This document shows positions 1-32,000 of a stretch of 32,000 nt of DNA, piece by piece. Positions within the stretch are counted from its first letter, which is position 1, and each line of letters starts with the position of its first letter. The stretch spans positions 109,840 through 141,839 of the forward strand of contig JBIINK010000001.1 of assembly GCA_044337515.1 (NCBI GenBank), written 5' to 3'. Below the pieces are notes generated by a model, which was not told the DNA's origin, did not search any database, and worked only from the letters and a program-made list of their open reading frames with translations. This stretch comes from Sphingobacteriales bacterium. Its GTDB lineage: Bacteria > Bacteroidota > Bacteroidia > Sphingobacteriales > Sphingobacteriaceae. Both the position numbers and the translations under genes were made by a program.

Positions 1-29
1 CGTTAACATTAAAAACATTTAAAATTAAC

Positions 30-1244
30 ATGATGCGTAAAATCACCAATCTTCTATTTTTACTTTTAGTAATATCAGTAGGTATTTCAAATGCTCAAAC
101 TGAGCCAACAGTAGTGAAGCCCAAAACTGCAAAATCTTGGTACGAGTCCATTTCTATTCGTGGATATGCTCAAGTACGTTACAATAGATTATTGGAAACA
201 AATGGGAAATTGAAATGCGAGCAGTGCGATAAAAGTTGGGGTGATAATGGTGGAATATTTCTTCGAAGAATGAGGATTATTTTATATGGACAAATTAGCA
301 AACGTGCTTATGTTTATATCCAACCAGATTTTGCAAGTTCAGCATCTTCTACTGGTCTTCATTTTGCTCAATTAAGAGATGCGTATTTCGACTTAGGCTT
401 AGATGATAAAAATGAATTTAGAGTTCGTTTAGGGCAAAGTAAAATTCCTTTTGGTTTTGAAAATATGCAGTCAAGCCAGAATCGCCTACCGCTTGACAGA
501 AATGATGCTTTAAACAGTGCAGTTAGCAACGAACGCGATTTAGGTGCATTTTTTTACTGGGCACCTGAAAATAAAAGAAAACTATTTTCCTCTTTAGTTA
601 AAGACGGATTAAAAGGTTCAGGAGATTATGGAATATTTGCTTTTGGTTTTTATAATGGACAAACGGCGAATAAACCTGAGCAAAACAACGATTTACACGT
701 AGTTTCAAGAATTACGTATCCATTTGAAGTTGGTTCACAAATAATTGAAACTTCTTTGCAAGCATATTCTGGAAAATATGTGGTTACTTCTGATCAAGTT
801 TCTGCAACTGTTGGTGTATTAAAAGATAGAAACTATACGGATAGAAGAGCTGCTGCATCATTTGTTTTATACCCTAAACCTTTTGGTATTCAAGCTGAAT
901 ATAATATTGGAGAAGGTCCAGAGTTTAATAAATCAACAGACTCTATAGAGGTTCAGAAATTAAGTGGAGGTTATGTTACATTATCTTACATGACTAAATT
1001 CAAAAATCAAATTTTTATACCATTTACTAGATATCAACATTTTGATGGAGGTAAAAAACATGAATTAGATGCAAGAAGTTATAATGTTGATGAACTTGAA
1101 TTAGGTGTAGAATGGCAACCGAATCCATCATTCGAATTGGTAACGATGTACACAATTTCTAAACGTCGATTTGAAGATTTTAAATTAAGAGATAATATTC
1201 AAAGTGGTAATTTATTAAGATTACAAGCTCAGATTAATTTCTAA
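30..1244 (+). CDS. Outer-membrane porin, phosphate-selective porin O/P-like
   Basis: 404-aa ORF with an N-terminal signal peptide (LLFLLLVISVGISNA/Q). Beta-strand-like alternation runs throughout and the C-terminus is aromatic (QAQINF). Motifs SIRGYAQVRYN and RVRLGQSKIPFGFEN match my recollection of OprO/OprP-type porins. A strong terminator follows. Confidence 0.6.
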   Translation: MMRKITNLLFLLLVISVGISNAQTEPTVVKPKTAKSWYESISIRGYAQVRYNRLLETNGKLKCEQCDKSWGDNGGIFLRRMRIILYGQISKRAYVYIQPDFASSASSTGLHFAQLRDAYFDLGLDDKNEFRVRLGQSKIPFGFENMQSSQNRLPLDRNDALNSAVSNERDLGAFFYWAPENKRKLFSSLVKDGLKGSGDYGIFAFGFYNGQTANKPEQNNDLHVVSRITYPFEVGSQIIETSLQAYSGKYVVTSDQVSATVGVLKDRNYTDRRAAASFVLYPKPFGIQAEYNIGEGPEFNKSTDSIEVQKLSGGYVTLSYMTKFKNQIFIPFTRYQHFDGGKKHELDARSYNVDELELGVEWQPNPSFELVTMYTISKRRFEDFKLRDNIQSGNLLRLQAQINF

Positions 1245-1288
1245 TATATTTAGTAGTCTTTTTTAGGCTTATAAAATAAATTTTACAT

Positions 1289-1323
1289 AAAAAAGCCTTT
1301 CCGATTTTCGGGAAGGCTTTTTT
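1289..1323. terminator. Rho-independent terminator between convergent genes (A-run / 10-bp stem / T-run)
   Basis: agcctttccg (1293-1302) pairs with cgggaaggct (1308-1317) around a 5-nt loop. It is flanked by aaaa upstream and tttttt downstream, so it could act in both directions. Confidence 0.8.
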
Positions 1324-1344
1324 GTTTAATATGTTAATTGATTA

Positions 1345-1364
1345 ATATGCTGATATGCTAATGG
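1345..1364. repeat. Octamer array of the agcat family, reverse orientation (atgctgat atgctaat)
   Basis: Two 8-bp units read directly. Same word family as 2221-2256, 2608-2642, 3091-3182 and 24262-24297. Confidence 0.6.
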
Positions 1365-1365
1365 A

Positions 1366-2181
1366 TTATTTGTAGAAGATTTTGGTTAAAGTTTGGTAGT
1401 TATCTCGATAAGATTTTTCAAAAAAAGATTGAGTTTCTGGAAATAGTAAATAAGAATAGGTGGTTAGTCCATATGGTGGTGTTCCATCGTAGAGGTATTC
1501 CATTTTTTCAACAAGGTTTTTAGATGCTCTGCCATATCTTAAGTGAGGGGATAAGTTATAGCAATTATAATCTAATGGATTTTCAATAAGACCATACTGA
1601 AAATTGGTGTTAGAACTTCCCATTAGTTCATTATGCCTAAATTCTTTAGATATAACTGCATTAAGGTTACCTTCAACCCATTTATAATAATAATTTCTAA
1701 TTGATTTAATAGGCATTTCTCCAGCATTGCTAAGACGTATGCTTTTACTGTAGTTTAAATAGTTGTTGTCATCATATTGATAAAAAACACTATCATACTC
1801 CGTAGAATTATTAAAACGTTTTACATACCTAATTACAAAATGATTGGAATTGAATTGATATTCATTAGTAATGATATTGTCTAAATTATTTTCTATTATG
1901 ACTAAATTATAACCTGTCGATTGATAGGTTTTTAATGTTGTAGGTACTAAGTTTTCTTGCCCTTCAACTCGTTCATACCATTGTTCTGTAGAATTTCTTT
2001 TGTCTTCAGAATAAGTAAATTTCTTAGCAAATACTGGTATTGTATCTAGATTTGCAGTTAAGCTATATAATACAACACTATCAATATCTTTTCCGCTAAA
2101 ATAAGTTACACCGACACTTTCCTCCTTAGTGCAACCTAAAAACAAAACAGAAATAACAAGTGCAAGATACCTCATTATCAT
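1366..2181 (-). CDS. Hypothetical lipoprotein
   Basis: 271-aa ORF with a lipobox-type N-terminus (LALVISVLFLGC/TKEE). No family recognised. Confidence 0.55.
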   Translation of the reverse strand: MIMRYLALVISVLFLGCTKEESVGVTYFSGKDIDSVVLYSLTANLDTIPVFAKKFTYSEDKRNSTEQWYERVEGQENLVPTTLKTYQSTGYNLVIIENNLDNIITNEYQFNSNHFVIRYVKRFNNSTEYDSVFYQYDDNNYLNYSKSIRLSNAGEMPIKSIRNYYYKWVEGNLNAVISKEFRHNELMGSSNTNFQYGLIENPLDYNCYNLSPHLRYGRASKNLVEKMEYLYDGTPPYGLTTYSYLLFPETQSFFEKSYRDNYQTLTKIFYK

Positions 2182-2220
2182 TTTTGAGATTTGAAAACAT
2201 TTATAAATTATCTCTATTTA

Positions 2221-2256
2221 ATTAGCATGCCAGCATATTAGCATACTAGCATATTA
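2221..2256. repeat. Octamer array NNNagcat x4, forward orientation
   Basis: attagcat gccagcat attagcat actagcat, read directly in the spacer between two minus-strand genes. Confidence 0.8.
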
Positions 2257-2258
2257 AC

Positions 2259-2570
2259 CTATGCTTGCGCAGTTGGTCCGCCGAAGTTCATCGGGAATGC
2301 AGTTTGCTCTTCTAGTTTTACTTTGCCGTGTACATCTTCATACTTGCGAATGTTATCAGCTAATGCCGACATTAATCTTTTCGCATGTTGAGGAGTTAAG
2401 ATAATTCTTGATTTTACTTTTGCCTTTGGCACACCTGGCATCATACGAATAAAATCGATAATGAACTCCGCATTTGAATGTGTGATGATAGCTAAATTAG
2501 AATATATCCCCTCTGCAATTTCCTCACTTAATTCAATGTTAATTTGGTTTTGATCTACTTGTTCTTCCAT
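2259..2570 (-). CDS. DUF3467-family protein
   Basis: 103-aa ORF. IELSEEIAEGIYSNLAIITHSNAEFIIDFIRMMPGVPKAKVKSRIILTPQHAKRL matches the conserved core I recall for DUF3467. Confidence 0.7.
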   Translation of the reverse strand: MEEQVDQNQINIELSEEIAEGIYSNLAIITHSNAEFIIDFIRMMPGVPKAKVKSRIILTPQHAKRLMSALADNIRKYEDVHGKVKLEEQTAFPMNFGGPTAQA

Positions 2571-2607
2571 GATAATGATTAATTTATTAGTGACAAATAT
2601 AATAGTT

Positions 2608-2642
2608 AGTATGCTGATTTGCTAATATGCTAGTATACTGGT
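2608..2642. repeat. Octamer array atgctNNN x4, reverse orientation of the agcat family
   Basis: atgctgat ttgctaat atgctagt atactggt, inverted relative to the arrays at 2221-2256 and 3091-3182. Confidence 0.75.
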
Positions 2643-2992
2643 TAATGCGAAGCATTTTTTTTAGCGGTGGAGATTGATTTTGATAATATTTTTTGAATCG
2701 ATAAGACATCATCAAAGAGCTCTTTGTTTAATTCTAAGTACTCTTTATCTCTTATAACATTAAGCTAATAAGAGGTTTCATTTGCTTCTTTTGATGCAAT
2801 TTTTAACTTATGTATAAAATCATTTGAGCTTTCGGAATGCATCGATTCACTTACATTTGCAGCAATTGAGGTTGCAGACTTGGATATTTGATTCGCAATG
2901 AATTTCAATCCCAGTTTTTCTAACTCTTGCCCAATATCAAGAGCCTTCAAGCTAAACTTGTAGCTTATATTGTATAAAATAGATTCTTTCAT
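2642..2992 (-). pseudogene. Four-helix-bundle protein (23S rRNA intervening-sequence protein family) interrupted by an in-frame TAG
   Basis: The 75-aa ORF 2765-2992 ends ...KLKIASKEANETSY then TAG (2765-2767). The same frame continues LNVIRDKEYLELNKELFDDVLSIQKILSKSISTAKKNASH to TAA at 2642-2644. Total is 351 nt, or 117 codons including both stops, which is the normal family size. The TAG sits where the family has a conserved Trp (E-x-x-Y-W-L). Confidence 0.65.
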
Positions 2993-3090
2993 AAAGCAAA
3001 ACTATTTGAAAGAATCTACCTACACAACTGCATTTAAGCAGGTTTTTTTATCATCCTTAATATATCATCCTGCATTTATCAGTATTAGAC

Positions 3091-3182
3091 ACCAGCATAT
3101 TAGCATACCAGCATATTAGCACACCAGCATACTATCATATTAAAACATCAGCATACTATCATATCAGCATACTAGCATATTA
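3091..3182. repeat. Long octamer array of the agcat family, about 11 units, forward orientation
   Basis: accagcat attagcat accagcat attagcac accagcat actatcat attaaaac atcagcat actatcat atcagcat actagcat. It ends at the stop codon of the adaptor gene. Confidence 0.85.
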
Positions 3183-4340
3183 ATCCTCGCTCTTATTCTT
3201 CATCGCCATCAATATCTTATACGACCCTGCATCAACAATTTTAGCTTGTTTTAATTCTTCAGATGGATCTACAATCTCAATAAATGGTTTCTCTGAAACA
3301 CCTGTGGTTACTGGGTACAACTCGAATGTTGAATCGTTTTGTGCAACTACTAAGTAGTTTTTGTTTTCATAACGAATTACAGAACTTTCTTTTACCACCA
3401 TTGATTTTTTTAATGCTGATTCTACTTCAACATTCATAAACATACCTGGTATTAATTGGTGGTCTTCTTTTTCAAAATGACAATGAACATCAATTGCTTT
3501 GTTCTCATTTAATCCTCTGCCTACTAAAATTATTTCAGCATTGTATTTTACATCCGGGTGTTCATTGGTAAATGCAACAACCTTTTGCCCAACTGCTATA
3601 TATGGAATATCTTTTTGGAAGATTTGAATGTTTAAATGAATGTCGTTCGGATTAATTAATTCGAACATTACATCATTCGAGCTAATGTATTTACCTACGT
3701 TAACATTTACTTTAGAAATATATCCATCAATAGGAGAGTGTATCTCCATGCGTGAACTAATTTTTTCGGCAGTGAATTTTTGTGGGTCGATGCCAATTAA
3801 TTTTAATTTTTCTCCATACGAGCGAACTTGTATTTCAAGAATTTCCACATTGCTTTTCGATTCTAAGTATGTCTTTTCTGCAATTGCTTTTTCTGTATAC
3901 AATTCTTTTTGTTTCTTGAAATCAATTCTAGCAAGCTCCATTTTGTTCTTTGCGCTTAAGTAGTCCTGTCCCATTTGTATGTATTGTTGATCTTCCAGTA
4001 CAGCAAGTAATTCTCCTTTTCTTACTTTCAAACCTGGAAGTAGTTCGGTGTACTTAAGATAACCGCCGAATGGAGCAGATATATTCACTAAACTTTGTGG
4101 TGGCACATCTATACTTCCATTTGCACGTATGATGTTTCCTAAGCTTCGTTCTTCGATTTTAATAATACTCATTGGAATGTTAGAAAGTTGAGTTTTATTT
4201 AAAATGATAACGTCTTCACTAGCCACAACTTTAGCATCTGTTGCTGTTGGTTCTTTTGATTGGCAGGCTTGCAATGCAATGCCTAATACAATTAGATATA
4301 ATATATTTCTTTTCATGATAGTTCGATTCTTAAAGTTCAT
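3180..4340 (-). CDS. Efflux RND periplasmic adaptor subunit (HlyD/CzcB-like membrane fusion protein)
   Basis: 386-aa ORF with a lipoprotein-type signal (GIALQAC/QSKE). It has coiled-coil and beta-barrel MFP-like organisation. It overlaps the upstream RND pump gene by 11 nt, which suggests an operon. Confidence 0.75.
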   Translation of the reverse strand: MNFKNRTIMKRNILYLIVLGIALQACQSKEPTATDAKVVASEDVIILNKTQLSNIPMSIIKIEERSLGNIIRANGSIDVPPQSLVNISAPFGGYLKYTELLPGLKVRKGELLAVLEDQQYIQMGQDYLSAKNKMELARIDFKKQKELYTEKAIAEKTYLESKSNVEILEIQVRSYGEKLKLIGIDPQKFTAEKISSRMEIHSPIDGYISKVNVNVGKYISSNDVMFELINPNDIHLNIQIFQKDIPYIAVGQKVVAFTNEHPDVKYNAEIILVGRGLNENKAIDVHCHFEKEDHQLIPGMFMNVEVESALKKSMVVKESSVIRYENKNYLVVAQNDSTFELYPVTTGVSEKPFIEIVDPSEELKQAKIVDAGSYKILMAMKNKSED

Positions 4341-7300
4341 TGTTCAATACTTTTAATTCGGTAAAATGTTGCAAACTTTGTTGGTACAAGTTCATGTACA
4401 TATCGTATGTACTTAATGTTTGATTGATATACATGGCCCAGTTCAAATAACTTATGTTCCCTTTATCTGTTTGCATCTGCGATGATTTCACAGCGTTTAG
4501 CATATTGGGTATTACATCCGATTTGTATTTCATTAGCAGTACTTGCTCTTCTTTACACAAGTTCGATAATCTATTTTTTTCTAACAATAATCGATCGGTT
4601 TCGTACTCGTAATTTGTTCTACTTTTCTCCCAATTTGCTTTAGCAATTTTATTTTTCGAATGCTGTGAGCCAAAAAATATCGGCACACTTAATCCTGCAC
4701 TAACAAATTGAAAACGATCTGATGATGTTGCTGGGTTCCCAGAAAGTATAGTGCCTTTCATACTTTGATTCGTATAGCCTAATCGAATGTCGGGCATTAA
4801 TTTAGATCGTTCTGTTTTCCAAGAGTACTCGTAACTCAATTGCTCCGCTTTTAAGCGTTGTAAGAAGTATGAATTAATCTCTTTGTTCTGTTCTATACCT
4901 TCATTGAAAAACGAAAGTGATGCATCAGGACTTAAATTATTTTTTTCACCTAATAACCAATTGAATTTTTCTTGATGAGATGCTAAAGTAACTTTACTAA
5001 GTTGAAGTTCTTTTTGAATGTTTAGGAATGCATTATCCAACATCGATTTTTCCATAGGGTCAATCAATCCCTTTTCGAATTGCAAATCAGCACTTCTCTT
5101 GCTATTGCTGAGTTGTTCGTACACACTGCTCAGGAACTTTACTTTCTCCGTTAACAAGTTTATCGAATGAAATTGAAAATACAATTCAGAAAGCACCTCT
5201 TGTTTTTTCATTTCTGTTTGTGCTGTTAATACATCTTTTTGATTAGAAATGTATTTTGAATTATTGACATAATACGTAGGGAAATGAAAGCTTTGCGATA
5301 CCGAATACGACATATCTTTTTCATTCGAGTTATATTGTCCTTGCTGTATTGATAAATCTGTTTTAGGAATTTCGTAGCCTTGAGCTTTGCTATTCCTTAC
5401 CGTATATAGATAATCAGATTCAGCTTTTAGCAAACTATTTTGTTGCAGAACTTTTGTTTTTGCATCAGTCCAAGTGATAGTTTTTTGTGCATTAGCTACA
5501 TTACCAATTAATAAAAATACAAGTAGAAATATCGCTACCGTATTTTTTGTTTTACTATGTTTCTTCACTTCGCGTTTTGCAAAACCTGCATACAATACTG
5601 GTAATACAAATAGAGTTAAAAGTGTTGCAGTAATTAAACCACCAATCACTACGGTTGCTAGTGGGCGTTGAACTTCTGCACCTGCACCATCACTAATGGC
5701 CATAGGTATAAAACCTAATGATGCTACTGCTGCTGTCATAAGTACCGGACGTAATCTAATTTTTGTTCCTTGTATTACAATTTTGTGAGCATCATGCCAT
5801 CCTTCTTTTCGTAGTCTGTTAAACTCAGCAATTAATACAATACCATTTAATACAGCTACCCCGAATAAGGCAATGAATCCAATACCTGCTGAGATACTAA
5901 ACGGCATACCACGAGAACTCAGTGCAAACACACCACCAATAGCGGATAATGGAATTGCTGAGAAAATTAAAATACTTTGTTGTAAAGATCCAAATGCAAA
6001 ATACAACATCAATAAAATCAATAATAAGGATAAAGGAACGGCAATAGCTAAACGTTTTTTAGCAGCTTCTAAGTTTTCAAATGCACCGCCATAACTAACA
6101 GTATAACCCGTTGGCATTTTTATGTTTGCATTCACTTTCCCTTGTAACTCTTGAACGATACTTTGCACATCTCGACCACGAACATTGAAACCTATGATGA
6201 TTCTTCGTCGTGCATCTTCTCGTTGTATTTGATTTGGTCCATCAATAATATCAATACTAGCTAATAAACGAAGTGGGATAGAAGCTCCATTTGCAGTTGG
6301 AATTAATAAATTCTCTAAACTTCCCATATCGTTTTTGATGGATGCATCCATACGTACTACTAAATCGAATTGCTTTTCTCCTTCATAAATTTTCCCGCTC
6401 ACATCACCAGCATACGCTGAACGTACAATATGATTAAGCTCATTTATATTAACTCCATATTGAGCCATTGCTTCTCTTTTATATTGAATAACGATTTGAG
6501 GCATCCCTCCAATGGCTTCTATGTATAAGTCTTTCGCGCCATCTACAGTATTAATCACATCTCCTAATTGATGTGCATATGCGGCTAAAGTATCGAGGTC
6601 TTCGCCAAATATTTTACAAACCACATCTTGACGAGCGCCAGTCATTAATTCATTGAAACGCATTTGAACTGGGAACTGAAATCCAGCGGTTACTCCTGGG
6701 ATGTTTGCAATTTCTGCACTCATTTTTTCTGCAAGTTCATCGTATGTTTTTGCACTAGTCCATTCTTTTTTATTTTTAAGAATCACCATCATATCACTTG
6801 CCTCTATTGGCATAGGGTCGGTCGGTATTTCCCCACTTCCTATTTTTGTAACTACTTTTTCTACTTCTGGGAATTTTTCTAAAAGTATTTTTGCAGTAGC
6901 TTGTGTAGTTTGAATGGTGGTATTTAAATTACTACCCGTAAGTACACGGGTATCAACCGCAAAATCTCCTTCTTCTAATTCAGGAATAAATTCCCCACCC
7001 ATATTTGCTAAAATAATTATTGCGATAACAAATGCGCTAAAGGCAGCAATTACGGCAGTCTTTGGGTAACCCAAAACTTTGGTAAGTGCAGCTTGATAAA
7101 ATCTTTCAATTTTTATCATTACACGATCTGAAATATTCGGTTCGTGTTTTAATTTTTTACTGATAAATAGCGAGCTCATCATCGGCACATAAGTAAGCGA
7201 CATAATGAATGCCCCAAGTAATGCGAATGCAACAGTAGATGCCATAGGACCGAACATCTTACCTTCAATTCCTTGTAATGAAAATATAGGAAGATAAACT

Positions 7301-8682
7301 ACTAAGATGATGATTTGTCCAAACACCGCAGAGTTCATCATTTTTGATGCGGAACCATTTACTTCCGTATTCATCTCTTCTTGTGTGAGGGAGGTAATTC
7401 CGCTAAATCGTTTGGAGTGACTGAGCTGATGCATAATGGCCTCCACAATGATGACGGCTCCATCTACTATCAAGCCGAAGTCGATGGCTCCTAAGCTCAT
7501 TAAATTGCCACTCACACCAAATAAATTCATCATGATGATGGCGAATAACATGGCAAGTGGAATAACAGATGCAACGATTAATCCCGCTCTTAAATTTCCT
7601 AAGAAAATCACGAGTACGAAAATTACAATCAGTGCTCCTTCAATTAAGTTTTTTTCTACGGTACCAATTGCATTGCCAACCATTTTACTACGATCGAGGA
7701 AAGCTTCTAATTCAATGCCTTCGGGTAATGTTTTTCGAATCTCTTCAATTCTGTTTTTAACATTTACAATTACTTCTGAAGAGTTAGCACCTTTCAACAT
7801 CATTACTACAGCACCTGCTACTTCTCCTTCGGCATTATAACACATCGCACCATAGCGAATGGCTTCAGAGAATTGAACTTTCGCCACATCACGTATTCGC
7901 AATGGATTTCCATTCGAATTGTTTTTAATCACCACGTTCTCTATGTCCTTGAAATTTTTCAAAAGACCTTCAGATCGTATATATAATATCCCTTCACCAC
8001 GCTCAATGTAAGCTCCGCCTGTATTGGCGTTGTTGGTATTTATGGCATTGAACACATCTGTAATGGTTACTCCATTGGCATGTAATTGTGCTGGGTTGAT
8101 ACTAACTTCGTATTGCTTTAATGAACCTCCAAAGCTCGACACATCTGCAACACCTTTTACCCCGATTAATTGTCGGCGGATAACCCAGTCTTGTATGGTT
8201 CGTAAATCAGCTAAAGAGTATTTGTTTTCATATCCTTTTTTCGGACGAACAACGTATTGATAAATTTCACCTAAACCGGTGGTTACAGGAGCAAGCTCCG
8301 GATTGCCAACACCATTCGGTAAATCATTTTGTACTTTTAATAAACGCTCCGCGATTTGTTGCCTAGCCCAGTAAATATCTACATCGTCTTCAAAAACAAT
8401 GGTTACTAGCGATAATCCAAATCGAGAAAAACTTCTGATTTTTTTTATGCCAGGGATATTACTATTGGCTTGCTCTATTGGGAAGGTTATTAATCGTTCA
8501 ACGTCAGGCGCCCCAAGTGCCGGACTAATCGTAATAATTTGTGCCTGATTATCTGTAATATCTGGTACAGCATCAATTGGCAGTCGAGTCGCTTCGTAAA
8601 TACCCCAAACAATTAAGCCTAAGGTAAAAAGTGCGATTATCAGTTTCTGACGAACAGAAAATGAAATAATAGCATTTAACAT
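4330..8682 (-). CDS. CusA/CzcA-family heavy-metal RND permease fused in frame to a TolC/CzcC-like outer-membrane factor
   Basis: 1450-aa ORF. The N-terminal ~1038 aa look like CzcA (MLNAIISFSVRQKLII...RLPIDAVPDITDNQAQIIT..., 12-TM RND layout). Residues from V1039 read (V/M)KKHSKTKNTVAIFLLVFLLIGNVANA/QKTITW..., followed by ~390 aa of TolC-like heptad-rich sequence. Confidence 0.8.
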   Translation of the reverse strand: MLNAIISFSVRQKLIIALFTLGLIVWGIYEATRLPIDAVPDITDNQAQIITISPALGAPDVERLITFPIEQANSNIPGIKKIRSFSRFGLSLVTIVFEDDVDIYWARQQIAERLLKVQNDLPNGVGNPELAPVTTGLGEIYQYVVRPKKGYENKYSLADLRTIQDWVIRRQLIGVKGVADVSSFGGSLKQYEVSINPAQLHANGVTITDVFNAINTNNANTGGAYIERGEGILYIRSEGLLKNFKDIENVVIKNNSNGNPLRIRDVAKVQFSEAIRYGAMCYNAEGEVAGAVVMMLKGANSSEVIVNVKNRIEEIRKTLPEGIELEAFLDRSKMVGNAIGTVEKNLIEGALIVIFVLVIFLGNLRAGLIVASVIPLAMLFAIIMMNLFGVSGNLMSLGAIDFGLIVDGAVIIVEAIMHQLSHSKRFSGITSLTQEEMNTEVNGSASKMMNSAVFGQIIILVVYLPIFSLQGIEGKMFGPMASTVAFALLGAFIMSLTYVPMMSSLFISKKLKHEPNISDRVMIKIERFYQAALTKVLGYPKTAVIAAFSAFVIAIIILANMGGEFIPELEEGDFAVDTRVLTGSNLNTTIQTTQATAKILLEKFPEVEKVVTKIGSGEIPTDPMPIEASDMMVILKNKKEWTSAKTYDELAEKMSAEIANIPGVTAGFQFPVQMRFNELMTGARQDVVCKIFGEDLDTLAAYAHQLGDVINTVDGAKDLYIEAIGGMPQIVIQYKREAMAQYGVNINELNHIVRSAYAGDVSGKIYEGEKQFDLVVRMDASIKNDMGSLENLLIPTANGASIPLRLLASIDIIDGPNQIQREDARRRIIIGFNVRGRDVQSIVQELQGKVNANIKMPTGYTVSYGGAFENLEAAKKRLAIAVPLSLLLILLMLYFAFGSLQQSILIFSAIPLSAIGGVFALSSRGMPFSISAGIGFIALFGVAVLNGIVLIAEFNRLRKEGWHDAHKIVIQGTKIRLRPVLMTAAVASLGFIPMAISDGAGAEVQRPLATVVIGGLITATLLTLFVLPVLYAGFAKREVKKHSKTKNTVAIFLLVFLLIGNVANAQKTITWTDAKTKVLQQNSLLKAESDYLYTVRNSKAQGYEIPKTDLSIQQGQYNSNEKDMSYSVSQSFHFPTYYVNNSKYISNQKDVLTAQTEMKKQEVLSELYFQFHSINLLTEKVKFLSSVYEQLSNSKRSADLQFEKGLIDPMEKSMLDNAFLNIQKELQLSKVTLASHQEKFNWLLGEKNNLSPDASLSFFNEGIEQNKEINSYFLQRLKAEQLSYEYSWKTERSKLMPDIRLGYTNQSMKGTILSGNPATSSDRFQFVSAGLSVPIFFGSQHSKNKIAKANWEKSRTNYEYETDRLLLEKNRLSNLCKEEQVLLMKYKSDVIPNMLNAVKSSQMQTDKGNISYLNWAMYINQTLSTYDMYMNLYQQSLQHFTELKVLNNEL

Positions 8683-8685
8683 ATG

Positions 8686-8713
8686 TAAATTCTAAATTTT
8701 AAATTCTAAATTA
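8686..8713. repeat. Heptamer array taaattN x4 abutting the RND pump start codon
   Basis: taaattc taaattt taaattc taaatta, beginning 4 nt from the ATG (complement of 8680-8682). Confidence 0.7.
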
Positions 8714-8758
8714 TTTATCTGTACAAAGTACAATGTAAATTGTATTAAGTACAAGTTT

Positions 8759-8814
8759 CGAGTTACGAACTACGAGTTTCGAGTTACGAACTACGAGTTA
8801 CGAGTTACGAAATT
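8759..8814. repeat. Heptamer array cgaNNtN x8, with a higher-order 21-bp unit
   Basis: cgagtta cgaacta cgagttt cgagtta cgaacta cgagtta cgagtta cgaaatt. It overlaps the last codons and stop of the ORF ending at 8798. Confidence 0.8.
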
Positions 8815-9187
8815 TAGGTGGTTGGAATATTTCCTCTAGGAACTGATCGCCTAGTAGAGGGGAGTGGTATTGTGTTACTTGATTATTCGTTTCTACGTAA
8901 GGAGTTACAATGCAATAGTCATTATTGTGAATTTTGTCGACTTGAGCGATGATTAACTTACAATCGTTATGCGATTTAAAGGGTAATTTTTGGTCTTCTT
9001 TAAAATCATCATCAACTACAGTAGCCTTTACATAATGTATATTGATAAAATCTAGTATGCTTAGGTTGTCAGCATTTTTATGCTCTATATAATGAGAAAT
9101 AAAATTCCCTAACTTCAATAGCTCAGAAGCTTCTGTGGTTCCTAATAAGTAGAAACTAATGGCGATATAGGTGATGATTTTCTTCAA
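8798..9187 (-). CDS. Small His/Asp-rich, N-terminally anchored hypothetical protein upstream of the RND operon
   Basis: The ORF track gives 8798-9268, but the ORF has no ATG at all. The TTG at 9187 would give MKKIITYIAISFYLLGTTEA..., a hydrophobic anchor or signal. Motifs HYIEHK, INIHY and LPFKSHND resemble small proteins I recall upstream of czc-type operons in Bacteroidota. The start is uncertain. Confidence 0.4.
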   Translation of the reverse strand: MKKIITYIAISFYLLGTTEASELLKLGNFISHYIEHKNADNLSILDFINIHYVKATVVDDDFKEDQKLPFKSHNDCKLIIAQVDKIHNNDYCIVTPYVETNNQVTQYHSPLLGDQFLEEIFQPPKFRNS

Positions 9188-9274
9188 CAATTCAAAAATA
9201 GTAAAAAATGGCTCAAAATTGGTTTCAAGTAATATGAAATAAACTGAACAGGGATTTTTAGCCCCCAAACAAGA

Positions 9275-9312
9275 TTTCTACACTTCGACGTTTCTACACT
9301 TCTATATTTCTA
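9275..9312. repeat. Period-8/16 direct repeats (tttctacacttc x2 plus a partial copy) in a divergent spacer
   Basis: tttctaca cttcgacg tttctaca cttctata tttctaaa. The word ttctaca(c) recurs at 27497-27513. Confidence 0.65.
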
Positions 9313-9333
9313 AAATCACTATCTTCGTGCCCA

Positions 9334-10743
9334 ATGAAGCATTTATTAAAAAATCCAATATTTAACGTTGTTTCCGAAGTAGCTAAAGAGCATAAAATAC
9401 CAGCTTTTGTAATTGGTGGTTTTGTGCGCGATTTGCTGTTGAATAGGAATTCCAAGGATGTTGATTTTTTAATATTAGGGAATGGGATTGAGTTTGCGGA
9501 ACTAGTAGCCAAGAAAATCGGAAAAGGTACAAAGGTCAATGTATTCAAGAATTTCGGTACAGCACAACTTGTTTTTCAGGATTGGGATATTGAGTTTGTA
9601 GGTGCTCGAAAAGAGTCGTATCGAAGTGATTCTCGTAAGCCTATTGTAGAAAATGGTAGTTTGCAAGACGACCAAAACCGTAGGGATTTTACCATTAATG
9701 CCATGGCCATCAGTTTAAATGCAGTGGATTATGGACAATTGATAGATCCATTTAATGGACAAGAAGATTTAAAAGCGAAGATTATCCGTACGCCTTTAAA
9801 TCCAGACATCACCTATTCTGATGATCCATTAAGAATGATGAGGGCCATTCGCTTTGCATCGCAGTTGAAATTCACAATTGAGGATGAATCATTTGATGCT
9901 ATTAAAACTAATGCACACCGTATAGACATTGTTTCTAAAGAGCGTATCACTGATGAGCTTAATAAAATCATCTTATCAGAAAAACCATCCATTGGATTTA
10001 CACTATTATTTGATTCGGGGTTATTAAAATTGATTTTCCCCTTAATGGCACAACTGCATGGAGTGGAAACAATAAAAGGGAAAGCGCATAAAGATAATTT
10101 CTACCATACCTTGCAAGTGCTTGACAATATTTGTAAGAGCACAGAGGATTTGTGGCTGCGATGGGCAGCAATACTACATGATATTGCTAAACCTGCTACC
10201 AAGCGATTTGAAGATGGTACAGGCTGGACATTCCACGGTCACGAGGATAAGGGAGCTCGTATGGTACCAAAGATATTTAGGGACTTGCGTTTGCCACAGA
10301 ATGAGAAGATGAAGCTCGTGCAGAAATTAGTACAGTTGCATCTTCGCCCCATTGTATTGGCGCAAAGCACGGTAACAGATTCGGCAGTAAGGCGTTTATT
10401 ATTTGAAGCGGGTGAAGAGATAGATGATTTGATGACACTTTGTAATGCAGACATCACTACGAAGAATGAGTATAAAATTAAGAAGTATAAGAACAATTTT
10501 GAACTGGTAAAGCAAAAATTGATAGAGGTTGAAGAGAAAGATAAGTTACGAAATTGGCAACCTCCAATTGATGGGAATGACATTATGGAATACTTCGGAA
10601 TTCAGGCTGGTAGAGAAGTAGGAATCATTAAAAATGCCATTCGAGAAGCGATTTTAGAGGGCGAAATTCCTAACGAAAAGCTTGTTGCTTTGGACTTTAT
10701 GTTCAAGCAAGGCGAGCAATTGGGATTAAAACGAAAAAAATAG
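9334..10743 (+). CDS. cca: CCA tRNA nucleotidyltransferase / poly(A) polymerase-family protein with HD domain
   Basis: 469-aa ORF. It has the N-terminal nucleotidyltransferase motif GGFVRDLLL...DVD and the RDFTINA motif. An HD-domain segment ([10 protein letters not shown]...HGHEDKG) follows. Confidence 0.8.
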
Positions 10744-10792
10744 CACAAAAAATAATTAGATTTCTTTATTTTGTATAAAGATTAATAGCACT

Positions 10793-11377
10793 ATGGCCGT
10801 TTATAAATTTAGAGTGAGTTTCGAGGATTATGATGATATCAGTAGAGATATTGATATTAAATCGAACCAAACTTTTGCCGATTTTCATAAAGCAATACAC
10901 AAATCCATTTCTTTTGATGGAAATGCTTCGGCATCTTTTTACATGAGTAATGATTATTGGCATAAAGGCAAAGAAATTACACACCTTGAAAAAGATGTAA
11001 AGACCGAAAGTGTAAACTTGATGGAAAAATCTCAATTGAAAAATTTCATTGTAGACCCCCATCAAAAAATATATTATGTATTCAATTTTGAAAAACCTTG
11101 GACTTTCCATGTAGAGTTAATTAAAATTGTAATTAATGAAGACGCTAGTGTTTCTTATCCACTATGCACAAAATCTAATGGTGAAGCACCAAAACAATTT
11201 GGAAACACCCCAATTATTGCCGCTGCAGAAAACGATGATCTTGATTTCTTAAATGTGATGGAATATGCAGTTGATGAAGAAGATCGTGATGAAATGGGAT
11301 TTGATGATGAAGCCGGTGAGGAGGAAGAAGAAGGAGAGAAAGATGAGTTTGCAGGGGAAGATTTTGAGGAGATATAA
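10793..11377 (+). CDS. Hypothetical protein with a strongly acidic C-terminal tail
   Basis: 194-aa ORF. The N-terminal ~130 aa look globular (YKFRVSFEDYDDISRDIDIKSNQTFADFHKAI), possibly a pRiA4b ORF-3-like fold. The C-terminus is a D/E-rich tail (DEEDRDEMGFDDEAGEEEEEGEKDE). Confidence 0.5.
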   Translation: MAVYKFRVSFEDYDDISRDIDIKSNQTFADFHKAIHKSISFDGNASASFYMSNDYWHKGKEITHLEKDVKTESVNLMEKSQLKNFIVDPHQKIYYVFNFEKPWTFHVELIKIVINEDASVSYPLCTKSNGEAPKQFGNTPIIAAAENDDLDFLNVMEYAVDEEDRDEMGFDDEAGEEEEEGEKDEFAGEDFEEI

Positions 11378-11472
11378 TGTACAGTGTATTATGTATTAAG
11401 TACTAAGTACAATGTAAACTTTGCATAATAAATAATACATAATACTTAATACATTGTACGTAATACATAATG
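11378..11472. repeat. AT-rich word repeats with partial dyad symmetry (gtattaagtac, gtacaatgta, ataatacat)
   Basis: gtacaatgta (11407-11416) pairs with tacattgtac (11450-11459), and gtattaagta with tacttaatac. The 12-mers gtacaatgtaaa and tgtattaagtac also occur at 8721-8755. Confidence 0.65.
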
Positions 11473-12360
11473 CATTTTAAAACCCTTATTCTTATAGTCG
11501 GTCCAACCGCAGTAGGTAAAACAGCACTCGCTGTATTGCTCGCAAAACACTATAATACCGAAATTATCTCCGCAGATTCTCGTCAGTTTTATAAGGAATT
11601 AGAAATTGGTACAGCTAAACCCGATGCTGAAGAATTAAGTCAAGTTAAACACCATTTAATAAATTCCCATTCTTATAAAGATTTAGTAGATGCTGGCACA
11701 TACGAACGTTTAGCACTAGAAATTTTATCCGAGCTGTTTATTACAAATGATGTTGTAATAGCTGTTGGTGGTTCTGGTTTATACATACAAGCATTATGTG
11801 AAGGCCTTGATCCTGTTGATTTACGAGATGATGAGCTTCGTGCCGAACTTTCTAAATACAGCACAGAAGAATTACAAGAAAAGCTAAAGCAATTAGATCC
11901 AGAATATTTCGAAATCGTTGATCAACAAAATCCACAACGATTAATGAGAGCAATTGAAGTGATTACGTTAACAGGCAAAACCTATACGAGTTTAAGAACA
12001 GGGAAGAAAAAAGATCGTTCTTTTAATATTATTAAAATGGGTTTAAATGATGATCGTGCAGTGCTTTACGATCGCATAAATAAACGTGTAGATAAGATGA
12101 TCGAAAATGGATTAGAAGAAGAAGCAAAATCATTCTATCCTTTTAAAGATGAATACACCTTACAAACCGTTGGCTACACCGAGTGGTTTGATTATTTCGA
12201 TGGCAAGCATACTAAGGCGGACGCTATTGAGTTAATTAAAAGAAATTCGAGGCGATATGCAAAGAGACAATTAACTTGGTTTAACAGAGACACGGAAATT
12301 ACTTGGTTTACCGTACACGATTTCCCTAAAATAATAGAACATATAGCGCTAAATAAATAG
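11470..12360 (+). CDS. miaA: tRNA dimethylallyltransferase
   Basis: 296-aa ORF with P-loop GPTAVGKT, then ISADSRQFYKELEIGTAKP and the GGSGLY motif. Size is typical of MiaA. Confidence 0.9.
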   Translation: MHFKTLILIVGPTAVGKTALAVLLAKHYNTEIISADSRQFYKELEIGTAKPDAEELSQVKHHLINSHSYKDLVDAGTYERLALEILSELFITNDVVIAVGGSGLYIQALCEGLDPVDLRDDELRAELSKYSTEELQEKLKQLDPEYFEIVDQQNPQRLMRAIEVITLTGKTYTSLRTGKKKDRSFNIIKMGLNDDRAVLYDRINKRVDKMIENGLEEEAKSFYPFKDEYTLQTVGYTEWFDYFDGKHTKADAIELIKRNSRRYAKRQLTWFNRDTEITWFTVHDFPKIIEHIALNK

Positions 12361-12361
12361 C

Positions 12362-13600
12362 ATGATTTCCAAGATACTTCGCCCTTATCGTTTAATTGAA
12401 AAATCTGTCATCAATATGATTGTTGCAGAGTTTTTCATTCAAATGGTAAATGCTGCGATGATGATGGTACTTAATATCTATTTAGCTAAGAAAGGATATT
12501 CGGATCCAGAAATTGCAGATTTTATTTCTTGGAGATTTTTAAGTGTAATGGTATTGGCATTCCCATTAGGCTTATTTATAAAAGGTCGGAAAATCGTACC
12601 ATTCTTTTACATTGCTTCCATAGGTGTTTCCTTATTTAGTGTTTTAATTTTATTGTCTGTAGAATATGCACACCCGCTGTTGGTTCATATATCATTGGCA
12701 TGTTGGGGTATCTCGTATGCTTTTATGCAAGTATTAGCCTTGCCCTACATATTGCGAAATACATCATCAGAGAATCAAAGTGCTGCCATTTCATTAAGTT
12801 ACTCTACCTATAGCTTTGCTATGATTAGCACAGGTACAATGATATATTTATTGAATTATTTCAATCCGATTTTTTTTCATGAATACCAATCGTTATTACT
12901 TATATCAGGCTTATCGGGAATCAGTTTGTATTTTGTTTGGCGCATGGGGAAATCGGAAGTAATTCCCAAAGTAGAAGGAAGTAGAAAGGACTTAAGTGGC
13001 TTCGATTGGAAGGTAATTGCAATGGCCATGACACCCTCGCTTATTTTAGCCATTGGTGCAGGATTAACAATTCCGTTTATCAATCTTTTTTTCTTCAAAG
13101 TATTTAATATGAGTGCGGAGAAGTTCGCCATTGTGAATGCATTCTCTTCAGTTACGGTTGCATTTGCTGCCTTGTTAGTTCCTCATATTAAAAAAAGATA
13201 TGGGTACCGAATTGCCATTACTCGTACACAAACTATCGCTGTAATTTCTCTTGCACTATTAGCATGTACCGAATATTATAAAGTAGAAGGTTGGGCATAT
13301 TTTGCTGCTGTGTTTTTCTTTTTACTACGCCAACCCTTAATGAATATGGCTGCTCCAGCGGCATCGGAGTTGGTGATGAATTATGTTGGTCCGAAAAATC
13401 AAGAGATTATATCTGCATTAACTGCATCGATATGGTCGGGGAGTTGGTTCTTTAGCGCAATTATATTTAGAGTGCTACGAAATTCGGGGATGATGTATGC
13501 AAATGTGTTTTTAATAACTGCAGCACTCTATGCATTTGGAGTATTCTGGTATTATTTGCTCATCAATAAATACGAGAAGAAGAATTTAATTAACTCCTAA
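12362..13600 (+). CDS. MFS-type transporter
   Basis: 412-aa ORF, hydrophobic throughout with about 12 predicted TM segments and a central loop (KSEVIPKVEGSRKDLSG). It starts 2 nt after the miaA stop. Confidence 0.6.
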   Translation: MISKILRPYRLIEKSVINMIVAEFFIQMVNAAMMMVLNIYLAKKGYSDPEIADFISWRFLSVMVLAFPLGLFIKGRKIVPFFYIASIGVSLFSVLILLSVEYAHPLLVHISLACWGISYAFMQVLALPYILRNTSSENQSAAISLSYSTYSFAMISTGTMIYLLNYFNPIFFHEYQSLLLISGLSGISLYFVWRMGKSEVIPKVEGSRKDLSGFDWKVIAMAMTPSLILAIGAGLTIPFINLFFFKVFNMSAEKFAIVNAFSSVTVAFAALLVPHIKKRYGYRIAITRTQTIAVISLALLACTEYYKVEGWAYFAAVFFFLLRQPLMNMAAPAASELVMNYVGPKNQEIISALTASIWSGSWFFSAIIFRVLRNSGMMYANVFLITAALYAFGVFWYYLLINKYEKKNLINS

Positions 13601-14099
13601 GTATTTCTACTCTACCATTAGGGTCTAAACGAATTAAACTCGATTCTAAAAATGCATCTTGCATTGCACAGGTAAAAATAGTTGATTCTTCTAGCATCGT
13701 TACATCTTCATCATTTATAGCACAAAGCAGAATTGGCATTCTGAACTTTCTAATAAACTGCTGCAATTCACCTTCACGTACAACACGAATTTGAATACTA
13801 GTATCTGGCATTATTGCTGACGGAGCAAGGTTCTTGCCACCTATGCTAGTTAATACAATTGGTTTTTCAGAGAAGTCAATAATGTCGTATGCTAAAGGAT
13901 TCAATTCAGCAATATAACTTTCTAAACGGTTCGAGCTATCGAGTATTAACTCAAATGATTGTTGATACTCTTTATATTTAGCTACTGTTTCTTCGTGATT
14001 TGCTTCCAATATTACATAGTAATGATCTTCTACTTCTAATCCTATGTAGTGATTAGTTTTTAAAGTTTCTAATGCTTTTGGTAGATTGAAGTTCTGCAT
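13590..14099 (-). CDS. Divergent Sua5/YciO/YrdC-like domain protein
   Basis: 169-aa ORF. By eye it is collinear with the YrdC fold (…KPIVLTSIGGKNLAP…SIQIRVVREGELQQFIRKFRMPILLCAIN…). The KxR and S-x-N catalytic-type motifs do not appear to be retained. It starts 1 nt after the glycosyltransferase gene. Confidence 0.35.
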   Translation of the reverse strand: MQNFNLPKALETLKTNHYIGLEVEDHYYVILEANHEETVAKYKEYQQSFELILDSSNRLESYIAELNPLAYDIIDFSEKPIVLTSIGGKNLAPSAIMPDTSIQIRVVREGELQQFIRKFRMPILLCAINDEDVTMLEESTIFTCAMQDAFLESSLIRLDPNGRVEILRS

Positions 14100-14100
14100 A

Positions 14101-15234
14101 TTATTGCTTGACTAATTCTTGATAAACTTGCATTAATTCTTTGGCAATATTAGAGTGTTCGAATTTTTTAGCATACTCTTTACCAGCAGCAATTTGTTCG
14201 GTATTGTCTTCTGCAAGTAATTTGTTAATTGCTTTTGTTAGTGCTGGCACATCATCCGGACTAACATAAACTGATGATGGACCACCTGCTTCTTCTAAGC
14301 ATGAACCTGTTGCAGCAATTACGGGAACACCACATTGCAGTGCTTCAATTATTGGAATGCCAAAACCTTCAAATCTTGAAGTATATATAAATAAAGAGGA
14401 CAAATGATATACTATAGGAAGTTCATCAAAAGATATTTTATGTAAAAATATTACTCGATGTTCTAGGTTATATTTAATCAAATATTGTTTGATTTCTTCT
14501 ACATATGATTTGGGTTTTCCGATAATAACTAAAGGAATGTTTTCATCAATATCTTTTAATGCTTGAACAATTTGAAAGGCATTTTTCCTTGACTCAATTG
14601 TCCCTACATTCAAAATAAATTTTTCGGGTAATTGATATTTTACTCGAACAGTCATCAACATCATCGGGTTTATTTCTTGATGAAATATATCCGAACAGGA
14701 TTGATATACTACACGAATTTTCTTCTCATCAATTCCGAAAAAGTGAATAATATCTTTTTTTGTTTGTTCTGAGATGGCAATAATAAGATCAGCCACTTCA
14801 CAAGCTTTCTTAAATTTAGTTTCGTAAATTTTACGATCGGTTGCTTTATAATATTCCGGAAAGCGTTTAAAAATTAAGTCGTGTATGGTTACTACAGTAG
14901 GAATGCCTGTTTTTTCAATGCCTGCAGGTAACTCATGACTTAACCCATGAAAGAGATCAATTTTATCATGAATGATATCTGATTTTATGCCATACCTACG
15001 CCATAGTGATGGGAGTAATTCATAAAAAAATGATTTAGGAATTCGAATGTGTACTTCTGAATGTTGAGGTAAGTTTAAAAACTTAATTTGATTTTCGTTT
15101 GGAACTGTAGGGTTGTATAAATACAATGAATGTTGAGGGAATTCGTCTGCCAATATCTTTATCGTAGATCGGCTGTAATTACCTAATCCAGTAAAGTTTG
15201 AAAAAGCACGCTTGGCATCGAAACCGATCTTCAT
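14101..15234 (-). CDS. Glycosyltransferase family 4 (GT-B, RfaG-like)
   Basis: 377-aa ORF with the C-terminal GT1/GT4 signature SRFEGFGIPIIEALQCGVPVIA and typical length and layout. Confidence 0.85.
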   Translation of the reverse strand: MKIGFDAKRAFSNFTGLGNYSRSTIKILADEFPQHSLYLYNPTVPNENQIKFLNLPQHSEVHIRIPKSFFYELLPSLWRRYGIKSDIIHDKIDLFHGLSHELPAGIEKTGIPTVVTIHDLIFKRFPEYYKATDRKIYETKFKKACEVADLIIAISEQTKKDIIHFFGIDEKKIRVVYQSCSDIFHQEINPMMLMTVRVKYQLPEKFILNVGTIESRKNAFQIVQALKDIDENIPLVIIGKPKSYVEEIKQYLIKYNLEHRVIFLHKISFDELPIVYHLSSLFIYTSRFEGFGIPIIEALQCGVPVIAATGSCLEEAGGPSSVYVSPDDVPALTKAINKLLAEDNTEQIAAGKEYAKKFEHSNIAKELMQVYQELVKQ

Positions 15235-15311
15235 AAATTGTAAATTGTAAATTGTAAATTGTAAATGATTTGTAATTGTATTTACAATTTACAATTCACA
15301 ATTTACAATTA
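15235..15311. repeat. Inverted pair of heptamer arrays: (aaattgt)x4, 21-nt spacer, (acaattN)x4
   Basis: The left arm 15235-15262 and the reverse complement of the right arm 15284-15311 match at 26 of 28 positions. The pair fills the whole spacer between the dapD stop and the glycosyltransferase start. Confidence 0.9.
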
Positions 15312-15314
15312 GTT

Positions 15315-16133
15315 TTATACTGCTACATTATATTCTCTCAACGTTTCGTTCAACGATGTTTTTAGATCTGTTGATTCTTTACGTTTACCTATAATTAAAG
15401 CACAAGGTACTTGATATTCGCCAGCTGGGAACTTTTTAGTGTAAGAGCCAGGTATAACTACCGAACGAGAAGGAACATAGCCTTTATATTCTACTGGCTC
15501 ATCGCCCGTTACATCAATTATTTTAGTAGATGCAGTAAGTACAACGTTTGCACCTAATACAGCTTCTTTCTCTACACGTACACCTTCAACAACAATACAA
15601 CGAGAGCCAACAAAGCAACCATCTTCAATAATAACAGGTGCTGCTTGTACTGGTTCTAAAACACCACCTATACCAACACCACCACTTAAATGTACATGTT
15701 TACCTATTTGCGCACATGAACCTACAGTTGCCCAAGTATCTACCATAGTGCCTTCGTCAACAAATGCACCAATGTTAACATAAGAAGGCATCATAATAAC
15801 ACCTTTAGCTAAGTATGCTCCATAACGAGCAACCCCATGAGGTACCACTCGAACACCTGCTTCTACGTAATCTGTTTTTAATTTCATCTTGTCATTAAAA
15901 ACAAATGGGCCTACCTTAATTTCTTCCATTTTAGAAATAGGGAAATATAAGATAACAGCTTTTTTAACCCAATCATTCACATGCCATCTGTTTAATACAG
16001 GTTCAGCAACACGTATTTCACCTTTATCGAGTTTCTCAATTACGAATTCAATAGCCTGAATTACATCCGGATAGCTGAGCATGTTTCTATCTTCCCATGC
16101 TTTCTCAACTAATTCTTTATATTTATTAATCAT
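15315..16133 (-). CDS. dapD: 2,3,4,5-tetrahydropyridine-2,6-dicarboxylate N-succinyltransferase
   Basis: 272-aa ORF. It has an N-terminal helical domain and a left-handed beta-helix hexapeptide region (GAYLAKGVIMMPSYVNIGAFVDEGTMVDTWATVGSCAQIG...), typical of short-form DapD. Confidence 0.85.
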   Translation of the reverse strand: MINKYKELVEKAWEDRNMLSYPDVIQAIEFVIEKLDKGEIRVAEPVLNRWHVNDWVKKAVILYFPISKMEEIKVGPFVFNDKMKLKTDYVEAGVRVVPHGVARYGAYLAKGVIMMPSYVNIGAFVDEGTMVDTWATVGSCAQIGKHVHLSGGVGIGGVLEPVQAAPVIIEDGCFVGSRCIVVEGVRVEKEAVLGANVVLTASTKIIDVTGDEPVEYKGYVPSRSVVIPGSYTKKFPAGEYQVPCALIIGKRKESTDLKTSLNETLREYNVAV

Positions 16134-16159
16134 ATGCTGTATTTTTGATTCCTATTTAC

Positions 16160-16186
16160 AAAAGTAATTTTTTTATTGAACATCAA
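16160..16186 (-). promoter_or_regulatory. Candidate Bacteroidota sigma-A promoter for dapD (-7 TACTTTTG, upstream TTG)
   Basis: The complement of 16160-16167 reads tacttttg, which fits TAnnTTTG. A TTG is at the complement of 16184-16186. The box lies about 27 nt upstream of the ATG at 16133, and the spacer is shorter than typical. Confidence 0.3.
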
Positions 16187-16204
16187 CGGTAAATATAAGT
16201 TTCT

Positions 16205-16603
16205 ATGCCTGCTGAAAATAATGAAAAGCTCAGAATTGATAAATATTTATGGGCGATCCGAATATTTAAAACGAGGAGTATTGCCACTGATGCTTGTAAA
16301 GCTGGTCGCGTTAAGCTTGAGCAGCAAAGTATAAAACCATCGTATGTAGTAAAAATTGGAGATGTTTTTCATATCCAAAAAGATCAACAGAAAAAAATAA
16401 TTAAAGTACTGGAACTATTAGAAAAAAGACTGGATGCAACATCAGCCCAGAAGTATTTTATAGATCAAACCCCAATTAACGATACCCCTAGAAATCATTC
16501 TATTTTTACAGTACCCGTATTAAAACGCGACAGAGGTACAGGCAGACCTACCAAAAAAGATAGAAGAGAGATTGATGATATTCAAACGAGCTGGGAGGAC
16601 TAA
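16205..16603 (+). CDS. RNA-binding S4-domain protein (Hsp15/HslR-like)
   Basis: 132-aa ORF with an S4 motif (LRIDKYLWAIRIFKTRSIATDACKAGRVKLEQQSIKPSYVVKIGDV) and a basic C-terminal tail. Confidence 0.75.
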   Translation: MPAENNEKLRIDKYLWAIRIFKTRSIATDACKAGRVKLEQQSIKPSYVVKIGDVFHIQKDQQKKIIKVLELLEKRLDATSAQKYFIDQTPINDTPRNHSIFTVPVLKRDRGTGRPTKKDRREIDDIQTSWED

Positions 16604-17238
16604 CTAATGCCAATGCTATAAGCATAGCGTACTAGTCCACTTGTATTATGAACCCCCACTTTTTTCATGATATTTGCACGATGGGTTTCTACAGTTCGAA
16701 TAGAAATATGAAGATCTTTTGAAATATCATTACTTGACTTACCTCGAGCTAGTTGATGAAGAATTTCACGCTCTCGAGAACTTAAATCTTCTAAAAAATA
16801 GGTTTCTTTTAGTTTCTTTTTCTTTTTTTCTAAAACGTTTTCTAACGTTACTGCTGTACTGAAATGTTTTTCGCCTTTTTTAACTTTTCGAATGGCGAAA
16901 CATAGTTCTTCTTTATCTACCGACTTTAGCAAATAACCATATGCTCCTGCAGATATCATTTTATTCAGATTAACGATATCATCATATATTGTTAATGCGA
17001 TTACTTTGGTTTTCGGGTATTGTGCCGAAATTATTTTTGTCGTTTCAACACCATCTAGAATTGGCATTCCAATATCCATCAATATCACATCAACTTCATT
17101 TTGCGCACAGGCCTTGAGTACTTCGTTCCCGTTAGTTGCGATTTCTACGATTTTAATATCCTTTTCGTGTTGTAAAGCAGCTTGCACACCTTCTGAAAAA
17201 AGTGCATGGTCGTCGGCAATTATTATGTTAATTAACAT
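16600..17238 (-). CDS. NarL/FixJ (LuxR)-family response regulator
   Basis: 212-aa ORF. The receiver domain has IIADDH...DVILMDIGMPILDG...KVIALT. The C-terminal LuxR HTH reads LSSREREILHQLARGKSSNDISKDLHISIRTVETHRANIMKKVG. Confidence 0.9.
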   Translation of the reverse strand: MLINIIIADDHALFSEGVQAALQHEKDIKIVEIATNGNEVLKACAQNEVDVILMDIGMPILDGVETTKIISAQYPKTKVIALTIYDDIVNLNKMISAGAYGYLLKSVDKEELCFAIRKVKKGEKHFSTAVTLENVLEKKKKKLKETYFLEDLSSREREILHQLARGKSSNDISKDLHISIRTVETHRANIMKKVGVHNTSGLVRYAYSIGIS

Positions 17239-17306
17239 ACTACTTAATATTTGCTGTAAATTAAATATATTTACTGATAATTCTTACAAAACAAAAATAA
17301 TAACTT

Positions 17307-17615
17307 ATGTCTAACTCACAAAACGAAATTAACTTAAATGAAGCTAGTCAATTGACTGCTAATTACAGAAATGCTAACCCAAACAAACCTATTGCAGAAT
17401 ACTTTAATAGAGATGCATTTGAAGCCCTATTAGCAAACCCATCTATTACAGGAATTAGAATCTACAAAGGCTTGGATGATCAAGGTGTAGAACATTTGGT
17501 TTTGGTTGGAGCAATACAAGAAGGTGCGACAGACGAAGATGAAATAAGTTTAATTATGGAAGCAGGTAAACTTTGTCCGCCAATATGTTCAAATATTAAC
17601 CCTCTAAATAGCTAA
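17307..17615 (+). CDS. Small conserved-looking hypothetical protein ending in a CPPxC motif
   Basis: 102-aa ORF, first gene of the sensor operon, divergent from the response regulator. Motifs GIRIYKG, LVLVGA and the C-terminal LCPPICSN resemble uncharacterised Bacteroidota proteins I have seen. Function unknown. Confidence 0.5.
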   Translation: MSNSQNEINLNEASQLTANYRNANPNKPIAEYFNRDAFEALLANPSITGIRIYKGLDDQGVEHLVLVGAIQEGATDEDEISLIMEAGKLCPPICSNINPLNS

Positions 17616-17619
17616 TATT

Positions 17620-18300
17620 TTGGATTGGTTCGAAACATATATTAAGTCAGATCAATTTTTAGTGTTGAATAATATAAGTTCCTATTCCATGCTATTGCCT
17701 TTTATTATAGGGGTTTTCAGGTTTAAGGATTTGCATATTTCTATGCGATATTTTTTGGGAATTATAGTTGTTTTTTTAGTCGCAGAAATAGGCATGAATA
17801 TTCTTGCTTACTTACATCAGTATAATTTATGGTTAGTTAATATTGTTAATCTATTACAATTAATATTGCTCTTTTACTTTTTTTATTTAACTAGTCTAAA
17901 TCGTATTTATAAGAAAATGCTTGTCTTATTTGGCATACTATTTACGGTGATTTGGTCAATCTTAATTTTTCATTTTGGGTTCAATAATTTAGAGCCGTAT
18001 TCACTAACCTTAGCGAGTATATTGACATTATTAGCCTGTGGATATAATATGGTTGAACTGGTTACCAACGATGAACCCAATTTATTTAGGTCTTCTTATT
18101 TTATAATTTCTTTAATGTATTTTATGTATTCTGCAGTTGTAGGAGTAACCTCTATTTTTCTAACAAATTCATTAGAATTTATAGTGAATAATCCATTATT
18201 ATGGAATATACGTGTGCTCATACATTGTGTAGTGAATATATTTTTAAATATTGGATTAGCTTATTCGTTTATATGCAAAGTATCGAAACCCAAGCACTAG
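17620..18300 (+). CDS. Seven-TM membrane protein (sensor-domain-like), possibly the detached N-terminus of the adjacent kinase
   Basis: 226-aa ORF with a TTG start 4 nt after the previous stop. It has seven hydrophobic segments and no soluble domain. Its 3' end overlaps the kinase ORF in another frame. Confidence 0.55.
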   Translation: MDWFETYIKSDQFLVLNNISSYSMLLPFIIGVFRFKDLHISMRYFLGIIVVFLVAEIGMNILAYLHQYNLWLVNIVNLLQLILLFYFFYLTSLNRIYKKMLVLFGILFTVIWSILIFHFGFNNLEPYSLTLASILTLLACGYNMVELVTNDEPNLFRSSYFIISLMYFMYSAVVGVTSIFLTNSLEFIVNNPLLWNIRVLIHCVVNIFLNIGLAYSFICKVSKPKH

Positions 18301-19019
18301 TAGGTGCAATTGTAAGTTTTGTGGTGGTGAGCATTATGTTTGCCTTCTTTTTGGTATTGGTATTTATTTATCAAAAGAAACGTAGGCAAAAAGAGCAAGA
18401 GCTGTTTGAATCTATTATATCTACTGAAGAGAAAGAGCGAATCCGAATTGCCAAAGAATTGCATGATAGCGTTGGCGCTTCATTATCGGCAGTAAAATTA
18501 CATTTTGGTGCATTAATGCCAGGCATAGAAAATGTAGAGAAAGCAGAGAGAATTGCAAAAATGCTAAGCGATGCTTGCGATGAAGTTCGCGTTATTTCTC
18601 ATCAAATGATGCCTAAGGCAATTCAGTCTGAAGGATTTTTTAACGCTTTAGATTTATTCCTTCGTCCTTTTAAACAGCTGGAGCAAGTCAACGTAGAATA
18701 CATCCTATTAGGAGAACCTCGAGAAATTGTAGATCAAAGCAAATCGGTTATGTTATTTCGAGTGATTCAAGAATTAGTTAATAATGCATTAAAGCATTCC
18801 GATGCAGCAAATATTACCATTCAAATTACAATACAGCCAGAAACCTTACTTGTGTTAGTTGAAGATGATGGCAAGGGTTTTGAAGTTAACAATGAAAACA
18901 AAAACAATGGATTAGGGCTAGCCAATATTCAAAATCGTGTGAATTATTTAAAAGGTAATTTGAATATTGAATCTGAACTTGGGAAAGGCACTACAGTACT
19001 GATTCATTTGAATATTTAA
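18273..19019 (+). CDS. Sensor histidine kinase core (HisKA_3 + HATPase_c), NarL-partner type
   Basis: The ORF track frame opens at 18201, and the first well-placed ATG is 18273 (MQSIETQALVGAIVSFVVVSIMFAFFLVLVFIY, one TM). The H-box is RIRIAKELHDSVGASLSAVKL, the N-box is ELVNNALKHS, and the G-boxes are DDGKGF and NGLGLANI. Confidence 0.8.
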   Translation: MQSIETQALVGAIVSFVVVSIMFAFFLVLVFIYQKKRRQKEQELFESIISTEEKERIRIAKELHDSVGASLSAVKLHFGALMPGIENVEKAERIAKMLSDACDEVRVISHQMMPKAIQSEGFFNALDLFLRPFKQLEQVNVEYILLGEPREIVDQSKSVMLFRVIQELVNNALKHSDAANITIQITIQPETLLVLVEDDGKGFEVNNENKNNGLGLANIQNRVNYLKGNLNIESELGKGTTVLIHLNI

Positions 19020-19223
19020 CGTTAATTGCTTGTTTATTAGCAAATTGCTGATTTTCAATAATTAGTTGTTTATTAATGCTCCATATAAATTAATATCTAA
19101 TTCCTCTGTTTTAGCCCTTTAAGCATCAAATTTGTTTGATTTCATGTAAAATATACATATTTTTAAAGACGACTAATATTATAAATACCTCAGATTATTT
19201 TGCGTACCACTATTTTGAGAACT

Positions 19224-21068
19224 ATGAGTGAAGGAAAGAAGATACTGATTAATGCATTTTTTTACGCTTTTTTGTTTTTTGTTCCGGCTCAGCAGACCAT
19301 GGCACAATCGTTTTTGTACCAACCGAAAGCAGGTCAGAACCCCGAACCCCTAAATCAAGCGAATAATTTCGAAATCGTTATTCGTCAAGAATTAACCAAA
19401 TTCTTTGCGCCAAGTACATTTCTTGTCGACATTAACATGTTGCAAGGAAATGTTGAAGTAATTAAACCTACACCTTCTACGAAAAAGAAGAAGAGTTTAC
19501 AACGTTTACCTGGTATGCCAGTTTTACCAAAAGGCTACCAAGATCAAGACAATAGCGACACTACTAAAAATTATACATACAGCATTGAGGAAGTGGATTA
19601 CCTTTATGTGAACGTAATAGTTGATACCACCTATTCAAATTCAGATATCGATTTCATTAATTCCTTGATTCGTTCTATTATTCCAATTGATGAAACGAAA
19701 GGTGATATTGTTAAAATAAAACGTTCTGTATTCCCTAAGGGTCAAGAGCTAATTGATAATAAAGGTGCAGAACCAGCAATAGCCCAAATTCCAAATTACT
19801 TACCTGCTCCTAGAGAGCCCGAACGCTTAGCTCCAGCTCCTATTGCACCTGTAGAGAAACAAGAAAAAGCTGCTGATAATACGCTTTTATATGTTTTCGT
19901 AGTACTCTTAATACTCTGCTTTATCATCATCGTATTTGTTACTTACTTACTATATCGTAAGAGTAAAGACAATGATAAAAAACCGAAAGCGGATGATGAT
20001 ACGAAGTTAATCCCAGGACCGAATGGTAGTGGACAAGATATGAGTATTATCTATCCAAACACAGGTGGTGGCGATTCTAGCAATTACCAAACAGAAGATA
20101 TTATCAATTACGAGTTCAATCGTCAACATGTTATTACGAGTGTAATTAGTAACCCGAAAGAAGTAGCAAGTATGTTCGAAACTTGGATACTCACTAATCC
20201 TGAAGATGGTAAGTTAAGAGCAGCGAATGCATTAAGTGCTGTAAACCCTAAGTTGTTGAATTTCTTACGTCCATTTATGGCCGAGCAAGTGTATTCAGAT
20301 TTAAATCAAGCAGTATCGAATCATCAATTAAAATCACATAGCGATAAATACCAAGAAGCAAGAGACTTTAGTAAGGAATTACTTTCGATGAATGCTGAAC
20401 CAGATCGCAATGAAGATCTTTTTGAATTTTTAAATCAAATTACTGATTCGCAAATCATTCATATGTTAAAAGAAGAAGATGATAATTTATCAGCTATTCT
20501 ATTAGCACAACTGGAAAGTAAAAGAAGTAAAAATGTATTGGGAATGATTGAAATTAATCGTCGTTCATCAATCGTAATGAAAATGAGTAAAATCGATTTC
20601 ATATCATCTTCAATCTATCGTGAAGTAGCTACGTATTTCTCTAAGAAAGCTATTGATGTAAAAGGAATGAAGAATGTTGCTTTCGATGGTTTACAATCTA
20701 TTTTGGATATTCTAGATCAAATGCAAGACGAAGATCAAGATCAATTGATCAGTACAATTGCTTCTCAAGATTTAGAATTGGCAAACAACATCAAACAACA
20801 ATTCGTTGGATTTAAAAATGTGGTTTACCTTACCGATCTTCAATTAGAAACAGCATTAAGAGATATCGATACCAACACGCTTGTTGATGCGCTTACTGGC
20901 ATTAGCAGTCACGTTCAAAGTAAAATTATCGTACAACGCCCACCTCGTGAGCAATCATTAATTAAAGCAGAATTAGAAAGCGGTAATACCGTTACCCCAG
21001 AGGATAGAGACGTGGCAAGAAAGAAAATTATCGATTCGATACGTAAAACATTAAAACTAGTGGCTTGA
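19224..21068 (+). CDS. FliF-C-terminal-like periplasmic domain + TM + full-length FliG-like cytoplasmic domain (fusion protein)
   Basis: The ORF track starts at the TTG at 19200. I prefer the ATG at 19224 (MSEGKKILINAFFYAFLFFVPAQQTMAQ, a signal peptide or TM1). YLYVNVIVDTTYSNSDIDFINSLIRSIIPIDETKGDIVKIKRSVFP resembles the FliF segment (rlsVaVvvd...RGD.v.v...F) just before its last TM. TM2 is LLYVFVVLLILCFIIIVFVTYLLY. The last ~320 aa align by eye with FliG middle (EEDDNLSAILLAQLESKRSKNVLGMIEINRRSSIVMKMSKI) and C-terminal motifs (FVGFKNVVYLTDLQLETALRDIDTNTLVDALTGISSHVQSKII...REQSLIKAELES...DRDVARKKIIDSIRK). Confidence 0.6.
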   Translation: MSEGKKILINAFFYAFLFFVPAQQTMAQSFLYQPKAGQNPEPLNQANNFEIVIRQELTKFFAPSTFLVDINMLQGNVEVIKPTPSTKKKKSLQRLPGMPVLPKGYQDQDNSDTTKNYTYSIEEVDYLYVNVIVDTTYSNSDIDFINSLIRSIIPIDETKGDIVKIKRSVFPKGQELIDNKGAEPAIAQIPNYLPAPREPERLAPAPIAPVEKQEKAADNTLLYVFVVLLILCFIIIVFVTYLLYRKSKDNDKKPKADDDTKLIPGPNGSGQDMSIIYPNTGGGDSSNYQTEDIINYEFNRQHVITSVISNPKEVASMFETWILTNPEDGKLRAANALSAVNPKLLNFLRPFMAEQVYSDLNQAVSNHQLKSHSDKYQEARDFSKELLSMNAEPDRNEDLFEFLNQITDSQIIHMLKEEDDNLSAILLAQLESKRSKNVLGMIEINRRSSIVMKMSKIDFISSSIYREVATYFSKKAIDVKGMKNVAFDGLQSILDILDQMQDEDQDQLISTIASQDLELANNIKQQFVGFKNVVYLTDLQLETALRDIDTNTLVDALTGISSHVQSKIIVQRPPREQSLIKAELESGNTVTPEDRDVARKKIIDSIRKTLKLVA

Positions 21069-22132
21069 TGAAAAGAATAATACTACTCCTAACATTAATT
21101 TGTTCATTATACGGTTCATCTAAAGCTCAGATTGATAAGAATAATCCTATCATTAGAAAGCAATTGGAATTGGTAGATTTAATGGATGAAATTACCGATC
21201 AGGTAAAATTAAATGATCTACTTTACAAACGTGTAGCATTAGCATCTTTTGATTATCCCGATTACATTCTTAATGAAAGTGAAGCGTCACAAATTCGAAG
21301 TAGAATTGAAGGTGCCTTTGCAGTTTCAGGTTTTACTGTAGTATCGGCTCCTGAATTCAAACAAAAACCATTAACCATTGTAAATGGTACCGATTCTAAC
21401 CTTACCATTACTCGTCAAAACACCTTAGAGCGTTTAATTTTAGACGAGGATATGATGAATAATGTTATTGACAAGTATGCTTTGCAAGCGTTAGTTTATG
21501 TGCAATTAACCTATGATCACATTACTGGTTTTCAAGCAAATATTCAGTTAGTAAAATCCAGGTCTAAAGAATTAATTTATAGTGTTGTATTGAATTCTAA
21601 TCCAGAGATGTATAATCCTAGAAAAGCTGAATTCCAAGCAGCCGCTGGTATTTCGTTCTTTAAAAATCAATTTTATTTAGTTGACAATATAGATCAAGGT
21701 GATCAATTCTTAGCGACAATGTCTGATGCTACTCTAATATGGCGCCAACCATTTAATAAAAACCATGGTGGTTTTTATGGTTTTAGAACCGGATTATCAT
21801 TTCTTCAATTAATGAGCACGGGAGTAGATACAGGCTTTACAAAATTCAATAAAGTAATGCCTCATGCTGGTTTCTATTATTCTTTATGTTTTTTAAAGAA
21901 AAATGATCAGCCGCGTAAATATTGGATGGAAGCGTTTCAATCAATGGGAGTTCAAATTTCCAATGAAGTAATACCATTTGTTCGTCAAGGTTTAATAGTT
22001 AACATGACTCAAAATCTAAGTTTAGAACTTGATTTTAGATATTTCTTAGTTAATTCAATTTTTACAAATACAAAAAATACATTACAGTTAGCAAATTTTG
22101 GATATGGATTCAGCTTTATATACAGGCCTTAA
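21068..22132 (+). CDS. Secreted protein with N-terminal alpha/beta domain and C-terminal outer-membrane beta-barrel-like domain
   Basis: The ATG at 21068 overlaps the upstream TGA (TGATG). The signal peptide is MKRIILLLTLICSLYGSSKA/Q. The C-terminal half shows beta-strand alternation and ends LANFGYGFSFIYRP. No family recognised. Confidence 0.5.
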   Translation: MKRIILLLTLICSLYGSSKAQIDKNNPIIRKQLELVDLMDEITDQVKLNDLLYKRVALASFDYPDYILNESEASQIRSRIEGAFAVSGFTVVSAPEFKQKPLTIVNGTDSNLTITRQNTLERLILDEDMMNNVIDKYALQALVYVQLTYDHITGFQANIQLVKSRSKELIYSVVLNSNPEMYNPRKAEFQAAAGISFFKNQFYLVDNIDQGDQFLATMSDATLIWRQPFNKNHGGFYGFRTGLSFLQLMSTGVDTGFTKFNKVMPHAGFYYSLCFLKKNDQPRKYWMEAFQSMGVQISNEVIPFVRQGLIVNMTQNLSLELDFRYFLVNSIFTNTKNTLQLANFGYGFSFIYRP

Positions 22133-22667
22133 GTATACTTTAATTATTTCAATTTTTGCACTTGCATCTTGCGACACTCGTTATACTATACAAGATTTAG
22201 CAGAGCAACAACGCATTGCCGAAAACTCACGAAGAGCCTATTCTACAAAGGATCCCGTGAATATTAAGTATAAAAATAATGCAGCTTCAATAGATTATGC
22301 AGTAGGGAAGGGTAATGAAGAATTTGTATTATCAATGACTACTGACCCAAAATCAAAAAAAGATGTTATTGATGGTTCTTTAAATGTTAGTAAAGAAGCA
22401 AAAGATGCTGTTAACTTAGCGATGAAATACTATCGCCGTTCTCAAGAATTCTTATATGTTGACGATTACAATTCAGCATTAGATTATGTTGATGAGTCTT
22501 TAAAAATTATTGAAACTGCAGAAGCATTATCTTTAAAAGGTAGTGTGCTATACGTGATGGGTAACGAAGAAAAAGCAAAAGAACTTTGGATGCAAGCCGC
22601 TAAACTTGATCCAGAAATTAGAGTGCCTTCTGCAAAAGAATTAAAAGACATTACTTCAAAAAAATAA
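22098..22667 (+). CDS. TPR-repeat lipoprotein
   Basis: 189-aa ORF overlapping the previous gene by 35 nt. Lipobox is LIISIFALASC/DTR. TPR-like helices are in the C-terminal half (AMKYYRRSQEFLYVDDYNSALDYVDESLKI...GNEEKAKELWMQAAKLDPE). Confidence 0.6.
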   Translation: MDMDSALYTGLKYTLIISIFALASCDTRYTIQDLAEQQRIAENSRRAYSTKDPVNIKYKNNAASIDYAVGKGNEEFVLSMTTDPKSKKDVIDGSLNVSKEAKDAVNLAMKYYRRSQEFLYVDDYNSALDYVDESLKIIETAEALSLKGSVLYVMGNEEKAKELWMQAAKLDPEIRVPSAKELKDITSKK

Positions 22668-22669
22668 AT

Positions 22670-23500
22670 ATGAAATTTTCCATCGGAACATTTTTAGGAT
22701 TCTCAATCTGTACTGCATTAATTATTTTAGGTATTATGGATACTGCTGGGGCAATACGCTTAGAGCATTACATTCCTAACATGATGAAAAATCCTTTCAT
22801 ACATATCGCAGGTTTTTTCATTGTATTTGGTGGAGTAATGGCATCTATGTTTGTAATGTATCCAGTAAATGTAGTGTTTGGTGCATTAGGTAAATTCGGA
22901 CAATTATTCAGTCAAACAAAACATAAAGCAATTTCTATAAATGAAGATGTAGAAATGGTAGTTGGTTGGGCTGATCGCATTAAAAAAGATAAGAAAGAAT
23001 TTTTGAATGATATTGCACAAAACGAGAAAGATTCGTTCGTGCGATTATTGTTTGATTTGTATAATACTAATTACTCTTCTTCGGATATCCGAACTATGGG
23101 CGAAACTAGTATTGATAAAGACTATAGCCAATCTATTCAAATGTCGGATGTGTTTCATGCTATGGCGAACTCGGCGCCAGCGTTTGGTATGTTGGGTACG
23201 GTGTTGGGTATGATTGTGATGTTGAATAATTTAAATGACCCTTCGAATATTGGTCCAGGTATTTCTACAGGATTAATAGGTACTCTTTATGGTGTTGCAT
23301 CAGCTAATTTATTTTTCATCCCATTGTCTAAAAAAATTAGATATAATGGTTTACATACGCAACGTAGAGAAATTATTATTTTAGAAGGGATGTTATTGAT
23401 TAAAGAGAATAAACCATCAATGGTAATTCGCGACCAATTAATGTCGTTTGTAAGCAGAGATGATTCTGATGCTTCAACTAAAACAGCAACAGCAAAATAA
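22670..23500 (+). CDS. motA: MotA/PomA-type stator channel protein (MotA/TolQ/ExbB superfamily)
   Basis: 276-aa ORF with two N-terminal TMs, a ~100-aa cytoplasmic loop, and then TM3/TM4 carrying the conserved prolines (SAPAFGMLGTVLGMIVML; GLIGTLYGVASANLFFIPLSKKI). The MotA-type C-terminus reads REIIILEGMLLIKENKPSMVIRDQLMSFV. Confidence 0.8.
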   Translation: MKFSIGTFLGFSICTALIILGIMDTAGAIRLEHYIPNMMKNPFIHIAGFFIVFGGVMASMFVMYPVNVVFGALGKFGQLFSQTKHKAISINEDVEMVVGWADRIKKDKKEFLNDIAQNEKDSFVRLLFDLYNTNYSSSDIRTMGETSIDKDYSQSIQMSDVFHAMANSAPAFGMLGTVLGMIVMLNNLNDPSNIGPGISTGLIGTLYGVASANLFFIPLSKKIRYNGLHTQRREIIILEGMLLIKENKPSMVIRDQLMSFVSRDDSDASTKTATAK

Positions 23501-24186
23501 TGTCGGGAGAAGATAACAGACGTAAGCTAAAAAAGAATATCCGAGAGGAGGTTCATGCGGAGCTTTGGCTAATTACGTATGCCGATTTGATTACCTTACT
23601 GTTATGTTTTTTCATTCTATTATTTGCATCAGCAAACGTTGACCAAAACGTTTGGGATCGTGTAAAGGCTAGTTATAGTTCTAAAGTAAAAAACAAAACC
23701 ATATCAACTCCATTAAGTGAAATTAAACATCAACTTGATTCCATGTTGATGAAAGAAGTGAAAGATAAAAGTCTAGAAATCGAAAATAAAGACAACGCCA
23801 TTAACATGCGTTTCTTAAGTAATTCTTTTTACAATAGTGGCGACGCTAAACTGCTCCCAGAAGGAAAAGAAATTGTAGACAAAATTTTCGAAATTATTAA
23901 TGCCGTAAGCAAAGAGAAAAAAGCAAATTTTAGTCTCGACGTTGAAGGACATACCGATGATAACCCTATTGCCACCAAAGAATTTCCTTCAAACTGGGAA
24001 CTCTCTGTTGCACGTGCTTCTAATGTTGTGCGTTACCTAATTGATAGAGGTATGGAACCCCAACGATTAAAAGCTTCAGGTTATGCAGATACACAACCCG
24101 TGGTATCTAACCGAAACGGTAAAGGCGAACCTATTCCTGCAAATCAATCTGTTAATAGAAGGGTTGTGTTGAGGATACATTACTAA
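23500..24186 (+). CDS. motB: MotB-type stator protein with OmpA-like peptidoglycan-binding domain
   Basis: The ATG overlaps the motA-like stop (TAATG). The single TM has the channel Asp in the MotB signature WLITYADLITLLLCFFILLFA. The C-terminal OmpA/MotB domain reads FYNSGDAKLLPEGKEIVDKI...LDVEGHTDDNPI...SNWELSVARASNVVRYL...GYADTQPV...NQSVNRRVVLRI. Confidence 0.85.
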   Translation: MSGEDNRRKLKKNIREEVHAELWLITYADLITLLLCFFILLFASANVDQNVWDRVKASYSSKVKNKTISTPLSEIKHQLDSMLMKEVKDKSLEIENKDNAINMRFLSNSFYNSGDAKLLPEGKEIVDKIFEIINAVSKEKKANFSLDVEGHTDDNPIATKEFPSNWELSVARASNVVRYLIDRGMEPQRLKASGYADTQPVVSNRNGKGEPIPANQSVNRRVVLRIHY

Positions 24187-24261
24187 ACTAAACTTAATTT
24201 ATTTCATTTCATTTATGTCAAACCCCTCAACTGCGCTTCGCTCCGTTCGGGGACCGTCACT

Positions 24262-24297
24262 AATAGCATAATAGCATAATATCATATTAGCATATTA
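24262..24297. repeat. Octamer array aatagcat x4 (agcat family), forward orientation
   Basis: aatagcat aatagcat aatatcat attagcat, located between the motB-like gene and pgk. Confidence 0.75.
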
Positions 24298-24301
24298 TTG
24301 T

Positions 24302-24309
24302 TATTTTTG
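24302..24309 (+). promoter_or_regulatory. Candidate -7 box (TATTTTTG) for pgk
   Basis: It fits the Bacteroidota TAnnTTTG consensus and lies 19 nt upstream of the pgk ATG. I saw no clear -33 TTG. Confidence 0.3.
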
Positions 24310-24327
24310 AAACAAATAATAACAATA

Positions 24328-25518
24328 ATGAAAACCATCGATTCCATCAATTTCCAAGGTAAACGCGCATTAATTCGTGTAGATTTTAATGTACCATTAA
24401 ATGCTGAATTTCAAATTACAGACGATACTCGTATGCAAGCTGCAGTTCCAACAATTAAGAAAATATTAAACGATGGTGGTTCAGTAGTGTTAATGTCGCA
24501 TTTAGGTAGGCCGAAAGAAGGACCTGTAGAAAAATACTCTTTAAATCATATTGTTAAACACTTAGCCGAACTAACTGGTGCAACTATTTCGTTTGCTAAC
24601 GATTGCATTTCGGATGATTCTTATGCTAAATCATCAGCTTTAAAAGCTGGAGAGATTTTATTGTTAGAAAATTTACGTTTTTATAAAGAAGAAGAAAAAG
24701 GGGATGAGGCTTTTGCTGAAAAATTAGCTAAGCATGGTGATGTTTATGTAAACGATGCCTTTGGTACAGCACACCGTGCACATGCTTCGACAACCATCGT
24801 AGCTGAGTTTTTCCCTGATGCAAAAGTGTTCGGTTATGTAATGGCCAACGAATTAAAAAATGCAGAAAAAGTAATGAACCATGCTGATCGTCCATTTACA
24901 GCAATTATGGGTGGTGCAAAAGTTTCAGATAAAATTTTATTGATTGAGAAATTATTAGACACCGTAAACTCCATTATTATAGGTGGTGGTATGGCGTATA
25001 CTTTTGCGAAAGCAATGGGAGGTTCTATTGGTGGTTCATTAGTAGAAGAAGATAAATTACCATTAGCATTACAACTTATTGAAAAAGCAAAAGCAAAAGG
25101 AGTGAACCTAGCTTTGCCTATTGATTCTATTATTGCTGATGCGTTCAATAACGATGCTAATATCTCTAAAGCTAATAACGATTCTATTCCTGATGGTTGG
25201 ATGGGTTTAGATATTGGCGAAAATTCTACCAAAACGTTTAAAGAAATTATAGGTAACTCTAAAACTATTTTATGGAATGGTCCGATGGGTGTTTTTGAAA
25301 TGAGCAATTTTGAAAATGGCACCAAGCAAATTGCCTTAGCAGTTGTTGAAGCAACAAAGAACGGAGCATTCTCTTTAATTGGTGGTGGCGATTCTGCCGC
25401 TGCTGTAGCGAAGTTTAATTTAACAGATGATGTTTCTTACGTATCAACTGGTGGTGGTGCTTTACTCGAATATATGGAGGGGAAGGTGTTGCCGGGAGTA
25501 GCCGCTATTCTTAATTAG
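24328..25518 (+). CDS. pgk: Phosphoglycerate kinase
   Basis: The ORF track opens at the TTG at 24298. The ATG at 24328 gives the canonical N-terminus [24 protein letters not shown]. Also present are [20 protein letters not shown] and GGGDSAAAV. Confidence 0.95.
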
Positions 25519-25544
25519 GAATTAAGAATTAGGAATTAGGAATT
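25513..25544. repeat. Heptamer array aattagg x4.5, including the pgk last codon and stop
   Basis: aattagg aattaag aattagg aattagg aatt. The pgk codon AAT and stop TAG (25516-25518) lie in unit 1. Confidence 0.85.
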
Positions 25545-25553
25545 TTTTTTATT

Positions 25554-25585
25554 TGTCGGAGTGTTTTCATTCCGACATTTTTTTT
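25554..25585 (+). terminator. Rho-independent terminator of pgk
   Basis: tgtcggagtg (25554-25563) pairs with cattccgaca (25568-25577). This is a 10-bp stem with one G-U pair and a tttt tetraloop, followed by an 8-T run (25578-25585). Confidence 0.85.
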
Positions 25586-25637
25586 GTTTTTTAAGTTGTT
25601 CCCTATTTTAAGAATATCACCTACGCAGCACTAAATT

Positions 25638-25700
25638 CCTAATTCCTAATTCCTAATTCCTAATTCCTAATTCCTAATTTGTAATTCCTAATTCCTAATT
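25638..25700. repeat. Heptamer array cctaatt x9, the inverted partner of 25513-25544, including the gap stop and last four codons
   Basis: Nine phased units with one variant (tgtaatt). The gap stop (complement of 25688-25690) and codons K-I-R-N are encoded by the array. Confidence 0.9.
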
Positions 25701-26686
25701 TTTATACAGAGTTCCACCAATCGGTTCGAGTAGCCCCATTCGTTATCGTACCAGCCTACTACTTTAACCAGTTTACCTACTATGGAAGTCAACTGAGCAT
25801 CGAAGATGCAGGAGTGAGGGTTTTCTTGTATGTCGATGGAGACAATCGGATCTTCAGTATATTCTAAAATTCCTTTCAATTCATTTTCGGAAGAGCGTTT
25901 AAACGCAGCATTAATTTCGTCTACCGTCACTTTTTTATTTAATACGCAAGTGAAATCGGTTAAGGAACCATTGGGTACAGGAACACGAATTCCGGCGCCT
26001 CCGAGTTTCCCTTCTAGGTGAGGGAAAATACTGGTAATTGCTTTTGCTGCACCAGTACTTGTAGGAATCATCGACACTGCTGCTGCACGTGCTCTGCGTA
26101 AATCGCGGTGAGGAGCATCGTGTAAGTTTTGATCGCCAGTATACGAATGCACTGTAGTGATGTAACCATCTTCTATTCCACCTAAATCATCTAATACTTT
26201 TACCATGGGTGCCACATTGTTGGTAGTGCATGATGCATTGGAGATAATGGTATGTTTTTCGTTTAATATAGAATCATTAATACCGAGCACAATGGTTGGT
26301 ATATCTTTACCTTCTGGAGGTGCGGAAAGGATTACTTGTTTCGCCCCAGCTTGTAAGTGTAAATTAGCCTTCTCACGACTTAGAAACTTTCCGGTCGACT
26401 CTATGACTACATCTACCCCTAAACTGCCCCAAGGGAGCGCGCTAGGGTCTTTTTCAGCGAATGTTTTAATCAATTGACCATTGATGAGTAAACCATCCGC
26501 GGTAGCCACTACTGAGCCCTGAAAGCCACGATGAATAGAATCGTATTTAAATAGATGAGCAAGTGTAGCGTTATCGGTAATGTCGTTTATGGCAACAACC
26601 TCTATTGCAGGGTTTAATAGGGCATTTCTAAGAAATACTCTTCCAATTCGTCCGAAGCCGTTAATGGCTACTTTTACTTTGCTCAT
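25688..26686 (-). CDS. gap: Type I glyceraldehyde-3-phosphate dehydrogenase
   Basis: 332-aa ORF with NGFGRIGR, the catalytic SNASCTTN, the WYDNEWGYS C-terminal motif, and typical length. Confidence 0.95.
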   Translation of the reverse strand: MSKVKVAINGFGRIGRVFLRNALLNPAIEVVAINDITDNATLAHLFKYDSIHRGFQGSVVATADGLLINGQLIKTFAEKDPSALPWGSLGVDVVIESTGKFLSREKANLHLQAGAKQVILSAPPEGKDIPTIVLGINDSILNEKHTIISNASCTTNNVAPMVKVLDDLGGIEDGYITTVHSYTGDQNLHDAPHRDLRRARAAAVSMIPTSTGAAKAITSIFPHLEGKLGGAGIRVPVPNGSLTDFTCVLNKKVTVDEINAAFKRSSENELKGILEYTEDPIVSIDIQENPHSCIFDAQLTSIVGKLVKVVGWYDNEWGYSNRLVELCIKIRN

Positions 26687-26823
26687 GGGTATAGAATTAT
26701 GATACTAAATTACAGTTTATTGATAAATGTGTGATTATGTTCAATGCTTTATGTGTTAAACTATTGAAAATGAGTAATTATTATATTCAAATAGAGTTTA
26801 ATGCTACTTTTTTCAAAAAAATA

Positions 26824-26854
26824 TTTGCAATCAATCATTAAAATATTACTTTTG
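26824..26854 (+). promoter_or_regulatory. Candidate Bacteroidota sigma-A promoter for tRNA-Glu (TTTG, 19-nt spacer, TACTTTTG)
   Basis: tttg at 26824-26827 and tacttttg at 26847-26854 are separated by 19 nt. The -7 box ends 38 nt before the tRNA. Both elements sit in a duplicated tttgcaatc word. Confidence 0.45.
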
Positions 26855-26892
26855 CAATCCCAAAGCGGTACCAATTATTAGGGAAACGCAAT

Positions 26893-26964
26893 GGCCCGTT
26901 CGTCTAGGGGTTAGGACAGGAGATTTTCATTCTTCAAACAGGGGTTCGATTCCCCTACGGGCTA
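26893..26964 (+). tRNA. tRNA-Glu (anticodon UUC), CCA not encoded
   Basis: I folded the cloverleaf by hand. The acceptor stem ggcccgt/acgggct has a G1-U72 wobble. The D stem is gtct/ggac. The anticodon stem ggaga/tcttc carries loop tt-TTC-at. The T arm is agggg-ttcgatt-cccct. It is collinear with E. coli tRNA-Glu as I recall it. Length is 72 nt including discriminator A. Confidence 0.9.
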
Positions 26965-26970
26965 CGACCA

Positions 26971-27005
26971 ATGTGCAAATGCGTAAATATGCAAATGTGC
27001 AAATG
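26971..27005. repeat. Octamer array atgNgcaa x4 between the tRNA and its terminator
   Basis: atgtgcaa atgcgtaa atatgcaa atgtgcaa atg. Confidence 0.75.
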
Positions 27006-27034
27006 AAGGCTTCAACATAGTTGAAGCCTTTTTT
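27006..27034 (+). terminator. Rho-independent terminator after tRNA-Glu
   Basis: aaggcttcaac (27006-27016) pairs with gttgaagcctt (20-30 of the 270xx block) around a 3-nt loop, giving an 11-bp perfect stem. A T-run extends to 27034. Confidence 0.85.
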
Positions 27035-27055
27035 GTTTCGCGCAACGAGTATCAA

Positions 27056-27143
27056 ATTGTCGAATTGTCGAATTGTCGAATTGTCGAATTGTCGAAGGGT
27101 AGAAATGTCGAATAGTCGAAGTGTAGAACTGTAGAATTTTCGA
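27056..27143. repeat. Octamer array of 11 phased units (attgtcga x5, decaying to NNNgtaga and attttcga)
   Basis: attgtcga x5, then agggtaga aatgtcga atagtcga agtgtaga actgtaga attttcga, with phase kept throughout. Confidence 0.9.
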
Positions 27144-27466
27144 AAAATCTATCCCAAGAACCCTAAGTATCGAAATCGTGAAGCAATACTATGAAAGATG
27201 AAAAAAGTAGAAAACATCACGATTCAGCGGAGCGAAGCGTAGCTAATATTGGTATTTTAAAGAAGAATAGAAGTGATTTTTTTTTCACTATTGTTAATTT
27301 TATTCTTTTAAATACCAATATTCAAAAAAAGACGAAATGCTACTATTCAAAAAGAAAAGAAGATTTTTATTCTTATAAATACCAATATTCAAAAAAAGAG
27401 TCTTATTGTTCTTTAAAATATGAAAATTCAAAAAGAAGACTTTTATTCTTTTTTCATATTATTGTA

Positions 27467-27513
27467 TCACGATTTCTATACTTCTATAGTTCTAAGATTC
27501 TACAGTTCTACAC
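27467..27513. repeat. Inverted partner of the right end of the 27056-27182 block (tcacgatttctatactt ... ttctaNNg octamers)
   Basis: attctacagttctacac (27497-27513) is the exact reverse complement of gtgtagaactgtagaat (27121-27137). tcacgatttctatactt (27467-27483) matches the reverse complement of aagtatcgaaatcgtga (27166-27182) with one mismatch. Confidence 0.8.
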
Positions 27514-27526
27514 TTTACGCAATAGA

Positions 27527-28060
27527 CTAAAACTTATAGTACAAGGCAAGTTCACCGGTTACATTCAAGCCTTTGAAATTATCATAAGCAGCATATCCTG
27601 CCATGAAATTTAAACCAACTCGTTTAGCAATAATAATTTCTACACCAAAACCTAATCCATTATTAAAGTAAGACTCAGTAACTCGTTGTGTAGTACTAAC
27701 CGTAGGGTTATTAGGATCAAATACATATTGTAAACTAGAATCGTAATAAAAGTGATTCGCTTGGTATAAATAGAAGTTAGTGCTTTTGTTTTCATTCAAC
27801 ATGTATAAAAATGTTGCGCCTAAACTGTATCTCGTGGTTTCACTATTTTTAAAAGGAGCAAAATTAACTTGTGTACCAAAACGTTTTGGAACATATCGGA
27901 ATGATAATCCGTAACCTGTAGCAAAACCTGCACCACCACCAACACCGTACTTGAACTTAGTTAGGGGTTCTTGTTCATTTGTGTTTTGAGCATTTGCTTG
28001 AACACTTACAAATAAAAATAAAATAAAACTGATTATTAGAATTTTGGAGATCGTTTTCAT
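27527..28060 (-). CDS. Small outer-membrane beta-barrel protein (OmpW/OmpA-beta-barrel-like)
   Basis: 177-aa ORF. The signal peptide is MKTISKILIISFILFLFVSVQANA/Q. It has Gly/aromatic-rich beta strands and a C-terminal ...GELALYYKF. Confidence 0.7.
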   Translation of the reverse strand: MKTISKILIISFILFLFVSVQANAQNTNEQEPLTKFKYGVGGGAGFATGYGLSFRYVPKRFGTQVNFAPFKNSETTRYSLGATFLYMLNENKSTNFYLYQANHFYYDSSLQYVFDPNNPTVSTTQRVTESYFNNGLGFGVEIIIAKRVGLNFMAGYAAYDNFKGLNVTGELALYYKF

Positions 28061-28129
28061 AATATTAGAATTAATTGTTAAAATTAATACTAATTCAACT
28101 AATAAACGATAAATATGGTATTGCTGTTC

Positions 28130-28681
28130 TTAGTAGGTCTTTTTGACGATGTCCTTTACAATATTATCTAATTCTAAGGTTAAATCCTGGATAGTTAATA
28201 AGATTGTTTTTTGCTCTTCAGTACCCTCGAATTTTTGAATATCAAAAACCTCTAATAGGCCTAAAATATTTACAATAGGGGCACGTACAATATGAGATTG
28301 TATATAGGCTATTTTCTCTAAGCTTTCTTCAGAAGTGATGTCTTTAAAATATGCAGCTGCATACATTATGCCATCTTCTTCGAAATTATTAGAAGCTGAT
28401 ATTTTTACAGGAACTCTATTTCCATTTTGATGTAAAACATAGGTATTTATTTCTTTGTACCCTTCAGTAGAAGTGAATTCTTTGAATTTAGCTATGATGA
28501 ATTCCAAATCCTCAGGCGGATGTAAAGTAGTTTGATTTTTTCCAATCAACTCTTCGCGAGAATAACCAACCAATAGACAAGCAACATCATTTGCGTATAC
28601 AATCAATCCAGTACTTGATTCTGCGATGAATAATGCATCGGTACTGCTCTTAAGTAATGAGCGTAATAATCCCATATGCAA
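28130..28681 (-). CDS. PAS-domain protein with C-terminal H-box-like helix and no ATPase domain
   Basis: 183-aa ORF. The PAS core reads ALFIAESSTGLIVYANDVACLLVGYSREELIGKNQTTLHPPED...GNRVPVKISA. It is followed by IAYIQSHIVRAPIVNILGLLEVF, which resembles a HisKA dimerisation/phospho-acceptor helix. Confidence 0.65.
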   Translation of the reverse strand: MHMGLLRSLLKSSTDALFIAESSTGLIVYANDVACLLVGYSREELIGKNQTTLHPPEDLEFIIAKFKEFTSTEGYKEINTYVLHQNGNRVPVKISASNNFEEDGIMYAAAYFKDITSEESLEKIAYIQSHIVRAPIVNILGLLEVFDIQKFEGTEEQKTILLTIQDLTLELDNIVKDIVKKTY

Positions 28682-28727
28682 AGGAAGTTAATGTAATTGC
28701 GATTATCATTACTACATTTAGTAGTAT

Positions 28728-28768
28728 TGATAATGAATAGGTAATGAATAGGTAATGAATAGGTAATA
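28728..28768. repeat. 11-bp tandem repeat (aggtaatgaat) x3.7 in a divergent promoter spacer
   Basis: tgataatgaat aggtaatgaat aggtaatgaat aggtaata, located between the PAS gene (-) and the TPR kinase gene (+). Confidence 0.85.
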
Positions 28769-28813
28769 CAGTATATAATTGGCTATTTTCGTATAACTCA
28801 ACAACAACAACGT

Positions 28814-30772
28814 ATGCGTAGGATTATTTTAACCATACTTATTTCAGTGTTTTGCACAGTTACTTATGCGCAAAAGCTTTCTAAAAATAAGTATTTATCA
28901 GATTTGTCAGTATCTAAAGAAGACACGAATCGCATTGCCATATATGAAGGCTTAATCTTACACTATAAATATATTAAGTCAGATTCTGCTAATTTTTATC
29001 TGGCATTAGGTAAATCCCTATCTGAAAAATTAAATCACGTTAAGGGAATAGCCATAATGTTAAAGTGTGAAGGCGAGATAAAGGAAGCTCACTCCGACCT
29101 TTCGGGTGCTCGAAAATCAGAATTAAATGCCTTAGAATTATTTTATCACATCAATTACCAAGAAGGAATTTCAACTACATATGGTGAACTTGGAGTTATA
29201 GAGGCTAAGCTTGGGAATTACAAATTGGCTACAAGTTATTTTTTGCGTTCATTAATGATAAACGAAAAGATAAATAATAAAGCAGGTGTTATTCAAAATA
29301 ATATTTCACTTGGAGTAATTAATATAAAAGTTAGGAATTTCAAGAAAGCTTTTAATTATTTAGACCATGCTATATCTTTAGCTCACGATAGCTCTGCTCA
29401 ATCATTTTTAGATGCATGTAATAACCTTGGGTCACTTTTTGCAATGCAAAATGATTTGAATAAAGCTTTGTATTATTTTGAAATGGCATTAGAGCACTCT
29501 AGCGAAATTCAAAACCCACGTCTTAAAGTAATTATTATTACAAATATCGCAAATGCATATTCTAATTTAAATCAAGCAAATAAAGCTATTCAGTTTTATA
29601 ATGAAGCATTAAGTTTATGTAAGCGGTATCATTTACCTGAAGAAGAAGCCAGAGCTATCTATAATATTGGAGTAATGTATGAATACTCGGATCCTAAGAA
29701 AGCTATTCAACTCTTTGATCAAGCGTTAGAGGTGGCTATAAGGATGCATCTTAAACAATTCTGTGCGGAGATTTATGAATCAATTTATGTGATAAAACGA
29801 GACATGAAAGACTTCCAAGGAGCTTGTTATGCATTTGAACAATTTCATGTTTATAGTGATTCTGTCACAAAAATGAATAATAATGCTGAGATTGAATTAG
29901 TTCAATCCACATTTGAATTAGAAAAATCGAATGCGAAAATAAATGAATTAGAATTAACTGCAGAGAAAAAAAAGTTGCAAGCAGAATTAACTTGGATATT
30001 AATTGTCGGCATTTTAAGTTTTCTATTCGTAATTGGTTATGCATTATACAAAAGAAATAAATACAATATTAAGTTGCTTCGCTCAATACAAGTGAGAGAT
30101 AAATTGCTTTCTATTATTGCACACGATTTACGTTCACCAATTAATAATGTATTGATGATATTATTAGAGTTAGAAAACAATCAATTGAGTGAGGAAGAAA
30201 AAAGTACTTTGTTTGATGCGTTGAAAAAACAAACAGAAATGTCGTTAGTAACTTTAGAAAATATTTTAAGCTGGGGGCAATTTCAGTTGCGTAATGTAAA
30301 TGTAAATCAAGAAGTATTTAATTTAAATGAAGTAATTCAAAATAATATTTCATTAGTAGAGGTAAGTTTAAAAAACAAAGAGATTACTGTCGAAGCTGAT
30401 ATTGATCAAAACATCGAGCTATATACAGATATGAATCAATTTGATTTTGTAGTAAGAAACTTGCTTTCGAATGCTATAAAGTTTTCGAATTATAGATCAA
30501 CTATTTTGATAAAAGCAGAGACAGTAAATAATAACGAAATAAAGCTATCGATAATAGATCATGGTGTTGGGATAAGCGATGAAAACTTGGTTCTATTATT
30601 TGGAGTGAATCAGAAAGTAAATGTTGGAACAGCTAAAGAAAAGGGAAGTGGATTGGGATTGTTACTATGTAAAGAATTTGTAGAGGCAAACCATGGAGAG
30701 ATAGGAGTGAAGTCTAAGTTGAATAATGGCAGCACTTTTTACTTCACCAGTAAAATAGCAGGTAAGCTATAA
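28814..30772 (+). CDS. TPR-repeat sensor histidine kinase
   Basis: 652-aa ORF. It has a signal peptide and ~350 aa of TPR-like repeats. A coiled coil and a TM (LTWILIVGILSFLFVIGYALY) follow. The HisKA H-box is LLSIIAHDLRSPINN. HATPase motifs are NLLSNAIKFS, DHGVGI and GSGLGLLLCKEFVEANHG. Confidence 0.9.
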   Translation: MRRIILTILISVFCTVTYAQKLSKNKYLSDLSVSKEDTNRIAIYEGLILHYKYIKSDSANFYLALGKSLSEKLNHVKGIAIMLKCEGEIKEAHSDLSGARKSELNALELFYHINYQEGISTTYGELGVIEAKLGNYKLATSYFLRSLMINEKINNKAGVIQNNISLGVINIKVRNFKKAFNYLDHAISLAHDSSAQSFLDACNNLGSLFAMQNDLNKALYYFEMALEHSSEIQNPRLKVIIITNIANAYSNLNQANKAIQFYNEALSLCKRYHLPEEEARAIYNIGVMYEYSDPKKAIQLFDQALEVAIRMHLKQFCAEIYESIYVIKRDMKDFQGACYAFEQFHVYSDSVTKMNNNAEIELVQSTFELEKSNAKINELELTAEKKKLQAELTWILIVGILSFLFVIGYALYKRNKYNIKLLRSIQVRDKLLSIIAHDLRSPINNVLMILLELENNQLSEEEKSTLFDALKKQTEMSLVTLENILSWGQFQLRNVNVNQEVFNLNEVIQNNISLVEVSLKNKEITVEADIDQNIELYTDMNQFDFVVRNLLSNAIKFSNYRSTILIKAETVNNNEIKLSIIDHGVGISDENLVLLFGVNQKVNVGTAKEKGSGLGLLLCKEFVEANHGEIGVKSKLNNGSTFYFTSKIAGKL

Positions 30773-30774
30773 AT

Positions 30775-30802
30775 AAAAAAGCCGCTCAAGAGCGGCTTTT
30801 TT
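30775..30802. terminator. Bidirectional rho-independent terminator between the kinase gene and the cold-shock gene
   Basis: gccgct (30781-30786) pairs with agcggc (30791-30796) around the loop caag. A 6-A run lies upstream and a 6-T run downstream. Confidence 0.85.
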
Positions 30803-30823
30803 AGATTTATAGTTAGAATATAA

Positions 30824-31015
30824 TTATCTTACTACTTCAACACGAACTGCGTTCATGCCTTTTTTACCTCTTTCAACTTCGAATGTTACTTCGTCGTTTT
30901 CGCGGATCTCATCAATTAATCCTGAAGTGTGAACGAAGATGTCTTCGCTTGAATCTGATGGTGTAATAAACCCAAAACCTTTTGAGTTATTAAAAAATTT
31001 AACTTTTCCTTGCAT
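30824..31015 (-). CDS. Cold-shock domain protein (CspA family)
   Basis: 63-aa ORF with the RNP-1-like KGFGFI and RNP-2-like FVH motifs (MQGKVKFFNNSKGFGFITP...DIFVHTSG). Confidence 0.95.
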   Translation of the reverse strand: MQGKVKFFNNSKGFGFITPSDSSEDIFVHTSGLIDEIRENDEVTFEVERGKKGMNAVRVEVVR

Positions 31016-31066
31016 TGTATTATTTATAAATATTAAAATTTCACTAGCCTATTTTATGCTAGCTCA

Positions 31067-31074
31067 CAAAAGTA
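31067..31074 (-). promoter_or_regulatory. Candidate -7 box (TACTTTTG) for the cold-shock gene
   Basis: The complement of 31067-31074 reads tacttttg, the same octamer as upstream of tRNA-Glu and dapD. It lies about 52 nt upstream of the ATG, and I saw no clear -33 element. Confidence 0.3.
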
Positions 31075-31386
31075 CCCCTAATTATCTGATAAACCTAATT
31101 AAATTTAGTTAAGTCCCTCTAAAGCAGTTTAAACCAAGTTTCCCGCTCCCAGAATTTGTCAATTTATTGGGAAATGCTGCTTTTGCCTCTAAATCCTTTA
31201 TCCATTTCAGTAGCCATTTTTACCCATTCAGCATATTACCCCAATTATATGACAAAAATCATATTTGTTAATGAGGTATATCATAAACAAGCTGTTTTCT
31301 TCATCTTAATTTTGAATATGCAAAACGAGGTATAGGCGATACTTCAAAAGAAATTACAAATCACAAAATTTTTAAACTATAATAAT

Positions 31387-32000
31387 TATGAAAACGAAGT
31401 CAATTAAAACACTCCTAATCGCATCAGTTGCTGTTATTGGGTTGGCAATTACATTTATGAGTAGTTGCAAAAAAGAAAACACATTTGAACTATTAACTGT
31501 AAGTGGTAACACAGGTACAGATGTTATCGATGCAAGAATTGGTGGTATTGCTGTTCCTCCATCTTATACTACACCTGGTGCATGGAAAGTAGATAAATCA
31601 CACAGTAATGTAATGTGGGAAACAAAATACTACGCAAATGGTGCATTACTAACTGGTCGTTTCAATATTTTCGAAATGAAAGTTAATTTTGATCAAGCAA
31701 ATCCAGCAAATTCTAGTATTAAAGCTTGGGTTCAATTATCAACTTATAATACAGGTGAACCAGGTCGTGATGCATACGGTAAATGCGGTCCAGGTTATAT
31801 GGGTGTTGCTTTTGATACATTAAGTAAAAACCCTACAGTATTAGGTCCACGTGCAAGTACAGATACTGCTTGGTTTACAAGCACATCAATTAAAAAATAC
31901 GGTAATGGTTATTTAGTAACTGGTGATTTCAAATTCAGAGGTGTAACTAGATCAATTGATATGCCAATGAGTTACACAGGTATTTCAACTTCTACTAATG
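31387..32000 (+). CDS. YceI-like lipoprotein (5' part; runs off the window)
   Basis: Not in the ORF track because there is no stop in the window. My hand translation from the ATG at 31387 is open to 32000: MKTKSIKTLLIASVAVIGLAITFMSSC/KKEN (lipobox), then WKVDKSHSNVMWETKYYANGALLTGRFNIFEMKVNFD...STYNTGEPGRDA, which resembles the YceI domain. Confidence 0.6.

Follow-up and report, generated by a model that had tools for sequence, protein, structure and literature searches.

In most of the gaps between genes in this stretch of DNA from an uncultured freshwater Sphingobacteriales bacterium, a word of 7 or 8 bases is repeated in short tandem arrays. The arrays are long-unit microsatellites (unit 7-8 nt, occasionally 11 nt) and represent an unusually dense case of a known repeat class, the long simple sequence repeats (LSSR) or STRR of other bacteria, not a new kind of element. 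Their proliferation is found in one sub-clade of uncultured freshwater Sphingobacteriales. We believe, with a probability of roughly 0.6 for the reading as a whole, that the arrays were born in place and are driven by slippage, that their words are rich in stop codons and hence confined to intergenic DNA, and that some of them have been kept as hairpins. By the window we mean the whole 32,000-nt stretch; about 47 kb of the genome was covered by the analysis.

Tandem arrays in the spacers of the window

Using TRF (period 6-12, at least 3 copies, score of at least 40), we found 15 strong arrays of period 7, 8 or 11 in the whole window, whereas 60 dinucleotide-preserving shuffles averaged 0.10 and never exceeded 1. 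All 15 are intergenic, with intergenic DNA making up 8.5% of the window bases (binomial P = 9e-17), and arrays cover about 27% of this intergenic DNA. An earlier note, made by reading the sequence alone, had described such intergenic arrays, and this was borne out: each array that it listed was found within a few bases of where it had been placed, its two regions of repeated words (8721-8755 and 11378-11472) are both present, and the four spacers that it named as array-free do lack arrays. The arrays and their associated features are the following, with the strand where one is assigned.

1289-1324: bidirectional intrinsic terminator of canonical form, with A-tract, GC stem and T-tract, in the spacer that separates the porin gene from gene 1366-2181
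1345-1364: AGCAYAYY-family (AGCAT-type) octamer array, 2.5 copies, 1 nt from the stop of gene 1366-2181 (minus strand), on the far side of terminator 1289-1324
2221-2256: AGCAYAYY octamer array, 4.5 copies, 16-nt higher-order unit, 2 nt from the DUF3467 stop
2608-2642: AGCAYAYY octamer array in inverted orientation, 4.4 copies, 37 nt upstream of the DUF3467 start
2645-2992, minus: four-helix-bundle gene, TIGR02436 / PF05635 (23S-rRNA-IVS-protein family)
3083-3182: AGCAYAYY octamer array, 12 copies, 16/24-nt higher-order units, overlapping the stop of an HlyD-family gene
8686-8712: TAAATTC heptamer array, 3.9 copies, making up the A/U-rich leader of the RND pump gene, 3 nt ahead of its start codon
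8721-8755: short hairpin of the words GTACAATGTAAA and GTATTAAGTAC, which are common to 11378-11420
8750-8811: TACGAGT/TTCGAGT heptamer array, 8.7 copies, 21-nt higher-order unit, 95% identity, overlapping the 3' end of gene 8798-9268 (minus strand)
9274-9312: TTCTACAC-family octamer array, 4.9 copies, 21 nt upstream of the cca start
11374-11475, plus: ATGTATT and CATAATA heptamer arrays as an inverted pair that occupies the whole PRiA4-like/miaA spacer
15234-15310, minus: inverted pair of TAAATTG (15234-15266, 4.7 copies) and CAATTTA (15280-15310, 4.4 copies) arrays at dapD/GT4
24261-24298: TAATAGCA (AGCAYAYY-family) octamer array, 4.2-4.8 copies, 29 nt upstream of the pgk start
25513-25544, plus: AATTAGG heptamer array, 4.6 copies, starting with the last codon and stop of pgk (AAT TAG)
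25555-25585, plus: pgk terminator of the canonical intrinsic type (GC stem, T-tract), between the AATTAGG and CCTAATT arrays
25634-25700, minus: CCTAATT heptamer array (AATTAGG on the gap sense strand), 9.6 copies
26970-27005, plus: AATGTGCA octamer array, 4.5 copies, 4 nt after tRNA-Glu (26893-26965)
27006-27035: canonical terminator directly after the AATGTGCA array
27055-27144: AATTGTCG / GTAGAA octamer array, 11.2 copies, five perfect units followed by decayed ones
27145-27473: interior between inverted arrays, with nested inverted repeats, a 39/67-bp VNTR and a dispersed element of about 70 nt (27165-27240)
27474-27512: TTCTACAG octamer array, 4.9 copies, inverted partner of 27119-27144, 14 nt from the stop of gene 27527-28060 (minus strand)
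28731-28767: TAATGAATAGG 11-mer array, 3.4 copies, units 100% identical, in a divergent promoter spacer

Copy numbers range from 2.5 to 12, and the typical value of about 4 given earlier is partly a detection floor. The arrays had also been said to stop sharply at codons, which is incorrect: several enter the last 1-4 codons of a gene and provide its stop codon, as is seen for pgk, gap, HlyD and hyp156, and one overlaps the start codon of miaA (the pair at 11374-11475). The array at 25634-25700 provides the last four codons and the stop of gap, and GAPDH tails are array-derived. Stop triplets occur in all three sense frames in seven of the nine arrays that abut the stop of a protein gene. Several arrays lie 0-30 nt from start codons, and divergent promoter spacers are mostly without arrays.

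Probable slippage, seeds and evolution in place

A slippage origin of the arrays is well supported, and the local slippage-like process proposed in the earlier note agrees with what we found: strains differ by exact unit multiples, words change in place and local seeds can be traced. Among strains from other metagenomes that are 98-100% identical, the CCTAATT array at 25634-25700 is shorter by 28 bp (4 units) or 7 bp (1 unit) and the AATTGTCG array at 27055-27144 is shorter by 16 bp (two units) within its perfect units; the unit-number polymorphism that was to be looked for in related strains is seen, in whole units. Within arrays, perfect units adjoin decayed units.

For evolutionary comparison we used syntenic relatives with 98–82% protein identity in the CCA enzyme (cca). 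Orthologous arrays are found for 1345-1364 in L095 and L093 and for 8750-8811 in L095, L097 and L098, the TTCTACAC family is also present upstream of cca in L093, L095, L097, L098 and L221, and in L003 the site upstream of pgk equivalent to 24261-24298 has 4.5 copies of TAGTGTGC. The RND pump leader has related AATTYAN arrays at the equivalent site in L095, L097, L098 and L221, and the leader words among relatives are AATTTAG versus TAATTCA versus AATTATG. In L098, TAAATTG has become TAAGTTG in both arms of the dapD/GT4 pair, a concerted change. Array words are traceable to local single- or double-copy seeds. The seed AAT-TAG at the end of pgk has been conserved among the window, L001 and L002, where it heads AATTAGG or AATTAGCC arrays, and ATGTGCTC-ATGTAGCA after rpoC in L099 corresponds to arrays in L095 and the window clade. 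These comparisons show that arrays are born in place, from short seeds such as the context of a stop codon, a proto-repeat of two copies or one arm of a hairpin already present, and that they change by gain and loss of whole units and evolve in concert, a variant unit sweeping through the array.

The arrays are lineage-specific, with about 5 per 10 kb in the clade versus about 0-1 in its sisters. Density is 4.7-5.8 per 10 kb in the window, L093, L095 and L097, 2.3-3.3 in L098, L221 and L222, and about 0-1 in L099 and L100, and the window is the densest among PGK-centred loci of at least 10 kb.

Replication slippage or unequal exchange would be the mechanism of these changes. Considering the reading frame, a period not divisible by 3, together with stop triplets in most words, would shift and close reading frames, for which reason selection would restrict arrays to intergenic DNA; there they would end up abutting or replacing the last codons of genes. 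Solitary arrays would mostly be tolerated by-products, some of which may act as unstructured A/U-rich leaders. It counts against our proposal that it accounts neither for the clade affected nor for the unit length of 7-8 nt.

Hairpins formed by paired arrays

Where both arms are arrays, a long A/U-rich stem can form, with pairing possible in several registers. In the window, the pair at 15234-15310 fills the whole dapD/GT4 spacer, between the stop of dapD and the start of GT4, as a perfect 31-bp A/U-rich hairpin (-33.2 kcal/mol, z -8.6), and six lineages have a 21–31-bp hairpin at this spacer (z -5.3 to -11.7) that is built from five different words. The rpoB/rpoC spacer has a common architecture (5-6 bp, 2-nt bulge, 12-13 bp) with GAGTTGT versus GAGAATT, and the PRiA4/miaA spacer, where the window pair at 11374-11475 folds with z -3.7, holds a hairpin with three words across lineages, those of L095 and L221 differing from that of the window. 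Paired-array stems are thus shown to persist at given spacers in different lineages even as the word turns over. The earlier proposal of selection for zipper hairpins fits these three spacers, which retain a strong hairpin despite the change of word, but not the roughly half of the arrays that stand alone and whose folding is no stronger than that of shuffles (z 0 to -1.5, with -1.5 for the 11-mer array at 28731-28767).

Judging from sequence, a function of the hairpins is plausible. Paired arrays may be retained as RNA structures, either 3'-end or processing (RNase III-type) stems or insulators between cistrons. They are not simply terminators, one of the roles that had been suggested, because they are without U-tracts and one lies between rpoB and rpoC; moreover, canonical GC-stem/T-tract terminators adjoin arrays after pgk, tRNA-Glu, hyp271 and rpoC. 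In L099 the dapD/GT4 spacer has a perfect stem of the ordinary kind with a U-rich tract after it, which suggests a functional hairpin that predates the arrays and was array-built later. The hairpins are dispensable in some relatives: the dapD/GT4 spacer is 12 nt in L100, the gap between PRiA4 and miaA is about 20 nt in L098 and L100, and these two genes overlap in L099 and L222. Arm-to-arm template switching may help to maintain the complementarity of the arms, and could perhaps do so alone, without selection.

Word families and alternative explanations

Contrary to what had been claimed, the words are not tied strictly to one spacer each: AGCAYAYY occurs in at least six spacers and TTCTACA/GTCGAA and GTACAATGTAAA/GTATTAAGTAC in two each. 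AGCAYAYY is also found in other metagenome contigs that bear ACGAATT, ATGAATT, GTCGAATT and GGTAATG arrays. Recurring word families are not predicted by passive slippage, and their distribution therefore hints at dispersal or a sequence-specific factor. The earlier view that a transposed family is less likely stands for most words, which are local, but not for some families that are dispersed and tied to mobile pieces. TTCTACA arrays go with the dispersed element of about 70 nt at 27165-27240; in one relative they also accompany a mobile four-helix-bundle gene. The interior at 27145-27473 differs from strain to strain. In the window, the four-helix-bundle gene at 2645-2992 carries a TGG->TAG nonsense change and sits in the loop between inverted AGCAT arrays; array 2608-2642 is complementary to 2221-2256 as well as to 3083-3182. 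Based on three cases, arrays may provide portable homology where cassettes insert or invert.

We give a lesser but real chance to the arrays being purely a mutational by-product, in which a clade-specific slippage-prone or repair-deficient replication inflates proto-repeats and template switching keeps the arms complementary, with no function. Whole-unit polymorphism, the lineage-specific burst, the many solitary and unstructured arrays, the relatives that do without hairpins and have no obvious replacement, and the canonical terminators still present beside arrays all agree with it. It does not sit well with three spacers that hold a hairpin through complete replacement of the word, in up to six lineages, nor with the plain stem and U-rich tract of L099, and the mostly array-free divergent promoter spacers argue that selection shapes where arrays persist. 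An assembly or consensus artefact is effectively refuted: short-read assemblers may mis-join tandem repeats and some same-sample contigs break in the region, but the same arrays recur, base for base, in assemblies of JGI, ENA, Logan and NCBI that stem from different pipelines and samples, they are shorter (20-100 bp) than reads, and variants differ by clean unit multiples.

It seems improbable that the arrays serve as multivalent sites bound by a protein with sequence specificity for RNA or DNA, a regulator acting post-transcriptionally or on the nucleoid, whose specificity the limited shared vocabulary would reflect. AGCAYAYY recurs at orthologous and non-orthologous sites in three related lineages as well as in unrelated contigs that share further words with the window, several arrays are close to start codons, and a binding-site role has been proposed as a hypothesis for TAACTGA repeats (PMC4679880). 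However, five unrelated words replace each other at dapD/GT4, which is incompatible with a specific binder, arrays occur in both orientations relative to the neighbouring gene, word sharing between distant genera (19) is barely above that of letter-shuffled words (12.4 +/- 3.4), and no candidate protein was found. We likewise doubt a mobile-element origin, with arrays as terminal inverted repeats, footprints or attachment sequences of small MITE-like or IVS-like cassettes that spread by transposition or cassette recombination instead of being born locally. In its favour, the dispersed element adjoins TTCTACAG arrays in the window and is found twice in tandem within the array upstream of cca in L097. 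The TIGR02436/PF05635 gene, which has a hairpin conserved upstream of it, is flanked by inverted arrays at two different spacers, and its orientation is reversed in L095. Array-bearing junctions coincide with synteny breaks, and L082 has a further nested insertion. Against this, most words are locus-specific, traceable locally and evolving in place in orthologous spacers, the arms flanking a cassette match the family at that spacer in relatives without the cassette, neither target-site duplications nor a transposase were seen, and slippage better explains the unit-number changes of -1, -2 and -4. Contingency loci, or phase-variation switches in which unit number tunes promoter spacing or 5'-UTR function, are very improbable. 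Unit number is polymorphic and some arrays are in 5' leaders or divergent promoter spacers, but arrays are at most spacers, beside housekeeping genes (rpoBC, pgk, gap, miaA, cca, tRNA), the polymorphisms observed lie after gap and after a tRNA, imperfect units are common, which is not the rule in typical hypermutable switches, and the organism is a free-living lake bacterium.

The arrays belong to a described repeat class, which the earlier note had not recognized. The tandem heptanucleotides of Calothrix are known as the cyanobacterial STRR. Tandem heptanucleotides in Calothrix (PMC4692102), TAACTGA heptamer arrays, with Bacteroidetes included (PMC4679880), and GGGAATC arrays in Xanthomonas and Nostoc (PMC4692102) have been described. 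Long-unit simple sequence repeats, in which heptamers dominate, are mostly intergenic and near the 3' end of the upstream ORF, and slippage has been blamed for them (summarised in PMC4679880 and PMC4692102).

Arrays in the window and between strains

The window is gene-dense, with 34% GC, and its genes run from a phosphate-selective porin and a DUF3467 gene through an RND efflux pair, cca, miaA, dapD, a FliG/MotAB-like cluster, pgk, gap and tRNA-Glu to sensor kinases. Searches with the PGK and CCA enzymes placed its closest genomes among uncultured freshwater Sphingobacteriales, and with JGI metagenome contigs that are 100% identical to the window the sampled genome amounts to a combined stretch of 46.7 kb. 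Using TRF and an independent period scan, we recovered all of the intergenic tandem arrays listed in the earlier note, at essentially the same coordinates. A fixed TRF rule (period 6-12, at least 3 copies, score at least 40) picks out 15 arrays in the window, versus a mean of 0.10 in 60 dinucleotide-preserving shuffles, and all 15 are intergenic, as the earlier note had read them, in a window where intergenic DNA makes up 8.5% of the bases (P = 9e-17). About 27% of the window's intergenic DNA is array. The flanks beyond the window hold three further array sites, in the rplJ|rplL and rpoB|rpoC spacers (X|Y being the spacer between genes X and Y) and directly after the rpoC stop. Four spacers named as array-free are indeed so, and two of them are divergent promoter spacers. 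The figure of about four copies per array stood only as the mode, which coincides with the detection floor; TRF copy numbers range from 2.5 to 12, at periods of 7, 8 and 11.

We found that many arrays overlap gene ends and do not halt at start or stop codons as had been thought. The final codon and stop codon of pgk are the beginning of an AATTAGG array, array units make up the end of gap (its stop codon and the four codons before it), and the HlyD stop codon and the miaA start codon are each overlapped by an array. At the other end of pgk, gene callers and relatives place the start at the ATG at 24328 (396 aa), the longest ORF beginning at a TTG; the array at 24261-24298 is thus part of the 5' leader and not of the coding sequence. 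In the window and in L001-L004 (L-numbers are fetched loci of relatives and strains), the GAPDH tail after ...YSNRLVEL is CIKIRN*, VTRFS*, VTRIS* or CILIK*, according to the adjoining array; it is array-encoded at the gap 3' end in the window (25688-25705) and likewise in L001 and L002. Because most arrays contain stop triplets and the period is not a multiple of three, at least one strand has all three frames closed in 14 of 17 arrays; among the 9 arrays adjoining the stop of a protein gene, the sense strand is closed in this way in 7. ORFs therefore end sharply at arrays, and such arrays are unable to survive inside genes. For annotation, this means that genes take stop codons and C-terminal tails from arrays, which thereby rewrite their 3' ends, and that frame closure explains both the sharp limits of ORFs and the spurious ORFs called close by.

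An Rfam gathering scan of the window matched only tRNA-Glu, with no known RNA family over any array. Scans of the window for sigma-70 promoter and terminator consensus sequences gave counts no higher than the shuffled expectation, the consensus being uninformative for Bacteroidota promoters. DNA curvature or helical phasing was ruled out by reasoning, since a repeat every 7 or 8 bp does not keep step with a 10.5-bp turn.

Exact-protein look-ups found the same loci in other samples and in other assemblers' output, and several of these contigs are identical to the window across 1-11 kb, arrays included. The unit-number polymorphism that the earlier note proposed to look for between close strains is present in arrays 3' of gap and downstream of tRNA-Glu. 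A phase-variable contingency locus is defined by an SSR in the promoter or ORF of a variable surface or restriction gene whose expression it switches.

Array differences from the window in strains 98-100% identical over pgk-gap-tRNA
CCTAATT array: -28 bp or -7 bp in other strains, which is 4 units or 1 unit
AATTGTCG array: -16 bp in other strains, inside its five perfect units, which is 2 units

An assembly artefact is ruled out by the recurrence of the same arrays across samples and assemblers and by the clean unit-multiple differences. Judged from the sequences, whole-unit differences of this kind are the signature of slippage or unequal exchange. Transposon excision footprints with a fixed target-duplication length are retained only as a minor part of a mobile-element explanation, slippage being the better account both of deletions spanning several units and of the bias towards heptamers in other phyla. 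The arrays can be used as strain markers for this repeatedly sampled lake population.

Turnover and hairpins among syntenic relatives

Using homologues of the CCA enzyme and of a hypothetical protein, we fetched orthologous regions at graded distance.

Relatives compared, with protein identity to the window
L097: 98%, CCA enzyme (cca)
L098: 88%, CCA enzyme
L221: 86%, CCA enzyme
L099: 84%, CCA enzyme
L222: 83%, CCA enzyme
L100: 82%, CCA enzyme
L093: 85%, hypothetical protein
L095 and L002 (a single MAG): 70%, hypothetical protein

The MAG that holds L002 and L095 (GCA_943360385.1, CALRIM02...) is titled 'Rhizobium sp. Q54', yet its contigs are syntenic with the Sphingobacteriales window and share 82% nucleotide identity with it in pgk; the label is probably wrong.

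Array density is lineage-specific, at 4.7-5.8 per 10 kb in the window, L093, L095 and L097, 2.3-3.3 per 10 kb in L098, L221 and L222, and about 0-1 per 10 kb in L099 and L100. Among the loci of at least 10 kb out of 80 PGK-centred loci sampled order-wide, the window is the densest and the majority have no arrays; in most genera pgk is followed by a plain canonical terminator. Comparison of these sequences shows that arrays are born from local sequence. The AAT-TAG at the end of pgk is conserved, and it starts the AATTAGG array in the window and a AATTAGCC array in L002, while after rpoC there are two units in L099 (ATGTGCTC ATGTAGCA), a GTGTGCTC array in L095 and an ATATGCTR array in the window clade. 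Arrays also evolve in concert, as in the leader of the efflux pump, where the word is AATTTAG (x4) in the window, AATTATG (x7) in L097 and TAATTCA (x7) in L095; in all three it is preceded by a TCGTA/ACGTA-type heptamer array, which has a 21-nt higher-order unit in the window and L095. With the whole-unit strain indels, the local seeds and this change in place, the slippage-like local process proposed in the earlier note is supported.

Structure divides the arrays. Paired arrays fold very well against shuffles, whereas solitary ones give folds no better than those of shuffled sequence (z, the fold energy relative to shuffles, of 0, +1.3, -1.5 and -1.5). In the dapD|GT4 spacer (GT4 being a protein-family label), the window has a 31-bp perfect stem of -33 kcal/mol, and a hairpin of 21-31 bp is found in six lineages with five words.

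Hairpins of the dapD|GT4 spacer
Window and L097: TAAATTG, z -8.6 (window)
L098: TAAGTTG, z -5.6
L221: AATTATG, z -5.3
L222: AGTAGCT, z -5.3
L099: TACGTAT/TCAGTAT/TCCGTAT, then a U-rich tail, z -11.7

In L100 this spacer is 12 nt only. The rpoB|rpoC spacer has a common two-part stem, built from GAGTTGT in the window and from GAGAATT in L093 and L095 (z -4 to -5.7). The PRiA4|miaA hairpin (PRiA4 is again a protein-family label) uses three different words; that spacer is about 20 nt in L098 and L100, and in L099 and L222 the genes overlap without a spacer. An inverted heptamer pair also occurs in a cultured relative, Daejeonella rubra DSM 24536 (L026, 1429-1518).

Like intrinsic terminators and intercistronic hairpins, paired arrays form stable stem-loops directly after stop codons, and L099 and L222 hold ordinary hairpins or terminators at the corresponding spacers. 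The earlier note had listed terminators among the possible roles of the arrays, but our findings speak against their being simply terminators. In place of a GC-rich stem with a U-tract, the array stems are A/U-rich, 21-31 bp long and usually without a U-tract, the exception being the L099 dapD|GT4 hairpin with its U-rich tail. They also stand beside true terminators: canonical terminators separate from the array stems lie at 1289-1324, 25555-25585 and 27006-27035, the order stop, array, canonical terminator is found after pgk, tRNA-Glu, the hypothetical protein gene hyp271 and rpoC, and in L095 the rpoC terminator is itself flanked by inverted arrays (-55 kcal/mol for the structure). One array stem lies within rpoBC. 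These features argue for array hairpins as candidate processing, stability or insulation elements rather than terminators.

Selection for hairpin structure, the second half of the earlier proposal, is partly supported: the hairpins persist through changes of word, while solitary arrays are unstructured (z 0 to -1.5). The same persistence also leaves room for a purely mechanical upkeep by template switching from arm to arm. The graded relatives capture the birth, concerted turnover and loss of arrays, and the passage from ordinary hairpins to array-built 'zipper' stems, and so provide a natural system for microsatellite birth and death in which RNA or DNA structure is preserved while the sequence is replaced wholesale.

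Shared words and mobile pieces

Words are not strictly spacer-specific as first thought, and recur between spacers. AGCAYAYY octamers occupy six spacers of this genome, GAGCACAC being a transition variant, and L093, L095, L097, L098, L222 and L003 have them too, at orthologous spacers as well as elsewhere. Within the clade, 54 pairs of octamer array words lie within one mismatch, against 4.0 +/- 2.0 for letter-shuffled words, much of this excess being owed to orthology and inverted partners. We scanned metagenome contigs for exact matches to one AGCAT 14-mer, AGCATATTAGCATA; among the matches listed, about 90% are chance single matches and at least about 10 are true arrays. The true-array contigs among those listed have 35-54% GC, and they also carry ACGAATT, ATGAATT, AAATTAC, GTCGAATT, GGTAATG and AATGTGCA arrays, all of them clade words. 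A sequence-specific binder of array RNA or DNA, with the AGCAUAUU repeat as a candidate target, would be a rival, less likely explanation for such arrays. In distant genera, taken from the PGK-centred loci and thus sampled without word bias, word sharing is only weakly or marginally above letter-shuffled controls, so a phylum-wide word code is not supported.

Two mobile pieces are tied to arrays. One is a dispersed element of about 70 nt (AGCTACGCT...GCTGAATCGTGA...GCTTCACGATTTC) that adjoins TTCTACAG arrays at 27165-27240 (-) in the window and lies as two tandem copies within the cca-upstream array of L097 (9790-9936). Another is a TIGR02436/PF05635 gene encoding a four-helix-bundle protein, a relative of the Avd protein found in diversity-generating retroelements (DGR).

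Positions of the TIGR02436/PF05635 gene
Window 2645-2992 (-), with a TGG->TAG nonsense change
L097 3174-3524
L095 9080-9430
L221 6330-6668

In every case the gene sits in the loop of inverted octamer arrays. The arms are AGCAT arrays in the DUF3467-HlyD interval in the window, L097 and L095, with the gene inverted in L095, and TTCTACNT arrays upstream of cca, a different spacer, in L221. A CTGCAT-N4-ATGCAG hairpin lies upstream of the gene in the window, L097 and L221. The DUF3467-HlyD site without the gene has a plain array hairpin in L098 and a canonical terminator in L099 and L222. The gene looks like a mobile cassette similar to the intervening sequences (IVS) of 23S rRNA. A small, narrow HMM found no further copies in all fetched loci beyond those already known, and tblastn gave no signal of a decayed four-helix-bundle gene inside 27145-27473.

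Comparing window 1-9333 with L093, L095, L097-L100, L221 and L222, we noted that all presence/absence changes of the porin, the 271-aa hypothetical, the TIGR02436/PF05635 gene and the RND block fall at array-bearing junctions, as do the flips in DUF3467 orientation. The block running from the TIGR02436/PF05635 gene through HlyD and the pump to the hypothetical protein gene hyp156 is missing from L093.

Other small pieces were seen in these regions. The interior of the inverted GTCGAA/TTCTACA arrays (window 27145-27473) contains nested inverted repeats and a 39/67-bp VNTR, and L082 (540-1320) has about 300 extra nt there with their own inverted ends (AAAAAGCAAGTCA). The 140-aa ORF called at 27191-27613 matches no family and is likely to be spurious. 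A GC-rich palindromic REP-like element, with core GGAGCGAAGCG / GAGCGGAGCCGAAG, occurs at 24215-24255 and 27222-27236 in the window, at 38-78 and ~1345-1375 in L001 and at ~3620-3660 in L097, the last within an AGCAT array; the window and L001 have the pgk-upstream copy in opposite orientations.

Described repeat classes and possible roles

The earlier note recognised no described repeat class, but long simple sequence repeats (LSSR), the Calothrix heptanucleotides and the GGGAATC and TAACTGA arrays are already published. In the summaries given by PMC4679880 and PMC4692102, LSSR with 5-11-nt units (Mrazek et al. 2007) are heptamer-dominated, sporadic across phyla and ascribed to slippage. As described there, they share with our arrays the head-to-tail units of 7-8 nt, the heptamer being commonest in the class, lengths beyond chance, a sporadic distribution, the limitation of periods that are not multiples of three to intergenic DNA, polymerase slippage, and unit-number variation in close strains. 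The features that define LSSR membership (tandem 1-11-nt units, excess over shuffles, unit-number variation and exclusion from coding DNA) are all found here. However, the window arrays approach saturation, reaching most spacers, they use AT-rich words in a genome of 34% GC, unlike the classic LSSR-rich genomes, which are large and GC-rich, and they are often inverted pairs, with octamers as common as heptamers.

The heptamer repeats of Calothrix and Nostoc are the STRR, with consensus words CCCCAGT, TTGGTCA and CAACAGT. Calothrix tandem heptanucleotides are cited in PMC4692102, and GGGAATC arrays of Xanthomonas and Nostoc lie near the 3' end of the upstream ORF (PMC4692102). Like these, the window arrays are mainly intergenic, lie near upstream ORF 3' ends and are held between the same genes in related species while length and sequence vary. 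Unlike them, they use many words, some local and some in families, in place of one or a few genome-wide words, lack G-quadruplex potential, and belong to Sphingobacteriales rather than a heterocystous cyanobacterium. TAACTGA arrays occur in Beggiatoaceae, Cyanobacteria and five Bacteroidetes, some of which have other heptamer arrays in the same spacers and sister species without them; their repeat sets are 169 direct and 1 inverted (PMC4679880). They resemble ours in being short, mostly intergenic heptamer arrays a few nt from a start codon or directly after a stop codon, with relatives of the same gene order lacking repeats, but they have one dominant, nearly always direct word, whereas inverted pairs are common in the window. 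In the 46.7 kb there is no tandem copy of CCCCAGT, TTGGTCA, CAACAGT or GGGAATC, and TAACTGA occurs as 8 single copies and 0 tandem. Since no named literature word is tandem here, we assign the arrays to the general class and not to any named family.

As with REP/BIME and MITE, the arrays are intergenic, hairpin-capable, located at gene ends and linked with rearrangements, but they have no common 20-40-nt palindromic unit, and most paired arrays have no shared interior; the arms are tandem 7-8-mers and the word varies by locus. Only the ~70-nt element (window, L097) recurs and behaves as dispersed, and we recognised no target-site duplication when examining the arrays against the MITE definition. 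The units are contiguous and 7-11 nt long, unlike a CRISPR array, in which repeats of 24-48 nt alternate with unique spacers. In 23S rRNA IVS with an S23p ORF, such as that of Coxiella, tandem heptamers with unit-number polymorphism lie beside a PF05635 ORF, with an RNase III site there (PMC4990558). The window, L097, L095 and L221 likewise have a PF05635/TIGR02436 gene in the loop of a long stem formed by complementary flanks, but this cassette has protein-coding genes on either side, octamer arrays of the spacer's own family serve as its arms, and no rRNA was found in the window. In the papers that we read we found no description of how frequent inverted array pairs are, of paired arrays keeping their positions through word replacement, of near-saturation of spacers or of the gene-in-loop arrangement.

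A bolder reading, to which we give about one chance in ten, is that in this clade the arrays go beyond passive microsatellites and constitute an organised system of RNA processing and cassette capture. Complementary, register-tolerant arms would bracket genes or operons and form RNase III-type processing stems round whole cistrons, so that mRNA would have its own equivalent of the processing stems of rRNA and of the 23S IVS elements. Serving also as portable homology, these arms would allow small cassettes, among them the TIGR02436/PF05635 gene, to be captured and inverted, and the vocabulary common to unrelated contigs (AGCAYAYY, xxxAATT) would come from a dedicated sequence-specific factor or from active array generation, not slippage alone. 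Should paired arrays turn out to act in processing or stability, they would form a new kind of intercistronic signal for Bacteroidota, a phylum in which little is known of post-transcriptional signals. As it stands, a quarter of a bacterium's non-coding DNA can become long-unit intergenic microsatellite within a narrow clade.

Elsewhere in the window, the cluster at 19224-24186, conserved in L097-L099, L221 and L222, encodes a FliG-like protein together with a TPR protein, an unknown of 355 aa and proteins resembling MotA/ExbB and MotB/OmpA. The FliG-like protein combines a FliF C-terminal domain with FliG middle and C domains and scores below the fliG equivalog cut-off. An AcrB-type RND transporter of 1450 aa, carrying a C-terminal fusion to an outer-membrane-factor (PF02321) domain, is encoded at 4330-8682 (-).

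Follow-up and report, generated by a model that had tools for sequence, protein, structure and literature searches.

A natural FliF-FliG fusion encoded together with a flagellar-type stator: a probable self-contained rotor-stator cassette of Sphingobacteriales

The 32-kb window analysed here, i.e. the whole stretch of Sphingobacteriales DNA under study, carries a five-gene operon (19224..24186, + strand) encoding a fusion rotor protein (ORF1), an outer membrane-anchored protein (ORF2), a TPR lipoprotein (ORF3) and a pair of MotA-type (ORF4) and MotB-type (ORF5) proteins, and, judged from sequences, structural models and analogy, this cassette probably represents a self-contained flagellar-type rotor-stator device, that is, a stand-alone rotary or force-generating machine. 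A compact, envelope-spanning, ion-driven device had been proposed in an earlier note on the same DNA; that reading is supported by the present analysis, and rotation itself we infer.

The five co-directional ORFs, recognised from the ORF calls and from junctions read directly, are packed tightly, overlapping or abutting, all of them found where the earlier note had placed them as one unit. ORF1 starts at 19224 (with an alternative TTG start at 19200) and meets ORF2 in the TGATG at 21066-21070, the latter starting at 21065 or 21068 and ending at 22132. ORF3, starting with TTG at 22098 (or ATG at 22104), overlaps the stop codon of ORF2 (22130-22132); its own TAA (22665-22667) is followed by "at" and the ATG of ORF4 at 22670, so that both the 22098-22132 overlap and the 2-nt gap (22668-22669) described previously read as such, and ORF4 and ORF5 share the TAATG at 23498-23502. 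Junctions of this kind are consistent with translational coupling. The genes flanking the cassette are housekeeping ones, and the other genes of the window gave zero matches to any further flagellar Pfam family, in line with the claim that no other flagellar genes lie nearby.

ORF1 (614 aa; 19224..21068, +) is, according to Pfam and to the comparison of its family profile with the PDB and with E. coli FliF and FliG, a natural fusion of the C-terminal part of FliF with FliG. Pfam scores are 2.7e-16 for FliG_C and 1.6e-8 for FliG_M, with YscJ_FliF_C reaching 24.4 bits at a cut-off of 23.8. The family profile, built from 100 family members and run against the PDB, matched FliG chains at 1e-44 and the C-terminal halves of FliF (M-ring chains) at 4e-7, 1.5e-6 and 3e-6, Salmonella FliF 380-560 being matched with E=4e-7; it is colinear with E. 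coli FliF 370-552, up to the last residues of FliF, and then with FliG 12-319. The entry 8z4d is found among both the sequence and the fold matches. The FliF/FliG-like fusion suggested by the earlier note is delineated here more exactly than the note could see, Pfam and the family profile agreeing, and the HMM check proposed there did return significant FliG-family matches, led by FliG_C.

The hydrophobic N-terminus of ORF1 is a predicted signal peptide (aa 1-27; 19224..19304, +) with cleavage between TMA and QSF, leaving Gln at +1. This residue occupies the predicted +1 column in 73% of 134 family members, fitting the Bacteroidetes Q-rule (PMC5837995) and thereby pointing to Bacteroidetes proper; we infer that the peptide is cleaved before Gln. 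The periplasmic RBM3/beta-collar-like, i.e. S-ring-like, domain follows (aa 28-172; 19305..19739, +), recognised from the AF2 model, Foldseek, and hhalign and HMM alignments to FliF 370-435. Its alpha-beta-beta-alpha-beta core was modelled with a pLDDT of about 90, and the top 18 Foldseek matches are exclusively FliF RBM3/collar/S-ring structures (E 2e-6 to 1e-4), followed by PrgK/EscJ and SpoIIIAG; the TM-scores are low (0.3-0.46) for the models of both ORF1 and ORF2, and the AF2 confidence for the two is moderate (pLDDT 67 and 75). Two motifs mark this region. The LPGMP motif (aa 95-99; 19506..19520, +), in a loop of low pLDDT joining two long strands, is nearly invariant in the family as LPGLP (P96 in 99% and G97 in 98% of 134 sequences), and the KGD motif (RGD in the family; aa 159-161; 19698..19706, +; G160 in 95% and D161 in 99%) is aligned with the RGD of FliF RBM3 ("ekRGDsl" in E. 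coli FliF).

The single transmembrane helix (aa 221-244; 19884..19955, +) corresponds to FliF TM2 in the family hydropathy scan and in the profile alignment to the TM2 region. The profile alignment also locates the equivalent of the C-terminal FliG-binding helix of FliF, NPKEVASMFETWI (aa 310-322; 20151..20189, +), the family "nPeevaklleswi" pairing with the E. coli FliF end "dPrvValvirqWi" (P311 conserved in 77% and W321 in 75%). A FliG_N-like domain (about aa 326-395; 20199..20408, +) is indicated by profile matches to FliG_N, including the chain 5tdy_B at 2.3e-4, the profile covering residues 12-325 of A. aeolicus FliG (3hjl) and, for the FliG_N part, E. coli FliG 12-68. In the Pfam-assigned FliG_M domain (aa 409-479; 20448..20660, +) the FliM-binding motif EHPQR is replaced by EEDDN (aa 417-421); the motif, compared across the 134 sequences of the family and the cassettes, is not kept. 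The FliG_C domain (aa 511-608; 20754..21047, +) contains the torque-helix equivalent PPREQSLIKAELE (aa 573-585), in which R575 corresponds to E. coli R281 and E583 to D289. The R281 equivalent is R or K in 96% of the 134 members and position 288/289 is acidic in 8/8 cassettes; at the K264/R297 equivalents conservation is lost in the cassettes. From sequence and model, ORF1 is thus a predicted single-pass inner-membrane protein with a periplasmic homologue of the FliF S-ring (RBM3 plus collar) and, in the cytoplasm, the FliF C-terminal helix and a complete FliG. RBM1 and RBM2 are judged absent, since its periplasmic region comprises only about 190 aa; FliF is represented by its S-ring part alone.

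This architecture makes it very unlikely that the cassette is an ordinary part of a conventional flagellum with its other genes elsewhere in the genome, even though ORF1 homologues are annotated at source as "flagellar motor switch protein FliG" and the high-GC loci L022 and L023 might stem from flagellated FCB lineages. The fusion is devoid of FliF TM1, RBM1 and RBM2, i.e. the export-gate housing, as well as of EHPQR, and the cassette is accompanied by ORF2 and ORF3 (the L021 variant apart) rather than by fliE/H/I/M/N or flg genes. To our knowledge, the core class of the host phylum does not produce flagella. Close relatives are labelled Sphingobacteriales; for Bacteroidota, genes of the filament, the C-ring and the MS/P/L-rings are recorded as absent (PMC12199754), and the prevalent Gln at +1 is itself a Bacteroidetes signature (PMC5837995).

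The stator pair consists of ORF4 (276 aa; 22670..23500, +), a MotA/PomA/MotP-type A subunit, and ORF5 (228 aa; 23500..24186, +), a MotB-type B subunit with a transmembrane segment bearing the channel Asp29, a plug and an OmpA-like peptidoglycan-binding domain, both being assigned by Pfam, NCBIfam (MotD/MotB/MotS for ORF5) and PDB matches. Pfam gives MotA_ExbB at 1.8e-20 for ORF4, and MotB_plug at 4.3e-16 and OmpA at 6.5e-17 for ORF5. Against NCBIfam, ORF4 scores 1e-37 to 1e-23 with MotP/PomA/MotA (9e-36 with MotP), compared with 2e-4 for TolQ and 4e-3 for ExbB, both proteins remaining under the NCBIfam equivalog cut-offs; the PDB matches are all flagellar MotA/PomA for ORF4 and all MotB/PomB/MotS for ORF5. 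The equivalents of MotB Asp32 (D29) and of MotA Pro173 and Pro222 (P170 and P218) are invariant in all relatives, as is the MotA T209 equivalent (T205) in the cassettes, and the cytoplasmic loop of ORF4 is short, of PomA/MotP length. In most cassettes the residue at MotA R90, or one adjacent to it, is basic; the E98 equivalent is not conserved, so the MotA-FliG charge interface is kept only in part. By similarity, ORF4 and ORF5 belong to the flagellar stator branch as MotA and MotB with the ion-binding Asp, gating prolines, plug and peptidoglycan anchor, as the earlier note had read from both prolines, the channel Asp and the OmpA-like domain. Their classification as ExbBD or TolQR, a possibility raised there, is contradicted by the gap in NCBIfam scores and by PDB matches solely to flagellar stators.

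A Zorya-like anti-phage defence built on a MotAB-type 5:2 motor appears highly improbable: ORF5 does match ZorB models (5.6e-21), as would any MotB, but ORF4 has no ZorA match and, with only 276 aa, no long ZorA tail, ORF1-3 have no PADLOC match, and in place of ZorC/D/E-like genes, none of which was found, the flanks carry housekeeping genes.

The two remaining proteins are envelope partners. ORF2 (355 aa; 21065..22132, +) comprises a signal peptide (predicted cleavage between SKA and Q), a TolB-N/LpoB-like periplasmic domain (~aa 23-180) and a small OmpA/OmpX-like beta-barrel (~aa 189-353). Its AF2 model has a mean pLDDT of 74.8 (85-93 in the barrel), with Foldseek matches to the OmpA transmembrane domain (2.5e-5), LpoB (4q6z), TolB (1.7e-5) and GNA1162. 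A C-terminal aromatic residue is present in distant homologues. No Pfam family was assigned to ORF2, only weak OMP_b-brl and FlgO hints being obtained (one homologue matches FlgO weakly, E=0.015). The outer-membrane barrel protein of the earlier note accordingly stands as to the barrel and is refined as to its nature: the model indicates a small anchor with a TolB-N/LpoB-like domain and no obvious channel. ORF3 (189 aa; 22098..22667, +) is the TPR lipoprotein that had been proposed, with the lipobox LASC (Cys25) and a TPR at aa 141-173 (Pfam TPR_2, 1.1e-7); of its homologues at other loci, 6/9 have a lipobox. In its parts list the cassette parallels Tol-Pal: one protein is TolQ-like, another TolR/Pal-like, one domain resembles TolB-N, and the TPR protein resembles CpoB.

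These partners bear on a further alternative, an unlikely one though the least so of those considered, namely a tether or force transducer of the envelope, similar to Tol-Pal or Agl-Glt, that is non-rotary or acts only locally. In it the MotAB-type unit would energise an ORF1-ORF3-ORF2 link across the periplasm to the outer membrane, and the FliG module would be a docking or regulatory platform in the cytoplasm instead of a rotor that spins freely. Such a tether would suit an ORF2 with a TolB-N- and LpoB-like periplasmic domain and an OmpA-like barrel, a CpoB-like ORF3, an ORF5 with a Pal-like OmpA domain, an axle or external load not encoded in the cassette, and the partly conserved MotA-FliG charge interface. 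In its build the cassette resembles envelope systems joining a motor and an inner-membrane platform with TPR and outer-membrane barrel proteins, Agl-Glt and Tol-Pal serving as the comparison; this likeness offers a lead, not a test. ORF4 and ORF5 are, however, much nearer to flagellar stators than to TolQR/ExbBD, the periplasmic domain of ORF1 has the ring-building S-ring fold, and FliG N-M-C has been kept complete, R281 equivalent included, over very long divergence. In every characterised case known to us, FliG belongs to a rotating ring.

The rotor-stator reading also fits the distribution of the cassette. The same gene order is found in MAGs of 10 related freshwater species of Sphingobacteriales (GTDB species genomes), and the cassette recurs at several loci of distant relatives with 20-37% identity and GC of 0.32-0.69; it is therefore not a chance arrangement, and the synteny check suggested earlier finds the order conserved across Bacteroidota-type contigs. 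In an exhaustive search, fusion proteins of the ORF1 architecture formed at least 130 clusters (50% identity), 90 representatives being found at E<1e-30, and about 130 of the best 148 representatives share the signal peptide, transmembrane and FliG arrangement; by sequence, the fusion family is far larger than one clade. Two loci are variant, L024 having no MotAB adjacent to the fusion and L021 missing ORF2 and ORF3 between the fusion and MotA. Within 10 kb, no further flagellar family was seen in the Pfam-annotated contexts (about 10; flanks of loci L011-L024). All five genes exhibit dN/dS of 0.02-0.10, similar to pgk, indicating strong purifying selection, and they are inherited together. 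It is scarcely conceivable that the cassette is what remains of an ancestral flagellum, functionless and in decay, although a loss of flagella is assumed for Bacteroidota and other non-motile species carry remnants of flagellar genes (PMC12199754): the selection analysis contradicts decay, all five ORFs are intact across the cassette loci, residues of catalytic or structural importance do not vary even at about 20% identity, and the overlapping or abutting junctions fit coupled translation.

Compared with the flagellar motor core (FliF MS-ring, FliG, MotA5B2/PomA5B2), the cassette has homologous parts (FliF RBM3/collar, TM2 and C-terminal helix, FliG N/M/C, MotA and MotB) and keeps the R281 and D289 equivalents on the torque helix, whereas FliF and FliG form one polypeptide with a cleavable signal peptide where TM1, RBM1 and RBM2 would be, EHPQR is missing, the neighbourhood lacks genes for FliM/N, export gate, rod, hook, filament and P/L rings and includes those for a TPR lipoprotein and for a TolB-N/LpoB-like protein anchored in the outer membrane, and the hosts are Bacteroidota-type. 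A Salmonella FliF-FliG fusion of Francis and colleagues (1992) is reported to support motility. Engineered or spontaneous fusions of Salmonella and Vibrio (PMC11481574, PMC10941966, PMC6079021; PDB 8z4d/8z4g), joined in frame like ORF1, assemble MS/S-rings; those are laboratory constructs with full-length FliF in flagellated bacteria, whereas ORF1 is natural, widespread, very probably not flagellar and has the S-ring part only. Within the openly searchable literature, only engineered fusions were found and no natural FliF-FliG/MotAB cassette, just as the earlier note recognised no described system.

Like Tol-Pal (TolQ-TolR-TolA-TolB-Pal-CpoB), the cassette is an envelope-spanning operon that includes a 5:2-type motor, a peptidoglycan binder resembling OmpA, a TPR protein and a domain similar to TolB-N; its A/B subunits, however, are flagellar-type (TolQ 2e-4 vs MotP 9e-36), TolA and a beta-propeller are lacking, and FliF-FliG is the inner-membrane partner. 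GldLM/PorLM, ExbBD-TonB, AglRQS-Glt and ZorAB are likewise ion-driven inner-membrane motors working on the periplasm or outer membrane, and Agl-Glt joins TPR proteins with outer-membrane barrels as well; we know of none that pairs with a FliG- or FliF-type partner, and Pfam and PADLOC searches gave no GldL/GldM or ZorA matches among the cassette proteins. The periplasmic flagellar scaffolds (Vibrio FlgT/FlgO/FlgP H-ring and MotX/MotY T-ring, Campylobacter PflA/PflB, spirochaete collar TPR) have no significant sequence similarity to the cassette; they are TPR or TolB-N-like periplasmic or outer-membrane proteins placing stators round the rotor, and this likeness in fold class and role is a lead only.

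By analogy with FliF, FliG and MotA5B2, ORF1 subunits would build a membrane ring by polymerising through their RBM3-like domains, with one FliG per subunit on the cytoplasmic side. Peptidoglycan-anchored ORF4/ORF5 units would pass H+ or Na+ via Asp29, and rotating ORF4 pentamers would push the FliG_C torque helix (R575, E583), turning the ring. With EHPQR lost and no FliM/FliN gene in the cassette, a CheY-type switch is probably lacking. ORF3 and ORF2 may form a periplasmic scaffold, bushing or load, coupling the ring and the LPGLP loop to the wall and the outer membrane. Among the cassette parts, nothing can be recognised as a load or output structure. For the bacteria that carry it, the device might drive surface movement, outer-membrane dynamics or transport, these being its candidate outputs.

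The five co-directional open reading frames of the cassette (ORF1 to ORF5, forward strand, 19224-24186) are present at exactly the positions described in the earlier note, and the tight junctions claimed for them were borne out base by base: a TGATG overlap at 21066-21070, a 2-nt gap at 22668-22669 and a TAATG overlap at 23498-23502, with the start of ORF3 (TTG 22098 or ATG 22104) lying inside the end of ORF2, the stop codon of which is at 22130-22132. A 204-nt intergenic region is located 5' of ORF1, and pgk follows ~110 nt beyond the end of ORF5, the segment between the two (24187-24297) consisting of a short GC-rich stretch (CCCC...GGGG) and then AT-rich ATAGCATA repeats; no terminator was called in it by the consensus scan. 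Such scans were uninformative for both promoters (21 promoter-like sites versus 25.7 expected) and terminators (a single terminator-like site, positioned beyond the operon). The window has a GC content of ~34%, its remaining genes are housekeeping, efflux and two-component genes together with one tRNA-Glu (TTC; 26893-26965), no flagellar family was found by Pfam elsewhere in the 32 kb, and a plasmid search gave no match.

Directly upstream of ORF1 (16600-19019) lies a two-component block—a LuxR-type response regulator on the reverse strand, a 102-aa ORF, a 226-aa multi-TM ORF and a HisKA_3 histidine kinase, the last two overlapping by 100 nt—which is present in the window and at the related loci L001 and L009, and missing from L011 and L012, where the cassette directly follows an S4-domain gene. 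Because of its absence from these two loci, the block represents a variable insertion, or possibly a regulator of the operon. It should also be mentioned that the reverse strand at 4330-8682 encodes a 1450-aa RND transporter, with ACR_tran at aa 5-1033 and a C-terminal OEP match at aa 1270-1367, possibly a fusion of the pump with a portion of its own outer-membrane factor; the gene occurs also in a relative (L011, 1-1797).

The central member of the cassette, ORF1 (614 aa), reads as an ordered succession of signal peptide, S-ring-like domain, TM2, FliF C-terminal tail and FliG with its N, M and C domains. Concerning the FliF part, the Pfam family YscJ_FliF_C scored just above its cut-off (24.4 versus 23.8 bits; aa 111-170). 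The periplasmic region, ~190 aa long with one RBM-like unit, was modelled with AF2 (aa 28-219; the monomer models are of moderate confidence) and adopts in the model a ring-building fold of the alpha-beta-beta-alpha-beta type that has two long strands, i.e. the RBM3 and beta-collar (S-ring) features of FliF. When this model was compared with the PDB by Foldseek, the top 18 matches were all FliF RBM3, collar or S-ring structures (E 2e-6 to 1e-4), followed by PrgK/EscJ and SpoIIIAG. The profile A4, made from 100 members of the ORF1 family, matched FliF M-ring chains (Salmonella 6scn_A, E=4.3e-7, covering FliF 380-560), with further FliF matches to 12dr_A (1.5e-6), 8z5s_AA (3.2e-6) and a FliF fragment (6e-4). 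It is colinear with E. coli FliF 370-552 over the RGD strand, TM2—equivalent to the ORF1 transmembrane helix at aa 221-244—and the terminal FliG-binding helix, the E. coli protein being aligned to its last residue, including 'dPrvValvirqWi'. TM1, RBM1 and RBM2 of FliF, which form the M-ring and the housing for the export gate, were not found in ORF1, and there was no Pfam match to the N-terminal YscJ_FliF family; the N-terminus resembles a cleavable signal peptide. The motif LPG(L/M)P (aa 95-99; 19506-19520), which sits between the two long strands of the S-ring-like domain in a loop modelled at low confidence, is nearly invariant, with P in 99% and G in 98% of the 134 aligned family members, and no FliF counterpart of it was identified.

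With regard to the FliG part, which the earlier note had aligned by eye, the assignment to the FliG family stood up to profile searches, both FliG_C (2.7e-16) and FliG_M (1.6e-8) exceeding their Pfam cut-offs and A4 reaching 1e-44 on FliG chains. The three domains FliG_N, FliG_M and FliG_C follow one another in order: A4 matches the full-length A. aeolicus FliG (residues 12-325) as well as the FliG_N chain 5tdy_B (2.3e-4), and in its alignment E. coli FliG 12-68 and 110-319 come straight after FliF 370-552. In a phmmer search with ORF1 against PDB sequences, the only matches were to FliG chains and to an engineered FliF-FliG fusion. ORF1 stays below the NCBIfam equivalog cut-off for FliG (TIGR00207, 84.8 versus 226.7 bits, model positions 108-319), and the EHPQR motif of FliG_M, which serves for FliM docking, is not kept, the window having EEDDN and only the Glu being conserved (81% of 134 members).

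Searching 1.84 billion representatives exhaustively with HMMER yielded 90 representatives of the ORF1 family at E<1e-30. Of the best 148 matches, about 130 are 560-780 aa long and align end to end, sharing an N-terminal signal-like segment and one transmembrane helix at ~180-340. The same search revealed the seemingly tiny size of the family (29 clusters in a word-index search) to be a sensitivity artefact. Two candidates for an unfused, stand-alone FliG-like protein, P0085 and P0127 (331 aa), were both fragments at contig ends. The source databases label the ORF1 homologues 'FliG' and those of ORF2 'hypothetical'.

ORF4 and ORF5 have the features of a flagellar-type stator pair. ORF4 (Pfam MotA_ExbB, 1.8e-20) possesses four transmembrane helices, the equivalents of Pro173 and Pro222, and the large cytoplasmic TM2-TM3 loop of MotA/PomA/MotP; its P170, T205 and P218, corresponding to P173, T209 and P222 of MotA, are invariant in all cassettes examined. 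Its PDB matches are all flagellar MotA/PomA (5e-26 to 4e-13), and the highest-scoring NCBIfam models are those for flagellar motor protein, MotP, PomA and MotA (1e-37 to 1e-23). ORF5 (MotB_plug 4.3e-16, OmpA 6.5e-17) carries a single transmembrane helix with the channel Asp—D29, equivalent to MotB D32 and likewise invariant in all cassettes examined—a plug and a C-terminal OmpA-like peptidoglycan-binding domain, with PDB and NCBIfam matches to MotB/PomB/MotS. Both proteins are below the NCBIfam equivalog cut-offs, the best scores of ORF4 being 128 versus 237 bits (PRK09109) and 123 versus 394 bits (MotP), so that the two appear from their sequences to be a divergent branch of flagellar-type stators without being equivalogs. 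A classification as ExbB/ExbD or TolQ/TolR, the alternative weighed in the earlier note, fails by model scores (TolQ 2.1e-4 and ExbB 4.2e-3, versus 1e-37 to 1e-23 for the flagellar models); no ExbB or TolQ structure matched ORF4 below 1e-3, and the plug and OmpA domains of ORF5 are unlike the periplasmic domain of ExbD/TolR, which lacks OmpA. A Zorya-like defence system, another user of a 5:2 motor, is contradicted by both the gene context and PADLOC, which gave no ZorA match for ORF4, no matches for ORF1 to ORF3 and a generic ZorB/MotB match only for ORF5; this reading is hardly credible.

The putative rotor-stator contact can be followed at the residue level. In the FliG_C helix, R or K takes the place of FliG R281 in 96% of the 134 members, and each of the eight cassettes compared has an acidic residue where D288 or D289 would be; the equivalents of K264 and R297 are not conserved. 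On the ORF4 side, where the loop alignment is uncertain, most cassettes have a basic residue at or adjacent to the position of R90, and the E98 equivalent is variable. Judged from these alignments, the canonical MotA-FliG charge interface seems to be kept in part.

The remaining two proteins would face the cell wall as well as the outer membrane. ORF2 has no Pfam family, and its profile gave only chance coiled-coil matches against PDB sequences. Its AF2 model (pLDDT 74.8, barrel 85-93) suggests a periplasmic alpha/beta domain like those of TolB-N, LpoB and GNA1162 and a small OmpA/OmpX/Ail-like barrel. Outer-membrane proteins usually end in an aromatic residue, and an aromatic C-terminal residue is found in distant ORF2 homologues. 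ORF3, a TPR protein, carries a lipobox, the latter being present in six of the nine homologues at other loci.

The five-gene synteny, for which the earlier note had proposed a test across Bacteroidota, proved to be conserved: all five genes occur in order in ten GTDB species genomes, all of them MAGs, mostly labelled Sphingobacteriales and of freshwater origin, with 62-99% identity in ORF1. The order is also kept at the distant loci L013-15, L018, L019, L020, L022 and L023 (20-37% identity, GC 0.37-0.69), and BLAST found each of the five proteins homologous across distant loci. With GC contents of the cassette contigs L001-L024 between 0.32 and 0.69, the family spans very different genomes, and the high-GC members L022 and L023 may belong outside Bacteroidia. 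Several flanks contain T9SS-cargo, PorP/SprF and BACON genes, which point to Bacteroidota. At the predicted +1 site following the signal peptide, 73% of the ORF1 family have Gln, as does ORF2, which is the 'Q-rule' of Bacteroidetes (PMC5837995). Two variants were observed: at L021 (3-5869) a 754-aa fusion ends in an ORF3-like TPR stretch, as does an upstream 749-aa protein, with MotA/MotB directly next and without ORF2 and ORF3, and at L024 (105-4074) an ORF2-like gene and a TPR gene precede the fusion with no adjoining MotAB. A metagenome scan with alignment A2 retrieved close relatives only; the ORF1 of one short metagenome contig (L027, JGI contig B570J29032_109934729) matches the window's at 100% identity, and therefore the same population has been sampled independently.

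The genes flanking the cassette differ between loci, and the Pfam-annotated flanks of L011-L024 contain no other flagellar families. Gliding/T9SS-type genes adjoin the cassette at L011 (15261-21854) and also at L012, the L011 neighbours being PorP_SprF, a LytTR regulator and a giant protein of 11,416 aa, and at L018 Por_Secre_tail cargo proteins flank it on both sides (917-4840 and 12642-17153); this neighbourhood is inconsistent across loci and may be due to chance. That the cassette is a dispersed part of an ordinary flagellum is very unlikely, ORF1 being without the export-gate housing and the FliM-binding parts and the cassette being self-contained everywhere. The dN/dS values between the window and three relatives are 0.02-0.10 for all five genes—approximate, with dS near saturation—and comparable with those of pgk; the view of the cassette as a flagellar remnant in decay is contradicted in this way by selection and is highly improbable.

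The comparisons show the homology, the architecture, the conserved functional residues, the co-inheritance and the purifying selection. By analogy with the flagellar motor, the RBM3-like domains of ORF1 would assemble a ring, as FliF does and as do engineered FliF-FliG fusions, which are reported to build rings (PMC11481574, PMC10941966, PMC6079021), with one FliG per ring subunit below the membrane. Ion flow via Asp29 of the peptidoglycan-anchored ORF4/ORF5 complex would rotate the MotA pentamer, which would push the FliG_C helix and turn the ring. The device would probably operate without direction switching, because EHPQR is not kept and neither FliM nor FliN was found in the window or the Pfam-annotated flanks. 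ORF3 and ORF2 might scaffold the assembly or receive its motion at the wall as well as the outer membrane, with the LPG(L/M)P loop of ORF1 as the obvious candidate contact for them. A force transducer like Tol-Pal or Agl-Glt, lacking free rotation, is an unlikely but not negligible alternative. As for a distinct, widespread, non-flagellar rotary machine, in which MotAB would drive a ring of S-ring/FliG fusions with an outer-membrane-anchored partner, the case for it is evenly balanced.

FliG and the FliF S-ring are known solely from flagella, MotAB-type stators are thought to act on flagellar rotors only, and the remaining 5:2 motors (Ton, Tol, Gld, Agl, Zorya) have unrelated partners. The openly searchable full-text literature yielded only work on engineered FliF-FliG fusions, 5:2-motor reviews and surveys, with no description of the cassette, and a MotAB phylogeny defining flagellar versus generic transporters (PMC12505986) does not mention such a system. 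The cassette is regarded as a probably new, self-contained and apparently non-flagellar version of the flagellar-type rotor-stator core. If the rotary reading is true, this would be the first FliG-based rotor outside the flagellum. It could have originated as an exapted remnant of an ancestral FCB flagellum or as a lineage sister to the flagellar motor core and working without the type III export apparatus, and in either case it would represent a natural 'minimal motor' relevant to how the flagellar motor arose.

A conserved cassette retaining nothing but S-ring, FliG and MotAB of the flagellum, in a flagella-less phylum, would show that the torque core can exist and be selected alone, and that it can be wired to a different output via an outer-membrane-anchored protein and a TPR lipoprotein. 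It would offer a minimal system of natural origin in which to study how rotor and stator couple when switch and export apparatus are lacking, and would add a new data point on how the flagellar motor began or was reduced. For freshwater and other Bacteroidota, it may indicate a motility mechanism or an energised function of the envelope that has gone unrecognised.

Follow-up and report, generated by a model that had tools for sequence, protein, structure and literature searches.

A single open reading frame in a Sphingobacteriales genome encodes what we identify as a natural fusion in which a trimmed FliF is joined head-to-tail to a complete FliG. This identity is supported by three independent kinds of evidence: sequence profiles, structural matches of the predicted model in Foldseek, and an operon context that includes MotA and MotB. 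The gene lies in a DNA stretch of 32,000 nucleotides, here called the window, and opens a five-gene operon that resembles the core of a flagellar motor put to a non-flagellar use. The initial annotation of this DNA had proposed a single polypeptide joining a trimmed FliF-like part to a FliG-like protein, and Pfam, profiles against the PDB and Foldseek all agree with it. No description of such a fusion was found in the literature searched. The operon consists, in order, of:

19224–21068, plus strand: FliF(RBM3)–FliG fusion gene (ORF, Pfam, PDB profile matches, Foldseek)
21068–22132, plus strand: 354-aa outer-membrane partner (AlphaFold2 model with pLDDT 74; Foldseek)
22104–22667, plus strand: TPR lipoprotein with lipobox FALAS↓C (Pfam TPR_2, 1.1e-7)
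22670–23500, plus strand: MotA/PomA-type stator A subunit, 276 aa (PF01618, 1.8e-20)
23500–24186, plus strand: MotB-type stator B subunit, 228 aa (Pfam MotB_plug 4.3e-16, OmpA 6.5e-17)

The fusion ORF has the extent first given for it, from the ATG at 19224 to the TGA at 21066–21068, and its product has 614 aa. An alternative TTG upstream at 19200 would add eight residues; homologues begin with MSEGKK. The protein runs from a signal peptide through an RBM3 domain with a shortened collar, a Pro-rich spacer, one transmembrane (TM) helix and an acidic/basic linker to helices resembling the FliF C-terminal tail, followed by an N-like domain and the M and C domains of FliG:

19224–19304, plus strand: signal peptide, aa 1–27 (hydrophobic helix 3–19 in the model; family-conserved AQ)
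19356–19457, plus strand: RBM3a-like S-ring half, aa 45–78 (helix 46–58, strands 66–72 and 76–78 in the AlphaFold2 model)
19458–19580, plus strand: insertion where FliF has its beta-collar, aa 79–119 (pLDDT below 50)
19581–19736, plus strand: RBM3b-like half, aa 120–171 (strands, helix 139–152, K/RGD at 159–161, strand 162–168, FP)
19737–19877, plus strand: Pro-rich periplasmic spacer, aa 172–218 (41–45% gaps, poor conservation, pLDDT below 50)
19878–19955, plus strand: TM helix, aa 219–244, equivalent to FliF TM2 (hydropathy 3.56; modelled helix 220–249)
19956–20087, plus strand: disordered, charged cytoplasmic linker, aa 245–288 (pLDDT below 50 at 248–289; low conservation)
20088–20204, plus strand: tentatively, helices like the FliG-binding C-terminal tail of FliF, aa 289–327, including NPKEVASMFETWIL
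20205–20417, plus strand: FliG N-domain-like region, aa 328–398 (profile, Foldseek, Pfam in relatives)
20418–20684, plus strand: FliG middle domain, aa 399–487 (Pfam FliG_M; gapless alignment to 1lkv)
20685–21065, plus strand: FliG C-terminal domain, aa 488–614 (Pfam FliG_C; superposition on 1qc7)
20934–20981, plus strand: torque-helix equivalent, aa 571–586, QRPPREQSLIKAELES (HMMER alignment to Thermotoga maritima FliG)

Pfam recognised FliG_C (E 2.7e-16; 60.2 bits, cutoff 23.3) and FliG_M (E 1.6e-8; 35.1 bits, cutoff 25) in the fusion protein. YscJ_FliF_C matched residues 111–170 (E 4.3e-5) with 24.4 bits, barely over its cutoff of 23.8, and the sequence similarity of the window protein itself to FliF RBM3 is thus marginal. 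The fliG model TIGR00207 matched with E 7e-24 and 84.8 bits, under its equivalog cutoff of 226.7. A profile of the fusion family matched FliG structures in the PDB with E-values of 1e-16 to 6e-22 and aligned without gaps to the MC fragment of T. maritima FliG (1lkv, E 5.8e-22). The initial annotation had suggested a structural comparison with FliG and FliF RBM3. The AlphaFold2 model is of mediocre quality (mean pLDDT 64.6, pTM 0.29); its best Foldseek match was full-length FliG (3hjl, 312 of 321 columns, E 8.5e-9), and the next were FliF RBM3/S-ring structures (8z5v, 8ftf and 6sd1; E 5e-3 to 2e-2, probability 1.00). Across 74 diverse relatives, Pfam detected FliG_C in all 74, FliG_M in 69, FliG_N in 57 and YscJ_FliF_C in 24. 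Clustering at 50% identity leaves at least 134 full-length clusters in the family, across which the architecture is retained down to 17–30% identity.

In the periplasmic part, the signal peptide stands in place of FliF TM1 and is probably cleaved by SPase I at TMA↓Q. About 17 residues separate it from RBM3a, and RBM1 and RBM2 are absent, with no PF01514 match in the fusion protein or in the relatives searched with Pfam. When a profile of the periplasmic region alone was compared with the whole PDB, FliF chains were the sole matches, in two collinear pieces that correspond to RBM3a and RBM3b; this bears out the FliF-like assignment made earlier for this segment. Profile positions 8–58 matched FliF 235–290 (RBM3a), and the RBM3b piece matched FliF 9yh6 (E 0.02) and residues 420–453 of FliF 12dr. 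The KGD of the window protein, first read as a variant of the RGD of FliF, corresponds to RGD in the family consensus, and G160 and D161 are near-invariant. Between the two halves, the insertion contains an LPGxPxxP motif (nt 19506–19529) that is near-invariant: 132 of 135 family members have its P96 and G97. The insertion spans 41 aa, and 45 aa at the median of the family, compared with 111 aa in Salmonella FliF, where the collar spans residues 271–381 (PMC11739650). The full beta-collar of about 111 aa, the rod socket, is therefore not present. In Salmonella FliF, the export gate sits in RBM2 and the rod in the collar, and the RBM3 fragment by itself forms the S-ring (33/34-mer) and collar (PMC11739650). 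As RBM3 alone suffices for this ring, an altered ring geometry or stoichiometry, which had been deduced from the trimming, is not implied by it. A peptidoglycan-binding LysM domain precedes RBM3 in three of ten long relatives, and a freely rotating ring would be hard to reconcile with this domain in that subgroup.

The periplasmic region ends with LPAPREPERLAPAPIAPVEK (aa 193–212). The predicted TM helix is followed by RKSKDNDKKPKADDD, and RKSKDNDKK after the helix fits a positive-inside orientation. The low-complexity linker then extends to GGGDSSNY, after which about 326 aa of helical sequence reach the C-terminus. The outline drawn in the initial annotation (signal, Pro-rich end, second TM helix, linker up to GGGDSSNY) stands, except that the linker measures about 44 aa and not about 60. 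Similarly, the complete FliG of about 320 aa that had been placed here is present from about residue 328, and the first 40 or so residues of the region rather resemble the FliF tail. Within these, NPKEVASMFETWIL aligns collinearly with NEPELAAQVVKNWMNDM, the FliF tail of the Vibrio FliF–FliG chain 8z4d, with a score that is insignificant alone, as is that of the longer alignment of profile positions 235–329 to Salmonella FliF 466–560 (E 0.46). The family profile matched the N-domain of T. maritima FliG (5tdy_B, E 0.006) from FliG residue 5, directly after the FliF-tail-like helix, and Pfam FliG_N on the window protein itself was sub-threshold (21.1 bits) and off-register.

In the middle domain, the FliM-binding EHPQR motif is lost: EEDDN (aa 417–421) stands in its place, with E418-D-D-N-L as the residues aligned to the motif, and E418 alone is conserved in the family. 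The modelled C-terminal domain superposes on 1qc7 with an rmsd of 1.7–1.9 Å over 85 columns (TM(target) 0.76–0.84). A generic MgtE-N/armadillo repeat without the FliG_C fold, which the initial annotation had named as a threat to its reading, is rejected by this superposition and by a sub-cutoff MgtE_N score of 18.6 bits. HMMER reproduced exactly the gapless torque-helix alignment of the initial annotation (in E. coli numbering R575 = R281, A582 = D288, E583 = D289 and T591 = R297) and added T558 = K264. Two of the five torque charges are thus retained (R575 and E583) and three replaced (T558, A582 and T591), in line with the partial retention noted at the outset. Of 135 family members, 131 have R or K at position 575, and R575 is among merely ten or so near-invariant positions over 74–135 diverse members. 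An acidic residue occupies 582 or 583, the D288/D289 positions, in 86 of 135.

The junctions of the operon are tight. The fusion and outer-membrane genes meet in TGATG, where the ATG shares the A of the TGA; the outer-membrane and TPR genes overlap by 29 nt; the TPR gene and motA are 2 nt apart; and motA and motB meet in TAATG. Judging from these junctions, the five genes are translationally coupled. MotA has a MotA_ExbB domain and four TM helices, and matches MotA and PomA chains in the PDB. The NCBIfam models for flagellar motor protein, MotP and PomA matched it with E-values of 1e-29 to 3e-37, all under their equivalog cutoffs (the top MotA equivalog model reaches 128 bits against a cutoff of 237, and the top MotB model 156 against 283). 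Both functional prolines are present in MotA (Pro170 in SAPAFGM and Pro218 in FFIPLS), and K105 occupies the position of E. coli MotA R90/PomA R88, which is K or R in seven of eight lineages. The position of MotA E98/PomA E96–E97 is N113, which varies in the family (N, S, Q), as does the neighbouring D114. As the E98 position is not conserved, the canonical R281–E98 pair is not evident. MotB has a TM helix with Asp29, a plug and an OmpA-like peptidoglycan-binding domain, and matches MotB, PomB and MotS chains in the PDB. By these features (plug, Asp29, OmpA-like domain) the predicted stator is of the flagellar type. A TolQ/ExbB-type stator was considered and rejected, with tolQ at 21.1 bits (cutoff 221) and exbB2 at 17.2 bits (cutoff 135).

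The two remaining operon proteins are of a different kind. The outer-membrane partner consists of a signal peptide (SSKA↓Q), a periplasmic alpha/beta domain (aa ~28–177) that resembles TolB-N, LpoB and GNA1162 (Foldseek: TolB, LpoB 4q6z, 4hrv), and an eight-stranded OmpA-like barrel (aa ~189–353; Foldseek 1bxw, E 2.7e-6). No family was assigned to it in Pfam or NCBIfam. TPR domains homologous to that of the lipoprotein occur in all related loci, fused forms among them. Across loci, these non-flagellar partners co-vary with the operon.

Five-gene synteny is kept in the 17 further type-A loci examined; it was seen in L001–L010, in the distant L011–L013, and in L014, L015, L017 and L019–L021. For all five genes, dN/dS is 0.02–0.2 with saturated dS, which indicates purifying selection on the operon. 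In related genomes the module sits between housekeeping genes at a fixed chromosomal position, and a search for a plasmid homologue found none. Neither the window nor any of 21 loci with flanks of up to 10 kb contains a further flagellar gene, fliM, fliN and fliH included. Type IX secretion (T9SS) and gliding markers (Por_Secre_tail, SprB, PorP/SprF) were found near fusion-family loci. Bacteroidota are not known to be flagellated, and the class Bacteroidia is known to lack flagella. Upstream of the operon, outside the conserved core, lies a variable two-component system (16600–19019, mixed strands):

16600–17238, minus strand: LuxR/GerE response regulator (its own sequence and the Response_reg + GerE annotation of its counterpart in locus L016)
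17620–18300, plus strand: membrane ORF beside the two-component genes
18201–19019, plus strand: HisKA_3 kinase (Pfam)

This system is seen in the window, L001 and L009 and is missing from L002–L008; a similar pair flanks the module in L016.

We favour, as somewhat likelier right than wrong, the reading that the operon encodes a non-switching rotor–stator module of trimmed FliF, complete FliG and a MotA5B2-like stator, without export apparatus, rod or filament. In such a module, the RBM3 domains would build an inner-membrane ring of fusion proteins, which would place the FliG C-domains as a circle on the cytoplasmic face. Ions would pass through the Asp29 channel of peptidoglycan-anchored MotAB units, and the cytoplasmic domain of MotA would push the torque helix of FliG (K105 of MotA with E583 of FliG; R575 of FliG), so that the ring turns. 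Because the FliM-binding motif is lost, the motor would not switch direction, and because RBM1/RBM2 and most of the collar are lost, it would have no type III export gate and no rod. More speculatively, the short periplasmic collar (LPGxP) may relay the motor's output to the outer-membrane barrel protein, the TPR lipoprotein or both, or else one or both of these may position the ring. The motor would then drive a process in the envelope or at the surface of Bacteroidota cells.

The fusion proteins could instead be force transducers resembling TonB or TolA, which form no ring and dock singly through FliG_C on the MotA5B2 unit. Stator rotation would crank or pull them, and tension would reach the outer-membrane partners through the Pro-rich spacer and RBM3 in the service of outer-membrane homeostasis or transport, as in ExbBD–TonB or TolQRA–TolB–Pal–CpoB. 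We consider this unlikely. The poorly conserved Pro-rich spacer (aa 172–218) between the TM helix and the globular periplasmic domain would suit such a transducer, as would the TolB-N/LpoB-like domain, a TPR partner reminiscent of CpoB and the Pal/OmpA-like domain of MotB; the LysM domain of some relatives also suits a wall-attached, non-rotating protein. However, all the nearest relatives of the periplasmic domain, a ring-building motif, form rings of 30–34 subunits, the stator is flagellar-type with a plug, unlike ExbB/TolQ (tolQ 21 bits versus a cutoff of 221), and a full three-domain FliG with the putative FliF-tail/FliG_N joint exceeds what a simple handle needs. LysM-bearing relatives equally suggest a wall-fixed ring, as expected if the FliG ring were a static platform that recruits and unplugs MotAB, with ion influx or a mechanosensitive signal as output instead of torque. 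The TPR and outer-membrane proteins might then be stator scaffolds like MotX/MotY, PflA/PflB and FlgP. The MotB plug, whose release presumably requires docking, the known stator TPR scaffolds of Vibrio and Campylobacter and the two-component systems that recur beside the module all fit this, but we hold it to be quite unlikely: the conserved torque-helix Arg and the largely conserved MotA R90 equivalent are what torque transmission needs, Pfam and NCBIfam find a signalling output domain in none of the five proteins, and the neighbouring regulators are variable and outside the core.

That the fusion and MotAB replace separate fliF and fliG in a genuine flagellum, with the other flagellar genes elsewhere in the genome, is very unlikely. 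FliF, FliG and the stator are all bona fide flagellar families, and engineered full-length FliF–FliG fusions are reported to build rings in Salmonella and Vibrio (PMC6079021, PMC11481574; PDB 8z4d). The gene survey covers the window and the flanks of the loci. Against a flagellum, the fusion lacks RBM1/RBM2 and with them the site of the export gate, its collar, the part that holds the rod, has shrunk from 111 to about 41–45 aa, EHPQR is lost across the family, and neither the 21 loci (flanks of at most 10 kb) nor the window holds any further flagellar gene. In addition, the outer-membrane and TPR partners are not flagellar proteins, and the T9SS/gliding genes found in the carriers are typical of Bacteroidia, which are known to lack flagella. 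Loss of flagella with a few genes retained is common, yet a decaying, functionless remnant of an ancestral flagellar cluster is barely credible here and, given the data on selection and conservation, as good as refuted: the reading frames are intact and translationally coupled, dN/dS is 0.02–0.2 in all five genes with dS saturated, the architecture is kept to 17–30% identity over at least 134 clusters, and the operon has acquired co-varying non-flagellar partners. An anti-phage defence system based on MotAB, Zorya-like or otherwise, is just as implausible. MotB does match ZorB models (E 6e-21), which reflects general MotB homology, but there is no ZorA, ZorC or ZorD match, MotA lacks a long tail and matched no PADLOC model, the remaining three operon proteins have no PADLOC match either, and the fixed chromosomal position between housekeeping genes without a plasmid homologue argues against defence.

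Among known systems, the flagellar rotor–stator core (Salmonella/E. coli, T. maritima, Vibrio) has the same order of RBM3, TM2, C-tail and FliG N-M-C in fliF–fliG, with the C-tail and FliG N parts of the fusion putative, and shares the R281 and D289 charges, the pair of MotA prolines, the MotB plug and channel Asp, and the OmpA-like anchor. The fusion differs from it in being one polypeptide without RBM1/RBM2, with a collar of about 41–45 instead of 111 aa, a probable cleavable signal peptide for TM1 and an extra Pro-rich spacer, and in not keeping EHPQR, K264, D288 and R297. Its scores are far under the equivalog cutoffs (FliG 84.8 versus 226.7), its neighbourhood is free of genes for FliM/FliN, export, rod, hook and filament, and it shares its operon with a TPR lipoprotein and an outer-membrane barrel protein. 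SpoIIIAG and other RBM3-type ring proteins have the common alpha-beta-beta-[insertion]-beta-alpha-beta fold, with the insertion forming a beta-barrel collar, but their matches (Foldseek 5wc3, E 0.5) are far weaker than those of FliF, and they have no FliG or stator association. Flagellar stators are accompanied in some bacteria by TPR/Sel1-type and outer-membrane-tethered small alpha/beta-domain proteins (MotX/MotY, PflA/PflB, FlgP); Pfam and NCBIfam detected no sequence homology between these and the operon partners.

The closest known case is the shorter FliF–FliG fusion of Chlamydia. It is a natural protein of Chlamydiaceae, bacteria not thought to be flagellated, that joins a shortened FliF to a FliG-like sequence (Bergeron 2016, PMC4768692). 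At about 330 aa, it has an RBM2-like and a second RBM-like motif, with FliG homology reported for the M-domain alone, and it accompanies flhA/fliI-type remnants and a type III secretion system; a MotAB partnership is not described (PMC4768692). By contrast, the 614-aa protein keeps RBM3 and probably all three FliG domains, with the torque helix among what is kept, and its gene shares an operon with motAB. This architecture of RBM3 with FliG N, M and C led us to reject membership in the Chlamydia type. The engineered fusions (Salmonella full-frame, PMC6079021; Vibrio FliFG, PMC11481574, PDB 8z4d), join the FliF C-terminus to the FliG N-terminus and are reported to assemble S-rings, and the joint of the window protein probably lies at the equivalent place. 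Unlike the natural window fusion, they are laboratory constructs with full-length FliF inside a complete flagellum.

Tol–Pal and ExbBD–TonB are MotAB-family motors with outer-membrane-linked partners, and TolB-N-like, TPR (CpoB-like) and OmpA-like modules are common to them and the operon; the stator here is flagellar-type, however, and the transducer would be a FliF/FliG fusion rather than TolA or TonB. GldLM/PorLM of T9SS and gliding has no sequence relationship to the module, and there GldM itself is the periplasmic shaft, without a FliG-like rotor. It is nevertheless an ion-driven, 5:2-type motor in the same phylum that transmits work through the periplasm to outer-membrane-associated rings (PMC9389320), and thus a functional precedent.

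The ORF called in the initial annotation exists as one continuous reading frame, and four genes follow it on the same strand:

19224-21068, + strand: fusion ORF (ATG 19224, TGA 21066-21068), 614 aa
21068-22132, + strand: orf355, 354-aa outer-membrane (OM) barrel protein
22104-22667, + strand: TPR lipoprotein
22670-23500, + strand: MotA
23500-24186, + strand: MotB

The architecture first described for the fusion is also recovered. A hydrophobic N-terminal signal (aa 1-27, ending in TMA-Q) precedes a periplasmic region with LPAPREPERLAPAPIAPVEK (aa 193-212) at its end. Next come a transmembrane (TM) helix (aa 219-244, hydropathy 3.56), followed by the positive-inside stretch RKSKDNDKKPK, and a charged linker of low complexity that runs as far as GGGDSSNY (aa 245-288) and measures about 44 aa, not the ~60 estimated at first. 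The C-terminal region is all-helical to the last residue. In the AlphaFold2 model of the fusion (mean pLDDT 64.6), the helical region mostly scores 70-87 and the linkers are disordered.

The cytoplasmic half is homologous to FliG. Pfam FliG_C (E 2.7e-16) and FliG_M (E 1.6e-8) both exceed their gathering cutoffs, and TIGR00207 (fliG) matches aa 396-608 with E 7e-24, at 84.8 bits against an equivalog cutoff of 226.7. When a profile of 19 fusion homologues was compared with the PDB, FliG MC of T. maritima (1lkv) aligned gap-free (E 5.8e-22), and FliG of A. aeolicus, H. pylori and Salmonella also matched. The top Foldseek PDB matches of the fusion model are full-length FliG (3hjl, 312/321 columns, E 8.5e-9), followed by Salmonella C-ring subunits, and the isolated C-domain of the model superposes on 1qc7 at 1.7-1.9 Å. 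The alternative that the initial annotation had set against FliG, a generic MgtE-N/armadillo-like repeat, is ruled out, because Pfam, TIGR00207, 1lkv, 3hjl and 1qc7 all give FliG; MgtE_N stays below its cutoff, and FliG accounts for every top match in the PDB and in Foldseek.

The periplasmic segment, which had been likened to FliF by eye, is matched to FliF by Pfam, by profile searches and by structure. YscJ_FliF_C matches fusion aa 111-170 at 24.4 bits (cutoff 23.8) and is present in 24 of 74 diverse fusion relatives (best E 4e-6). Searched against all PDB sequences at E ≤ 10, a profile of the periplasmic part matches FliF only: 9yh6 (E 0.02), over a beta-alpha-beta with the RGD...F end, and 12dr in two collinear pieces (8-58 on FliF 235-290 and 115-148 on FliF 420-453). 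These pieces correspond to RBM3a and RBM3b, the two parts of the third ring-building domain (RBM). In Salmonella FliF, RBM3a (228-270) and RBM3b (382-438) flank the beta-collar (271-381; PMC11739650). The AlphaFold2 model follows the RBM3 pattern, alpha(46-58)-beta-beta-(disordered 79-119)-beta-beta-alpha(139-152)-beta, and Foldseek lists FliF RBM3/S-ring structures below FliG (8z5v, 8ftf, 6sd1; E 5e-3 to 2e-2, probability 1.00), with SpoIIIAG far lower. RBM1 and RBM2 are absent from the fusion, in which RBM3a follows the signal peptide after only about 17 residues. The insertion at the collar has 41 aa, compared with 111 aa in Salmonella; in the family its median length is 45 aa and its range 23-112. 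An RBM3 fragment alone forms the S-ring (PMC11739650). The proposal of a natural FliF-FliG analogue is thus upheld by profiles and Foldseek, whereas the changed ring stoichiometry that accompanied it is not entailed by the trimming.

At the joint between the two halves, a profile of fusion aa 283-410 matches FliG_N as present in the FliF-FliG_N complex of T. maritima (5tdy_B, E 0.006). The match begins at FliG residue 5, the counterpart of G329 in the fusion. Directly before this match, the helix NPKEVASMFETWIL (aa 310-323) is collinear with the FliF C-terminal tail NEPELAAQVVKNWMNDM of 8z4d, an engineered Vibrio FliF-FliG chain. In the full-length search, positions 235-329 of the fusion profile fall on Salmonella FliF 466-560, from TM2 to the last residue (E 0.46). 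These FliF-tail matches, each insignificant alone but mutually collinear, suggest an essentially linkerless joint from the end of fliF to the start of fliG. Loss of a stop codon between adjacent fliF and fliG would give such a joint. Engineered FliF-FliG fusions show that rings can assemble from chains joined covalently in this way (PDB 8z4d; PMC6079021, PMC11481574).

The gapless torque-helix alignment proposed in the initial annotation was recovered by HMMER (R575 = E. coli R281, A582 = D288, E583 = D289, T591 = R297), which adds T558 = K264. Two of the five charges are kept, in agreement with the partial retention noted at first. Position 575, Arg or Lys in 131 of 135 full-length family representatives, is one of about ten near-invariant positions in the whole fusion. 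An acidic residue occupies 582 or 583 in 86 of the 135, and the positions equivalent to K264 and R297 are non-basic in the family. The FliM-binding EHPQR motif reads EEDDN in the fusion, with the Glu alone conserved in the family; this loss fits the lack of fliM and fliN in the window and the fetched loci. The remaining near-invariant positions all lie in the periplasmic part. They are LPGxP, within the insertion at the collar (P96 and G97 in 132/135 representatives), F144, (R/K)GD in RBM3b (D161 in 134/135) and FP.

Downstream of the fusion, the ATG of orf355 has one base in common with the fusion TGA, the TPR lipoprotein gene overlaps its predecessor by 29 nt, and the motB start overlaps the motA stop. 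The 354-aa protein falls into no family of Pfam or NCBIfam. The model of it (pLDDT 74) contains a periplasmic alpha/beta domain, like that of the TolB N-domain, LpoB or GNA1162, and an 8-stranded OmpA-like barrel (1bxw, E 2.7e-6). The orf355 segment aa 98-125 (window 21359-21442), KQKPLTIVNGTDSNLTITRQNTLERLIL, is almost invariant in 19 homologues, yet predicted to be disordered (pLDDT about 31-35), and is probably a binding or oligomerisation segment. The TPR lipoprotein has the lipobox FALAS-C. MotA (PF01618, 1.8e-20) has its best NCBIfam and PDB matches in flagellar MotA/MotP/PomA and keeps both functional prolines, and MotB has the plug (4.3e-16), the channel Asp29 and an OmpA-like domain. 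In an alignment of MotA with C. sporogenes MotA, taken from the PDB match, and with PomA as a second reference, K105 occupies the R90/PomA-R88 position of the torque interface (Lys or Arg in 7/8 lineages), and the E98 position, N113 here, is unconserved in the family. Compared with both references, the first periplasmic loop contains an 11-13-residue insertion, RLEHYIPNMMKNP (MotA aa 30-42, window 22757-22795). It is found in all eight lineages aligned, is conserved in sequence among close relatives and may serve as a contact site for a partner in the periplasm. Between motB and pgk (window 24255-24300), short AT-rich direct repeats, TAGCATAATAGCATAATATCATATTAGCATATTATT, follow a CCCC…GGGG inverted repeat.

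The order of the five genes is conserved. It is found, where the contig is long enough, in ten Sphingobacteriales MAG loci (L001-L010, fusion identity 62-99%), in the closer loci L020 and L021 (80% identity), and in the metagenomic loci L011-L013, L014/L015, L017 and L019, where fusion identity is only 34-37% or less. All four operon partners are detectably homologous across the syntenic loci. Between orthologues, dN/dS is 0.02-0.2 in all five genes, with dS saturated, which effectively excludes the reading of the module as a relic. A word-index search had given a tiny family of 29 proteins; this was overturned by an exhaustive HMM search, in which 169 proteins matched below 1e-30, nearly all of them full-length fusions. 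Of the best 150 matches taken together with P0020, P0027 and P0028, 134 are at least 560 aa long; the matches listed cover the whole length of the profile and carry a TM helix at around 200-330. Two seemingly unfused FliG-like relatives (P0131 and P0158, 331 aa) derive from genes cut by contig ends and therefore provide no evidence for split forms.

Among the genes flanking the loci are T9SS/gliding markers of Bacteroidota, namely Por_Secre_tail cargo, SprB and PorP/SprF. A plasmid or mobile origin was rejected, as tblastn found no match in PLSDB and the chromosomal neighbourhood of the module is fixed. In distant loci with the gene order of the window, a DUF5723 protein of 505-515 aa is encoded directly 3' of motB (L014:15073-16620, L015:5414-6961, L017:12251-13768); in the window, pgk takes this place. 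A 226-aa polytopic membrane ORF overlaps a HisKA_3 kinase ORF by 100 nt in another frame (both within window 17620-19019, +), an arrangement repeated in L001; the kinase has one TM only and no sensor domain. Together with a LuxR/GerE regulator (window 16600-17238, -), this two-component system is inserted immediately 5' of the motor operon in some genomes only (window, L001 and L009), and a HisKA_3 and GerE pair also flanks the divergent module of L016. About 5 kb downstream of the L020 module, an ORF annotated with 11,416 aa (L020:20307-21854 onward) adjoins a PorP/SprF gene and presumably encodes a giant SprB-like surface adhesin. A 1450-aa ORF (window 4330-8682, -), with a 1447-aa counterpart in L020, joins a complete AcrB/RND pump (PF00873, aa 5-1033) to a C-terminal OEP/TolC-like domain (PF02321, aa 1270-1367) and is, if real, an unusual fusion of pump and OM factor.

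Two loci contain a divergent form of the module, referred to as type B:

L016:217-13781: type-B module
L018:1191-14377: type-B module

The order in both is fusion (741-754 aa), TPR domain, MotA, MotB. In L016, the 754-aa fusion ORF (L016:10001-12265) runs in-frame into a lipoprotein-type signal (…FFWTSC) and a window-like TPR domain, either as a real fusion or through an assembly or frameshift artefact. A conserved set lies upstream of the type-B fusion. It comprises several small secreted proteins in which DUF4402 matches recur, a pair of ~280-aa proteins, of which one weakly matches a pilus chaperone, and a ~1000-aa protein that ends in 80 residues homologous to the window TPR lipoprotein. 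In these neighbours and in the accessory proteins, all Pfam and NCBIfam matches (DUF4402, pilus chaperone) are sub-threshold. In type B, a fibre/usher-like system may be linked to the motor, the synteny hinting at coupling to a surface-fibre system. Among ten long relatives, three have a peptidoglycan-binding LysM domain before RBM3 (P0220, P0168 and P0154, e.g., L018:10001-12226; E 3e-12, 1e-6 and 2e-4). The type-B and LysM points are leads, not findings on the window.

We favour a non-switching, ion-driven rotor-stator, because the parts of the torque pair are kept and those for export, rod and switching are lost. The parts kept would suffice for a torque pair, with the FliF-tail/FliG_N joint made permanent through fusion. 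Of the parts lost, RBM1/2 serve export, most of the collar serves the rod, and EHPQR serves switching. The ring would engage the TPR lipoprotein, the OM-barrel protein or both; alternatively, these two may act as stator scaffolds, a role that MotX/Y or PflA/B have in certain flagella. For this rotor-stator, we infer ring formation, rotation, MotA-FliG contact and output. A simple transfer of the flagellar model is disfavoured because of the LysM relatives, the unconserved E98 position and the incomplete set of torque charges.

Rival readings see a static docking platform or a TonB/TolA-like crank. The LysM domain N-terminal to RBM3 is awkward for a freely rotating ring in the relatives that carry it. 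In the favoured rotor-stator, FliG_C with its conserved Arg would face a flagellar-type stator. Less likely, the module is a component of a real flagellum; its MotA is closest to flagellar stators, but other flagellar genes were found neither in the 32-kb window nor in any fetched locus. Bacteroidia are not known to have flagella. Zorya or another defence system was rejected and is effectively excluded by a PADLOC search. In its full form, the rotor-stator reading describes a new trans-envelope rotary machine of non-flagellated Bacteroidota, in which the flagellar rotor-stator core alone (RBM3 ring, FliG, MotAB) would drive an OM or surface process; we hold this tentatively, at somewhat below an even chance. 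Such a machine might derive from the flagellum by reduction, or it might survive as a relative of a pre-flagellar motor. We regard the module as the flagellar rotor-stator core, fused, stripped and re-partnered, and the chance that it represents a distinct envelope machine is substantial.

Rotor proteins in filament-less genomes have been explicitly raised as unexplained (PMC12199754), and plug-bearing, TGI-type MotAB stators are regarded as flagellum-specific in a recent survey (PMC12505986). The locus is a concrete, widespread and strongly selected case of a FliG and MotAB torque pair that is tied covalently to a ring-forming FliF part and retained alongside new OM partners, while the remainder of the flagellum is apparently missing. 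If the reading as a rotary machine is true, the torque-generating core can exist and be useful without type III export, rod and filament. If the module rotates, it would be a naturally minimised motor, in which stator-rotor coupling could ideally be studied by structural and biophysical means in the absence of the switch complex. It would also allow modular scenarios of flagellar origin, and torque delivery to the OM, to be examined on a test case. If it does not rotate, it would represent a new use of the FliG-MotA interface.

Full-text literature searches returned only the Chlamydia fusion and engineered fusions; in none of the results was a FliG/MotAB module described from Bacteroidota. The window fusion is homologous to both FliF and FliG and an orthodox member of neither. 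Unlike orthodox FliG, it scores below the equivalog cutoff, lacks EHPQR and retains 2/5 torque charges, and unlike FliF, it lacks RBM1/2 and the full collar. Its closest natural precedent is the FliF-FliG fusion of Chlamydiaceae, for which homology to FliG_M only and no MotAB partnership have been described, and which is half the size and keeps other RBMs (PMC4768692).
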